DNA from: Mustelus asterias
Taxonomy: Eukaryota
DNA length: 64,000 nucleotides
Assembly (NCBI RefSeq): GCF_964213995.1
Contig: NW_027590138.1
Location: 930,001-994,000, forward strand
Reading direction: 5' to 3'
The position numbers were made by a program, and so were the translations under genes. Positions 1-64,000 of this stretch are shown here, piece after piece; within the stretch, counting starts at the first letter, position 1, and each line of letters opens with the position of its first letter. Below the pieces are notes generated by a model. The model was given only the letters and a program-made list of their open reading frames with translations. It made no database searches and was not told the DNA's origin.

Positions 1-8
1 CCCTGGAA

Positions 9-767
9 TCACTCGTGAACTCGCTGGTGTCTCAACATGTGGGATGACCGAGTGAATCCCTCCCCACACTGAGAGCAGGTGAATGGTCTCTCCCCAGTGT
101 GAACTCGCTGGTGTGTCTGCAGGTTGGACGAATGACTGAATCCCTTCCCACACACAGAGCAGGTGAATGGCCTCTCCCCAGTGTGAACTCGCTGGTGTGT
201 CTGCAGGTTGGATGAAAGACTGAATCCCTTCCCACACACAGAGCAGGTGAATGGCCTCTCCCCAGTGTGAACTCGCTGGTGTGCCCGCAGGCTGGATGAC
301 TGAGTGAATCCCTCCCCACACTGAGAACACGTGAACGGTCTCTCCCCCGTGTGAACTCGCTGATGCCTCCGCAGGTTGGATGAACAAGTGAATCCCTTCC
401 CACACTGAGAGCAGGTGAATGGTCTCTCCCCAGTGTGAACTCGCTGGTGTGTCCACAGGCTGGATGACTGAGTGAATCCGTCCCCACACTGAGAGCAGGT
501 GAATGGTCTCTCCCCAGTGTGAACTCGCTGGTGTCTCAGCAGGTCGGATGACCGAGTGAATACCTCCCCACACTGGGAGCACATGAATGGTCTCTCCCCA
601 GTGTGAACTCGCTGGTGTGACTGCAGGCTGGATGACAGAGTGAATCCCTCCCCACACTGAGAGCAGGTGAATGGTCTCTCCCCAGTGTGGCTGCGCCGAT
701 GAGCTTCCAGCTCTGATGGAGATCTGTATCTCTTCTCACAGTCCCCACATTTCCATGGTTTCTCCAT
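9..767 (-). CDS. C2H2 zinc-finger protein ZNF-A (9 fingers, no effector domain)
   Basis: ORF with 9 CxxC-x12-HxxxH fingers and TGERP linkers. First ATG is accATGG at 767 (MEKPWKC); the track start at 803 is TTG. Splice acceptor ttttacAG at 1119-1120. Confidence 0.85.
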
Positions 768-1809
768 GGTGCAGGTGTACTTGCCGCTCTCGTGGGTGGA
801 CAATCAGTTGAAGCCTCGTCCACACACAGAACAAGATTACAGTCTCTACCCGCTGTGAATGGTGTGATATTTATTCAGGCTGTGTAACTGGTTAAAGCTC
901 TTTAGTCAGTGCACTGGAACACTCTCACTCGAGTGTGGCAGTGTGTTGGTGCTTTTCCAGTCACACTGATGTTTGAAATCTTTTCAAATCAACAGACCGG
1001 ACAATCATTTCTTCTTCTAGATTCAAAGTCCAATGATATTCAGCTCCCAAGGAATATGACTCTGTCAGATCTAGAGATGACATTTGAGATTTCGGCCTGT
1101 GATTCCTCTTTCAATATCCTGTAAAACAAGTTTACAAAAGTCATCAGTGTCAGTACAGGATAGAAATTCAGAACAGACAATTCTCGTTTCTATGGAACAT
1201 TCTTTCCTATTTCAGTCCCAAAAAGCTGTGAATCTCCATCCCACACACTCTCCCTCCATTCTCACTCTGCTGTATCTAATATTCACCCTCCCAATTCTCC
1301 TGAAGGTGCTGATTGAGGCTGATTGACAAATCCATGCTCACTGCTTCCTGTCCTGGGCGCAGAGACCATAAAAAATTGGAGCTGCAGTCGGCTATTTGGT
1401 CCATCGAGTCTTTTAAACTATTCAATGAGATAATTTGTTCATCTACCTCAGCATCATTCTCCCCACACTAAACCCATATCCCTTGATCTCTTCAATATCC
1501 AGAAACCAATCAATCTCTCTCTTGAAAATAGTTGATGACTGAGGCTTCACTGTCCTCAGGGGTTGAGAATTCCAAAGCTTTACCACATCCTTGAGTGAAG
1601 AAATCCCCCAACGTATTAGCTTTTGCTCCATCTTCTTGTCTGTTCCCCATAACCTTTGACACCCTTGTCAGTCAAAGATCTGTCTAACTGGAATATATTC
1701 AATGATCCTCAGCCTCCACTGGTCCGTGGGGAAGAGAAATCCAAAAGACTAACAACCCTCTGAGGGAAGAGATGTCTGGAAATATATAACGTAGCTACAG
1801 TTCCATATT

Positions 1810-2012
1810 ACAAGATATTCAGATCCCAAGGAATATGACTCTGTCTAGATGTGACAGTTGAGATTTTTGCCTGTGATTCCTCGTTCAATATCTTGTGAAA
1901 TGAGTTTGCAAAAGTCATCACAGTCAGTATAGGATAGAAATTCAGAGCAGACAATTCTGGTTTCTATGGAACATTCTTTCCTATTTCATTCCCAAAAAGT
2001 TGTAAATCTCCA
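1810..2012 (-). repeat. Partial local duplicate of the ZNF-A acceptor/intron segment
   Basis: Matches ~1035-1240 (cccaaggaatatgactctgtc...aaagtcatca...gatagaaattcaga...tttctatggaacattctttcctattt). Confidence 0.75.
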
Positions 2013-2714
2013 TCCAGATCTATGGATTCTATTTAAAAATGAAAGTGGATGGGCTCTTGAAGGAAATAAACTTTCAGGAGAATGGGGATAGAGTGGGAAT
2101 GGGACTGGAATGTTATACAGAGAGTCAGCATGGACTCGAGTTACCGAATGGATTCCTTCTGTGCTGTAATGACTTTATGACTGGAAATGTATTATATTAC
2201 AATGCAAGAAATAATAATAAATATATTTTATTACAGAAACATAAATAATATATTTAATCTGGGTACCATATAACAACACTAGACATATCTCTGTCCTATA
2301 TTAATTTACTGTCCCCTTAAATGTCAGCCATCTCCTGCCCTTTAATTGTGAACATGAGGAAAGAGACCATCCTTTTAGACAGAAAGAAGATTAACGTTTC
2401 AGGGTGGGCAGAATGAATTACAGGGAATAAAAATGTATCAGATTTTGTTGGTCAATATAAGCTCAGAAGTGGAAAGGAAATGATCTCCAGTGGAAGAGAA
2501 ACAATTCCTGAACATTGTAAGACTAAGCTGGTAAATCAGCAGTGAATAGAGTAGTGAAGTGGTAAAAACCTCATCAAGACATAGCTTGCGGAAATAATAG
2601 TTAAAATACACCCATTATTAGAGGCAGAGGAAGGTAGACAATGGCAGAGAGCTGATCAGGGAGGGCAGAGGTCAAACAGAGAAATGGATGGCCGTTTAAA
2701 AATCCATAAAAAAC

Positions 2715-3975
2715 ATGGTTAGCAAGTTTGCAGACGATATTGAATTCGGAGGTATCGCTGATAGTGAAGAAGGTTATCAAAAATTACAGGGGGATCTTGA
2801 TCAGTTGGGGAAGTGGGCCGATGATTGGCAAATGGATTTCAGTACAGATAATACAGAGCACAGAGGCACAACTTCAGGCTAAAGGGACGATCCTTTAAAA
2901 CAGAGGTAAGGAGGAATTTCTTCAGCCAGAGAGTGGTGAATTTGTGGAACTCTTTGCCGCAGAAGGCTGTGGAGGCCAAGCCATTGACTGTCTTTAAGAC
3001 AGAGATAGATAGGTTCTTGATTAATAAGGGGATCAGGGGTGATGGGAAAAAGGCAGGAGAATGGGGGGAGAAAAATATCAGCCATGATTGAATGGCGGAG
3101 CAGACTCGATGGGCCAAGTGGCCTAATTCTGCTCCTATGTCTTATGGTCTTGAGTGTGAGTGTTGCATTTTGGAAAGTCAAACCAGGGGAGGACTTGTAC
3201 AGTGAATGGTAAGGCCCTGGGGAGTGTTGAGGAACAGAGGAACCCAGGAGTACAAGTACATAGTTTGTTGGAAGTGGCGGCACAGGTAGACAGAGTGGTG
3301 AAGAAGGCATTTCGCACACTGGCCTTCATCAGTCAGAGCACTGAGTATAGGAGTTGGGACATTATGTTATAGTTGTATAAGTTGTTGATGAGGCTGCACT
3401 TGGAGTATTGTGTACAGTTTTTGTAACCCTGTTATAGGAAAGACATTCATAAACTGGAAAGAGTGAAAAGAAGATTTATGAGGATGTTGCCGGGACTAAT
3501 GGGCCTGAGTGATCGCGAGAGGTTGGACAGGCGAGGGCTTTATTCCTTCGAACACAGGAGAATATGGGGTGACTATATTGAGGTGTATTAAATCATGGGG
3601 GGCATAGATAGGATGAACCCACATTGTCTTTTTGCCAGGGTAGGGCAATTGAAATGAACCCACATTGTCTTTTTGCCAGGGTAGGGCAATTGAAAATTAG
3701 AGGGCATAGGTTTAAGGTGAGAGGGGAAAGATTAAAAGGGACCTGAAGGGCAACATCTTCATGCAGAGGGTGGTGTGTACATGGAATGAACTGCCAGAGA
3801 AAGTGGTTGAGACAGGTTTAAACATTTAGAAAGCATAAGTACATGAATTGGAAAGGATTAGAGGGATATGAGCCAAACATGGGCAATTGGGACTAGCTGG
3901 GAGGGCACCATGGTTGGCATGGATCAGTTGGGCCCAAGGGCCTGTTTCCGTGCTGTATTGCTCTATGACTCTATG
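2715..3975 (+). mobile_element. CR1 LINE 3' fragment with a second CR1 3' end nested at ~2851-3151
   Basis: SKFADD...WQMDF then HFGKSNQGR...VVKKAF RT C-terminus; ctctatgactctatg tail; 41-bp tandem duplication at 3613-3694. Confidence 0.85.
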
Positions 3976-4064
3976 TGTTGGCTGCGTCAGCAACTATTGC
4001 CCATAACTCATTGTCCTTGAACTGAGTGGTTTGCACTGCTGGGGGATGTGGTAATTTCCTTCTT

Positions 4065-4250
4065 TAAAGGACATTATTAAATTGGATGGATTTTTACAAC
4101 AATTGTCATCAATGGACTTCTAATTCTAGATTTTTACTGAATTCAAATTTCAACATCTGCCACTGTGAGATTCGAACCCAGGGTTCACAGTGTATTGCCC
4201 TGGATCCCTGTATTACTAATCCAATCACACTATCACTGCACCATTGCCTC
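4065..4250 (-). mobile_element. tRNA-derived SINE family B fragment
   Basis: Reverse complement resembles the copies at 24985, 35861 and 43679 (gggttcgaatc B-box, gaaatttgaattc). Confidence 0.6.
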
Positions 4251-4805
4251 CCCATCCATGGTAAAGGAGTCACAATAGCCTGAGATCCATGGAATCAGAG
4301 CATGCTCTAAATTTAAATTAATGCTCACTCACACTCACCCCAAAACAATTTCACTGTTTTCAACGTTTTAAATCTGCTGGAGTCTACGTCTGCAAAGATC
4401 TCAGAGAGATTGGTGTCCGGGAAAAATGTTGCAATCTTCAAATCTTCTCCCTGTAAATGAGGAAAGTTATAGGTGTAATTCAAGGTTAGAAATTCAGGAC
4501 AGACAAACATTTATTTTGGTCTGAGTTTGCTGTGAGTAAATCCTCCCCTTCTAACCCCCTGTAAAAGGAGTTTCCAAAATCCATCAGCATTTGTCCAGAA
4601 CAGAAATTCAAAACATTCTCTCCTATTGCTTGCACAGAATTACTTCAGCTGGGACAAAATTGCAGTGGAGGCAGTTCAGAGAAGATCCAGTTGGTTGATT
4701 CCTGAAATGAGGAGTTTTATCTTTCAGGTTGAGCAGCTGGGGCCTGTACTCTTTGGAGTTTAGAAGACTGAGAAGTAATCTTATTGAAACATCTAGGAAT
4801 TTCAG

Positions 4806-5118
4806 GGTGGCATAATGGTTAGCACTGCTGCCTCACAGCACCAGGATCCCAAGTTCAATTCCAGCGTTGGGTCACTGTCTGTGTGGAGTTTGTACATTTT
4901 CCCCTTGTCTGTGAGTTTCCTCAGGGTGCTCCAGTTTCCTCCCACAGTCCAAAGATGTATGGATTAGGTGGATCAACCATGCTAAATTGACCCAAGTGTC
5001 AGGGGGATTAGCAGGGTAAATGCAGGGGGTTGTGGGGATGGGGCTGGGTGGAATTGTGGTTGGTACAAACTTGATGGGCCGAATGGCCTCCTTCTGCACT
5101 GTTGGGATTCTATGATTC
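4806..5118 (+). mobile_element. HE1-like V-SINE (CR1-type tail) inserted in an old CR1 fragment (~4660-5345)
   Basis: A-box/B-box tRNA head, V-domain (gggtgctccagtttcctcccacagtccaaag) and gggccgaatggcct...ttctatga tail. Confidence 0.85.
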
Positions 5119-5359
5119 ATATGATATAAGGTGCTTGACAAGGTAGATGCTGAGGATGTTTCCTTTGGTGTGGGAATCAAGTAAAAATAAAGGATTTAAG
5201 ATTAAGATGAAGAGAGATCTTTTCTCTCAATGGGCTGTTGATCTTTGGAACTCTGTCTTCACCAGTGAGGATTGGAGGCAGGTCATTGAATATATTCAAA
5301 GCTGAGGTTCTGATCCACAAGAAAGTCATGGGTATTGACGGGGTGGGGGTAGCAAAGTC

Positions 5360-6650
5360 ATAGATTCGTAGAGATTTGCAGCATGGAAAACGGCCCTTCG
5401 GCCCAACTTGTCCATGCTGCCCTTTTTTTTTAAACCCTTAAGCTCATCCCAATTGCCCACATTTGGCCCATATCCCTCTATACCCATGTAACTATCTAAA
5501 TGCTATTTAAAAGACTAAATTGTACCCGCCTCTACTACTACCTCTGGCAGCTTGTTCCAAGTACTCACCACCCTATCTAACTGCAACGGGATCTTGATCA
5601 ATTGGGCCAGTGGGCTGACGAATGGCAGATGGAGTTTAATTTAGACAAATGCGAGGTGATGCATTTTGGTAGATTGAACCAGGGCAGGACTTATTCAGTT
5701 AATGGTAGGGTGTTGGGGAGAGTTACAGAACAAAGAGATGTAGGGGAACATGTTCATAGCTCCTTGAAAGTGGAGCCACAGGTGGACAGAGTGGTGAAGA
5801 AAGCATTCGGCATACTTGGTTTCATCGGTCAGAACATTGAATACAGGAGTTGGAATGTCTTGTTGAAGTTGTACAAGACATTGGGAAAACCACACTTGGA
5901 ATACTGTGTGCAATTCTGGTCACCCTATTATAGAAAGGATATTATTAAACTAAAAAGAGTGCAGCAAAGATTTATTAGGATGCTACTGGGACTTGATGGA
6001 TTGAGTTATAAGGAGAGGCTGGATAGACTGGGACTTTTTTCTCTTGAGCGTAGGAAGCTGAGCAGTGATCTTAGAGAGGTCTATAAAATAATGAGGGGCA
6101 TAGATCAGCTGGATAGTCAATATCTTTTCCCAAAGGTAGGGGAGTCTAAAACTAGAGGGCATAGGTTTAAATTGAGAAGGGAGAGATACAAAGTGTCCAG
6201 AGGGCCAATCTTTTCACACAGAGGGTGTGAGTGTCTGGAACAAGCTGCCAGGGGTAGTAGTAGAGGCGGGTTCAATTTTGTCTTTTAAAAAGCATTTAGA
6301 TAGTTACATGGGTACAATGAGTATTGAGGGATATGGGCCAAATGCGGGGAATTGGGATTTTAAAAAAAGTGCGGCATGGACAAGTTGGGCCGAAGGGCCT
6401 GTTTCCATGCTGTAAACCTCTCTGACTCTATGACCCTCTGTGTGAACAAATTGCTCCTCTGGACACTTTTGTATCTTTCCCCTCTCACCTTAAACCTATG
6501 CCCTCTAGTTTTAGACTCCCCTACCTTTGGGAAAAGATATTTACTATCCAGCTGATCTGTGCCCCTCATTATTTTATAGACCTCTCTAAGATCACCCCTC
6601 AGCCTCCTATGCTCCAGAGAAAAAAGTCCCAGTCTATCCAGCCTCTCCAA
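5360..6650 (-). mobile_element. CR1 3' fragment (5360-5574 plus 6433-6650) split by a same-family insertion
   Basis: The two parts are contiguous CR1 3' sequence on the minus strand; accct is duplicated at 5570-5574 and 6433-6437. Confidence 0.8.
5575..6432 (+). mobile_element. 5'-truncated CR1 LINE (RT C-terminus)
   Basis: ORF WQMEFNLDKCEVMHFG...PHLEYCVQFWSP...LGLFSLERR; ctctatg tail. Confidence 0.9.
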
Positions 6651-6749
6651 AGTAGACATGATCTTATTGACTGATGCAGCAGGCTCGATGGGCCGAATGA
6701 CTGGCTCCTGTTCCTAATTCTTATGTTCTTATTCTGATGGTCTTGGATA

Positions 6750-7150
6750 GTTGCGCATGCGCCCTGCAACATATTGTCCCTCTGAAGATAGAGGTTCTGA
6801 ACCAGCCCCTGAAACCACGCCCATTGTGACCCGCCACCGACAGCAGCGCATGCGCTCTCCTTCCCCGCTGAAACAAGATGGCGACCGAAAACCGGGGCCT
6901 GTTCTCGGGGGAAAAAACCCGGGAGCTGCGAACCCGGAACCCTCATGGTCTTATTCGGGCCTTGCGACCTGGAGCGGGTATTTGTGAAGCCTCCACTCCC
7001 TCCCCACCCCGACTCCATTCCTCCCTCCGCCACACTGACTCTCACCCGCTGAAAAAACGTCCCCCGCACTCGCAGGGCTCCGAGCAAAGTGGCACTACGC
7101 ATGCTCTAGATACAGCACTGCGCCTGCGCAATAGGCTGCTGTGGAATGAA
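6750..7150 (-). promoter_or_regulatory. CpG-island promoter/first exon (cassette type I), probably for ZNF-A
   Basis: NRF1-type TGCGCATGCGC (6752, ~6845), YY1-type AAGATGGCG (~6875), minus-strand donor GTGAG at 7045. Homologous to 21560-21800 in inverted orientation. Confidence 0.65.
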
Positions 7151-7766
7151 TAGGACACTTTGACACCCGCAGGGGCACCTGGGAATTAACGGCGCCATTG
7201 TCAATCAAAGACATAATAGAAAACTATCTTGTGCAATTGAGATTAATTAATTTTTTAAAATACATTCCTCTGAATTTGTGATGAATTGGCCTGTGTACTG
7301 AGCATATATTAAGGTTCCACTTAAAATTAAAAGAAAAGATGCTGGTAAAACGCAGCAGGATTGAGAGAGAACCCACAGAGGCAAGTTATGAAAAGAGTTC
7401 AGACTGAAGCAACAATAAAAAAAACCCACACGGGGGGCCAGGAACTGAGTTCTGCATCCAACAGACAGCCTGATTTATGCCAGCTCCTAACTGTGTTTCT
7501 AAACTCGAACTTATAAAACAATAACACAGAAACAAAACTCTGTAGAGACTGTTTCTGGGACAAAGAAAATAAGTATTGGAGATATTCATCAGGCCAGGCA
7601 GCCTGTGAGAGCCACAAACAGAATTGAGGGCTCAGGTTGCTGACCTGCCCTCGGTCTGCAATTAAATATTTATAGTCAGTCACTGACTAATGGCGGTCAC
7701 AATTCCCACAATGCTCTGCACCTCAGAAACCCCTCCATTCAAAAGTTGTTCGCCGGAATTCACTAA

Positions 7767-8600
7767 TCATAGAATCCTTACAGTGCAGAAAGAGGCCATT
7801 CGATTAATCGAGTCTGTACTGCAACGGCAACAATATATTCTGCACCCTACTCTTTTCCTTTCCCCCTATGTACTCGATCAATTTACTTTTTTTCTGTACA
7901 GCACGCAAGAAATAATACTTTTCACCGTATCCCAGAACATGCGACAATAATAAATCAAATTAGACACTACATATCTTGGACACCAAGGGACAAATTTACC
8001 TAACCTGCACATCTTTGGGCTATGAGAAAAAAACCGGAGCACCCAGAGGAAATGCACACAGAGGGAGATTGTGCAAACTCCACACATGAGGTGGAGATGC
8101 CAGCGCTGAACTGGGGTGAGCACAGTAAGTAGTCTCAAAATACAAGGTTAAAGACCAACAGGTTTATTTAGAACCACAAGCTTTCAGAGCGCTGATGAAG
8201 GAGCAGTGCTCTGAAAGCTCGTGATTCCAAATAACCAAGAGAAAATGCTGCAAAATCTCAGTAGGTTTGGCAACATCTGTAAGGAGAGAAAAGAACTGAC
8301 ATTTCGAGTCCAGATGACTCTTTGTCAAAGCTTTGATAAAGGGTGATGTGGACTCGAAGCATCAGTTCTTTTCTCTCCTTACAGATCCTGCCATATCTGC
8401 TGAGATTTTCCAGCAATTTCTCTTTTGGTTTCAAATTCCAGCATCCACAATAATTTACTTTGATTCCAAATAAACTTATTGGACTTTAACTTGGTGTTAT
8501 GAGACTTCTTCCTGAGCAAACTCCACACAGACAGTCACCCACCGCTCGAATCGAACTCTGACTCAGTGAGGCAGCAGTGCTGACCACTGTGCCACAGTGA
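7767..8600 (-). mobile_element. HE1-like V-SINE containing nested Rex1 tail (~7820-7960) and Penelope-derived palindromes (8087-8515)
   Basis: SINE tail at 7767 and head at ~8600. TSD gcaaactccacaca at 8073-8086 and 8516-8529. Confidence 0.75.
8087..8515. mobile_element. Self-inverted Penelope family A pLTR mini-element with a nested family B palindrome (8235-8460)
   Basis: Minus-strand pLTR arm 8087-8190, plus-strand arm from CTGATGA at 8192. Inner element has a 13-bp TSD tgattccaaataa at 8222-8234 and 8461-8473 and is centred on tttgtcaaag|ctttgataaa at 8330/8331. Confidence 0.8.
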
Positions 8601-8791
8601 TGGTAGTTTGCCGCAAATTTCGGGTGATAACAATGGGCTGGATGTTGCTCAGAATGTGGAGCACTGCAGCAAAGTACAGAGAGACAGAGACAGAGCAGCA
8701 GACTGGACTAAGAAATGGAGTCTGCAGACTGGAACTGGCAGCATGAGGAGAGGTTATTTAGTCTAACACTCACAGCAATCTACAACCCACC

Positions 8792-10130
8792 CCCATTACC
8801 GAGACAGTGAGACAGAGATTACAAACACTCACCAACACAGCTCCACTGAAACGTCCGAGGAAAAAGAGGGAACCTGTGGCAGTTCCTGTCCTGAAATAGC
8901 CCCAGGACTGTCACTCAAACCCCCAACCCGGCCCAGTTCACAGCTCAGCCTCTCAGCTTGCAGCTTCCTACACCTTGAGCCAACCCTGTCCAGGTGTGGG
9001 AGGGATGTGGAACCACAGAGTGGGGGGAGGGGTGACCACCTGCTGTGCCCCAAATAGTTTCTCCTTCCCCTCCCCCTTGGCTCTCTAAGGTCTGAATGTG
9101 GATGTGTTGATGGACATTGCAGAGCCTCACTGAGCTTATCCTGGGTCACCCCCTCCCCCTGGGTTCAGTGTGTTCAGTTCGCTGCTTCTTTCCCTGCTGA
9201 ACCTTCAGTTAATCAAAAACAGAAAGTGCTGGAAAACCTCAGCAGGTCTGATCGCATCTGTGATCATCCAGACTGGAAGCATTAACTCCATTCTCTCTCC
9301 ACAGATGCTGTCAGACCTGCTGAGATTTTCCAGCATTTTCTGTTTCAGATTCCAGCATCCGCGGTATTTTGCTTTTATCTTCATTTAAACACGCATTCTT
9401 TGATGGCCTTTACCCTCCGTGCTCCTTTCCAGAGCTTCCCACCTTCTGCTATTGTCCCTGACTCCCACATTAACCCTGTCATTCCTTCCCTTTATCCCGC
9501 TCACATCCCGCTCGAAACTCAGCCTCAGAGTTTTAGCGCCATCTCCCCCTCCCCCAGTCCCCACATCCCAACACCCGGAATCTCCAGCCCAGCGGTTCCA
9601 GTTTGTCTGGTTTGAGTTCAGATTTGCCGCAGCACCGACAGGATTTCACTTCAAACCAGCCGGAACTGACTGCTCACAAATCCCTAAATGTTTCTCCAGC
9701 AGCCCGGGCTTGTTAACGTTGTTTAAAGTCAGCGCCCAAATGCAGTTACTTTCCTCAGTTTAAAAAACTTCTCCGTTTAATCCAAAGTATTATTCGCACC
9801 AGACATAAACACAAAATTGTGAACGTTACCCACCGCCCCCAACTCCCCCGCCCCTCCCCCTCCTCCCCCCCAACGAGACCCGAGCTGGGGTGTCCCGAGG
9901 AAGAGACATCTGTTTCGGGTGTGACAATTCTTCCACATTCTCTGGTTGACATCAAACGGAAAACGCTGGAAATTGCCTCCATTACCGAGACAGTGAGACA
10001 GAGATTACAAACACTCACCAACACAGCTCCAGTGAAATGTCCCAGGGAAAAGGGGGAATCTGTGGCTGTTCCTGTCCTGATATCGCCCCAGGACTGTCAC
10101 TCAAAACCTCAACCCGGCCCAGTTCACAGC
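8792..10130. repeat. ~150-bp direct repeat (8792-8945 and 9980-10130)
   Basis: ccattaccgagacagtgagacagagattacaaacactcaccaacacagctcc...cccggcccagttcacagc occurs twice. Confidence 0.85.
9212..9385. mobile_element. Penelope family B pLTR, inverted pair
   Basis: tgctggaaaacctcagcaggtctga followed by its reverse complement tcagacctgctgagattttccagca. Confidence 0.7.
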
Positions 10131-10139
10131 AAATTGCTG

Positions 10140-10320
10140 CTTTTGTCAAAAGGGTCACTTGGACTCGAAACGTCAGCTCTTTTTGTCTCCTTACAGATGC
10201 TGCCAGACCTGCTGAGATTTTCCAGCGTTTTCTCTTTTGGCTGGAAATACTCAACAAGTCAGGCAGCCTCTGTGGAGAGAGAAACAGACTGAATGTGACC
10301 TGTCATCGGAACTGGGAAAT
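10140..10320. mobile_element. Penelope family B pLTR fragments in opposite orientations
   Basis: gggtcacttggactcgaaacgtcagctc...gacctgctgagattttccagc then an inverted degenerate arm. Confidence 0.65.
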
Positions 10321-10336
10321 ATATTATTTCCCGCAA

Positions 10337-12045
10337 CTGAGCTGCTTAATGAATACTTTACCTCGGTATTCACGGTGGAAAGGGATCTGGGTGGTTGTAC
10401 TGCTGGATTGCGGAGGACAGAAAGGATCGAGCATGTGGACATAAAGAAAGAGGATGTGTTGGAACTATTGAATGGCATCAAGGTTGGTAAGTCGCCGGGA
10501 CCGGATGGGATGTACCCCAGGTTACTGTGGGAGGCGAGGGAGGAGATTGCGGAGCCTTTGGCGATGATCTTTGCATCGTCGATGGAGACGGGAGAGGTTC
10601 CGGAGGATTGGAGGATTGCGGATGTGGTCCCTATATTCAAGAAAGGGAACAGGGACAGCCCGGGAAATTACCGACCGGTGAGTCTAACCTCAGTGGTTGG
10701 TAAGTTGATGGAGAGGATCCTGAGAGACAGGATTTATGATCATCTAGAGAAGTTTAGTATGATCAAAAGTAGTCAGCACGGCTTTGTCAGGGGCAGGTCG
10801 TGCCTTACGAGCCTGGTTGAGTTCTTTGAAAATGTGACCAAGCACATTGACGAAGGAAGAGCGGTGGATGTGGTCTATATGGACTTCAGCAAAGCGTTCG
10901 ATAAGGTCCCCCATGCAAGACTTCTTGAGAAAGTGAGAGGGCATGGGATCCAAGGGGCTGTTGCCTTGTGGATCCAGAACTGGCTTGCCTGCAGAAGGCA
11001 GAGAGTGGCTGTGGAGGGGTCTTTCTCTGCATGGAGGTCAGTGACCAGTGGAGTGCCCCAGGGATCTGTTCTGGGACCCTTGCTGTTTGTCATTTTCATA
11101 AATGACCTGGATGAGGAAGTGGAGGGATGGGTTGGTAAGTTTGCTGACGACACCAAGGTAGGTGGTGTTGTGGATAGTTTGGAGGGATGTCAGAAGTTGC
11201 AGCGAGACATAGATAGAATGCAAGACTGGGCGGAGAAGTGGCAGATGGACTTCAACCCGGATAAGTGTGTAGTGATCCATTTTGGCAGATCCAATGGGAT
11301 GGAGCAGCAGTATAAAATGAAGGGTACCATTCTTAGCAGTGTAGAGGATCAGAAGGACCTTGGGGTCCGGGTCCATAGGACTCTTAAATCGGCCTCGCAG
11401 GTGGAGGATGCGGTCAAGAAGGCGTATGGCGTACTAGCCTTCATTAATCGAGGGATTGAGTTTAGGAGTCGGGAGATAATGCTGCAGCTTTATAGGACCC
11501 TGGTTAGACCCCACTTGGAGTACTGCGCGCAGTTCTGGTCACCTCATTACAGGAAAGATGTTGAAGCCATTGAAAGGGTGCAGAGGAGATTTACAAGGAT
11601 GTTGCCTGGATTGGGGGGCATGCCTTATGAGGATAGGTTGAGGGAGCTTGGTCTCTTCTCCCTGGAGAGACGAAGGATGAGAGGTGACCTGATAGAGGTT
11701 TACAAGATGTTGAGGGGTCTGGATAGGGTGGACTCTCAGAGGCTATTTCCAAGGGCTGAAATGGTTGCTACGAGAGGACACAGGTTTAAGGTGCTGGGGG
11801 GTAGGTACAGGGGGGATGTCAGGGGTAAGTTTTTCACTCAGAGGGTGGTGGGTGAGTGGAATCGGCTGACGTCGGTGGTGGTGGAGGCAAACTCGTTGGG
11901 GTCTTTTAAGAGACTTCTGGATGAGTACATGGGATTTAATGGGATTGAGGGCTATAGATAGGCCTAGAGGTGGGAATGTGATCGGCGCAACTTGTGGGCC
12001 GAAGGGCCTGTTTGTGCTGTGGCTTTCTATGTTCTATGTTCTATG
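10337..12045 (+). mobile_element. Young 5'-truncated CR1 LINE with an uninterrupted ORF2 RT domain
   Basis: Open frame with PGPDG, YRPVSLTS, QHGF, DFSKAFD, GVPQGSVLGP, FADD motifs to the stop at 11961; (ttctatg)n tail. The N-terminal ~30 aa of the track ORF come from flanking DNA. Confidence 0.95.
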
Positions 12046-12049
12046 AAAG

Positions 12050-12395
12050 AGACACTTTACAGCCTTCAGAACAAAACTGAGCTCAACAATTTTACACCAC
12101 AATCTCTCCCCCCATTGTGTTCTGTGTTTCGTTGCTGCTTTTTTCACCTCATTTCCCACTTGTTTTCTTTACTTTACATTCAGACTATCGCTCACCAGCT
12201 ATTCACACCTCATCCAGAACATCTTTTGTATCTTTATTTGTCCCATTACCACTCGCTTTGGTCTTGGGCCGTGAAACATTTTGTCAGTTTGCAGATCTTT
12301 CATTTTGTTCTTCTCCACCTCCCTTTCTCAATTCTTCAGAGGTCAGTCTTTGACAAAGGGTCATCTGGACTCGAAACGTCAGCACTTTTCTCTCC
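12050..12395 (+). mobile_element. Penelope family B 3' end with hammerhead motif
   Basis: Degenerate TLQPS...NNF ORF end, pyrimidine-rich 3' region, TTGACAA-A-GGGTC-atctg-GACTC-GAAA-CG-TC at 12350-12380. Confidence 0.65.
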
Positions 12396-12419
12396 TGACA
12401 AATGCCCGTGACCACTGAA

Positions 12420-12880
12420 GTGCGTCATGGGCATTCAGCCTCTGATCTTTGGGTAAACATTCTCCAAGGCGGCCTTCAGGACACACGACAGCGCAGAGTC
12501 GCTGAGCAGAAACTGATAGCCAAGTTCCGCACACATGAGGACGGCCTAAACCGGGATGTTGGCTTGATGTCACACTATCAGTAACCCCCACAGCTTGCCT
12601 CCTGGACTTGCTGGTTGTCCTGTCTGGAGACAATACGAATCTCTTTAACCTGTGCTTAATGCTCCCTCCACTCACATTGTCTGTATCTTTAAGAACTGGT
12701 TGGCTGTAGAGATTTGCATTCTAATCAGTATTCTGTAACTTGATTTTGTGTCTCTGTGCACTGTTTGAGAGCAGATTTCCACTCCATCTGACGAAGGAGC
12801 AGCGCTCCAAAAGCTAATGGTATTTGCTATCAAATAAACCTGTTGGACTTTAACCTGGTGTTGTTAAAACTGTTACTCTA
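12420..12880 (+). mobile_element. Penelope family A 3' fragment (GIY-YIG endonuclease C-terminus plus pLTR)
   Basis: HGHSASDL...RRVAEQKLIAKFRTHEDGLNRD*; hammerhead-like CTGACGA at 12788 with GAAA mutated to AAAA; AATAAA. Confidence 0.8.
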
Positions 12881-12938
12881 AATATATCCCCATCGCTCTG
12901 GGTGGGAGTGGAATTGATGATTTCTTGACTGTCTGTCT

Positions 12939-13189
12939 GCACTGCTGCCTCACAGTGCCAGGGACCCGGGTTCAATTCCCAGCTTGGGTCACTGTCTGTG
13001 TGGAGTCTGTACGTTCTCCCCGTGTCTGTGTGGGTTCCCTCCGGGTGCTCCAGTTTCCTCCCACCGTCTGAAAGATGCGCTATTGAGGTGCATTGACCCA
13101 AACAGGTGCTGGAGTGTGGCGACTCGGGGAATTTCACAGTAACTTCATTGCAGTGTTAATGTAAGCCTTACTTGTGACTAATAAATAAA
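12939..13189 (+). mobile_element. V-SINE variant with non-CR1 (Rex1-like) tail
   Basis: Same head and V-core as HE1-like SINEs, but ends tttcacagtaacttcattgcagtgttaatgtaagccttacttgtgactaataaataaa. Confidence 0.8.
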
Positions 13190-13218
13190 TTTAACTTTTA
13201 ACTTTAATTTTGTGAACT

Positions 13219-13546
13219 CATAGAATCGTAGAATCTTACAGTGCAGAAGAAGGCCATTCAGCCCATCGAGTCTGCACCAACCACAATCCCACCCAGGCCC
13301 TATCCCCGTAACTCCACATATTTAACCTGCTAATCCTCCTGACACTAGGGTCAATTTAGCATGGCCAGTCAACCTAAGCAGCACATCTTTGGACTGTGGG
13401 AGGAAACCGGAGCACCCGGAGGAAACCCACGCAGACACAGGGAGAATATGCAGACTCTGCACAGACAATGACCCAAGCCAGGAATTGAACTCAGGTACGT
13501 GGCGCTGTGAGGCAGTAGTGCTAACCGCTGTGCCACCATGCCGCCC
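13219..13546 (-). mobile_element. HE1-like V-SINE, full length
   Basis: tRNA head, V-core and CR1-type tail on the minus strand. Confidence 0.9.
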
Positions 13547-14135
13547 TAATCTCCTTGAACAAATAGTAAATTGTAGAGATTATAAAGTTTGAATTGTAAT
13601 ATCTAATGGTGTAAAGTATCTGGGAGCAGAGTGGATGTGATAAAGGCTGGAATACAGACTGTGGGAATGAGGGTGAAACTGCTGTGCTCAGTGAATGGTT
13701 CTTATTGGAGGGAGGGATGTAGCGGGATCTTCCTTGTTACTCCACTTACAGGCCGATGTTTGAGGGTCTGCCGATAGCTGTGAGTGTCTCTCTCTTACAG
13801 GCCTTGAAATTTCAAAGGCTGGGGAATGCTGCACTGGGGCAAGTCCACAGGAGAGAGCGCTGAACCAGGCTCACCGTTTATACCTGACCGGTAACCTGAT
13901 ACTTATATCACACAGCCATCCCAAAACCGCCACCAAAGCCTGAGTGATTCTCTCCCTTGTCGGTGGGACAACGGCCACCCTGCACCCACTCCACTCGAGT
14001 AGGTCTCCAAGAGAGAGAACAGAGAGACTCTGTTCTTTATCTCCTGACCAGCAGTCTCCTTTGAGTGAGCGGGTTCGAATCACTCAGATCACCCTCGGTT
14101 CCAGACTCCGGATTTATGGTAAGGGATATTGAAAC

Positions 14136-15172
14136 TGTGACCTCGTCAGAGTGCACTGATGAGAGAACAAGAGGCAAGACGGACTCCAAACGAGTTTCAA
14201 AACTTACAGTGATTTATTTAATAATAAAATCAACCTCTTCAATACCCCACCACACAGGAATAAAACTTATACTTTATACTGCACTATGGGAGAAATGCTA
14301 ATGGGTACAACGTATTACTGAAGTTTAAAATTACAATACACCACCCCTCCCCTTGCCTCAACCTCTATCCTATCCTCGGGAGCTTCACAAGGTTGGCTGG
14401 GATACTCACAATTCTAAAAGGGGTTCCTTTGTGGTCGGCTCAAATGTCTTAGTGCAGGGTCGAAACTGAAGAGAGCTTGGTCCTGCTTGTCTGTGTCACT
14501 GCTTGTGATTCTGGAAGAGAGCTTGGTCCTGCTTGTCTGTGTCACTGCTTGCGATTCTGGAAGAGAGCTTGGTCCTGCTTGTCTGTGTCCCTGCTTGCGA
14601 TTCTGGAAGAGAGCTTGGTCCTGCTTGTCTGTGTCCCTGCTTGCGATTCTGGAAGAGAGCTTGGTCCTGCTTGTCTGTGTCCCTGCTTGTGATTCTGGAA
14701 GAGAGCTTGGTCCTGCTTGTCTGTGTCCCTGCTTGTGATTCTGGAAGAGAGCTTGGTTCTGCTTGTTTGACTCTCAGCTCAATTTGACAAAAACACCTTC
14801 CCTGCCCCCGTAGGTGATTTTCAAGGACAATGGGGCTTTCGATCACCGGCAGTTTCAGTTTAATTTAGTCAAGTCCACACACAAAAGGCTGGAACTGCCG
14901 TGAACCCCCGTGGGTCGTTATTTCAATGTCTTCTGTGGATGGGCCGATTTCTGTGGCCATTGACTCCCTGCTGGTCTGTTTACTGTCCTTTGTCCTTCTG
15001 ATGATTCGATCACTGGTGCGTCTGCCTTTTTGGCCACTTGCATATTCAGGGGGCTCTCACCTTTTTTTCTCTTAGCACAGTCCACCGACAGGTTATGTTT
15101 GTCCTGCCGAACCTTCTGGGAGGTTTTTATCAGCCAGCAGCCAGAGTTGGCCACTTTTAAACTGCTACGACA
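14136..15172 (-). mobile_element. Possible solo LTR containing a minisatellite
   Basis: TG...CA termini and a minus-strand AATAAA ~80 bp from the end; no TSD or PBS found. Confidence 0.35.
14468..14768. repeat. 46-bp minisatellite, ~6.5 copies
   Basis: Unit gaagagagcttggtcctgcttgtctgtgtc(a/c)ctgcttg(c/t)gattctg, period 46. Confidence 0.95.
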
Positions 15173-15177
15173 ACGGA

Positions 15178-15367
15178 TCATAGAAATCATAGAAACCCGA
15201 CAGTGCAGAAGGAGGCCATTCGGCCCATCGAGTCTGCACCGACCACAATCCCACCCAGGCCCTACCCCCACATATTTACCCACTAATCCCTCTAACCTAC
15301 ACATCTCAGGACTCTAAGGGGCAATTTTTAACCTGGCCAATCAACCTAACCCGCACGTCTTTGGACT
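15178..15367 (-). mobile_element. HE1-like V-SINE 3' half
   Basis: catagaaatcatagaaacc...cacgtctttggact, cut by the Penelope copy that follows. Confidence 0.8.
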
Positions 15368-15369
15368 TT

Positions 15370-15978
15370 GGATGAATGAACACCGCTCGACAATCATCAG
15401 GCAAGACTGTTCTCTTCCTGTGGGGGAGCACTTCAGCAGTCACGGGCATTCAGCCTTGGATCTTCAGGTAAGCGTTCTCCAAGGCGGCCTTCACGACACA
15501 CGACAGCGCAGAGTCGCTGAGCAGAAACTGATAGCCAAGTTCCGCACACATGAGGACGGCCACAACCGGGATGTTGGATTTATGTCACATCATCAGTAAC
15601 CCCCACAGCTTGCCCCCTGGACTTGCAGAATCTCACTAGCTGTTCTGTCTGGAGACAATACACATCTCTTTAACCTGTGTTTGATGCTCCCTCCACCCAC
15701 ATTGTCTGTACCTTTAAGACCTGGCTGGTTGTAGGGATTCGCATTCTAATCAGTATTCTGTAACTTGATTTTGTGTCTCTGTGCCCTGTTTGAGAGCAGA
15801 TTTCCACTCCATCTGACGAAGGAGCAGCGCTCCGAAAGCTTATGGTATTTGCTACCAAATAAACTTGTTGGACTTTAACCTGGTGTTGTGAGACTTCTTA
15901 CAGGAGGGGAAACAGCAGCAGTGCAGTCTGCGCAAAAGCTGTGTTCAGCCCAGTCCAATGCCGGCATCTCCACATCAC
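15370..15978 (+). mobile_element. Penelope family A 3' fragment with intact hammerhead motif
   Basis: MNEHRSTI...LPVGEHFSSHGHS...EQKLIAKFRTHEDG GIY-YIG end; pLTR ending gccggcatctccacatca. Confidence 0.85.
15809..15845 (+). ncRNA. Minimal type I hammerhead ribozyme motif (Penelope pLTR)
   Basis: CCAT-CTGACGA-A-GGAGC-agc-GCTCC-GAAA-gc-TT-ATGG: stem I, core, stem II and palindromic minimal stem III. Confidence 0.7.
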
Positions 15979-16064
15979 TTTTAAACTGTCAGGTTTCTCC
16001 TGAGTCGGGTACACCTGTTCGGGTACACTGAGGGAGAATTCAGCATGGCCAATGCACCTAACCA

Positions 16065-16163
16065 TAATGGTATTTGCTACCAAATAAAGCTGTTGGACTT
16101 TAACCTGGTGTTGTGAGACCTCTTACCGTGTTCACCCCAGTCCAACGCTGGCATCTCCACATC
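16065..16163 (+). mobile_element. Penelope family A terminal pLTR fragment
   Basis: taatggtatttgctaccaaataaa...agtccaacgctggcatctccacatca. Confidence 0.8.
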
Positions 16164-16321
16164 ATCCCCTCCTGTCCACCAGAGGTCGCTGTAGGCCTCC
16201 CAGCTGCTGCTCCTCCCAGTGTCACCTCTTGCCCACTCCAGCCCCTCCAGTACACCTCACTGGAGCCCCAGGCCATTCTTGCCATCCTGCCAGGTCTCGG
16301 GTACTGAGGCCAGTAGTAAAG

Positions 16322-16606
16322 TTTATTTATGAGTCACAAGTAGGTTTACATTCACACTGTAATGAAGTTACTGTGAAAATCCCCGAGTCGCCACACTCCG
16401 GCACCTGTTCGGGTACACTGAGGGAGAATTCAGCTTGGCCAATGCACCTAACCAGCACATCTTTTGGACTGTGGGAGGAAACCGGAGCACCCGGAGGAAA
16501 TCCACAGACACGGGGAAAATGTGCACAGTGACCCAAGCCGGGAATCAAATCCAAATCCCTGGCACTGTGAGGCAGCAGTGCGAACCACTGGGCCACTGTA
16601 CCGCCC
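16322..16606 (-). mobile_element. V-SINE variant (Rex1-like tail)
   Basis: Reverse complement of the 12939 type. Confidence 0.8.
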
Positions 16607-17238
16607 AGTGCTCTGAGGTTAAGTTTCTTCTTCAAACCTAAGAAGATTCAGTGTCACATCAGGGCGGGGAAAAGGGAGTCCATTGGCTTCAGATGGATAA
16701 TGGTAAAAGTTAATATCCCAATTTATTCACTTTATTCCTTCAAGCTGAGGTTTACAAAGTGAGAATTCCGCTGTTTATAGCAGTGACGAAATAAGCAATG
16801 ACACTCTTCCTATATTTAAATTAGTCTGTAATACACCTCAATTTCACACAGGTTAACAGTTTTCAAGCATTTGGAACCCCAAATGTCTGCTGATGTGTCA
16901 TCCAGAGCTGTTTCCCTGGCAGTTTGTGTCAGTAGCAGGCTGCCGTTACCATCCACTCTTGGGCAGGGTGAGGAGACAGCTCCAACACCGACCTCAGCTG
17001 GAATGGGGATTGAACCATACATTAGTCCGCAGGCCAGCAATGTGGCAGGAATTGCAAAGGGGCTGCACAGAGGTCCAGAATTAGAAGAGGGGGTTGTGGA
17101 GATGGAGGAAGCGTCTGCAAGACATGGGGACATTTTGGATTATCTCAAAATTACAGAATGCGGGAGACCAGTCAGGAATGTGTTGAAATTGTCAAGTCTG
17201 GCGGTAATGTGTGGATGTGGGATTCAGCAGCAGATGAA

Positions 17239-17535
17239 GGGCTGCACGGTGGAACAGTGGTTAGCACTGCTGCCTGACAGCAGTGGGTTTCTGTGTACGT
17301 TCTCCCTGTGTCTGAGTTCCCTCTGGGTGCTTCCGTTTCCTCCTACATTCCAAAGATGTGCAGGTTAGGTGGATTGGCCATGTTAAATTATCTGTTAGCG
17401 TCCAAAGATGTGTACGTTAGGGGGTTAGCAGGGTAAATGCACAACGGTACAGGGCCCATCGAGTCTGCACCGACTCTCCAACAGAGCATCTTACCCAGGC
17501 CCTATCCCCGTAGCCCCACATATTCATCCTGCTAT
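17239..17535. mobile_element. V-SINE fragments joined in opposite orientation
   Basis: Plus-strand head and core to ~17452, then a minus-strand tail segment. Confidence 0.6.
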
Positions 17536-18021
17536 TCCACTGTGTTACCTGTTCATCACACTAGGGACCAGAGTCTGAGGTTATAAATGGGTGAGTTTAC
17601 TCCAATAGTAATTCTTTCGACATCTGACAAGTTTACAGCTATTAACATCCTGCCTATCAAATAGCTCCAGCCTACATATGAGAGAACCAACATTCAGAGC
17701 TTTCAAATCCTTATCCTGAAGTTACAAAACAGACTTTAGTCCTCGGCCTGCTGATACATCGGCACATTCACACAGGGGTGGATTGGACTGTGATCTGTTT
17801 ATTATTCATCTTTAGTTCAATACAGTTTCTGAGTGATTTAAATTTAAAACAAGGCCTGCAGGCGTGAAGATTTATTGACACATGAATGAGAGATGCTGTG
17901 GGGCATTCTCCAAGTCCAACAGGGCTGATTTACATCAGAAAAACTCCAACTATCAGTATAAACGTTATTTAGTTGGGATGTAATTAACAGCAGCAATAAC
18001 AGCAGAATCACACCCCTGTGA

Positions 18022-18546
18022 TCACTGGTGAACTCGCTGGTGTCTCACCAGGTTGTGTGACTGGGTGAATCTCTTTCCACACATCGAACAAGTGAACGGC
18101 TTCTCCTCACTGTGAACTTGTTGGTGTCTCAGCAGAATGGATGACCGGGTGAATCCTTTCCCACACTCAGTGCAGGTGAACGGTTTGTCCTCAGAGTGAT
18201 TTCACTGGTGTGCGAGCAGACGTTTTCTCACAGTCAGAACATTTGAATGGTCTCTCATTTGTGTGAACAAGTTGGTGTGAAGTGAGAGAGGATAAACAAG
18301 TGAATCCCTTCCCACACACAGGGCAGGTGAACGGTCTCTCCCCACTGTGAATTCGCTGGTGTACAGTGAGGTCGCCTGATCGCCTGAAGCCAGTCCCGCA
18401 GTGAGAACACGTGAACGGTCTCTCGTCAGAGTGAACACGTTGATGGCATCGCAGTTCCTCAGAACTTTTGTAGCCCTTCCCGCAGTCTGGACATTAACCG
18501 GTCTCTCTTCACTGTGAACTCGTTGGTGTTTCTGCAGGTTGGATGA
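18022..18546 (-). pseudogene. Decayed C-terminal fingers of ZNF-B
   Basis: About 6 more finger units with frameshifts and stops, ending at the ancestral HQRVHQ* at 18022. Confidence 0.8.
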
Positions 18547-19209
18547 TCAGTTAAATCCCTTCCCACATTCAGAGCAGGTGAATGGCCTCTCTCCAGTGTG
18601 AATGCGCTCATGTGCCACAAGGTGGAATGATGTCCTGAACCCCTTCTGGCAGTGGGAGCAGCTGAACGGTGTGGTTCCGGTGTGAATGTACTGGTGCTCC
18701 CGCAGTGTGCGTGGAGTTTTAAAACTCTTTCCACACTCAGTGCATTTAAACTCTCTCCTGTCGGTGTGAACTCGCTGGTGTCTCTGCAGGGCAGAGAAAT
18801 CTGTGAATCCCTTCCCACACACGGAGCAGGTGAATGGCCTCTCCCCTGTGTGAGTGTGCCAATGCATCAGCAGGGCCGATGACTGAGTAAATCCTTTTCC
18901 ACATTTGGAGCAGGTGAACTGCCTCTCCCTGCTGTGAATGCGCTGGTGTATCAACAGGCCAGCTGACTGAGTGAATCCCTTCCCACACACAGGGCAGGTA
19001 AAAGGTCTCTCTCCAGTGTGAGTGCGTCGGTGATTTTCCAGGCCAACTGGGTAATTGAATCCTTTCCCACAGTCTCCACATTTATACGGTCTCTCCCTGA
19101 TGTGACTGCGCTTGTGTCTTGACAGGCCAGACGATCGTTTGAAGCCTTGTCCACACACAGAACATGTGTATGGTTTCTCCCCACTGTGAATGGTGCTTTT
19201 TTCTTCCAT
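18547..19209 (-). CDS. C2H2 zinc-finger gene ZNF-B, truncated by a nonsense codon after 7 fingers
   Basis: [16 protein letters not shown] at 19209, acceptor at 19316-19317, TGA inside the helix of finger 8. Confidence 0.6.
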
Positions 19210-20199
19210 GTTTAATGGCCTATGATATTTAGATCCTGATGAATCAAAGCTCTCTGTCAGATCTTGATGTGATCCTTGATTTACAATTGTCTGTAATTCC
19301 TCACCTTCTAATCCCCTGAAAAATGAATTGAAAACAGAAAGAGGGAAACATGAGAGACAAGCCATAAATATACAAAGACAAAATGTGAAACTGAGTTGAT
19401 CTAATCTGGTAAATTGTGGGATTGGGACTAGGACATAGTGGATATGAAAGCTGCTGGATTGTGACAAAGCCTCAAACTGTTTACCAATGCACTGAGGGAA
19501 AGGAACCCTCCACCTCTTCAGAGCCTACAACAAGAATCCAGCCTTTGTGCGTGAAGAGGGAGAGGTCGGGAGGAGGGTGACGGAGAGAGACTTTATACAT
19601 CAGCAACTCAACCAGGATTTTGGCAGAATCTCCTCAACCCACAATCTTTCCCACCTGGAAGTACCAGAGCAGCTGGGACATGGGAAAACCACACAACTCC
19701 CTGACTTGGACAAATATCACTGTCCCTTCAATGTGACTGGGTTCAAATTCTAATACTCTTGCATTGTGGGAGCACCTTTACTATATGGACTGCAGAGGTT
19801 CAAGAAGAAGGCCAACTATCACCATCACAAAGGACAAGTGGCGATTGGCAACACATGACTGTCTGTGATAGTAATTCATTACAGATACCTGGGCCTTGTC
19901 AGTAATGTCCACTTCCAAAGAATTTTTTGTATATTGCAAATCTGTATGAAACCTGCAAGTTCATAAGATATCGGAGCAGAATTAGGCCATTCGGCCCCTC
20001 GGGTCCGCTCTGCCATTCAATCATGGCTGATATGCTTCTCATCCCCATTTCCTGCCTTCTCCCCATAACCTTTCAACCCATTACCAATTAAAAATCTGTC
20101 CAACTCCTCCTTAAATTACTCACTGCCCAGCATCCACCGCACTTTGGGGTAGCAAATTCCGCAGATGAAAGGAAAACAAAGAAACAAAACCAATGACCA

Positions 20200-20460
20200 C
20201 AACAATCCAGGAGGACAAGGACAGTGGACAGATGGGAAAACCACCACCTGGAAGTCCCCCTCCAAGCCACTCAGCATCTTGACTTGGAAATATGTCACTG
20301 TTCCTTCAATGTCATTGGATCAACATCCTGGAATTCCCTCCCCAACAACACTGTGGATGTACCTACGCCACATAGACTGCAGCGATTCAAGAAGGCAGCT
20401 CACCACCAGCTTTTCAAAGGCAATTAAGAATGGGCAATAAATGCTCGTCTAGCCAACGAC
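20200..20460 (+). mobile_element. LINE (L2/CR1-group) 3' end sharing its tail with SINE family B; older copy at ~19650-19850
   Basis: SWNSLPNNTV...LQRFKKAAHHQLFKGN* followed by tgggcaataaatgct...agccaacgac. Confidence 0.65.
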
Positions 20461-20619
20461 TAGAATCAATTGAATGATTTAAAAAATGACTTGGAATATC
20501 CATGAGAAAACAATCCTGACAGTTACTCAAATAAATACTTCACTCAGTCACACCAGCTTCTGAGTTTACATTTGACTGAAGTGGTTGGATTTTGCTGCTG
20601 TTTGTGGAAAACTTTGGGG

Positions 20620-21325
20620 CATTTGCCCAGTTCATTACGCAAACTAGCCTCCCATCCATTGACTCCATCTACACTTCCCGCTGCCTCGGAAAAGCAGCCA
20701 ACATAATCGAGAATGTCACACACCCCGGACATACTCTCTTCAACCTTCTTCCACCAAGAAAAAGATACAAAAGTCTGAGATCATGTACCAACCGATTCAA
20801 GAACACCTTCTTCCCTGCTGCCATCAGACTTTTGAATAGACCCACTTCTCATTAATTTGATCTTTCTCTACAGCCTAACTGTGACTGTAATACTACATTC
20901 TGCACTCTCTCCTTTCCTTCCCTATGTACAGTATGCTTTGTCTGTACAGTGCACAAGGAACAATGCTTTTCACTGTACACTAATACATGTGACAATAATA
21001 AATCAAATCAAAAAAGAACCCCACGCACTCCGGACACACTCTCTTCCACCTTCTTCCATTGGGAAATAGGATACAAAAGTCTGAGATCAGGTACCAACTG
21101 ACTCAAAAACAGCTTAATCCCTACTGCCATCAGACTTTTGAATGGAGCTGCCTTATATTAAGTTGATCTTTTGCTACACCCTAGATATGACTGTAACACT
21201 ACATTCTGCACCCTTTTCTTTCCTTCTCTCCTATCTGCTCTATGAATGGAATGCTTTGTCTGTACAGTGCGCAAGAAATAATAATTTTCACTGTAAACCA
21301 TAACGTGACAATAATAAATCAAAAT
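20620..21325 (+). mobile_element. Two tandem Rex1/Babar-like LINE 3' ends
   Basis: LPSIDSIYTSRC...HPGHTLF...TNRFKNTFFPAAIRLLN; tail tgtgacaataataaatcaaatc. Confidence 0.75.
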
Positions 21326-21449
21326 TATCCACCAGTTCCCACTTCTGTTCTTTCTGATGAATGAAGGATCTGTGCACAGCTTTTTCGACCTTCCTCCCAA
21401 TCTCCACATCACAGCAAAAATATCACTGGTCAATAATAACGACTTTCAA

Positions 21450-21830
21450 TGACGGAGGGTTTACCCAGCATTCGCCGCGGTGGTGAATGCCCTCTATTTA
21501 CACCAGAGGAAGGTACTGCGCAGCCGTCTTATCACCCAGTATTGGGGCATGCGCACTGTCAGTCATGGCGATGGGGTGAGTTTCTCTTTTTGTCTCTTTG
21601 CCACGGGGAAGGAAGCGGAAACTCTGAGGGAGCGATGGAGCCGGCTCTGGAGAAGAAGAGTTTCTAAACACCTGGCGGGCGCCTCAAACCCCGATTGAGA
21701 TTCGTGTTTGCAGCTCCGGATCTTTTTTCCCCCCGAAACCCAAGTCCAGTCTAACGGCCACCATCTTGGATCAGCGAGAGGCGCATGCGCCAGGGTCTTC
21801 ATGACGCAACAGTGAGGGCGGGGCTTAGGT
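21450..21830 (+). promoter_or_regulatory. CpG-island promoter/first exon (type I) of ZNF-C, possibly bidirectional with ZNF-B
   Basis: GCATGCGCA and GGCGCATGCGCC NRF1-type motifs, GC box, donor GTGAGT at 21576; homologous to 6840-6930. Confidence 0.65.
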
Positions 21831-21900
21831 TTTACAGTTCCTCCCGGGTCCCAGTTTCCAGCACATCAGCGTGAATATTATTGATGAGTGTCAGAAGGAG

Positions 21901-22150
21901 GTTTACATTGACACTACAATGAAGTTACTGTGAAAATCCCCCAGTCGCCACACTCCGACACCTGTTCAGGTACACAGAGAGAATTTAGCATGGCCAGTGC
22001 ACCTAACCAGCACATCTTTCGGACTGTGGGAGGAAACCTGAGCACCTGAAGGAAACCCACACAGACACAGGGATAATCTGCAAACTCTACACAGACAGTG
22101 ACCCAATCCGGGAACTGAAGCCAGGTCTAACCACTGTGTTACCGTGCCTC
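21901..22150 (-). mobile_element. V-SINE variant fragment
   Basis: aatgaagttactgtgaaaatcccccagtcgccacac tail plus V-core. Confidence 0.7.
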
Positions 22151-23217
22151 CCACCAAACTGGGCAACAGGTGTCTAAACAGTTTCACCCGCTTCCAGCCT
22201 GCAGCTGATGTTTACAGGAGTCCATGAACCATGTACATATTCAGTGTGAGAGGTTGCTGTCCCTGAAGGAGCTGCTTCTCCACTTTTAGTTACACTTCTA
22301 TTCTGCCCCACGCTCCTAATCATTGGCTGCCCATGTGGAGGAGGCTTGGGAGGTCAGAGGATCTTTTCCTGGACCTGCTCTTGGGGCTGGTTAAAACAGT
22401 GATTTGTAGATCAACATGGGGTCACTTAGCTGTTGGCTGCTCTTCCGTGGTCTTGTCCATGCTCTTGTGGTCCTGGAGAAGAATCGTGCAGTGTTGACTG
22501 GAACACTCGAAAACTCCACAACTCAGGGTACAGAGTGTCTCATAGACACTGGAAACAAAGTTCTGGTTTAGTTGAGATGGAAGTTTGATTGGACCACAAG
22601 ATTGGGGAAACAAAAGATAAAAGAATATTCCATAGAAACTAGAATTGTCTGTTCTGAATTTCTGTCCTGTGCTGACAACGATACTGACTCTGTCAATGTC
22701 TTTTACAAGGTCCACAAGGGCGATGAATTGCAGATGGGAAACTGAAACCAAACATCACATCAAGAGCTGACAGAGTCCCTCAATTCATCAGGACCTGAAT
22801 ATCATCAACCTTTAAATGTGGAAGGAGAAATGTTTTTCTGTTTTGGCGATGAGGAAAGATTTCAAACATCACTGTGACTGGAAAAGCACCAAGACTTACA
22901 CACACACCCAAGTGAGAGTGTTCCAGTCAACTGACTGTGGAAAGAGCTTTAACCAGTTACACAGCCTGATTGTTTTTAAAAATCTCACTATTCACAGCAG
23001 AGAGCCAAAGGATGAGAAGATCTTGGAGCAGAATTAGGCCATTGGGCCCATTGAGTCTGCTCCACTATTCACTGATCTGATATAATCCTGAACTCCACTT
23101 TCCTGCCTTAACCCCATGACTCTTGATTCCCTTACTGAGAAATAATACACAAGTTCTTTGTGTGGACAAGGCTTGAACAGATTGTTTAACCTAGAGAGAC
23201 ACAAGGACACCTGTACC

Positions 23218-24351
23218 ATGGAGAAACCATGCAAATGTGGGGACTGTGGGAAGGGATTCAGTTACCCATCGCTGCTGGAAATACATCGCCGCGGTCACAC
23301 TGGGGAGAGACCATTCACCTGCTCTCTGTGTGGGAAGGGATTCATTCAGTCATCCCACCTGCTGACCCACCAGCAAATTCACATTGAAGAGAGGCTTTTT
23401 AACCACTCTGACAGCGATAACAACTCTAAAAGCTCTGAGGACCTGGTCAAGCACCAGATTGTTCACATTGCAAGACAGTTCAGTTGCTCTCACTGTGGGA
23501 AGCTGTTTAAACGATCACAGAACCTCATTGAACACGAACGCACTCACACTGGGGAGAGGCCATTCACCTGCTGTGTGTGTGGGAAGGGATTCACACGATT
23601 ATCCCACCTCGCTACACACCGACTGGTTCACACTGATAACAGACCTTTCAAATGTTCCGAATGTGAGAAGAGTCATAAAACCACAACTGATCTGCTGATA
23701 CACCAGCGAGTTCACAACAAGGAGAGGCCATTCAGATGTACAGTGTGTGGGAAGGGATTCACTCTGTTATCCAGCCTCCAGAAACACCAGCGAGTTCACA
23801 TTGGGGAGAGGTCGTTCACCTGCTCCTTGTGTGGAAAAGGATTCATTTATTTAAGCAGCCTCAGATCACACCAACTTGTTCACTCGGATAAGAAACCTTT
23901 CAAATGTTCTGAATGTGAGAAGAGCTTTAAGACCTCCAGTATTCTGCTTAGGCACCAACAAGTTCACTCCGGGGAGAGACCGTTCACCTGCTCTGACTGT
24001 AGAAAGGGATTCACTCGCTCATCCAACCTGCGAACACACCAGCACATTCACACCGGGGAGAAACCGTTCACCTGCTCTGACTGTGGAAAGGGATTCACTC
24101 GCTCATCCAACCTGCGAACACACCAGCACATTCACACCGGGGAGAAACCGTTCACTTGCTCTGAGTGCGGGAAGGGATTTTCTCACTCATCCCACCTGCT
24201 GAGACACCAACACACTCACAATGGAGAGAGACCGTTCACCTTCTCTGAGTGTGAGATGGGATTCACTCAGTCAACCCATCTTCTAACACACCAGCAAATT
24301 GACAAGTGTCTGGGGGAATTGGATTCTGCTGTTAATCACATCCAGGACTGA
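23218..24351 (+). CDS. C2H2 zinc-finger protein ZNF-C (11 intact plus 2 degenerate fingers)
   Basis: accATGG MEKPCKC start; two adjacent near-identical RSSNLRT fingers; acceptor near 22709; CR1 tail fragment at ~23010-23140 in the 5' part of the exon. Confidence 0.85.
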   Translation: MEKPCKCGDCGKGFSYPSLLEIHRRGHTGERPFTCSLCGKGFIQSSHLLTHQQIHIEERLFNHSDSDNNSKSSEDLVKHQIVHIARQFSCSHCGKLFKRSQNLIEHERTHTGERPFTCCVCGKGFTRLSHLATHRLVHTDNRPFKCSECEKSHKTTTDLLIHQRVHNKERPFRCTVCGKGFTLLSSLQKHQRVHIGERSFTCSLCGKGFIYLSSLRSHQLVHSDKKPFKCSECEKSFKTSSILLRHQQVHSGERPFTCSDCRKGFTRSSNLRTHQHIHTGEKPFTCSDCGKGFTRSSNLRTHQHIHTGEKPFTCSECGKGFSHSSHLLRHQHTHNGERPFTFSECEMGFTQSTHLLTHQQIDKCLGELDSAVNHIQD

Positions 24352-24984
24352 ACAGTCTTCATTCTGACAGTTGGGGTGTGTTTTCGCTGATGTTAGTGAT
24401 CGCTATAACTGGGCTGGAGTTTAATTCTCTGGATAAATGTCAAATTAACTAATATTATTTCAGACACAAAGCTGGGACCTTCATTTCTCCAGGACAAGAA
24501 AAGATTAATCAATGTCTTGTTACTAATTGCTGCATTTTTGTGGCCCTTTTCTCCTTTCTAACTCTGGATTATTTCAGTTTTCATACCTTCAGTTACTCTC
24601 CTGGGCAAGTTCCAACTCCCCACACCTTCCAGAGTGTCTTTCCTGGCCTTGGAATCCATGGAAGGCATCAGTAACACATCCGCGATCACCAAACACAAAT
24701 CACAGTTCTTTGCACTGATCCACTTCTTTCCCCAGTCATTCAGGATGGTGATGTTTTTGGAGCTGTGATTTGTTTAATTGTCCCCCACCATTCACGACTG
24801 GATGTGGGGGGACTGCAGCTCTGATCTGATCCGTTGTTTGTGGGATCGCTTGGTCCTGCCTGGAACATTCTGCTTCTGCTGTTCAGCGTGCTTATAGTCC
24901 CATGTTACAGGTTGGAACCTCAGTTTTAGGGTGCCCAGTGCTGCTCCTGACTTGTTCTCCTACACTCCATGTTGAACTAGGGGA

Positions 24985-25337
24985 GGTGATGACTGTTGGT
25001 ATTATTGCTGAACTATTAATCCAGAAACTCAGCTAATGATTTGGGGACCAGGCTTCGAATCCTGCCACATCGGTTGGTGGAATTTGAATTCAATGAAAAA
25101 AATCTGGAATTAAGAATTTATTGATGACCATAAAACCATTGTTGATTATCGTAAAAAAAAACCATCAGGTTCACTCATGCCCTTTAGGGAAGGAAATCTG
25201 CTCTCCTTACCCGGTCTGGCCTACATGTGACTCCCTCTGAAATGGCCTCGCAAGTCACTCAGTTCAAGGGCAACAAGGACTGGGCCATAAATGCTGGCCA
25301 TCCAGCAATGCCCATTTCCCACGAATGAATAAAAAAG
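24985..25337 (+). mobile_element. tRNA-derived SINE family B
   Basis: ttcgaatcc B-box, gggaaggaaatctgc core, ataaatgctggcc...gaatgaataaaaaa tail. Confidence 0.75.
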
Positions 25338-25454
25338 AATTTCAAGTTGAGGACTCCCAGGATGACTCACTTGCACTGTACACCTCTGTGCTGCTCCCTC
25401 TACTCAGGTTTGAACTGCTGGTAGGACAGAACATTTTGGCAGGAAGAATAAAAG

Positions 25455-26565
25455 GGAAGCAGATTATCTAAATGGTGAGAGATTGTAGAGCTCTGAGACG
25501 CAGAGGGATCTGGGTGTTCTAGAGATTGAATAAACTGGGATTGTTCTCCCTGGAAAGACGGAGGCTGAGGTGCGACCTGATAGACGTTTATAAAATTATG
25601 AGGGGTGTGGATAGGGTGAACAGTTGGGAGATTTTTGCCAGGGCAGAAATGACAATTACAAGGGGCACAAGCTCAAGATAAGGGGGAAAGGTTCAGTGCA
25701 GATGTTGGGGGAAGTCTTTTTACACAGAGGGTGATGGGGGCCTGGAATGCGCTGCCAAGTGAGGTGGTTGAGGCAGACACGTTAGTGACATTTAAGACTT
25801 ATCTGGATAGACACATGAACAGACGGGAATAGAGGGATATAAGCGGTTGGTCTCGATAGGACAATGTGATCAGCGTTGGCCGAAGGGCCTGTTCCTGTGC
25901 TGTTCTTTGTTTTTTGCATGAATCACAAACAGCTAGTAAGCAGGTAAAGCAAGTAATTAGGAAAGCTAGCATTTGAGGGGGTAATTGATGACATAAATAT
26001 GGAGGTTATGCTTCAGTTATCCAGAGCACCAGTGAGACCACATCTGGAGTACAGTGTACAGTATTGGTCATCTTGTTTAAGCAAGGATGTAAATGCATTG
26101 GAAGCAGTCGATTGACCAGACTAATGTCAGAAATGTGTGGATTATGGGTAAAGCTTGGACAGGCTAGGTTTGTGTCTGCTGGAGTTTAAAGATAAATTTG
26201 ATCAAAACATAGAAGATCCTGAAGAGTCTTGACAGGTTGATGTGGAGAGGATGTTTCCTCTTGTGTGAGAATCTAGAGCTAGGGGTCCCTGTTTAAAAAT
26301 AAGGGTTCGCACATTTAAAACGGAGATGAGGTGAAATATTTTCTTTCAGAGGGTCGTGAACCTCTTCTGAAAAGACGGTGGAAGCAGAGTCTTTGAATAT
26401 TTTTACGACAGATGTCGATAGATTCTTGGCAAGCAAGTGGGTGATAGATTATTGGGGGTAGGCAGGATGCAGATTTAAGGTTACTATCAGATCAGCCCTG
26501 ATCTGATTAAATGGTGGAGCAGAATCGAGGGACCAAATCGCCGAATCCTGCTCCTTGTTCCTGTG
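25455..26565 (+). mobile_element. Old CR1 fragment with a younger CR1 3' end nested at ~25525-25915
   Basis: RPHLEY-like and LGLFSLE-like segments; two CR1 tails. Confidence 0.7.
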
Positions 26566-26917
26566 AGACATTGGCAGTAAGATATGATTCAAAGTATGAC
26601 TGTGTCAGCCTGTTGCTTGACTGGACTGTTCGACTGTAGGAATGGTCATATTTAATAGTTTGTAGCTTAGTTATGTGTAATAATCAAGTAATTGAAGCTT
26701 ATTAATCAATTAATCTGCTGTGATATTCTGCTTAATTGTAATATATTCGTTTCATGTAACTGGCTTTGTCTGTAACTGCGTTCTTATTTGACAAGTGAAA
26801 TACATCACATGACCCGAGGCCGGTGTAAACCTACACTTTTATACTTTAATTACAGAGTGCTGTGGATCCCATCAACTCTGGATGAGCTAAGGTCTGGAAC
26901 TGTTAACCCCTGTGTCT

Positions 26918-27217
26918 CACAGCTTGCCTCCTGGACTTGCAGAATCTCACTGGCTGTCCTGTCTGGAGACAATACACATCTCTTTAACCTGTGCTTAATG
27001 CTCCCTCCACTCACATTGTCTGTATCTTTAAGACCTGGTTGGCTGTAGAGATTCGCAATCTAATCAGTATTCTGAAACTTGATTTTGTGTCTCTGTGCCC
27101 TGTTTGAGAGCACATTTCCACTCCATCTGATGAAGGAGTAGTACTCTGAAAGCTAATGGCATTTGCTACCAAATAAACCTGTTGGACCTTAACCTGGTGT
27201 TGTTAAAACTCTTACTG
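26918..27217 (+). mobile_element. Penelope family A pLTR with hammerhead motif at 27123-27159
   Basis: CCAT-CTGATGA-A-GGAGT-agt-ACTCT-GAAA-gc-TA-ATGG. Confidence 0.8.
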
Positions 27218-29019
27218 CAGTCACTACAAAAACCAGCAAGTAGTTTCTTTAATCAAAATATACTGATAGTCACCTGCCCCAATGAGAACTATAAAAGTTC
27301 GACACATCAATGAGACATTTGAGACAATAAACCCAAATGTTAACCATTGGGATTTGACACCATAAACTTGCTTATTTCAAATAAGTGGACAAAGAAGATA
27401 TCTTTAGGTCTCCATTATCTCAATATACAGCCATAAAATTTAATGAAATCACAGAAAAGGCATGTGGGGCAAACTCCGGAAGTAACTGACACATTAGAGC
27501 GCCAGTCAGGAAATAGCAGGAAATGGTCAGTAAACCAATCAGAAACTGATTACACACCACCTAAATAAATCAGGGACTGATCATGGTGAACCAGAGTTCA
27601 GGAACACCATTGATCGTGCACAGGGGCTGTGTTTAGAAAGGGTTAATAAGCATCAGCTTTCAGCTGCCCAGTTCACAGCTCAGAGAAGCTGAGCAGGAAG
27701 AAGGTAGACAACAGTCAACAGAACAAGAAACAGTGCCGCAGTCGGCTGGAAGTTGTGAGCCAGCGTTACAAAGTGAACTGACTGCTTCCACTGCCTTGGT
27801 TAAGTTTTGCATTTTGTACTTATGTGATTAACTTAGTAAATTCTGTAAAGCTTGGAACAATATTTGTACTAAGTGTGGTCTTGTAGCTCGTTAAAAATGA
27901 AAGTCCCTTTTAAATCAGATCTCCCAACTGAGTCCAACAATTGTAATTGACGTTAAGTCTTATATTTATGTTTAGGTGAACCCAGGTCTTACAGAAAATC
28001 TCTGCTAAATTTGGCACAAGCCCCCAGCTGTGAGCCAGGAAATCTTTGCAGGATTGTCTTGGGAACAGTGTGCTGTTGTCATTTCTGGAACCTAGGTCAA
28101 TGTGGGGTGATCTGTGTAGTTTTATCATTGACTTTTCTGTAGCAATTTGACACAACTGAATGGCTTGCTCAGGATAGAGAGCTCTGAATCTATGATATTA
28201 TCTCTGTTCTCCAGAACAAGTAACTATATTCTGTCTGAAACGACAAGATTCAATATTTAGAGTCAACAATATAAACAAGGAAACACATCAGGGCCCAATA
28301 CTCCAGCTGGATATTGACAGGATAAAGTCTGTTATCTAACATCCCGAGAGGACAGAACAGAGAAAGATCCCAAATGTAAGAAATCCTCCAATTATTTGTG
28401 AATATCTTTCAAATGCTGACAGGTTCCAACTCCCAGTTTCCATGACATTGAAATCAATGAAAGATGGAATATAGACAGTTGGACTGAAAGCAGTGCGGGG
28501 CCCACTTGTACTGAGACACCAAGTCCAAGGACCATTTACACGGAAACACAAAATCCAGGGACCACTTACACCGAGACACCAAATCCAGGGGAGCAATTGC
28601 ACTTCGAAGTTGATTTATCGGGTCGAGGTTGTTTGCAATAAATCCCCAATTTTCAATTAAGATTTATCTATCTGGCCAGAATGAATATTTTAATTGGTAA
28701 ATTCAGAAGATTTATTTACCATTAAAAGGTTAAAAAGTTAGAAAGATAAAAAACAAAGTTCGAATTAACAGTAATTGGCAGAAAGGAGAAGGCTTATCTT
28801 TAACAATGAAGCAGACTTCTCAAAACTTTCCTCGGTTGATCAGGCCAAAGATGTGAAATGATAATCAGACAAGGTGGATAATATGTTAACAGAGTGGCCA
28901 CTCAAAACCTTTATTTTTACCCCCTCAACTCTCATTTGCTCAAATTAGCCTCAGTGTTGATCTATATTTGATTAACTTAACTGTCTGATTGGCCCCTGGC
29001 ACCTCTAGCATCCATTTAT

Positions 29020-29745
29020 ACAATAAATGGCAGAGCCATCAAGAGTATAGAAACACAGAGGGACCTAGGTGTGCAAGTCCACAAATCCTTGAAGGTGGCA
29101 GCACAGGTGGAGAAGGTGGTGAAGAAGGCATATGGTATGCTTGCCTTTATAGGATGGGGTATAGAGTATAAAAGCTGGAGTATGATGTTGCAGCTGTACA
29201 GAACGCGGGTTAGGCCACATTTGGAGTATTGTGTCCAGTTCTGGTCGCCACACTACCAGAAGGACGTGGAGGCTTAGAGAGAGTGCAGAGAAGGTTTACC
29301 AGGATGTTGCCTGGTATGGAGGGTCTTAGCTATGAGGAGAGATTGGGTAAACTGGGCTTGTTCTCCCTGGAAAGATGGAGAATGAGGGGAGACATAATAG
29401 AGGTGTACAAAATTATGAAGGGTATAGATAGGGTGAACAGTGGGAAGCTTTTTCCCAGGTCGGAGGTGACGATCACGAGGGGTCACGGGCTCAAGGTGAG
29501 AGGGGCGAAGTATAACTCAGATATTAGAGGGATGTTTTTTACACAGTGGGTGGTGGGGGCCTGGAATGCGCTGCCAAGTAGGGTGGTGGAGGCAGGCACG
29601 CTGACATCGTTTAAGACTTACCTGGATAGTCACATGAGCAGCCTGGGAATGGAGGGATACAAACGAATGATCTAGTTGGACCAATGCGCGGCACAGGCTT
29701 GGAGGGCTGAAGGGCCTGTTTCCTGTGCTGTACTGTTCTTTGTTA
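29020..29745 (+). mobile_element. CR1 LINE 3' fragment
   Basis: VQVHKSLKVA...RPHLEYCVQFWSP...LGLFSLE; near-identical to 39238-39960 on the opposite strand. Confidence 0.9.
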
Positions 29746-30044
29746 TCTCCTGATGTCTTCGTACAATAAATGAGACAGCTTGAGTAAAGTCCCATTCATT
29801 CCCCAACTGAATGTAACTTGTCAAAGACATAAATGTTTTGTGAGCTCTACCTTATTTTTCTAGATTGGCTGGAAAACATAATTTGACAGTTCTCATGATT
29901 TATGACCAGTGTACTTAAAATCACATTATTTATAATAATAAAGAATTACAGCCTTTGTGTTCCAGGTTATATTACCAGCCTGACAAGTACAACTATTGTT
30001 TAATTGCTTATTCTTCAATTGTCTCAGAATTAAGGCTCTTCACT

Positions 30045-30285
30045 TCACTAATATGAGGATGTTAAACCAAGGGCCCCACCTGCTCTGTCAGGCAGAGATG
30101 AAAGATCACACGGCTTCTATTTGGAAGGAGGGCAGGGAGTTCACCCTGGTGAGACCAATATTACCCCTCTCCCAATCTCACTGCAAACTGATCACTGCTC
30201 ATTGTCACATTGCTGTTTGTGGAGGCTGACTGTGCACAGAGATGTCCTGAGGTTGTGAAAGGTGCTATGTGAATGCAAGTTCTAT
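30045..30285 (+). mobile_element. Deu-domain SINE (SacSINE1/AmnSINE1-like), degenerate
   Basis: gttaaaccaagggcccc...aaagatc...cacattgctgtttgtgg...gtcctgaggttgtgaaaggtgctat...atgcaagt matches my recall of the DeuSINE core and tail. Confidence 0.6.
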
Positions 30286-30401
30286 CAGCTCCAGCCCAGT
30301 TACTGTAGTTAGCAGTAACATCATCAACACTTCCCCAGTGTCGTGATGAACAAGGTTCAGTCCTGAATCTGATGAACAACAGCAGAATCAGAGCAGTGCA
30401 G

Positions 30402-31355
30402 TCAATAGTGAACTCTCTGGTGTTTCACCAAGTTGGATGATCGATTAAATCTCTTCCTACACATGGAGCAAGTGAAGGGTTTCTCCCCAGTGTGAACTCG
30501 CTGGTGTGTCAGCAGCGCAGATGAGTTGGTAAATCTCTTCCCGCACTCGGAGCAGGTGAACGGCCTCTCCCCAGTGTGAATGCGCTGGTGTGTCAGCAGA
30601 TGGGATGATCGTGCGAATCCCTTTCCACACTCAGAACAGGTGAACGGCCTCACCTCAGTGTGAATTTGTTGGTGTGTCAGCAGGTTGGAGGACTGAGCGA
30701 ATCCCTTCCCACACTTGGAGCAGATGAACGGCTTCTCCCCAGTGTGAGTGCGCTGGTGTGCAGTGAGGTGAGATGCTTGCTTGAACCCAGTACTGCAGTG
30801 AGAGCACCTGAATGGTTCCTCCTCAGTGTGAACACGTTGATGGTGCTGCAGATCCCCAGAACCTTTGAAATACTTCTCACACTCTGGACATTTGAAAGGT
30901 CTCTTGTCAGTGTGAACTCGTTGGTGTGTCTGAAGGTGGGGAGATGTCCTGAACCTCTTCCCACACAGTGAGCAGCTGAACGGTGCGTCCCCAGTGTGAA
31001 TGAGCTGGTGCTCCCTCAGTGCGTGTGGGTTTTTAAAGCTCTTCTCACAGTCGGAGCATTTAAACTCTCTCTTGTCTTCGTGAACCTGCCGGTGTTTCAG
31101 CAGGTGGGATGAGAGAGTGAATCCTTTCCCACACACACAACAGGTGAACGGCCTCTCCCCGGTGTGAAGTCGCTGGTGTCTCTGAAGGCAAATTAATTGA
31201 ATGAATCGCTTCCCACAATTGGAGCAGATGAATGGCCTCTCCCCGGTGTGTCTGCGCCGATGAGTTTCCAGCTCAGATGGGGATCTGAATCCCCTCCCAC
31301 ATTCCCCACATTCCCATGGTTTCTCCCTGGCGTGAACGGTTCTTTTTGCTTCCAT
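30402..31355 (-). CDS. C2H2 zinc-finger protein ZNF-D (11 fingers)
   Basis: [11 protein letters not shown] at 31355, acceptor at 31460-31461. Shares the REFKC..LREHQ.IHTG..PFSC finger pair with ZNF-B. Confidence 0.85.
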
Positions 31356-31859
31356 TTTCAAAGGCCGATGATATTCAAGTCCTGATGAATCGAGTGACTC
31401 TGGCAGATTGTGATGTGGTGATTGGTTTGACTTTCCTGCCTGCGAACCTTTCCAATACTCTGTGAAATTGATTCAAAACAGAAAAAAGGGAGTGAGAGAA
31501 CGCACAAAAACACAAAGGCAGGTTGTGAAATAGAGTTGAATGAATCTGGCAATTTGTGGGGCCGGCACGAGGAAAATATGACCATGAAAGCTGCTAAATT
31601 GTTATAAAAAAACCAACTGATTCACTAATATCCTTCAGGGAAGTGAACCTTTCACATAGTCTGGATCTCGAGAGAAGAGAGACAGAGAGCTGGGAGCAGA
31701 ATGAGTGAAGGTGATGGATTGTATGTATCTAAACCTCTGCCAGAACTTTGAGAGAATTTCCCCGATCTCAGCCTCTGGCACCTCAAAGAGTCAGGGTAGC
31801 AAGTGTATGTGAACAGCAGCAACTCCAAGTTCTCATTCAGGTCACACACCACCCTGACT

Positions 31860-32810
31860 TGTCTGACATCCAGCACTGGATTAACAAAGATTTCCTCTAT
31901 TTAAATATTGGGAAGATTAAGACCCGACTACAAACTCTACTCCATACCCACTGACTCCATCCCTCTCCCTGACAACAGTTTGAGGCTGAACCAGACTGTT
32001 TGCAACGATCGAAAATTATTTCACTGAAATAAAAGCAAAAACTGAAATAAAAACAGAAGATGCTGCATAAACTCAGCAGGTCTGGCAGCATCTGTGGAGA
32101 AAGAAACAGAGTTAATGTTCTGAGTCCCTATAACTCTTCTTCAGAGCTGCCAGCTGAGTTTCTGACCATTTATCTCTGCCACCTCCAAGAATGAGTTTCT
32201 ATCTCATAGAAACCCTACAGTGCCGAAGGAGGCCATTCAGCCCATCAAGTCTGCACTGACAACAATCCCACCTCGGCCCATCCCCGTAACCCCACATATT
32301 TACCCCAATAATCCCTCTAACCTACGCACCCCAGGACACTAAAGGGCAATTTAGCATGGAAAATCAACCTAATCCACACCTCTGGACTGTGGGAGGAAAC
32401 CGGAGCACCCGGAGGAAACCCATGCAGACACAGGGAGAATGTGCAAATTTCACACAGACAGTCACCCAAGTCGGGAACTGAACCCAGGTCCCTAGAGATG
32501 TGAGGCAACGGCGCTAACCACTGTGCCACCGTGCCACCCTAAATCTAATTCCCATCACTCGACTTGGTCCAAATACATGTTCCTGAAACTCTCGTTCATT
32601 CATTTATAACCTCTAGACTTGATGATTTTTCACATCCTGACCAGCCTCCATTCAAGCTGTGATAAACTAGAGTTCATCCAAATCTCTGCACTGAATCTCA
32701 ATGACTCACTGACTTACACAGGCTCCCGTTTGAGCAGCAACTCAGTTCAAAATTCTCATCTTTCTTTTCAAATCCCTCCATGACATTGCTTTTCCCCATT
32801 TCCAGTCTCA
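31860..32810 (+). mobile_element. Old L2 LINE fragment, interrupted by a Penelope B pLTR (32030-32150, minus) and a V-SINE (32205-32540, minus)
   Basis: LSDIQHWINKDFLYLNIGK resembles the L2 RT C-terminal motif. Confidence 0.55.
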
Positions 32811-32884
32811 CACATGTTTGAATCTTTTTCACAGACATACGTTCATTTAGGTTTTGATGAATACAGTGACTCTGGCAGATTTTG

Positions 32885-33245
32885 TTCTATTGACTCCATC
32901 TACATTTCCCACTGCCTCAGAAAAGCAGCCAGCATAATCAAGGCCCCCACGTATCTGGACATACTCTCTTCCACCTTCTTCTGTCAGGAAAAAGTTACAA
33001 AAAGTCAGATCATGCACCAACTGACTCAAGAACAGCTTTTTCCCTGCTGTCTTCGGATTTTGAATGGGATATTAAGTTGATCTTTCTCTACACCGTTGCT
33101 ACAACTGTAACACTACGTTCTGCACCCTCTCCTTTCCTTCTCCCTATGTACTCTATGAACGGTATGTTTTGCAAATATAGCACAAGAAAAAATAGTTTCC
33201 ACTGTATCCCAGTACATGTGACAATAATAAATCCAATTAAATCAA
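32885..33245 (+). mobile_element. Rex1/Babar-like LINE 3' end
   Basis: SIDSIYISHCLRKAASIIK; tacatgtgacaataataaa tail. Confidence 0.7.
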
Positions 33246-33394
33246 AATCATGCCCTGTTGCGCATTGCCAGTTGCTGTTATCTGTTCCTCAATTTGAGGA
33301 TGATGTCTACTCAGCGTTGAGAGCTTCTGCCACGGGTCTTCATGAGATTGAACTGAAGCGGAGATCTTTGGACATATTGGGCAGGACCTCCAAA

Positions 33395-33668
33395 TAGCAC
33401 GGTAGCACAGTGGTTACCACTGCTGCTTTACAGCGCCAGGGACCCGGGTTCAATTCCCAGCTTGGGTCAATGTCTGTGTGGAGATTGCACATTCTCCCCG
33501 CATCTCCATGGGTTTCCCCTGGGTGCTCCAGTTTCCTCCCACATTCTGAAAGAAGTGCTGGTTAGGGTGCATTGACCTGAACAGGTGTCAGAGTGTGGCG
33601 ACTAGGGGAATTTCACAGTACCTTCATTGCAGTGTTAATCTAAGCCTTGCTTGTGACTAATAGATAAG
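33395..33668 (+). mobile_element. V-SINE variant (Rex1-like tail)
   Basis: gcacggtagcacagtgg head; tttcacagta...ttgtgactaata tail. Confidence 0.8.
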
Positions 33669-33879
33669 CATTAAAATTTAAAATAATTAGTGGGATCTGG
33701 AGAGTAGAATTTGCTTCCTTTCCTTGTTATGTTGCCACTTTGCCTGATCAATTAATCATCTGGCTCTGTGTAAAAACCAGGGTCAGATTACCCGAGGCAG
33801 AGGGTTGATGCAGTTTGATGGACAAGTTGTCTCCATTCTGAACAATGGGGAACAAGCCCCTCCCACTCATTGACACTTT

Positions 33880-34420
33880 TGCCCCCTACAAAGATGGCGG
33901 AACGCATGAGCCCTGCTGCTCATTGCCTCCAATAAAGATGGCAGCCGTTAACCCGAGCCGAACAATGGACTTTACGGCCCCGCTCGGCGCGAAACATAAA
34001 ATCCTTTTTTGGGGATGGGCCTGAACAACATGTTTACAAAAACTCTTCACCCACCCGCCAGATCCACCGTCCCCGCGTCCCGCAATTTTCCTTGTACCGT
34101 TTGTGGATTCGAATAAAAACCGTCTGTCTGTCGCCATTACTGCGCTACTGCGCATGCTTAAGATCCCACCCCCTCATTCACTCCGATTGGTTGGAGGACC
34201 AGCCGCTCCTGCTCGTTCCTCCAGGCCCGCCCCCTTTTCCTATTGGTCCAGAGCTGCCGCCAACCAGTCCCTGGGCATTGTGACGTGGGGCATGCGCAGT
34301 GCGGCTCATGTCCAGGGACTGGCGCTTGTTTGTCTGATCGTCAGGCGGGAAGGAGGCGGAGAAGCGGAGGCAGCGTTAGGGGCAGTGGGTGGGAGGGGAG
34401 GCTCCACACACCCAGTGGAG
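33880..34420. promoter_or_regulatory. Bidirectional CpG-island promoter (type II) between ZNF-D and ZNF-E
   Basis: YY1-type AAGATGGCGG, NRF1-type TGCGCATGC, two ATTGG (CCAAT) boxes, GC boxes, TGACGT; homologous to 63650-64000. Confidence 0.7.
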
Positions 34421-34928
34421 GCTTCAACACCCCCAATCAGGAACTAGCGGCACCGCCTCAACACCCAACACAACGGCAGCTGCAGCGCTTTCTCCCGGGG
34501 CCAGGCCCCAGTGGACAAATGTGGCTTCAGGAAGGAAATGCAGCAATGGGTTTGTTAATGAGAATCATCTTTAACTCACTTTACTGACCCTGGAGCAGGA
34601 GGAGAGAATGGGGGGAATTTCTGTCCTGCACTCACACTGATGGATTTGTTTTTTTGTGGGTTCTCTCTCATTCCCTTTTTCCTGTTTTAAATCAAGTTCA
34701 CAGGTTTTCAAAAAAGGAGGATTTGCAGCTGGGAAACTGAAACCTAATATCACATCAGAATCTGATGGAGCCGGCACCAATTTATCAGAACCTGAATGTC
34801 ATTGTATTTTGAACATGGAAGAAAAATGCACTGTTCACAGTTGAGAGACACTGTACGCACGTTGTGTGTGTGGACAAGACTTCAATCACTCATCGGGCCT
34901 TTTGGACTGTTATTGCAGTCACAAACGG

Positions 34929-35600
34929 ATGATGGCATGGAAATGTGGGGACTGTGGGAAGGGATTTGATTTTCCATCACAGCTGGAAACTCATCGGCGC
35001 AGCCACACTGGGGAGAAGCCATTCACCTGCTCCTGGTGTGGGAAGGGATTCGCTACCTCATCCCAGCTGCTGAAACACCAACGAATTCACACTGGAGAGA
35101 GGCCATTCACCTGCTCTGTGTGTGGGAAGGGATTCAATCAGTCATCCAACCTAGCAATACACCAGCGAATTCACACTGAGGAGAGGCCATTCACCTGCTC
35201 TGTGTGTGGGAAGGGATTCAATCAATCATCCAAACTAGCATTACACCAGCGAATTCACACTGGGGAGAAGCCGTTCACCTGCTCTCAGTGTGGGAAGGGA
35301 TTCACTCACTCAGCCAATCTGCTGAAACACCAACGAGTTCACACTGGGGAGAGGCCATTCACCTGCTCCCAGTGTGGGAAGGGATTTACTCACTCATCTC
35401 ACCTTCGGAAACACCAGCGGATTCACACTGGGGAGAGGCCGTTCACCTGCTCTGTGTGTGGGAAAGGATTCAAGCAGTCATCCACGCTGATACATCACGA
35501 ACGGGTTCATACTGGGGAAAGGCCGTTCACTTGTTCCCAGTGTGGGAAGGGATTCATTACCTCATCCAGGCTGCTGAGACACCAGCGAATTCACAAGTAA
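34929..35600 (+). CDS. C2H2 zinc-finger protein ZNF-E (8 fingers)
   Basis: Acceptor at 34702-34703. Ancestral MEEK ATG (34815) is closed by an in-frame TGA at 34842; next in-frame ATG is at 34929. Confidence 0.7.
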
Positions 35601-35860
35601 CTATTGTGATTGGATTTTGCTGTCATCCATATTCAGACTGAACCATGTTCATTTGGATCTTTTTCTGCAGAATTGAAAAATAGCTCCAGCTCTGTTAATA
35701 GGTGTTAACATAATTGGTCTTAGAAGAGGTGGATTAGGGGTCAGGAAACTCACACAAAACATCAGATTAGGATTGGATGGAGTCGCACAATTGATCATAA
35801 CCAGAAAAGCAGAGAATTTTGAACATGAAAGGACACCACTGTTCACAATCACAATCGAGA

Positions 35861-36195
35861 GGGGCGGCGATGGCCTCATGGTATTGTCGCTAGACTATTA
35901 ATCCAGAAACTCAGCTAATGTTCTGGGGACCTGGGTTCAAATCCAAGGCAGATGGTGGAATTTGAATTCAATTAGAAAAACCTGGAACTATGAATCTACT
36001 GATGACCTTGAAACCATTGCTGATTGTTGAAAAAGTTGTCGGGGAGATTTCCTTCTGTAATGTCCTGGTCTGGCCTACATGTGACTCCAGGTCCGCAGCA
36101 ATGTGGTTGACTCTCAACTGCCCTCGGGCTACTAGGGATAGGCGATAAATGCTGGCCAGCCAACGACACCCATATCCCATGAATGAATAAAAAAA
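35861..36195 (+). mobile_element. tRNA-derived SINE family B
   Basis: ggggcggcgatggcctc head; gaatgaataaaaaa tail. Confidence 0.75.
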
Positions 36196-36538
36196 GTTAC
36201 ATTGGGGAGAAACCATGGAAATGTGGAGACTGAGTGTAGTGGGGCTAAATTAGGCTAATAGCAAACAATGTTTGAGAACTTTAACACAATACTGACTTAA
36301 GAGTGAATGATCTTAAAGCACTGACGAGAGCTGTCATTATAAAAGACAGCTCTAACTGAATAACAAGTATTCCTCATTTAAAACATGTGTTTTGAATTAT
36401 AAAATGGATGCAGTTTGCTTTTAGAATACGTTTTGTGAAACTTCAGCCAACGGCAAGATACAGCAGAGTTTGATGGGATGAGTTAGACGGAGCCTGCATT
36501 CTGTAGGACAATGGTTTTACTGAGTGCAGCCAGTCAAA

Positions 36539-36785
36539 GTCTCTCTCTCTCTCGCGCACTCACAGTCTCTCTCTCTCTCTCGCGCACTCACAGTCTCTCT
36601 CTCTCTCGTGCACTCACAGTCTCTCAGCCACATCTGTGAGTAAAACACTTTCTTTTCTCCCCCTTTCCATTTCTTTTCTCATTCTGGGGGAAATTGGGGA
36701 CTTGCAGCAACTGAAGGGAAAGGAAGTGAATCCAGGGAGGCTGCAGACTCTGGAAAGGTTGGCCCAGGTCTCTCTCTCTCTCTTA
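36539..36785 (+). promoter_or_regulatory. First-exon donor/intron-start module (type III) of pseudogene P1 with a short tandem repeat
   Basis: (tc)n-gcgcactcacag x3, then catctGTGAGT donor at 36636; module recurs at 48200, 61283 (inverted) and 61935. Confidence 0.6.
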
Positions 36786-37364
36786 AAGACATTGACATCC
36801 TTTGCTCCCTCAGCTTGACACATTTATTTGTCTGGTTAAAAGGATGGTCTGTTTCCTAATGTTCATGATTAAAGGGTTGGTTTCCCCAGGAAATGGCTGA
36901 CATTGAAGGGGACAAAGTAATAAGGTATGACAGGTATGTGTATTTTTGGTGTAAATTTATGATTCTTTGTGGGACACTAATTTTATGTAGCACAGAGTTA
37001 TGTCTAGTTTTGCTTTTAGGTACCTATTAGATATATTATTTATGGTTCTGTGATAAATTTCATTTATTGTGATTTCAAGTTTGTAATATAGCACTGTAGT
37101 GACATACCTTTCCAGTCATTGATCCATTACAGCACAGAATATGTTCATTCGAGTCCGTGCTGACCCTCTGTAGAGCAATCCAGTCAGTCCCATTCTCCCG
37201 CTGTTCCCCTGTATCTCACAAGATTATTTCCTCCAATTGTCCAGCCAGTTCAGTTGAAATCTTGGATCATCTCTAATTCCACCTTCCTCATAAGCAGTGA
37301 GTTTGTGTTTGTGAACACTCCGTACCTTAATAAAGTTATTAATGAAATGGTCGTAAATATTTTT

Positions 37365-37760
37365 TGATTTGATTTTGTTTATTATTGTCACGTATTAGTA
37401 TACAGTGAGAAGTATTGTTTCTTGCGCGCTATACAGACAAAGCATACCATTTATAGAGAAGGAAATGAGAGAGTGTAGTGTTACAGTCGTAGCTAGGGTT
37501 GAGAGAAAGGTCAACTTAATGCAAGGCTGGTCCATTCAAAAGTCTAATGACAGCAGGGAAGAAGCTGTTCTTGAGTCAGTTGGTACGTGACCTCACATTT
37601 TTGTAACTTTTTCCCGACGGAAGTAGGTGGAAGAGAGAATGTCCGGGATGCGTGGGGTCTTTAATTATGGTGGCTGCTTTGCTGAGGCGGCGGGAAGTGT
37701 AGACAGAGTTAATGGATGGGAGACTGGGTTGCGTGATGGATTGGGCTACATTCCCGACCT
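37365..37760 (-). mobile_element. Rex1/Babar-like LINE 3' end
   Basis: AQSITQPSLPSINSVYTSR...HPGHSLFHLLPSGK; reverse-complement tail tttgatttgatt. Confidence 0.75.
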
Positions 37761-38128
37761 CTCTGATCAAGTCCTCTCTGACAATCTCTGATCAAGTAAT
37801 GCAGCAGTGTTGATTAAACACATGTTTTCCTCCAGAATCTGTACCTATGTTTTGCATTTAGTCTAGCCGTCTGCATCAAAGTTTTTAGTTCTCCAGGTCA
37901 GGAAGCAGTGAGCATGGGTCTGTCAGTCAGAATCAATCAGCACCTTCACAAGAATTGGGAGGGTATATATGAGGTACAGCAGTTTAAGAGTAGAGATAAT
38001 GTATGAGATTGAGATTTACAGCTTTTGGTGAACAAGTCCAGAAAGAATGTGCAACTAAAAATGAAATTGTGAATTCTGAATTTTGTTCCCGTACTGACAG
38101 GGATGACTTTTGTAAATTCCTTTTACAG

Positions 38129-39011
38129 GTTTTGAGAAGGAGAAGATTTGCAGACAGAAATCTCAAAACCAAACGTCACGTCAAGACCTGACACATTCAC
38201 TCAATTCAAAGGGACCTGAATATCATTGGTCTTTCAGTCTAGAATTGAATTGAAGTATGTACAGATGGAGGGCATTGATTGGATCATTATATGAGTGTGT
38301 ATGAAGAAAGCGTGTATAAAGAAATGGTGTTCTGTCTGCTTCAGAAGGTTCTAATGATGTGGAGATGCCGGCGTTGGACTGGGGTAAACACAGTAAGAAG
38401 TTTAACAACACCAGGTTAAAGTCCAACAGGTTTATTGGGTAGCAAAAGCCACACAAGCTTTCGGAGCTCCAAGCCCCTTCTTCAGGTGAGTCACCGCAGT
38501 CACACCAGGAAGAGGCTGTTCACCTGCGCTGAGTGTGGGGAGGGATTCACACGGTCATCTCATTTGCTGACACACCAGCAAGTTCACACTGGGGATGGGC
38601 CATTCACCTGATCCGTGTGTGGGAAGGGATTCACTCAGTCATCCAACCTGCTGACACACCAGTGAATTCACAACAGGGAGATGCCATTCACCTGCTCCTT
38701 GGGAAAGATTCACTGAGTCATCCAGTCAGCTGAAATACCAATGTGGTCACACTGGTGAGAGGCCACTGACCTGCTCTGAGTGTGGGAAGGAATCCGCTCA
38801 GTTATCCAACTTGCTGATGCACCAATGTATTCATACTGGAGAGAGACCATTAATGTGTTGTGTGTGTGAGAAGAGATTCATTGATTCATCCAATCTGCTG
38901 TGACACCAGCAAGTCCACATTGAGGAGAGGCCATTCCCCTGCTTTGAGTTCAGGGAAAGTTTAAATCAGTCATCCAACTTGCTGACACACCAGCAGGTTC
39001 ACACCGATTAG
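38129..39011 (+). pseudogene. C2H2 ZNF pseudogene P1
   Basis: Acceptor ttttacAG at 38127-38128; finger units with several stops and deletions; Penelope insertion at 38354-38490. Confidence 0.8.
38354..38490 (-). mobile_element. Penelope family A pLTR with intact hammerhead motif (38452-38488)
   Basis: Minus strand CAC-CTGAAGA-A-GGGGC-ttgga-GCTCC-GAAA-gc-TT-GTG. Confidence 0.8.
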
Positions 39012-39237
39012 AGACCTTTTCTTTTTAATCATAGAATCCCTACATTGCAGAAGGAGGTCACTTGGCCCATCGAGTCTGCACCGACCACAATGCCACCCAG
39101 GCTCCACTCCCATAACCCTACATATTTACCCTGCTAATCTCCTGACACAAAGGGGCAATTTAGCATGGCCAATCAACCTAACCCGCACATCTTTGGAATG
39201 TGGGAGGAAACCAGAGCACCCAGAATAAACCCACGCA

Positions 39238-40513
39238 AACAAAGAACAGTACAGCACAGGAAACAGGCCCTTCGGCCCTCCAAGCCTGTGCCGCTCCTTG
39301 GTCCAACTAGACCAATCGTTTGTATCCCTCCATTCCCAGGCTGCTCATGTGACTATCCAGGTAAGTCTTAAACGATGTCAGCGTGCCTGCCTCCACCACC
39401 CTACTTGGCAGCGCATTCCAGGCCCCCACCACCCTCTGTGTAAAAAACGTCCCTCTGATGTCTGAGTTATACTTCGCCCCTCTCAGCTTGAGCCCGTGAC
39501 CCCTCGTGATCGTCACCTCCGACCTGGGAAAAAGCTTCCCACTGTTCACCCTATCTATACCCTTCATAATCTTGTATACCTCTATTAGATCTCCCCTCAT
39601 TCCCCGTCTTTCCAAGGAGAACAACCCCAGTCTACCCAATCTCTCCTCATAGCTAAGACCCTCCATACCAGGCAACATCCTGGTAAACCTTCTCTGCACT
39701 CTCTCCAATGCCTCCACGTCCTTCTGGTAGTGCGGCGACCAGAACTGGACGCAGTACTACAAATGTGGCCTAACCAGCGTTCTATACAGCTGCATCATCA
39801 GACTCCAGCTTTTATACTCTATACCCCGTCCTATAAAGGCAAGCATACCATATGCCTTCTTCACCACCTTCTCCACCTGTGTTGCCACCTTCAAGGATTT
39901 GTGGACTTGCACACCTAGGTCCCTCTGTGTTTCTATACTCCTGATGACTCTGCCATTTATTGTATAACTCCTCCCTACATTATTTCTTCCAAAATGCATC
40001 ACTTTGCATTTATCCGGATTAAACTCCATCTGCCACCTCTCCGCCCAATTTTCCAGCCTATCTATATCCTGCTGTATTGCCCGACAATGCTCTTCGCTAT
40101 CCGCAATTCCAGCCATCTTCGTGTCATCCGCAAACTTGCTGATTACACCAGTTACACCTTCTTCCAAATCATTTATATATATCACAAATAGCAGAGGTCC
40201 CAGTACAGAGCCCTGCGGAACACCACTGGTCACAGACCTCCAGCCGGAAAAAGACCCTTCGACCACTACCCTCTGTCTCCTATGGCCAAGCCAGTTCTCC
40301 ACCCATCTAGCCACTTCTCCTTGTATCCCATGAGCCTTAACCTTCTTAACCAACCTGCCATGTGGGACTTTGTCAAATGCCTTACTGAAATCCATATAGA
40401 CGACATCCACAGCCCTTCCTTCATCAACCGTTTTTGTCACTTCCTCAAAAAACTCCACCAAATTTGTAAGGCACGACCTCCCTCTTACAAAACCATGCTG
40501 TCTGTCACTAATG
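39238..40513 (-). mobile_element. CR1 LINE (RT region) inserted in an HE1-like SINE (39029-39237 plus 40514-40585)
   Basis: QHGF...DFSKAFD...GVPQGSVLGP...FADD; SINE halves are contiguous across it. Confidence 0.9.
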
Positions 40514-40599
40514 AAACATGGGGACAATGTGCAAACTCCACACAGACAGTGACCCGAGGCCAGAATTGAACCCGGGTCCCTGCCCTGACTATGGGCGTT

Positions 40600-41167
40600 A
40601 ATTGTATCAAATCTGTTTAAATATGTAGATAGAGGGCATTGATTGGATAATTATAGGAGTGTGTATGAAGAAAGTATGTATAAAGAGTTAGGAGTTAATT
40701 ATATTCCAAGTAAAGATTAGCTCCAATTTCTTCCTTCACTATAAGACTGTCGGGATTATAACATGGTAACAGGGAATGTTTGTCTAATGGTGAAGTTTGG
40801 AAAATAAAGGAAAGTATATTTCAGACAGAAGCTTCCAATCCCAGCAGCTTTTGTGAGAAATGAGTGAAAGGCAGTGGGAATTGTCAGGGTCTGATTACCT
40901 GCTGATGCTCTCGGAGTCTGAACCATACAACCAGTGGAAGAATGAAGTGGCGATGTGGACACGGGTTACATCCCGATCAAGGAGGAAACAAGATCTGGCC
41001 TTGGCATTGTCACTTCCTAACACAAGGAAAATCAGCAACAAAGTATTTTTTGAGCTGGATGTCCTTCAGTGGGCTACTGATCAAGGTTTGGATCTTTTAT
41101 TAGGTTTCATTGATGTGATTTACAAGAAAGATGATCCGATGGGTGCCTATGAAACATGGTCAGACTT
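40600..41167 (+). mobile_element. LTR retrotransposon 5' remnant (LTR end, PBS, gag start), Copia/GalEa-like
   Basis: ...TATAACA then TGGTAACAGGGAAT (11/14 match to the tRNA-iMet complement), then PYNQWKNEVAMWTRVT...LALALSLP gag-like peptide. Confidence 0.5.
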
Positions 41168-42704
41168 TGTGGCACCAGCTCCGTTTCTGAATGATGAGTT
41201 TTGAGACGTGTGTGAACACATGAACATTCTGGTCAGGAACACAGCAGCTGAAAGATGGACTCTGTGAAAGGAATCACACGGTGATCGATGAAATGCTGCA
41301 GAAAATCTGAGCTGATCAGCCAAACTGCAAGTTGGTAACTGCACCGGCCTGGACGGTTCATGTAAAGAATTCACTTCAGGTGGTTGGAGAGTATAATCCC
41401 TGTTAATTGGTCTGCAGGAAAAATTCCAAATGACCCTCTGTGCTGGGGATAACCCTCCTGATTTAGAAGGGATGACAATTAGTACAATTTTTATTCATTT
41501 ATTGTCTGATTGACTGTTTCACTGGTGCTCGAGCTAAGAAATTACTGTAGATCCTAGAAGAGGAGTGTCTTATAATGTAATACTTTGTACAAAATAAAGA
41601 CCATATTTTTCAAATAGTTTTGAAATATTGTGTGTGTTGTTATAATTCGGGTCGAGAACATTAACGTTCAATGAGAAATCCAAACACCCATCACAAGATT
41701 CCAGGTTTTTAAACAAAATCAAACTTTCCATATTCCAGCTATTCTCCAGACTCCAAGATTTCATGAGGATCCTTCGATTAGCTTTCGGCTAAACACCTCT
41801 CCAACTTTCCTTTGAGATTTCAGAATTGACTCAAAACATGGACTCCTCAATCCAAGCATGGACTTCACTGCCTTCTTGCTGAGGGCTTTAAACATTGAGA
41901 ACATCCCTGGTTCCTAATGACCTTCTCGGCTCCGGCTCCCACAGCTGGTTCACAGCTCCCACTCCCACAGCTGGTTCGCAGCTCCCACTCCCACAGCTGG
42001 TTCACAGCTCCCACTCCCACAGCTGGTTCACAGCTCCCACTCCCACAGCTGGTTCACAGCTCGCGCTCCCACAGCTGGTTCACAGCTCCCGCTCCCACAG
42101 CTGGTTCACAGCTCCCGCTCCCACAGCTGGTTCACAGCTCCCGCTCCCACAACTGGTTCACAGCTCCCGCTCCCACAGCTGATTCACAGCTCCCGCTCCG
42201 ACAGCTGGTTCACAGCTCCTGCTCCCACAGCTGGTTCACAGCTCCTGCTCCCACAGCTGGTTCACAGCTCCTGCTCCCACAGCTGGTTCACAGCTCCTGC
42301 TCCCACAGCTCCTGCTCCCACAGCTGGTTCACAGCTCCCGCTCCCACAGCTGGCTCGTGGCTCACAGCTCCCGCTCCCACAGCTAGTTCACAGCTTCTGG
42401 TCCCACAGCTGACGGTTTGCAAGCTCACTGCAGACTGCCTGGTTTCTGTGAGAACTACCCAGAATTCCAACCAAGGTTCCACTCTGAATCACTTATCTCC
42501 ATGGTAACGGAGACCAGTTAGCATATCCAATAGATGTTTAAATTAATTAACTTGTAGTTTCAAAACCAAACATGTAACCCTGAGTCTGCTAGAAGAAGTC
42601 ACCTCACTAATAAAGACAGGACATTAAATGTCAGATCCAATGTCTCCAGATCTCCAGCTGAAGAGGCTGAGCCCAGCCCCCTTTTTACAGTATTAGTTGC
42701 TACA
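41168..42704. mobile_element. Possible solo LTR
   Basis: Termini TGTGGCA...TGCTACA (imperfect inverted repeat); starts exactly where the gag-like similarity ends. Confidence 0.4.
41935..42410. repeat. 26-bp minisatellite, ~18 copies
   Basis: Unit acagctggttcacagctccc(a/g)ctccc, each with E-box CAGCTG. Confidence 0.95.
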
Positions 42705-42706
42705 TT

Positions 42707-43050
42707 CATAGAATCATCATAGAAACCCTACAGTGCAGAAGGAGGCCATTCGGCCCATCGAGTCTGCACCGACCACAATCCCACCCAGGCCCTACCCCCA
42801 CATATTTTACCCGCTAATCCCTCTAACCTACACATCCCAGGACTCTAAAGGGCAATTTTTTAACCTGGCCAATCAACCTAACCTGCACATCTTTGGACTG
42901 TGGGAGGAAACCGGAGCACCCGGAGGAAACCCACGCAGACACGAGGAGAATGTGCAAACTCCACACAGACAGTGACCCGAGCCGGGAATCGAACCCGGGA
43001 CCCTGGAGCTGTGAAGCAGCAGTGCTAACCACTGTGCTACCGTGCCGCCC
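42707..43050 (-). mobile_element. HE1-like V-SINE, young and full length
   Basis: CpG-rich head ggggcggcacggtagcacagtgg and B-box gggttcgattccc on the minus strand. Confidence 0.9.
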
Positions 43051-43678
43051 CGATCTGGTCAGTAAAGATCTAAATGTCCCAAATCTTGCATTAATTGTGC
43101 TACTTCCAGCTGCTTTTCACAATCCAGAAATGTGATTTTCAGTATCCACAATAATCAAATAACCCATGGTTGTTTTTTCTGAATCAAATTATTTGCAATC
43201 TTTTTGAATGAACATGTCAAAACTTAGGGAATTCCCTCTGTGTATTTAATTAGAAATGTCTCACTGTGACTCAGAGAGGAACAGTCCAGCTGCCCTTTTA
43301 CAGTTCTTACCCTTCCAGTTTTGACTTTTTAAGCAAACATGGGCCACGCCTTGAGACTGCGAGTTCCCTCAGGTGTTTTTGTCAGATTCTCAACCCAGGT
43401 TTTTCATTTATCTTTCGTTAAAAAATACTAATTCTCAAACTAAAAATTTATTTCTAAAACATGAATGATCAGATAGACACAAACCTCTTCCTCAGGAAGA
43501 AATGAAAATGTATCACCATCTGAATATCCTATTTAGAATATTACAATTTTCTGTACATATTAATAACAGCCATGATCATATTGAATGGCGGAGCAGCTCA
43601 AAGAGCATCAGCCCACTGGAAGCAAAGTCATGAGACCGGTCAGTCCAGCAGAAAGAAACCCTCCGATGGTCCCACTTT

Positions 43679-44040
43679 GGGGAGGCGATGGCCTAGTGGT
43701 ACTATCGCTAGACTAGTAATCCAGAAACGCAGCTAAAGTTCTGGGCACCCAGGTTCAAATCCCACCATGACAGATGGTGGAATTTGACTTCAATAAAAAA
43801 TATCTAGAATTAAGAATCTACTGATGACCATGAAACTATTGTTGATTGTCAGAAAAAAACCCATCTGGTTCACTAATGTCCTTTAGGGAAGGAAATCTGC
43901 CATCCTTACCTGGTCTGGCCGACGATGACTCCAGAGCCACAGCAATGTGACTGACACTCAACTGCCCTCTCAAGGGCAACGAGAGGTGGGCAATAAATGC
44001 TGACCAGCGACACCCATGTCCCACACTGAATAAAAATAAA
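43679..44040 (+). mobile_element. tRNA-derived SINE family B in the 3' region of P2
   Basis: Full head, core and aataaaaataaa tail; splits the ZNF 3' UTR motif. Confidence 0.8.
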
Positions 44041-44114
44041 ACTGTCAGAGTGAACATGGTTCAGTTCTGGATGTGAATAACAGCAGCAATAACAGCAGAA
44101 TCCAGTCCCTGTAA

Positions 44115-45119
44115 TCATTTGTGAACTCGCTGGTATCTGAACAGATTGGATAACTGAGTGAATGCCATCCTGCACAGACCCAGTGAATGGCCTCTCCCCA
44201 GCATGAAGACACGGGTGTGTCAGAAGGTTGGCTGAATCAATGAATGCTTTCTCATTCAGTTGAACAGCCTCTCCCATTTGTGAACTCGCTGGTGTGTCTG
44301 CAAGTGAGATAATCGATTAAATCTCATCTCACACTCTAGACAGCTGAATGGCCTCTCCCCTGTGTGAACTCGCTCGTGTCTCAGCAGGTCAGATGAAGTA
44401 GCGAATGCTTTCCCACTCAGAGCAGATGAACGGTCTCTCCCTAGTGTATCTGTAGGTTGTAAGAGAGAGAGAATCCCTTTCCACACTCAGAGCAGGTGAA
44501 TGGCCTCTCCCCAGTGTGAACTCGCTGGTGCGTCTGCAACTGAGTTAACCGACTGAAACTCATTTCACACTCAGAGCAGGTAAATGGCCTCTCCCCACTG
44601 TGAATTCGCTGGTGTATCCGGAGATTGGAGGACCAAGAGAACGCCCTACCACACTCTAAGCAGGTGAACGGCCTCTCCCCTGTGTGAACTCACTGGTGTG
44701 TCATTAAGTCGGATGAATTAGTAAATCCCTTTGCACACTTAGTGGAAGTGAACAGTCTCTCCCCAGTGTGAATTTCCAGCTCCGACGGGAATCTGAATCC
44801 CTTTCCACAGTCTCCACAGTTTTTCCATGGTGTGAGTGTCCTTGTGTCTCTCTAGGTTCCTGAGTTGTCCACACACAGACTTTGTGTACGGTCTCTCCTT
44901 TGTAAATGGTGATGTTCTTTCAGGCTGTATAATGTCTAGCTGCATGGGTCTCGTTGCTTTTCCAGTCACACCAATGTTCAAAATCTTATGAAGCAGATAG
45001 AAGAGAGAAACATTTCTCCTGGACTCAAATGCCGATGATATTCTGGTCCCAATAATCAAACAATTATTCTTGATATTTGCTTTGAGATTTCAATCTGTAA
45101 ATCCTCCTCCTCTGTTATT
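44115..45119 (-). pseudogene. C2H2 ZNF pseudogene P2
   Basis: HTMEKLW start region, then finger units with deletions, frameshifts and stops; acceptor at 45120-45121. Confidence 0.8.
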
Positions 45120-45514
45120 CTGAAAAGAGGTTTACAAAAATCATCACTGTCAGTACAGGATAGAAATTCAGGATGGACAAGTCTCATTTCTGTGGTCATA
45201 TAACTGGACTAAAAATGTGTGGTAGACAGTATAGCATTTCTTAATGAGACAGATGGTGGGAGGGGGATTTGAGAAACCTTTATTTAGACAGCAAGAGGTC
45301 GGTAAGGATGGTGGAAGTGAAGGCGAATGCGTTCAAAATAAGATCAAATGGACAATGAGGAAGTTAATATGCAGGGTTAAGGGGATAGAGAGGGTGAATG
45401 GGACTGAGTGAATTTCTCCAAAAAACAGTTGACATGGACTCAAGATTTCAAATTGATTCCTTCTGAACTGGAATGTCACTTTGACTGGAAATGTATAACA
45501 AAGCTACATATGCA

Positions 45515-45838
45515 GGGCAGCACGGTAGCACAGTGGTTAGCACTGTGGCCTCACAGCTCCAGGGACCCGGGTTTGATTCCTGGTTTGGGTCACTGTCTGT
45601 GCGGAGTCTGCACATTCTCCACGTGTCTGCGTGGGTTTCCTCCGTGTGCTCCGGTTTACCCCCACACTCCAAAGATGTACGGGTTGGGTTGATTGGCCAT
45701 GCTAAATTGACCCTAGTTTCAGGGGCATTTGCAGGGTAAATATTTGGGGTGACGGGGATAGGGCTTGGGTGGGATTGTTGTCAGTGCAGGCTCGATGGGC
45801 TGAATGGCATCCTTCTGTACTGTAGGGATTCTGTGATT
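45515..45838 (+). mobile_element. HE1-like V-SINE
   Basis: gggcagcacggtagcacagtgg head, V-core and CR1-type tail. Confidence 0.9.
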
Positions 45839-46264
45839 TTATATTATATAACAAGAATAAAACTAACAATACATGAATCTTATTACTGAAACAAAAATAT
45901 ACCGAGATGTACCTTCTATCAACAGAAGACATATATCTGTCGTTATTAACCTAAAAAGTAAACATATTTCCAGAAAAGTCCAATGGAATATTGAAGGACA
46001 CCGTTTCACATTTAAAAAACTTTTACTTTAGAAATTTATCTAAAATCAGCATCACTAAATCATGCAAAGAGAGAAACGGTATTTGAATCGACAAGATAAA
46101 TTACACTTTAAAAACTCAGACAATAAAAACAGGTTCCACAAAATCACAAACATTTCCCCCTCAGTATATTTGGCTCTAATATTTGGTTCCAGAGTATTTC
46201 TGTCTCTTTAATTCTCAGGGGCAGAAATAAAGTGTTTTCCTCACAGATGTTGTCCAGAGGAGGA

Positions 46265-47598
46265 GGTTTGAGTCTGTGTGTGAAGTTTGAGTCTGTGTGT
46301 GAAGTTTGAGTCTGTGGTGAAGTTTGAGTCTGTAGTGAAGTTTGAGTCTGTGGTGAAGTTTGAGTCTGTGGTGAAGTTTGAGTCTGTGGTGAAGTTTGAG
46401 TCTGTGTGTGAAGTTTGAGTCTGTGTGTGAAGTTTGAGTCTGTGGTGAAGTTTGAGTCTGTGTGTGAAGTTTGAGTCTGTGGTGAAGTTTGAGTCTGTGG
46501 TGAAGTTTGAGTCTGTGGTGAAGTTTGAGTCTGTGGTGAAGTTTGAGTCTGTGGTGAAGTTTGAGTCTGTGTGTGAAGTTTGAGTCTGTGTGTGAAGTTT
46601 GAGTCTGTGGTGAAGTTTGAGTCTGTGGTGAAGTTTGAGTCTGTGTGTGAAGTTTGAGTCTGTGTGTGAAGTTTGAGTCTGTGGTGAAGTTTGAGTCTGT
46701 GTGTGAAGTTTGAGTCTGTGGTGAAGTTTGAGTCTGTGTGTGAAGTTTGAGTCTGTGTGTGAAGTTTGAGTCTGTGTGTGAAGTTTGAGTCTGTGGTGAA
46801 GTTTGAGTCTGTGGTGAAGTTTGAGTCTGTGTGTGAAGTTTGAGTCTGTGGTGAAGTTTGAGTCTGTGTGTGAAGTTTGAGTCTGTGTGTGAAGTTTGAG
46901 TCTGTGTGTGAAGTTTGGGTCTGTGTGTGAAGTTTGAGTCTGTGTGTGAAGTTTGAGTCTGTGTGTGAAGTTTGAGTCTGTGGTGAAGTTTGAGTCTGTG
47001 GTGAAGTTTGAGTCTGTGTGTGAAGTTTGAGTCTGTGTGTGAAGTTTGAGTCTGTGGTGAAGTTTGAGTCTGTGGTGAAGTTTGAGTCTGTGTGTGAAGT
47101 TTGAGTCTGTGTGTGAAGTTTGAGTCTGTGGTGAAGTTTGAGTCTGTGTGTGAAGTTTGAGTCTGTGGTGAAGTTTGAGTCTGTGTGTGAAGTTTGAGTC
47201 TGTGTGTGAAGTTTGAGTCTGTGTGTGAAGTTTGAGTCTGTGTGTGAAGTTTGAGTCTGTGGTGAAGTTTGAGTCTGTGTGTGAAGTTTGAGTCTGTGGT
47301 GAAGTTTGAGTCTGTGTGTGAAGTTTGAGTCTGTGGTGAAGTTTGAGTCTGTGGTGAAGTTTGAGTCTGTGTGTGAAGTTTGAGTCTGTGTGTGAAGTTT
47401 GGGTCTGTGTGTGAAGTTTGAGTCTGTGGTGAAGTTGGAGTCTGTGGTGAAGTTTGAGTCTGTAGTGAAGTTTGAGTCTGTGGTGAAGTTTGAGTCTGTG
47501 TGTGAAGTTTGAGTCTGTGTGTGAAGTTTGAGTCTGTGTGTGAAGTTTGAGTCTGTGGTGAAGTTTGAGTCTGTGGTGAAGTTTGAGTCTGTGGTGAA
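46265..47598. repeat. 18/19-bp minisatellite, ~70 units
   Basis: gaagtttgagtctgtggt (18 bp) interspersed with gaagtttgagtctgtgtgt (19 bp). Confidence 0.98.
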
Positions 47599-47699
47599 GC
47601 TACAAACAGAAGCTGTTCTGTTTCAAATCAAACTGCGGGACTTGGAAGAAAATGATGGGAAGAGATTTTGCAAAGTCCCCTCCCCCACTCCCTCAGCTG

Positions 47700-48285
47700 G
47701 CAGCCCAGCACGCAGGCGCAGAGAGCGCTGCTGAGCCGAGCTGTCCGGAGCAGGCGCAGAGAGCGCTGCTGAGCCCAGCTGTCCGGAGCAGGCGCAGAGA
47801 GCGCTGCTGAGCCGAGCTGTCCGGAGCAGGCGCAGAGAGTGCTGCTGAGCCGAGCTGTCCGGAGCAGGCGCAGTGCGGCTGCCGCCAGCGGTCGCTCTCG
47901 ATCTCTTTTTGGAGCAGCCGCCGTAGAGAGAGGGGGGAGGGGGAGATCACCGAGCGGCTTCTCGCTCTGGCCGGAGCCGCCAGCCGGTTGCCTGGAAACC
48001 TTGGCTCGATGTGGTGCAGGGGGAGGGGAACAATGGGTGGGGGCGGGGCTCCCGGGTCCGCGCGCCCGGGCCTGCGCACTGGAACCCAGCGACGTCACCG
48101 CGGAGCAGAGTGATTCCTATTGGCTGATTCAGGCAGGGCTCTATTGTGATGTCACAATGCGGAAGTTGACCAATGAGCTTCAGAGTGAAACTTCCTCCTC
48201 TGTGTTCCCCCTTTCCATTTCTTTTCTCATTCTGGGGGAAATTGCTGACTTGCAGCAACTGAAGGGAAAGGAAGTGAATCCAGTC
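47700..48285. promoter_or_regulatory. Bidirectional CpG-island promoter (type III) for P2 and ZNF-F, with a 38-bp tandem repeat (47712-47875)
   Basis: GC box, GCCTGCGCA, GACGTCA, two CCAAT boxes, attgtgatgtcacaat; near-identical to 61640-62010. Confidence 0.75.
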
Positions 48286-48963
48286 TGTATATTCTATACA
48301 TTTTTAGTTCAGTCGTTTAGACATATATCTGTCTGGCAGCCTGCATGGAGATTTCCAGCTCTCTGTATTCAGGGCAGGAAGCCGTGAGCATGGATCTGTC
48401 AATCAGCCTCAATCAGCACCTTCAGGAGAATTGGGAGGGTGAATATTAGATACAGCAGAGTGAGAATGGAGGGAGAGTGTGTAGGATGGAGATTCACAGC
48501 TTTTGGGGAATATGCGAGGAAAGAATGCGTTATAGAAACTAAAATGATGTGTTCTGAATTTCTATCTTATACTAACTGTGATGTCTGTTGTAAATTTATA
48601 TTACAGGCTATCAGGAGGTGAGGATTTACAGTCAAAAATCTCAAGCCAAATGTCATGTCAAGAACTGACAAAGTCACTCAATTTGATAGAACCTGAATAT
48701 CATCTACCTTTGAATCCAGAAGAGAAATGTTTCTCTGTTCTGTCATCTTCAAAAGATTTTAAGCATGAGTGAGAGTGGAAAAGCACTGAAACATGCCCAC
48801 ACCCAAGTGAGCGCATTCCAGTGTAATGACTGTGGAAAGAGCTTTAACCAGTTACACAGCCTGAAAACACATCGCAGCATTCACAGCGGGAGAGACTGTA
48901 CCTGTGTTCTGTGTGAGATTTAACTGATTGTTTAACCTGGAGAGTTACAAGGACATCAGCACC

Positions 48964-50226
48964 ATGGAGAAACCGTGGAAATGTGGAGACTGTGGGAAGG
49001 GATTCATATCCCCATCTCAGCTGGAGATTCATCAACGCAGTCACACTGGGGAGAGGCCATTCACCTGCTTTGTGTGTGGGAAGCGATTCACTCACTTACC
49101 TAATCTGCAGAGACACCAACGAGTTCACACAGGGGAGAGGCCATTCAGGTGCTCTGACTGTGGGAAGGGATTCGCTCATTTATCCAGCCTATGTGCACAC
49201 AAAGTCACTCACACCCAGGAGAGACCCTTTAAATGCTCTGACTGTGGGAGCAGATTCAAAAGCTCTGGTGAACTGGTATCCCACCAGCGCATTCACACTG
49301 AGGAGAGACCGTTCAGCTGCTCTCACTGCTCAAAGAGGTTTAAAATGTCATCCAAACTGCGGATACACCAAGGAATTCACACTGGGGAGAGACCATTTAC
49401 CTGCTGTGTGTGTGAGAAGGAATTCACTCATTTATCCAGTCTGCGCGCACACAAAGTCACTCACAGCAATGAGAGACCCTTTAAATGCTCTGACTGTGGA
49501 AGCGATTTCAAACGTGCTGTGGAACTGAGAGACCACGAGCGCATTCACACTGAGGAGAGACCGTTCAGCTGCTCTCACTGCACAAAGAGGTTTAGAAATT
49601 CATCCGACCTGCTAACGCACCAGCGAGTTCACACCGGGGAGAAACCGTTCACCTGCTCTGTGTGTGGGAAGGGATTCATTCATTCATCCCACCTGCTGAG
49701 ACACAAGTTCACTCACACCAATGTGAGACCCTTTAAATGTTCTGACTGTGGGAGTAGCTTCAAAAGCTCTCGGGATCTGATGATTCACCAGCGCATTCAC
49801 ACTGAGGAGAGACCGTTCAGCTACTCTGTCTGCACAAAGAGATTTAGAATGTCATACAACCTGCGGAAACACCAGGCAGTTCACACCGGCGAGAGGTCAT
49901 TCACCTGCTCCGGGTGTGGGAAGGGATACATTCAGTTATCCAGCCTGCTGAGACACAATGTCACTCACACGCAGGATAGATCCTTTAAATGCTCTGACTG
50001 TGGAAGTGGCTTCGAAAGCTCTGGAGAACTGGTGTCCCACCAGCGCATTCGCACTGAGGAGAGACCGTTCAGCTGCTCTCACTGCTCAAAGAGATTTAAA
50101 ACATCGTTCACACTGCGGGTACACCAGCGAGTTCACACAGGGGAGAGGCCATTCACCTGCTGTGTGTGTGGGAATGCATTCACTCAGTTATCCCACCTAC
50201 AGAGACACCAGCGAGTTCACAAGTGA
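48964..50226 (+). CDS. C2H2 zinc-finger protein ZNF-F (15 units, 13 intact)
   Basis: accATGG MEKPWKC start; acceptor at 48605-48606; repeated three-finger module. Confidence 0.85.
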   Translation: MEKPWKCGDCGKGFISPSQLEIHQRSHTGERPFTCFVCGKRFTHLPNLQRHQRVHTGERPFRCSDCGKGFAHLSSLCAHKVTHTQERPFKCSDCGSRFKSSGELVSHQRIHTEERPFSCSHCSKRFKMSSKLRIHQGIHTGERPFTCCVCEKEFTHLSSLRAHKVTHSNERPFKCSDCGSDFKRAVELRDHERIHTEERPFSCSHCTKRFRNSSDLLTHQRVHTGEKPFTCSVCGKGFIHSSHLLRHKFTHTNVRPFKCSDCGSSFKSSRDLMIHQRIHTEERPFSYSVCTKRFRMSYNLRKHQAVHTGERSFTCSGCGKGYIQLSSLLRHNVTHTQDRSFKCSDCGSGFESSGELVSHQRIRTEERPFSCSHCSKRFKTSFTLRVHQRVHTGERPFTCCVCGNAFTQLSHLQRHQRVHK

Positions 50227-50489
50227 TGACAGGGGTTGGATTCTGCTGTTATTGCTGCTGTTAATCACATCCAGGACTGAACCATGTTCATTCGGACAGT
50301 TGGTGAAGTGGGAGGGTCGGAGGGTTTCTTTCTGCTGGACTGGCCAGTCTCACAACTTTGCCTCCAGTGGGCTGATGCTCTTTGAACCTGGGAGAGCACA
50401 TTTCCACTGAAATGATCCACAAAACTAATGAAGGACATTTATTTTATCCTTGATCATAAATTTTTCCTACGACTACTGGTCGATCTAAA

Positions 50490-51105
50490 ATAAATACAGA
50501 AAAAACTAGAAAATCAAAGCCAGTCTGGTAGCATCTCTGGAGAGAGAAACAGAGATAACCTTTTATGTCCAATGTAACTCGACTTCAGAACGAAAGCGAG
50601 GGAGAAATGTGATGGGTTTGATGCTGGTGAGAAAGAGGGGAGGGGCAGGTAGAACAAAAGGGAAAGTCAGGGATTGGTTAGAGGGTGGGTGAGATTAAAT
50701 GACAAAAATATGCTGGAACAAAAGGCAAAGGGAGAGGTAATGGGTGTGGTAAAGAAACAAAGCATTGGTCCAGAGTAAGTGTTAATGGCAGAATAAATGA
50801 CAGCTCTGTCTGGAAGCAAAAAAACATGAAAACAAGAAACAGACTGGCACTCAGCAAAAAAACCCATCAAAATGGAGGAGAGAGTTCAGGGTGTGAAGTT
50901 GTTGAACTCAATGTTGAGTCCAGAAGGCTGTAAAGTGCCTCATCGGAAGATGAGGGGCTGTTTGTCCAGCGTGTGTTGGGCTTCTCCGGAACATTGCAGC
51001 AGGCCGAGGACAGAAATGTGAGCGTGAGAACAAGGTGGTGAATTCTAATGGCAAGCTGAAGGTCAGGGTCATGCTTGTGGACTGAGCGGAGGTGTTCCAC
51101 AAAGA
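50490..51105 (-). mobile_element. Penelope family B 3' fragment
   Basis: EHLRSVHKHDPDL plus frameshifted LIFR.GTLQPSGLNIEFNNF GIY-YIG end; degenerate pLTR and hammerhead at ~50550-50590. Confidence 0.7.
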
Positions 51106-52504
51106 GGGCAGGGAACAGGCTACAGATGAATTAAAGAGAAACCATTTATGTCCAGAACATTGTGAACATCCTTTTACTCTGGTTGTCTTTGATCCTCAAG
51201 TCATTTTCTGTTTGTTTTAACTATGTTCTGTTTCATTAATAAACTTTTATCAGTAAAAATATTTGATTTTGCTGGATTTTTTTTGATTATATTGATGCAC
51301 TTTAGGGAAAGTGGGTGAGAGGTGTTGGCAGGCTCTTTAACAGAAAGTGATCCCTCTAAGGTAATTGGCAAAGGAGCCAGAGGGGGAGATGAGATTTTAT
51401 TTTTTGACACAGCGAGGTGTTCTGATCTGCCTGAAAGCAGATTCAATAGAATCTTTCCAAACGTTAAAGACTTGAAAGGGAAGAATTTGCAGGGCTGTGG
51501 GGAAAGAACAGAGCAGTTGGATGAATCAGAGTCCTTTCAAAGAGATAGCAGAGGCACAATGGGCTGAATGGACTCCTCCTGCAGCCTGTCAATCTCAGCC
51601 TCCTGCTTCTGTGCAGGTTAGAAGGGCAGATTTCATTGCAGCCTCTTCCCTGTTTATGTATTTAAAGAGACGGATTTCTCTTTAGCTCTGAGTGACCGAT
51701 ATAACAATTGGTTGGAGGCCCATTTCCCACTCAGTCCTCCAGCACCTTCCTGTCTCTCTATTAGTGCGACACCCATGGCAGTTTCCCAACTGGGGCGTAG
51801 GCCCCATTATTCTCAGCTAAATTCAGCCCTCAGCTCCGTCGCCTGGCTGTCATTAACACGAGCAATAGAGAGACAGAAAGGTACCCCAGGCTCAAATGGG
51901 AATCGAAACTTGTGGCTTTAAATGAACTGTTAGAATTTCTGTGACATTCAATAATTTAAAAAGTGAATTTAAACCCAGTGAATAAATTAAAGAATCACAT
52001 GACAAAACTTCAAGTTTTTTGACATTTATTCCAACAAACTGGAAGCAACAATGACTAAATACTGTTCTTTGTAGGGAACATTGCCCTTAAACTGTAAAAT
52101 TGAACTTTGCCCTTTTACTCTTAACACAATCAAATATCCCACTCAACGGTTATATTTTACTCTGTCTCCAAAATTTTCCAAAAACCAGTCCAAAGCGATT
52201 CTTCACTCCCCGAGTGTTTATTTCCTTTTCCAGTCTGGCAACCTTTAATCCCAGAACTGTCCTTCACAGTGATGGTTCTCCTGGACATTTTCCCACTAAC
52301 ACAAGCAAGGCGAATCTTCCAGCCTTGTTACACAATCCTCAGGAATTTGTGACCAACATTCAACATCAGAGCAGAAGTAGCCATTTGGCCCTTTGAGTCT
52401 GCTCCACCATTTATTTAGATCATGGCTGATCTTTTTGTGTTGAGTTCCACATTCTCGTTCTACACCCAATACTTTTGATGTCCTTATCCAAAAGAATTGG
52501 TATG

Positions 52505-52640
52505 AAGGCAAAATTCTGCTGTTGCTGGAATCTGAAACAGACACAGGAAATGCTGGACAATCTCAGCAAGTCTGACAGCATCTGTAAAGAGAGAATGGAG
52601 GCAACATTTGGAGTCAGGATGACCCTTTATCAGAGCTGAA
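52505..52640 (-). mobile_element. Penelope family B pLTR
   Basis: Minus strand ctgataaagggtcatcctgactc...cagatgctgtcagacttgctgag. Confidence 0.65.
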
Positions 52641-53450
52641 AACAAAGAAAATCAGACAAAATTCATCCCGTGAGGGTCAAGAATTGGGAAGCAATCTATT
52701 AAACCTCCTCTGAACCACTTTCAATGCATTTGTATCATTTCTTAAATAGGAGACAAAGCTACACCCAGTGTTCAAGATGCAGTCTCAGCAATGCCCTGTA
52801 TAACTGAAGCAGAACATCTTTACTTCTATGTTCAATTTCTTTCGTAATAAAGGATAACATTCCATTTGTAAGAACTTTGATTTATGTGAATGAAGATTTA
52901 TGAGGGTTCTCTTGTTTACAATAACCTCCCCAATCGTAAATCACACCAGGTTCGTGTCTTAACCATGTGGCAAGAAAGAAAGCAAGCTTTAAATGGTGAA
53001 ATCAGAAAGTTTGTTAACCATTAAAAATGTAACAAGTCAGAAAGATAAAAAGCAAAGTGTCGATTAACAGTTAATAGAGAAAGTTTAACTTTAACAATTG
53101 AACAGACTTCTCTCCATCCCTCTCAGACCAGGACATGACGTGACGGCTCCGAAAACATGGATAACTTGTAAAACCAACAGCTCTCCACACCTCTCTGTAA
53201 ACATATCTCCCTCCACCTCTCTCTACCAAGTTGGCTTCTCAAGACCACTTTTTTATACTTTAAAAATGCTGAAAGCCCATCTTAGCCAATTCCCATAAAT
53301 CTTCAATTATGAACTAAAATAGACACGAGTTTTCGGGTGATTTAAAAACAAATGAACTGTCTGCTGAAAGGGTTAACTTTTCTACAGAACCTAAAGGGGT
53401 GGAGAGTGAGCAGCAAAAACTTGGCACACAATTACATCACTTTACACAAC

Positions 53451-55912
53451 CATAGAACCATAGAAAATTACAGCTCAGAAACAGGCCTTTTGGCCCTTCT
53501 TGTCTGTGCCGAACCATTTTTTGCCTAGTCCCACTGACCTGCACTTGGACCATATCCCTCCACACCCCTCTCATCCATGAGCCCGTCCAAGTTTTTCTTG
53601 AATGTTAAAAGTTAAATGTTAAATTTACCACTTTATCCGGCAGCTCATTCCACACTGCCACCACTCTCTGCGGGAAGAAGCCCCCCCCTAATATTCCCTT
53701 TAAACTTTTCTTTCACTCTTAACCCATGCCCTCTGGTTTTTTTCTCCCCGAGCCTCAGCGGAAAAAGCCTGCTTGCATTCACTCTATCTATACCCGTCAA
53801 AATCTTATACACCTCTATCAAATCTCCCCTCAATCTTCTACGCTCCAGGGAATAAAGTCCCAACCCATTCAATCTCTTTCTGTAACTCAGCTTCTCAAGT
53901 CCCGGCAACATCCTTGTGAACCTTCTCTGCACTCTTTCAACCTTATTTACATCCTTCCTGTAACTAGGTGACCAAAACTGTACACAATACTCCAAATTCG
54001 GCCGCACCAATGCCTTGTATAACCTTACCATAACACTCCAACTTTTATACTCGATACTCCGATTTATAAAGGCCAATGTACCAAAGGCACTCTTTACGAC
54101 CCTATCCACCCTTGACGTCACTTTTAGGGAATTCTGTACCTGTATTCCCAGATCCCTCTGTTCAACTGCACTCTTCAGAGTCCTACCACTTACCCTGTAC
54201 GTTCTACTTTGGTTTGTCCTTCCAATGTGCAATATCTCACACTTGTCTGCGTTAAATTCCATTTGCCATTTTTCAGCCCATTTTTCTAGTTGGTCCAAAT
54301 CCCTCTGCAAGCTTTGAAAACCTTCCTCACTGTCCACTACACCTCCAATCTTTGTATCATCAGCAAACTTGCTGATCCAATTTACCACATTATCATCCAG
54401 ATCATTGATATAGATGACAAACAACAATGGACCCAACACCGATCCCTGCGGCACACCACTAGTCACAGGCCTCCACTCAGAGAAGCAATTCTCCACAACC
54501 ACTCTCTGGCTTCTTCCATTGAGCCGGCATCTCCACATCACGTTCTTCCATTGAGCCAGTGTCTAATCCAATTTACTACCTCCCCATGTATACCACGCGA
54601 CTGAACCTTCCTAACTAACCTCCCATGAGGGACCTTGTCAAAGGCCTTGCTGAAATCCAGGTAGACAACATCCACCGCCTTCCCTTCATCCACTTTCCTG
54701 GTAACCTCCTCGAAAAACTCTAATAGATTGGTCAAACATGACCTACCACGCACAAAGCCATGTTGACTCTCCCCAATAAGTCCCTGTCTATCCAAATATT
54801 TGTAGATCCTATCCCTTATCACACCTTCCAATAATTTGCCCACCGACGTCAAACTTACTGGCCTATAATTTCCCGGATTTCTTTTGGAACCTTTTTTAAA
54901 CAACGGAACAACATGAGCCACCCTCCAATCATCCGGCACCTCCCCCGTGAATACTGACATTTTAAATATGTCTGCCAGGGCCCCTGCAAGTTCAACACTA
55001 GCTTCCCTCAAGGTCCGTGGGAATACCCTGACCGGTCCTGGGGATTTATCCACTCTGATTTGCCTCAAGACAGCAAGCACTTCCTCCCCTTTAATCTGTA
55101 AAGGTTCCATGACCTCCCTACCAGTTTGCCCTATTTCCGTAGACTCCATGTCCGTTTCCTCAGTAAATACGGATGCAAAAAAACCATTTAGTATCTCCCC
55201 CATCTCTTTTGGTTCCATACACAGTCTACCACTCTGGTCTTCAAGAGGACCAATTTTATCCCTATCCTTTTGCTCCTAACATACCTATAGAAGCTCTTTG
55301 GATTTCCTTCACTCTGTCTGCCAAAGCAACCTCATGTCTTCTTTTAGCCCTCCTGATTTCCCTCTTAAGTAGCTTCTTGCACTTTTTATACTCCTCGAGC
55401 ATCTGATGTGTTCCTTGCTGCCTGTACATTTCATACAACTCTCTCTTCCTCTTAATCAGTGTTACAATCTCCCTCGAGAACCAAGGTTCCTTATTCCTAT
55501 TTACTTTGCCTTTAATCCTGACAGGAACATACAAACTCTGCACTCTCAAAATTTCTCCTTTGAAGGCCTCCCACTTTCCATTTACATCCTTACCAGAGAA
55601 CAGCCTGTGCCAATCCACACTTCCCAGATCCCTTCTCATTTATCAAATTTGGCCTTTTTCCAGTTCAGAGCTTCAACCCGAGGACCAGATCTATCCTTAT
55701 CCACGATCAGGTTGAAACTAATGGCATTATGATCACTGGATCCAAAGTGTTCCCTCACACTCACATCCATCACCTGCCCTAACTCATTTCCCAATAGGAG
55801 ATCCAATATCGCATCCTCTCTAGTTGGCACCTCTATATACTGATGCAGAAAATTCTCCTGAACACATTTTACAAACTCTACCCCGTCTAAACCTTTAACA
55901 GTATGCGAGTCC
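53451..55912 (-). mobile_element. CR1 LINE ~2.5 kb (APE endonuclease C-terminus, linker, RT), frameshifted
   Basis: PTREDAILDLLL...SDHN, PGP, YRPVSLTS, GVPQGSVLGP, FADD; catagaaccatagaa tail. Confidence 0.95.
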
Positions 55913-56204
55913 CTTCTTACAAGTTTAAAAAACTTCCCTAAGAACAAAACAAACTTGATGTTAAACTGCATCCATTAATTTTTTTGTTCTATTCATCAAC
56001 CTAATTATTTTAATTTGATCAGTTATTGTGAGGGATGATTAACTTCTGTTCTTTATAAACTGGTTCACTCATTTTGTTAATTCTACATGGGCTCGAGAAT
56101 CAGAACCCAGACTTTATCATCCTTATTTTTTCTCCCTTTGCCACCACTCCCTCTGTTTTGCGGGAGGGTCGTGGGGATTCCAATCAGAACTAATCAAATT
56201 ATCA

Positions 56205-56372
56205 TAAAAGTAAAATACTGCGGATGCTGGAATCTGAAACGAAAACAGAAAATGCTGGAAGATCTCAGCAGGTCTGACAGCATCTTTGGAGAGAGAATAG
56301 AGCCAATGTTTTGAGTCTGGATGAGCTTCTTACAAAGTGTCATCCAGAATCGAAACGTTGTTTCTATTCTCT
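56205..56372. mobile_element. Penelope family B pLTR, inverted pair
   Basis: Minus arm to gagtctggatga, then plus arm tcatccagaatcgaaacgttg. Confidence 0.7.
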
Positions 56373-57758
56373 AATCATTTTATCGATAAGCTTCTTGTTC
56401 TTAGTTTCCAAATGGCAGGTAAGAGACCTGTCCGGTCCCCACTCGAGCTCTGATTTTTCACTGGCCATGCGTGGATAGGATTATAACTGTTAGAATCTAC
56501 TCTCAGAGATCTGCTTTTCAGACCAGTGCTACTTGGAGAATACCATCACTTCACCAAATATCGGGTCACAAGTCCCTCACAGTTCTTATCACAAATTGAC
56601 GATAGGTTAAGCAATGCCTCAGAACGCTTTTTAACTTCTTAACCAACTACCTACCACTGTTTGTTGATTGGTCGGACCCCTTTTTTACAGATTCAGGTCT
56701 CTCAGCCGCTGAACACCAGCCGGTCCTGGAATAAGTTTCATTTGAACTCATTCTGAGTCAATATTCTCACCAGGTCCTCTGTTGGGACCCTGCTAAGCAG
56801 CTTTAATGGTCCATGATTGCAGAAACTGAGAAGTTACAGGAATGTGGTCAAGATAGTCCAGTCCCATAATGCCTCACATTCAATCTGCTGTCCTTCAATT
56901 ATAACAGAATATGTGGCTGTATGTAGCTGCCTCGGCCATGGTCAACCCCAACACTGCCTTCCTGAACTGCTTCAATGCCTGAGGTGTAAGTACACCCACA
57001 GTGCTGTTAGAGAGGGAGAATGTAGATGGATACCAGATTGATATATTCCATTCAACCACACCCAAGATGAGTTATTCCAATTTCTTTATTGTCCAGGACA
57101 ATATATTCACAATATCTTTAAAACAGAAATTAAACATTCCCATTTGATTTCAGGTAGTAACATATTCTGTTAGTTTGTTCTTTATTGTCAATGTCAGGCT
57201 GGGGTTGTTCCCCTTGGAGCAAAGGAGGTTGAGGGGAGATTTGATAGAGGTGACAAGATTCTGACAGGTTTAGATAAGGTGGACAAAGAAAAGCTGTTCC
57301 CATTAGCTGATGGGACAAGGATGAGGGGGAGACAGATTTAAGGTTTTGGATCAGAGATGCAGTTGAGGGGGGGGGGTGATGTGAGGAAGAATATTTTGAT
57401 GCAGCGAATGGTAATGACCTGGAACTCGCTGCCTACGAGGGTGGAGGAAGTGGAGACAATAAACAATTACAAAGGAAATTGGATGGGCGTTTGGGGGGTT
57501 TCAAACAGAAATGCTGCCTAAATATCTCTGAACTTCCTCACACCCTGTCACTCTGTGATCCTTGTGAAATTTGAAACCAGGTATTCGCAACAAGACTCAA
57601 GGAGCATCAGCCCACTGGAGGCAAAGTTGTGAGACCGACCAGTCCAACAGAAAGAAACCCTCCGACCCTCCCCATTGACCAACTGTGAGAATGAACAAAA
57701 TGCAGTCCTGGGTGTAATTGAGAGCAGAAACAGTAACAGCAGAATCCAACCTCTGGAA

Positions 57759-58349
57759 TCACTCGTGAACTTGTTGGTGTCTCAGCAGGTGGGATGAAAC
57801 TCTGAATCTCTTCCCACACACAGAGCAGGTGAATGGCCTCTCCCCAGTGTGAACTCGCTGGTGTGTGCAGAGGTTTGAGAGGTCAGTGAATCCCTTCCCA
57901 CACTGAGAGCACATAAATGGTTTCTCCCCAGTGTGAACTCGCTCGTGTGTCCGCAGACTGGATAACTGAGTGAATCCATTCCCACACTGAGAGCAGGTAA
58001 ATGGTCTCTCCCCAGTGTGAACTCGCTGGTGTCTTCGCAGGCCTGATGAATTACTGAATCCCTTCCCACACTGAGAACAAGTGAATGGTCTGTCCCCAGT
58101 GTGAACTCGCTGGTGAGTCCGCAGGTTGGATGACTGAGTGAATCCCTGCCCACACTGAGAGCAGGTGAACGGTCTCTCCCCAGTGTGAACTCGCTGGTGT
58201 CTTTGCTGGCCGGATGAATCACTGAATCCCTCTCCACACTGAGAGCAGGTGAACGGCCTCTCCCCCGTATGGCTGCGCCAATGCGCTTCGAGCTCAGATG
58301 GGTATCCGTATCTTTTCCCACAGTCCGCACACTTCCATGGTTTCTCCAT
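57759..58349 (-). CDS. C2H2 zinc-finger protein ZNF-G (7 fingers), close paralog of ZNF-A
   Basis: accATGG MEKPWKC at 58349, acceptor at 58699-58700, same HE* terminus and upstream region as ZNF-A. Confidence 0.85.
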
Positions 58350-58834
58350 GGTGCAGGTGTCCTTGCCGCTCTCTTGGGTGGACAATTAGTTGAAACTTTG
58401 TCCACACACACAACACGGGTACAGTCTCTCCCCGCTGTGAATGGTGTGATATTTATTCAGGCTGTGTGACTGGTTAAAGCTCTTTAGTCAGTGCACTGGA
58501 ACACTCTCACTCGAGTGTGGCAGTGTGTTGCTGCTTTTCCAGTCACACTGATGTTTGAAATCTTTTCAAATCAACAGACCGGACAATCATTTCTCCTTCT
58601 AGATTCAAAGTCCGATGATATTCAGCTCCCAAGGAATATGACTGTCAGATCTAGACGTGACGTTTGAGATTTCAGCCTGTGATTCCTCTTTCAATATCCT
58701 GTAAAATGAGTTTACAAAAGTCATCAGTGTCAGTACAGGATAGAAATTCAGAACAGACAATTTCTATGGAACATTCTTTCCTCTCTCATTCCCCAAAAGC
58801 TGTAAATCTCCATCCCACACACTCTCTCCCCATT

Positions 58835-59020
58835 CTCAGCAGGTCTGGCAGCATCTGGATGGAGAGAAAAGAACTGATGTTTCAGAGCTTTGACAAAGGG
58901 TCATCGAGACAAGAAACATCAGCTCTTTTCTCTCCTTACAGATGCTGCCAGACCTGCTGAGATTTTCCAGCATTTTCTCTCTTGGTTTCAGATTCCAGCA
59001 TCCGCAGTAATTTGCTTTTA
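58835..59020. mobile_element. Self-inverted Penelope family B mini-element with hammerhead motif
   Basis: GAGCT-TTGACAA-A-gggtc...GAAA-ca-TC-AGCTC at 58885-58925; inverted arm upstream. Confidence 0.75.
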
Positions 59021-60740
59021 TAAGGCTGCAGATACCTCCTCCCAAGTAACATGCGTGTGCCCAAGACATCATCACTTGTTTCCCTTATTTCTTTAGCACC
59101 CATGGTGCTCTCCGCAGTAAACACAGAGGAGAAGTATTCATTAAAAATCTCACCCATCTCCTGTGTCTCCACACACAGATGGCCATACTGATTTTTAAGG
59201 GGATCTATTCTCTCTCTAGCCACCCTTTTACTCTTAATATAGCTATAGAACCTCTTGGAATTTTCTTTAATCTTTAAACCCAATGTATGCTTCCTTCTTT
59301 TACCTGACCAGAGCCTCAATGTCCCTTGTCTGCCAGAGATCCCTAAATTTACCATTCTTTCCCTGCATCTTAACAGGAATATACTGCCCTGGATTCTTGA
59401 TATCACACTTTTAAAACCTTCCATTTGCCAGTCATTCCTTTCCCTTCAAACAAACTCACCTAATCAACATCTGCTCGATCCTGCCTAATGCCCACAAAAG
59501 TGGCCCTGCTCATCCATCCTCTGGATTACCTCTTCGGAAAACAATAAAAGATTTGTCAGACATGACTTCCCGTGCACAAAGCGGTGCTGACTATCCCTAA
59601 TCACACCGTCAGAATCCAAATGTTGGTAGATTCTGTCCTTCACAATCCCCTCCAGTAACTTACCCACCACTGATGTCAGACTACCGGCCTATAATTCTCA
59701 GGCTTCTCTTTGCTACGCTTCTTAAACAACAGAACAACATTAACATGTTCTATTCTTCCAGAACTTCACCAGGAGAAAGAGATGAAACAAATATCTCTGC
59801 AAGGGGCTCTGTAATTCCTTCCTGAGCCTCCCACAAGATCTGAAGATATAATTGATCAGACCCAGGGGATTTATCCACCTTAATGCACTTTAAGGCTGCA
59901 GATACCTCCTCCCGAGTAATATGCATGTGGTCCAAGACATCACAGCTTCTTTCTCTTATTTCTTCAGCATCCATCATGTTCTCCTCAGGAAACACCAAGG
60001 AGAAATATTCATTAAAAATCGCACCCATCTCCTGTGACTCCATCCTCAGATAGCCATGCTGATTTTTAAGGGGACCTATTCTCTCTCTCTCTAGCCACCC
60101 TTTTACTCTTAATATCGCGATAGAACCTCTTGGGATTTTCATAGAATCCATACAGTGCAGAAAGAGGCCATTTGGCCCATCGAATCTGCACCGACCACAA
60201 TCCCACCCAGGCCCTACCCCCATATCCCGACATATTTACCCGCTAATTCCTCTAACCTACGCATCTCAGGACACTAAGGGGCAATTTTAGCATGGCCAAT
60301 CAACCTAACCCACACATCTTTGGACTGTGTTAAAGTTAAATTTTCTTTAACTTTACCTGCCAGATCCATATCATACCCTCTTAAGTGTTCTCTTACACTT
60401 TTAAGAGACATCGAGTGATTCACTTGTCCCCGATTGTCTAAACCCAATGTCTGCTTCCTTCTTTTACCTGACCAGAGCCTCAATGTCCCTTGTCAGCCAG
60501 GGATCCCTAAATTTACCATTCTTTCCCTTCATCCTGACAGGAATATACTGCCCCTGGACTCTTTATCACACTTTTAAAACCTCCCATTTGCCAGTCATTC
60601 CTTTCCCTTCAAACAAACCCACCTAATCGACATCTGCGAGATCCTGCCTAATGCCCACAAAAGTGGCCCTGCTCCAGTTTAGGGCCTTGACCTGTGGACC
60701 TGTCCTATCTTTTTCCTGAACTATTTTGAAACTATTGGTG
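59021..60740 (-). mobile_element. Old CR1 ORF2 fragments with an internal duplication and a nested V-SINE (60139-60328)
   Basis: 59021-59510 repeats 59890-60675 (taaggctgcagatacctcctccc...aaagtggccctgctc); EYFSSVF and KSPG motifs. Confidence 0.75.
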
Positions 60741-61282
60741 CTCCCAATAGTGCTCCACGACTGACACTTCAGTCACTTGCTCCACCTCATTTCTTAACTG
60801 TCTAATAGAAAGTGAGTCCAGGAATTGATAATGAAAAATAAGGAGCTGGGAGATGAATTGAACAAGTATTTTGCCTCGGTGTTCACAATAGAGGATACAG
60901 TTAAAACTCAGAAACAACTGGAAATCAGAAAACAGAAGTGTGGGATGAACTCTGAAAAAGCACAATTACCAGGGAAGTGGTCCTCAGCAAACTGTTGGAG
61001 CTGTGGGCTGATGAGTCCTCGGGTCCTGCTGGGCTTCATTCTCGAGTCTTAACAGAGTGAGATAGTTGATGTGTTGTTCAATTTTCTAAAATTCCCCATC
61101 GGGAATTGGATAAAGGGAAACCAGTGGATGCGCTGTACTTAGATTTCCAGAAGACATTTGATGAGGTGCCACATGAAATGTTATTGCAGCAAATAAAAAT
61201 TCATGCTGCGGGGATAACATATTGGCGTGGATAGAAGATTGGCTTACAGCAAACAGTGGGCAGAAATGGATCATTTTCTGGT

Positions 61283-62135
61283 TTAAGAGAGAGAGACCTG
61301 GGCCAACCTTTCCAGAGTCTGCACCCTCCCTGGATTCACTTCCTTTCCCTTCAGTTGCTGCAAGTCCCCAATTTCCCCCAGAATGAGAAAAGAAATGGAA
61401 AGGGGGAGAAAAGAAAGCGTTTTACTCACAGATATTAGCGACAGGAGGAAGTATCAGTCAGTCTGAAGGTCAATCTTCATTCACACAAAGCCTGCGCTCA
61501 GATTGGCCGGAAGACCAGAATCCTTCCGGTCCTCCAACTCTTCCCATTGGTCAACACCTCAGCATGAAGATCAGAGGGTGGGTTCTCCCCTGCACATGCG
61601 CAGCTTCCCCTCTCCCTCGCACATGTGATGTCCTGGGCCAGGGGGAGGGGGAGCTCACCGAGCGGCTTCTCGTTCTGGCCGGAGCCGCCAGCCGGTTGCC
61701 TGGAAACCTTGACTCAAGGAGGTGTAAGGGGAGGGGAACAATGGATGGGGGCGGGGCTCCCGGGTCCGCGCGCCCGGGCCTGCGCACTGGAACCCGGAGA
61801 CATCACCGCGGAGCAGAGTGACTCCTATTGGCTGATTCAGGCAGGGCTCCATTGTGACGTCACAATGCAGAAGTTGGCCAATGAGCTTCAGAGTGAAACT
61901 CCCTCCTCTGGACAACATCTGGGAGGAAATCAATGTTTCCCCCTTTCCATTTCTTTTCTCATTCTGGGGGAAATTGGGGACTTGCAGCAACTGAAGGGAA
62001 TGAAGTGAATTTGGTCTGTATATTCCACACATTTTTACTCCAGTAATGTGGACATTTATCTGTCTGGCAGCTGGCATGGAAATTTTCAGCTCTCTGCCTC
62101 CAGGGCAGGAAGCAGTGAGCATGGATCTGTCAATC
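61283..62135. promoter_or_regulatory. Bidirectional promoter (type III): first exon of ZNF-G (minus) and an orphan plus-strand ZNF 5' end
   Basis: Minus donor GTGAGT at 61429; inverted copies of the same intron-start module at ~61330-61415 and 61935-62010; palindrome attgtgacgtcacaat. Confidence 0.7.
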
Positions 62136-62525
62136 ACACATGAGGATGGCCTCAACCGGGATCTTGGGACATGTCACACTATCTGTAACCCCCACAACTT
62201 GCCTGGGCTTGCAAAATCTCACTAACTGTCCTAGTTGGAGACAATACACATCTCTTTAACCTGTGCTTAACCCTCTCTCCACTCACATTGTCTGTACCTT
62301 TAAGACTTGATTACCTGTAAAGACTCGCATTCCAACCATTATCTTGAAAATTGAGTTTGTGTCTTTAGATGCCCTGTTTGTGAACAGAACTCCCACTCAC
62401 CTGATGAAGGAGCAGCGCTCCGAAAGCCTGTGGGTTATGCTACCAAATTAACCTGTTGGATTTTAACCTGGTGTTGTGAGACTTCTTACTGTGCTTACCC
62501 CAGTCCAACGCAGGCATCTCCACAC
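62136..62525 (+). mobile_element. Penelope family A 3' fragment with hammerhead motif (62398-62432)
   Basis: THEDGLNRDLG..SHY*; CAC-CTGATGA-A-GGAGC-agc-GCTCC-GAAA-gc-CT-GTG. Confidence 0.8.
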
Positions 62526-62954
62526 TCTGAGTGGAAACAGAGACAAGTAGGAGAGACCGGAGGGGAGGAGAGAGATTTTATACATCTACAACTCAACAGG
62601 AACTTTGACAGAATTTCCAAACCCTGTGAACACCATCAGCTCCAAGTTCCTCTCCAACTCACACACCATCCTGACTTGTCTGACATCCAGTACTGAAAGA
62701 ACAGAAATTTATTTCATATAAATACTGGGAAGACTGAACCCATTGTGTTCAGTCCCCACTACAAACTCCACTCCCTTGCCAACAACTTTATCTCTCCTCC
62801 TGGCAACTGGCTGAGGCTGAACCAGGCTGTTCACAACCAGGGTGAAATAGTGCATCTCAAGGTGAGCTTCCAGCCACATGTCCACATCATCATCAAGACC
62901 ACCTTCATTTATAGAAGCATTAATAGTAATTAATTAATAATAATGAATAATAAA

Positions 62955-63250
62955 ATACAGTGTAGAAGGAGGCCATTCAGCCCATCGAGCCTGCACTGAC
63001 AAAAATCCCATCCAGGCCCTATCCACATATTTACCTGTTAATCCCCCTGATACCAAGTGGCAATTTATCGTGGCCAATCCGTCTAACCGGCACATCTTTG
63101 GACTGTGGAAGGAAACCGGAACACCCGGAGGAAACCCACACAGACACGGGGAGAATGTAGAAACTCTGCACAGACAGCGACCCGAGGCTGGAATTGAACC
63201 CGGGTCCCTGGCGCTGTTAGGCAGCTGCACTAACCACTGTGCCACCGGGC
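62955..63250 (-). mobile_element. HE1-like V-SINE
   Basis: Head, V-core and tail on the minus strand. Confidence 0.85.
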
Positions 63251-63301
63251 CACATGTCAGTGCCATCGCCCGACTCCAGCCCAGTCTCAGCTCATCTGGA
63301 A

Positions 63302-63607
63302 CCCTCACCCATTCCATTGTGACATCACACCCTCACCCATTCCATTGTGACGTCACACTCTCACCCATTCCATTGTGACGTCACACTCTCACCCATTCCA
63401 TTGTGACGTCACACCCTCACCCATTCCATTGTGACGTCACACTCTCACCCATTCCATTGTGACATCACACTCTCACCCATTCCATTGTGACGTCACACCC
63501 TCACCCATTCCATTGTGACCTCACACTCCCACCCATTCCATTGTGACGTCACACTCTCACCCATTCCATTGTGATGTCACACCCTCACCCATTCCATTGT
63601 GACGTCA
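63302..63607. repeat. 28-bp tandem repeat, 11 copies, CRE-containing
   Basis: Unit cacccattccattgtgacgtcacac(t/c)ct; 7 copies carry a perfect TGACGTCA. Confidence 0.95.
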
Positions 63608-64000
63608 GGGCTTCGCTCTCCGATCACAATCCCTGCCGGCCTCCCACATGCAGCCTCAATGGCGGCAGTCAGCCCGGGTCTAACACTACAACCTGCCGCT
63701 CCATTTGGTACAAAGGGGGGGACCGGGAAGTTCATTTCCGGGGTTTGGGTTTGAACAACATGTTTACAAAGTCTCTCCACCCACCCGCCACATTTATCAT
63801 TCCCCGCGCGCCGCCCTCTACCTCGTATTGATCTCGCTTCCAAGTTATAACCGTCCGTCCGTCGCCATTACCCGCACTGCGCATGTTTCAGTTCCCGCCC
63901 CTCATTCACTCCGATTGGTTGGAGGACCAGCCGTTCCCGCTCGGTCCTCCAGCCTCGCCCCCTCTTCCTATTGGTCCGGAGCTGCCGTCAATCAGACCCG
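63608..64000. promoter_or_regulatory. CpG-island promoter (type II), runs off the window end
   Basis: Homologous to 33930-34270 (gaacaacatgtttacaaa...gtcgccattac...ctcattcactccgattggttggaggaccagccg). Confidence 0.7.

Follow-up and report, generated by a model that had tools for sequence, protein, structure and literature searches.

Nested, back-to-back inserts in a SINE of Mustelus asterias: most likely dead terminal fragments left by Penelope-like retrotransposons

An older SINE in the Mustelus asterias genome contains a nest of two inserts, the first (family A) interrupting the SINE and the second (family B) interrupting the first. Each insert is most probably a dead terminal fragment of a Penelope-like retrotransposon (PLE). 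The favoured reading, to which we assign a probability of about 0.78, is that successive insertions into the SINE left what are likely dead, 5'-truncated PLE products, and that these were probably inverted at insertion. The back-to-back shape has already been described for PLEs, and this is most likely not a new mobile ribozyme element; the locus itself is minor, a neat case, in repeat-rich DNA, of what Penelope elements are already known to do. The whole stretch of 64,000 nucleotides that was analysed is referred to as the window, and all positions are those of the window (Table 1). Inversion junctions are given as minus arm/plus arm, counted from position 3 of the hammerhead core.

Table 1. 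Features of the nested locus and the family A reference copy
Feature	Position	Strand	Remarks
Host SINE, central and 3' part	7992..8086	-	includes left TSD copy
Insert A TSD, left copy	8073..8086		14 bp exact (8070-8086 with one mismatch)
A left arm	8087..8194	-	starts in helix II loop (+12)
A tail, ~30 nt	8087..8116	-	this arm only, unpaired
A inversion junction	8192..8194		3-nt microhomology CTG
A minimal type I hammerhead core	8192..8220	+	C3-G8; AGCT palindromic helix III
Insert B TSD, left copy	8222..8234		family A sequence
B left arm	8235..8332	-	tail-less; carries descriptor-passing core
B inversion centre	8329..8332		self-complementary AGCT
B right arm	8329..8424	+	core 8333-8363 decayed
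B tail, ~36 nt	8425..8460	+	unpaired, this arm only
Insert B TSD, right copy	8461..8473
Rest of A right arm	8474..8515	+	stops at tail-less site
Insert A TSD, right copy	8516..8529
Host SINE, 5' tRNA-type head	8530..8600	-	A box 8594-8584; B box 8556-8548
A reference copy	15372..15901	+	continues into C-terminal end of PLE ORF

The sequence-only reading had proposed that a SINE is interrupted by A and A by B, with TSDs of 14 and 13 bp. Both duplications were found where it had placed them, as exact direct repeats (17 bp for insert A if one mismatch is allowed), and the order is borne out by these and by empty sites in other window copies. As a control, 300 boundary pairs were drawn at random: 296 of them scored no more than 9, as compared with 14 and 13 here, and the remaining four, with higher scores, all come from tandem repeats (three pairs at 46.7-47.5 kb and one at 14.6-14.7 kb). 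When A, B and one TSD copy were removed, the host became collinear across the site with eight other SINE copies. Likewise, when B was removed, the right arm of A aligned across the site with the left arm of A itself and with other A copies. Since collinearity is restored by removing the inserts with one TSD copy, the SINE was in place first, then A and then B.

Rejoined across the inserts, the host SINE is 78-85% identical to six other copies. Its tRNA-derived head has A and B boxes, identified by the patterns of Pol III promoters, and no tRNA was found by ARAGORN. The host is a putative V-SINE, a label that would call for a conserved central V domain, and the CR1 label for repeats in this region is likewise provisional. 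A V-domain reference sequence was not found in passages of PMC6887750 or in the supplements of PMC6887750 and PMC4824008 that were searched.

Repeats are dense, with at least 41 of the 64 kb having another match inside the window; SINEs occupy ~6% and family A ~3%. A rough product of occupancies gives ~0.012 triple nests expected per 64 kb, or ~190 per Gb, so that such a nest is uncommon per window and common per genome. The nesting is probably a chance event in repeat-rich DNA, perhaps helped by the AT-rich target inside A. There is a second contact between B and A in the 64 kb, at 12401-12405, slightly more than the ~3% occupancy suggests; together with the ATT near both ends of the B target, it makes mild targeting possible. 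Around that contact (12348-12878), 5 nt are common to a B fragment and a 23-nt inverted piece of the A ORF, and a forward A copy comes next, possibly the outcome of a template switch. At the focal site, the left TSD of B starts one base past the predicted self-cleavage position of the A hammerhead (8220-8222), probably by chance.

Family A can be identified from its sequence as the pLTR of an endonuclease-bearing (EN+) PLE, and the earlier description of this insert as a self-inverted pLTR held up. The longer A copies, at 12424, 15372, 26918 and 62135, enter a reading frame upstream. Because they continue into the end of an RT/GIY-YIG ORF, A represents the 3' end of an EN+ PLE. The 75-aa ORF end upstream of a longer A copy matched 20 of 29 candidate proteins, and the closest named ones were from Mustelus asterias (the best, 95%), Scyliorhinus and Heptranchias. 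The best-matching protein, from Mustelus asterias, gave a GIY-YIG match with an E value of 2.5e-4 and a score of 21.7, just under the Pfam cut-off of 22.6; a 643-aa relative has an RVT_1 domain, and the best-matching protein maps to four A copies in the window. Taken by itself, the 66-aa ORF end did not match any Pfam model. Furthermore, A has an optional 30-40-nt tail, a truncated inverted copy and a TSD, as in EN+ PLEs. The A arms have two discrete 3' ends, four of seven at +89 to +94 and three of seven at +123/+124. The plus arm of focal A (8192-8515) is split by B. At 15372-16175, an A copy stops at the tail-less site, and a lone tail lies 37 nt further on (15939-15977); next to a further A fragment (16066-16165), 11 bp of the sequence beside the first end recur, inverted and without mismatch.

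Insert B is 226 nt long and has paired arms (8237-8330 and 8331-8424) with no spacer and 80 of 94 Watson-Crick pairs. The ~225-bp hairpin proposed earlier is right as to the size of the insert, which includes a 94-bp hairpin, but the 36 nt at its right end are unpaired. Nor is either insert the full palindrome it had been taken for, as each has a 30-36-nt unpaired tail on one arm. B-type sequence was found at nine window loci, of which four are self-inverted. The 3' ends of 11 B arms lie at +132 (four), at +91 to +99 (three) and elsewhere (four), the two preferred ends being ~35-40 nt apart. Like EN+ PLEs, B has an optional tail, head-to-head inversion and a TSD. No long copy of B running into an ORF was found in the window, and the 13 and 9 protein matches to B translations contain no RT; these matches are chance read-throughs. 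A search for a PLE protein starting with the short ATG frame of B gave only host-gene or unnamed read-throughs, and a word-index search with the frame across the focal B junction gave no candidates among proteins of similar length. As no ORF link was found for B, it is placed with the PLEs by its anatomy.

Several B-type 5' ends come after CAG (52638-52645, 32149-32152, 58880-58885), one of them after a pyrimidine tract, and are splice acceptor-like. The 5' end of helix I is also where an intron end has been mapped in D. virilis (PMC4209133). B copies (58941-59007 and its sisters) have a short ATG frame after the pyrimidine tract and CAG, and some annotated shark proteins start with or include the peptide of this frame (P0026, P0032, P0033), which suggests exonisation or mis-annotation. 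Beside a LINE fragment, at 10149-10296, a B copy faces, tail to tail, a related copy whose core is shortened.

The inversion junctions differ between copies. The focal B junction is -4/-4, and those of the three other self-inverted B-type inserts are +48/+11 (9211-9378), about +3/+2 (56196-56372) and +23/-6 (58834-59021). The focal A junction is +12/0, and another A junction lies inside the ORF end at 12401-12424. At most of the other junctions the two arms are offset by 9-80 nt. The sequence-only reading had raised the case of breakpoints both unique and unrelated to the ribozyme; they are unique, but most lie at the 5' edge of the ribozyme or inside it. The TSDs of the other B palindromes are decayed, ~10 bp with one mismatch at 9211 and 14 bp with two mismatches at 56196; none was found at 58834. 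Loci outside the window were sampled through proteins that happen to translate B (22 matches), and six of the 22 are independent head-to-head copies, none with the focal junction, in a sample that is small, of codon resolution and clustered at 50% identity, so that copies with the focal junction could be hidden. P0023 is collinear with window 8715-9385 and hence represents the same insertion as 9211; it was dropped from the junction count, and P0036 and P0039 were left out as ambiguous. The tail is present on exactly one arm in all five two-armed window palindromes and in the three outside copies with readable ends, three more being ambiguous. Since the junctions are unique in the four window and six outside B palindromes, inversion of Penelope cDNA at each insertion, which had been named earlier as the alternative, is favoured over an amplified MITE.

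In rotifer Penelopes, head-to-head inverted pLTRs, palindromic junctions, TSDs of 8-10 bp, a 31-bp tail and insertion of one Penelope into another have been described (PMC3846280), and inverted, 5'-truncated copies with a one-sided tail of 30-40 bp are known from PLEs (PMC8557442). The inserts studied here resemble Pen2, Pen2a and Pen3a of Adineta vaga in their head-to-head arms, palindromic or overlapping junction and TSD, in the 30-40-bp tail on one side and in insertion into another Penelope (PMC3846280; scheme in PMC8557442). However, they consist of two terminal arms only, with no ORF between, and their TSDs are 13-14 bp rather than the 8-10 bp of Adineta vaga Penelopes (PMC3846280). The human Eulor6 repeats were considered as Penelope palindromes and rejected, as they are filed as Crypton (PMC5753468).

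We infer priming from two nicks as the mechanism. A GIY-YIG endonuclease would nick both DNA strands 13-14 bp apart, and reverse transcription would be primed from both nicks, the outer start site giving the tailed arm and an inner site, 30-36 nt upstream, giving the tail-less arm. Both cDNAs would stop after ~90-135 nt, at or inside the hammerhead, and their ends would be joined through microhomology of 3-4 nt (CTG for A, AGCT for B). The arms would then decay independently. The protein of an Anolis PLE, Poseidon_Ac (PAc), cuts and extends both strands in vitro, with two RT start sites bounding the tail and an uncleaved RNA template (PMC11167929); two such start sites and extension on both strands would apply to the inserts here as well, and their copies likewise span the cleavage site. 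The B target, like that of PAc, has ATT near both TSD ends, and the A target has no ATT pattern (PMC11167929). Priming without homology is reported for PAc, unlike the right ends here, which show possible overlaps of 4-5 nt with the target (PMC11167929). The available text of the PAc account does not treat inverted products (PMC11167929). A two-nick route to PLE inversions was not found described in a limited survey of the literature, and how PLEs make inverted copies is treated as unsettled (PMC8557442, PMC3846280).

The strongest competitor, which we regard as possible although not favoured, is that a brief self-complementary sequence lets a single cDNA (or antisense template) fold back on itself and self-prime the second arm, which would leave the PLE origin unchanged. 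Twin priming and fold-back self-priming yield the same product. The palindrome of focal B has AGCT at its centre and no spacer, each insert has two arms of one subfamily, and self-priming from junction palindromes has been proposed for rotifer Penelopes (PMC3846280), all in keeping with fold-back. The offset between the arms at most other junctions argues against it. Moreover, across 92 columns the focal B arms have 7 and 6 private changes, one position changed differently and only one change in common, which is also present in another copy, and the presence of the tail on a single arm fits two start sites on two strands. The abundant short copies in sharks could separate twin priming from fold-back through counts of tails and junctions.

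The start of the B arms at or inside the ribozyme is the only part of these observations that might be new. All 11 mapped arms start between -6, the start of the reference, and +48, no upstream flank is common to the seven copies compared, and the outside copies also stop near -8 at most. Arms bounded near helix I are not predicted by random 5' truncation of a long RNA; the limit may come from a short template RNA or from stalling of RT at the ribozyme. According to the first of these, which we consider doubtful, B would be an ORF-less RNA of ~140 nt, from ribozyme to tail, or a run-off product from the mRNA's first pLTR, which a PLE would mobilise in trans, with its 5' end limiting the arms. 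The common boundary agrees with this, and family A by contrast has four copies that run into the ORF. However, the reference itself starts at -6, stalling at the structured ribozyme explains the same limit, and a related copy (50483-50600), which was left out of the seven-copy comparison, seems to reach further upstream, where it is pyrimidine-rich and weakly matches 12303-12330 (E 0.056). An unlikely but more far-reaching idea is that B is a 140-nt ORF-less "Penelope SINE" starting at the hammerhead and copied in trans from both nicked strands at once, so that shark genomes would contain tens of long hairpins per Mb. If so, priming on two strands would have left a fossil trace in every insertion, and the origin of inverted Penelope copies could be tested across a whole genome by means of the one-tail rule.

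Neither insert codes for protein and, as had been anticipated, a long hairpin RNA would form if the region were transcribed. The predicted fold of B has a free energy of -128.7 kcal/mol (z -17) and that of the whole 457 nt -228.9 kcal/mol (z -20); the 94-bp hairpin of B includes a 25-bp perfect run. A donor-like site near 8833 on the minus strand, with the hairpin downstream of it, and a CpG island (6800-7200) ~0.9 kb away make transcription possible. It is very unlikely that selection maintains the hairpin, close to the promoter of a zinc-finger gene, as a source of small RNAs or a substrate for editing. Its length and perfect run, the island and the upstream donor-like site are consistent with such a role, but 14 of the 94 positions are mismatched, six through transversions, the G-U pairs (five on the plus and three on the minus strand) show no strand bias, substitutions in B have no bias to keep pairs, and the Rfam matches are far under threshold (43.5 bits vs 90). 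Rfam gave no match at gathering scores, and the 18 sub-threshold matches at E values up to 5 were mostly microRNA hairpins, the hammerhead being absent. Such inserts mimic MITEs or microRNA precursors and are missed by the Rfam hammerhead models, a warning for annotation. In the same region, 155 bp resembling an exon and ending in a minus-strand GTGAGT donor (8790-8944) are duplicated at 9976-10130 with 92% identity. Inverted LINE pieces (6012-6226/6433-6648, 92.6%) and an inverted SINE pair (12939-13089/13372-13521, 83%) are further potential hairpins.

MITEs in general have many copies of identical structure and termini and a fixed-length TSD typical of the transposase family. The inserts are like MITEs in being short, non-coding and hairpin-forming, and unlike them in that termini, junction and TSD length are not fixed and the origin is from a retrotransposon. 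An amplified MITE-like family moved as DNA is highly improbable as the source of the palindrome: it would account for a small, ORF-less insert with inverted arms and repeated kin in the window, but the focal junction occurs in none of the three other window B palindromes and none of the six outside, the ends are asymmetric with a retrotransposon tail on one arm, the TSDs range from ~10 to 14 bp, and family A is continuous with the RT/GIY-YIG ORF.

Two hammerhead-like cores face away from AAGCTT (8328-8333) in insert B. Both arms use AGCT as their 5' strand of helix I, while the base on either side of it serves as position 3 of the respective core. The minus-strand core (8328-8298) has a U3-A8 pair, 4/4 pairs in helix I and 5/5 in helix II, and passes the minimal-hammerhead descriptor. 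The plus-strand core (8333-8363) fails it, with G at A15.1 (8359) and a weakened helix II; in standard numbering, A15.1 is an invariant hammerhead position. Of the earlier claim of two back-to-back cores sharing AAGCTT, the back-to-back arrangement stands, but the common part is AGCT and only the minus-strand core passes. Nor do the B cores have the CUGAnGA form, as they read U3...A8. Insert A has one core, not two, in which the 5' strand of helix I was lost at the junction (0/4 pairs); the left arm starts in the helix II loop and so has no CUGA box. The ribozymes of both inserts look dead.

Complete minimal hammerheads gave four matches, as compared with shuffle means of 0 and 0.13, and A copies gave three complete C3-G8 matches vs none in 60 shuffles. 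The plain CUGAnGA...GAAA pattern had 17 matches vs 7.1 expected and missed family B. Pair 3-8 in seven B copies is U-A in five, C-G in one and unpaired in one. Ribozyme covariation within B alone was not above the shuffle control (185/500), and RNAalifold predicted helix II only. Forcing the ribozyme fold of B gave -87.6 vs -115.8, a penalty of 28 kcal/mol. In any read-through RNA, the antisense arm would be transcribed ahead of the sense ribozyme, so that the hairpin would sequester the latter and prevent cleavage.

Minimal hammerheads with a U3-A8 core and opposite-strand pairs occur in metazoan PLEs, the U3-A8 variant being reported from those of Schistosoma, and minimal hammerheads need a same-strand neighbour (PMC4209133). 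The cores here share with these a type I form, a short helix I, an extra base before helix II, a palindromic helix III and the U3-A8 variant, as well as occurrence as single motifs and opposite-strand pairs, which are there 100-700 bp apart (PMC4209133). In contrast to those pairs, the two cores here adjoin without a spacer and have helix I in common (PMC4209133). Sharks are not among the hosts named in the available text of PMC4209133.

Like animal non-LTR retrozymes, the inserts are ORF-less, with a type I hammerhead and PLE pLTR ancestry (bioRxiv 10.64898/2026.07.22.740005). Unlike these and plant LTR retrozymes (PMC5680766), they have no head-to-tail tandem with two same-strand ribozymes and no 4-bp TSD, PBS or PPT (bioRxiv 10.64898/2026.07.22.740005; PMC5680766). 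One chondrichthyan is represented among the families listed in the supplements of that preprint, and A or B may be among them (bioRxiv 10.64898/2026.07.22.740005). An active retrozyme that would self-cleave into circular RNA is close to untenable: minimal hammerheads are well above chance and an origin from PLE pLTRs has been argued for animal retrozymes, but two consecutive units with complete ribozymes are required (bioRxiv 10.64898/2026.07.22.740005) and the cores here are on opposite strands, two of three broken and the third probably sequestered, so that the reading, which needs same-strand tandem ribozymes, fails on geometry. Thus, of the description of the inserts as ORF-less products resembling MITEs or retrozymes, ORF-less insertion remains; the differing junctions and the opposite strands tell against the two resemblances.

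Clustered C2H2 zinc-finger exons are also present in the window, as are LINE fragments with RT. The exons lie on both strands, some with stops, at 1-803, 18100-19200, 23146-24348, 30405-31472 and 34845-35597, and more of the same cluster are at 38490-38900, 43900-44700, 48800-50223 and 57762-58385. A family A copy (38354-38490) adjoins a zinc-finger remnant. A short-unit tandem repeat of ~1.5 kb (46147-47627) has long stop-free frames.

Follow-up and report, generated by a model that had tools for sequence, protein, structure and literature searches.

Minimal type I hammerhead ribozymes most probably reside in the 3' pseudo-LTRs of two families (A and B) of Penelope-like elements (PLEs). In one subfamily of family B, B2, the core pair U3:A8 was fixed once, likely with selection on parent elements, and the scattered copies are decaying stubs. 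We give this reading as a whole a probability of about 0.8. The window, meaning the whole stretch of 64,000 nucleotides that was analyzed, holds a cluster of zinc-finger genes and LINE fragments and is part of a genome of 3.68 Gb, whose repeat types suggest that the host is probably a shark.

Hammerheads were searched for with a strict descriptor that specifies paired stems I and II, GAAA, a palindromic 15.2-16.2 and U16.1-H17, and leaves positions 3 and 8 free. The descriptor matches three sites in the window (15813, 27127, and 38485), all of family A, and 12 sites in 32 random 10-kb stretches of the genome (320 kb); there are no matches in 10 shuffles of the window or in three shuffles of the random set. 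The 3:8 states of the 15 matches are C:G in 12, U:A in two, and A:G in one. All ten sites named in an earlier note on this DNA are present in the window, with C3 or U3 located at 8192+, 12788+, 15813+, 27127+, 38485-, and 62401+ in family A and at 8328-, 8333+, 12350+, and 58890+ in family B. The features, in window coordinates, are:

8192..8224, plus strand: family A minimal hammerhead, its stem I 5' strand lost at an inverted junction
8235..8461, no strand assigned: head-to-head B2 3' ends with the center AGCT at 8329-8332, inside the tail of the family A copy at 8192; the target duplication of this pair is 12 bp (8223-8234 and 8462-8473)
8294..8332, minus strand: B2 hammerhead with U3:A8, 15.2 decayed at a CpG
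8329..8367, plus strand: B2 hammerhead with U3:A8, A15.1G, and changes at 16.2 and in stem II
10139..10178, plus strand: fifth B2 copy, absent from the earlier note, with A6 changed and one extra A
12346..12384, plus strand: B2 hammerhead with U3:A8, shortened in stem I to 2 bp but otherwise intact (core, stem II, and stem III)
12784..12820, plus strand: family A hammerhead of subfamily A1 (stem I CCAU/AUGG), with G12A
15372..15599, plus strand: C-terminal end of a family A endonuclease frame, upstream of the ribozyme at 15813
15809..15845, plus strand: family A1 hammerhead matching the strict descriptor
27123..27159, plus strand: family A1 hammerhead matching the strict descriptor, with copy-specific letters in stem II
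38452..38488, minus strand: hammerhead of a family A subfamily with a 6-bp stem II and a CAC/GUG stem I, matching the strict descriptor
52599..52637, minus strand: decayed B1 copy (C3 with G8A, and G12C), absent from the earlier note
58886..58924, plus strand: B2 hammerhead with U3:A8, broken at the base of stem II and decayed at 16.2, which forms the direct arm of a short inverted pair
62398..62432, plus strand: family A hammerhead (CAC/GUG stem I), with U16.1C

Damage to the core, stem I, stem II, or stem III is present in three of the six named family A copies (8192, 12788, and 62401) and in all five B2 copies of the window (the four named and 10143), none of which is intact. Across the genome, the exact patterns of families A and B have 76,271 and 10,176 matches, respectively. 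Rfam covariance models gave 14 matches with E up to 1; no hammerhead is among them, as expected for motifs without helix III. Two miRNA-like Rfam matches, at 8275-8386 and 58835-58962, are inverted B2 pairs. Among the 32 tandem rows in the window, none is a head-to-tail array of hammerhead units.

Helix II is closed by G10.1-C11.1, helix I is short, and 15.2-16.2 is palindromic. There is an extra base, 9a, and the extra A that had been reported after the core is present. The parent cores have C3:G8 in family A and B1 and U3:A8 in B2. Stem I of family B is a 4-bp AGCU/AGCU helix; the leading G previously included in the family B consensus is a junction letter, and the parent is U-rich ahead of stem I. 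Covariation had also been claimed for family A. It holds for stem I, where 31 of 66 parsed copies have C-G at pair 2.1:1.1 and another 29 have U-A (39 of 105 tail-anchored copies were unparsed). Of the stem II versions cited for retained pairing, GGAGT/ACTCT occurs in only one of the 66 parsed copies and partly reflects CpG decay. Subfamilies of family A also swap stem II pairs. Across 85 distinct ribozymes of families A and B, 3:8 is paired in 76 (48 UA and 26 CG), 15.2:16.2 swaps between CG and GC, and double changes are found in stems I, II, and III and at 3:8, counted as lineages and not as independent events.

The surroundings of the ribozymes support their earlier assignment to PLE minimal hammerheads. 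B1 and B2 ribozymes alike follow a GIY-YIG frame at a distance of ∼400-450 nt; this frame has a cysteine linker and a reverse transcriptase (RT) ahead of it. The family A ribozyme is ∼210 nt behind its own endonuclease end. Because of these upstream frames, both settings are read as PLE 3' pseudo-LTRs. Pfam matches to family B frames (GIY-YIG, E of 3e-4 to 4e-4; RVT_1, E of 0.004) are all below curated cut-offs, and a Pfam scan of the family A frame gave zero matches. Atlas grouped the endonuclease pieces from families A and B with clusters of GIY-YIG proteins (0.96-0.97), and the frame at 15372..15599 has the same C-terminus as the L119 frame, one of those so grouped. The cysteine linker, CX2-5CxxC between RT and GIY-YIG, is present in families A and B and is common to Neptune and Nematis PLEs (PMC8557442). 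By this linker, both families appear to be of the Neptune type, with the proviso that Nematis has the same linker. No intact ORF was seen among 30 long B2 copies. No direct second hammerhead was found upstream in eight extended family B loci, all of which are broken and probably 5'-truncated; one of the eight has an inverted second copy. The tandem arrangement that dimers in cis would require was thus not observed in these eight loci.

Family B consists of two sister subfamilies, an older B1 with C3:G8 and a younger B2 with U3:A8. Exact matches to the family B pattern include 5,838 with U3:A8, 2,704 with C3:G8, 1,042 with C3:A8, and 230 with U3:G8; in the remaining 362 of 10,176, position 3 is a purine. 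When copies were assigned by tail letters, which are outside the ribozyme, the 92 parsed copies with a B2 tail were 87 UA, 3 UG, and 2 CA and the 34 with a B1 tail were 26 CG, 4 CA, 3 UG, and 1 GG, with loci in both classes partly chosen on the core; 12 further copies were left unassigned. Tails diverge by 6.6% in B1 (89/1350) and 2.4% in B2 (34/1440), and the lower divergence indicates that B2 is the younger. Positions 3 and 8 are strongly associated across family B copies (odds ratio of 66). However, neutral letters of the loop and tail show the same B1/B2 split, so this copy-wide correlation reflects subfamily linkage from one event. The earlier note had proposed that one lineage fixed U3:A8 as a compensatory double change. 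The fixation is borne out, with A8 in 29 of 30 long B2 copies and U3 aligned in 30 of 30. The co-change is likewise upheld as one fixed in the parent, but not as covariation repeated across copies.

U3:A8 is therefore a single event fixed in a parent element, with a single origin found in the genome. Family A is C3 in all of the first 100 listed of its 76,271 matches, 95 of them with G8. A search for U3:A8 outside family B, with a pattern that required G10.1, C11.1, and the extra A, had 469 matches; among the 100 listed, no other U3:A8 family was seen and nearly all were B2 mutants or sporadic double mutants of family A. The mixed classes of family B, C3:A8 and U3:G8, fit CpG and point decay, and a mixed subfamily is not needed to account for them. 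C7 and G8 of B1 form a CpG, and the mirror change, C7U, occurs in ∼40 of 100 listed C3:G8 matches; at that frequency, about as many C3:A8 copies would be expected as were counted. Contigs of six other organisms cover the B2 ribozyme and do not differ at position 3 or 8 among the matches listed, which tentatively suggests that the B2 family predates the split of those six organisms; a further 109 rows were beyond the listing of one comparison, and the other comparison missed differences that the first displayed.

The 5' ends of copies cluster at the ribozyme. A tail-only B2 pattern has 11,070 matches in the genome, and the first 100 arms, which all lie within the initial 11.5 Mb of contig C1, were used; these arms are solo or inverted. 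Ends of 48 arms are at -4 to -1 before U3, 28 are further 3', 11 are 5-146 nt upstream, and 13 are beyond. Loose ends in contigs of another organism cluster at the same place. A TATAAAT box is located 30 nt ahead of the A at -4 in B2 and 29-32 nt ahead in ten B1-like copies. Together, the cluster of ends and the spacing of the TATA box suggest that transcription likely starts at the first base of stem I, which would place the ribozyme at the 5' tip of the transcript. A TATA box and initiator in the pseudo-LTR are noted for rotifer PLEs (PMC3846280). A footprint of the cleavage site was not found in genomic B2 copies, with only one of the 100 ends located there. The letter ahead of non-inverted -4 ends is C in eight, G in four, and A in one, which does not support an untemplated cap-derived G. 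A 19-nt junction spacer common to three B2 insertions was considered as a spliced exon and rejected as exon 1, with only four matches in the genome, one of them unrelated.

Alternatively, the cluster could be caused by a splice acceptor, with YAG following a tract of pyrimidines, or by RT stopping at the ribozyme. Both B1 and B2 have a pyrimidine tract and an AG at -4/-3, many junctions are in palindromes that favor microhomology joins, and in Penelope of D. virilis, an intron is described as ending at the 5' end of helix I (PMC4209133) and the promoter is TATA-less (PMC2377424). Against a spliced origin, the non-inverted short copies listed have no upstream exon in common, and ends that include the AG (30 of 100, exactly on the first base of stem I at -4) outnumber those that follow it (seven of 100, at -2). 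Moreover, family A2, which lacks the AG, shows a similar split behind a TATA-like box: the ends of 21 of 44 arms are 0-14 nt ahead of C3, and none are at 15-48. We consider an acceptor or RT stop possible but doubtful, and a start of transcription at stem I to be the likely cause of the cluster.

Inserted copies decay about neutrally. In the 30 long B2 copies, which were chosen by likeness in endonuclease and UTR, 9 of 299 non-CpG core sites differ (3.0%), compared with 76 of 1948 sites in the downstream flank (3.9%; P = 0.52) and 247 of 4291 in the more variable upstream flank (5.8%; P = 0.049). At CpG sites, 23% differ, and only four of the 30 copies have an intact ribozyme. Any selection must thus have acted on parent elements only. 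Between B1 and B2, identity is 33/39 letters in the ribozyme, 7/8 in the TATA box, and 87/95 in the tail, which is better conserved than the ribozyme, versus 10/22 in the adjacent spacer. The two ribozymes differ by six changes, namely U3, A8, N17, two letters of the loop, and one pair that goes from G-U to A-U, and none breaks a pair. Because the ribozyme is shared to a greater extent than the spacer and its changes preserve pairing, the hammerhead fold was likely under selection in active parent elements, whose ribozymes would have been catalytic. Selection, as proposed in the earlier note, is thus likely for parent elements but not for inserted copies, whose cores differ about as often as their downstream flanks.

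The B2 motif could also be catalytically dead, with U3 and A8 having drifted in the parent and hitchhiked, and with the hairpin retained only for binding protein or as a structure near the promoter. With C at position 7, G8A is a CpG change and so comes cheaply, and only one origin of U3:A8 was found in the genome (100 listed of 469 matches). Naiad PLEs spread without canonical hammerheads (PMC8557442), and mutants of the Anolis ribozyme are described as leaving insertion in vitro unaffected (PMC11167929). However, B1 and B2 differ in the core only at the paired positions 3 and 8; if two of the 11 core sites were picked at random, the chance of this would be ∼1 in 55 by our estimate (higher with CpG bias). 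The 1,042 CA and 230 UG copies call for no mixed subfamily. U3:A8 also recurs in PLEs of Schistosoma (PMC4209133), and such cores are described as active in vitro (PMC3088659). A dead motif is unlikely. That the motifs are chance hairpins, or ribozymes domesticated by the host and selected at these loci, is exceedingly improbable: although the B2 copy at 58870-58990 is identical at 40 scored places, shuffles yield zero matches, the identical copies have a broken stem II and are carried within an amplified unit of zinc-finger genes, and cores of copies decay at the rate of their flanks.

The preferred reading, of hammerheads selected in parent PLEs, comes with a possible mechanism. The TATA promoter in the pseudo-LTR would start RNA at stem I, and full copies of this short transcript would yield the stubs. 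The element protein would prime in the tail and copy uncut RNA, which appears to be the usual template for insertion, often on both strands, which would produce head-to-head stubs such as 8235-8461. Monomers would lack a stable stem III and would be cut only as a double hammerhead of two RNAs, joined through the 4-nt palindrome and probably helped by the element protein, as described for Anolis. Computed folds give this double hammerhead lower stability than competing dimers have (-15.9 vs. -24.2 kcal/mol for B2). Cleavage would remove ∼35 nt from the 5' end of the RNA and, if the start at the ribozyme is confirmed, would strip the capped 5' end of element RNA. In predicted folds of the 45-nt ribozyme, stem I forms with a mean probability of 0.70 in natural B2 but 0.19 once the core is C3:G8; with the tail attached, the values are 0.25 and 0.19, respectively. 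The 45-nt model thus points to misfolding of a C3:G8 core against the C17/A1.1 strand of B2, a weak lead that is gone with the tail. A more specific proposal, speculative and unlikely, is that the hammerhead acts as a 5'-terminal decapping switch, with a TATA start on its first base, that fires only when a dimeric element protein joins two RNAs, those giving head-to-head insertions. U3:A8 would have been favored as a release from the C17/A1.1 misfold, and B1 and B2 would be a natural before-and-after pair for asking why PLEs retain their ribozymes.

Minimal PLE hammerheads with an extra A, a palindromic stem III, and U3:A8 are already published (PMC4209133 and PMC3088659), and because U3:A8 is also recurrent, its presence here is in itself of limited significance. 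A literature search and the searchable supplement of PMC4209133 yielded no shark-specific report of such hammerheads. As described by Cervera and De la Pena (2014, PMC4209133), those of metazoan PLEs, including Cercyon of Schistosoma mansoni, match the ones reported here: there is no stable helix III but a palindromic 15.2-16.2, an extra base between 9 and 10.1, G10.1-C11.1, a short helix I, and thousands of solo or inverted copies, with U3-A8 families beside C3-G8 families. The same paper describes low activity as dimers and ∼1,300 U3-A8 matches in S. mansoni. Natural U3-A8 cores with the same swap are stated to be active in vitro by Perreault et al. (2011, PMC3088659), whose available text gives no tie to PLEs or vertebrates.

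Other systems are similar in part. According to Frangieh et al. (2024, PMC11167929), Poseidon_Ac of Anolis likewise carries its hammerhead in the pseudo-LTR, ahead of an internal tail at which reverse transcription begins, and uses uncut RNA as template; its hammerhead needs protein for cutting and is dispensable for insertion in vitro. Unlike the elements reported here, Poseidon_Ac is of the Poseidon clade, has C3:G8, and its ORF begins inside stem II, whereas the frames here have the cysteine linker of the Neptune/Nematis type. Non-LTR retrozymes, as presented in a preprint (bioRxiv 10.64898/2026.07.22.740005), are likewise short and non-coding, with type I hammerheads derived from PLEs, but are tandem arrays, whereas the copies here derive from coding PLEs and occur as stubs, either solo or head-to-head. 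Relative to the hammerheads described in PMC4209133, stem II is 5-6 bp here versus 7-8 bp, and a C3:G8 sister subfamily survives here beside the U3:A8 subfamily. The value of this system is a vertebrate genome with an older C3:G8 and a younger U3:A8 subfamily, each with thousands of copies, whose 5' ends hint at transcription starting on the first base of the ribozyme and, if confirmed, would provide these hammerheads with a concrete, testable function.

Owing to U3, the ribozyme core of B2, the younger, U3:A8 subfamily of family B minimal hammerheads of Penelope-like elements (PLEs), becomes an 11-nt near-palindrome (e.g., window 58888-58898). Its computed self-duplex energy is -7.1 kcal/mol, versus -0.7 kcal/mol for the core of the older, C3:G8 sister subfamily B1, and the near-palindrome is the center of some inversions. 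The 19-nt spacer between the inverted arms is nearly identical in three unrelated head-to-head B2 insertions, which span 3.3 Mb of one contig (G000:C1):

7.68 Mb, head-to-head B2 insertion (L302)
7.84 Mb, head-to-head B2 insertion (L305)
10.99 Mb, head-to-head B2 insertion (L332)

The sole further match to this spacer in the genome (L341) is outside any PLE. It is possible that the whole B2 palindrome was locally re-copied or spread by gene conversion.

The tail of a family A element, of the second, C3:G8 hammerhead family, hosts a B2 pair (window 8223-8473), and family A sequence cuts the B2 tail at 12350 (window 12346-12420). These reciprocal interruptions suggest that the periods of activity of family A and B2 overlapped. 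Other features of the window are:

10216-11961, minus strand, LINE reverse transcriptase open frame of 581 aa, presumably CR1-like
46266-47599, tandem array of 72 copies of a 19-bp unit (96% match)

The decayed B2 end-piece at 58890 is enclosed by a zinc-finger gene unit (window 57770-60490; L001-L030). The surrounding 121 bases are at 100% identity in all 40 scored places, most of them on small contigs, and the unit's neighbors match at 90-99.6%. Sequence comparison indicates that the zinc-finger cluster was amplified recently and carried the end-piece along.

The B clade includes a further, older subfamily with a C3:G8 core, represented in the window by:

32105-32148, minus strand, decayed copy

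A diverged B2 lineage in the coded organism B (L117:1591) has U17 in place of C17, at the cleavage site, and many other near-fixed differences, none of those listed being at position 3 or 8.
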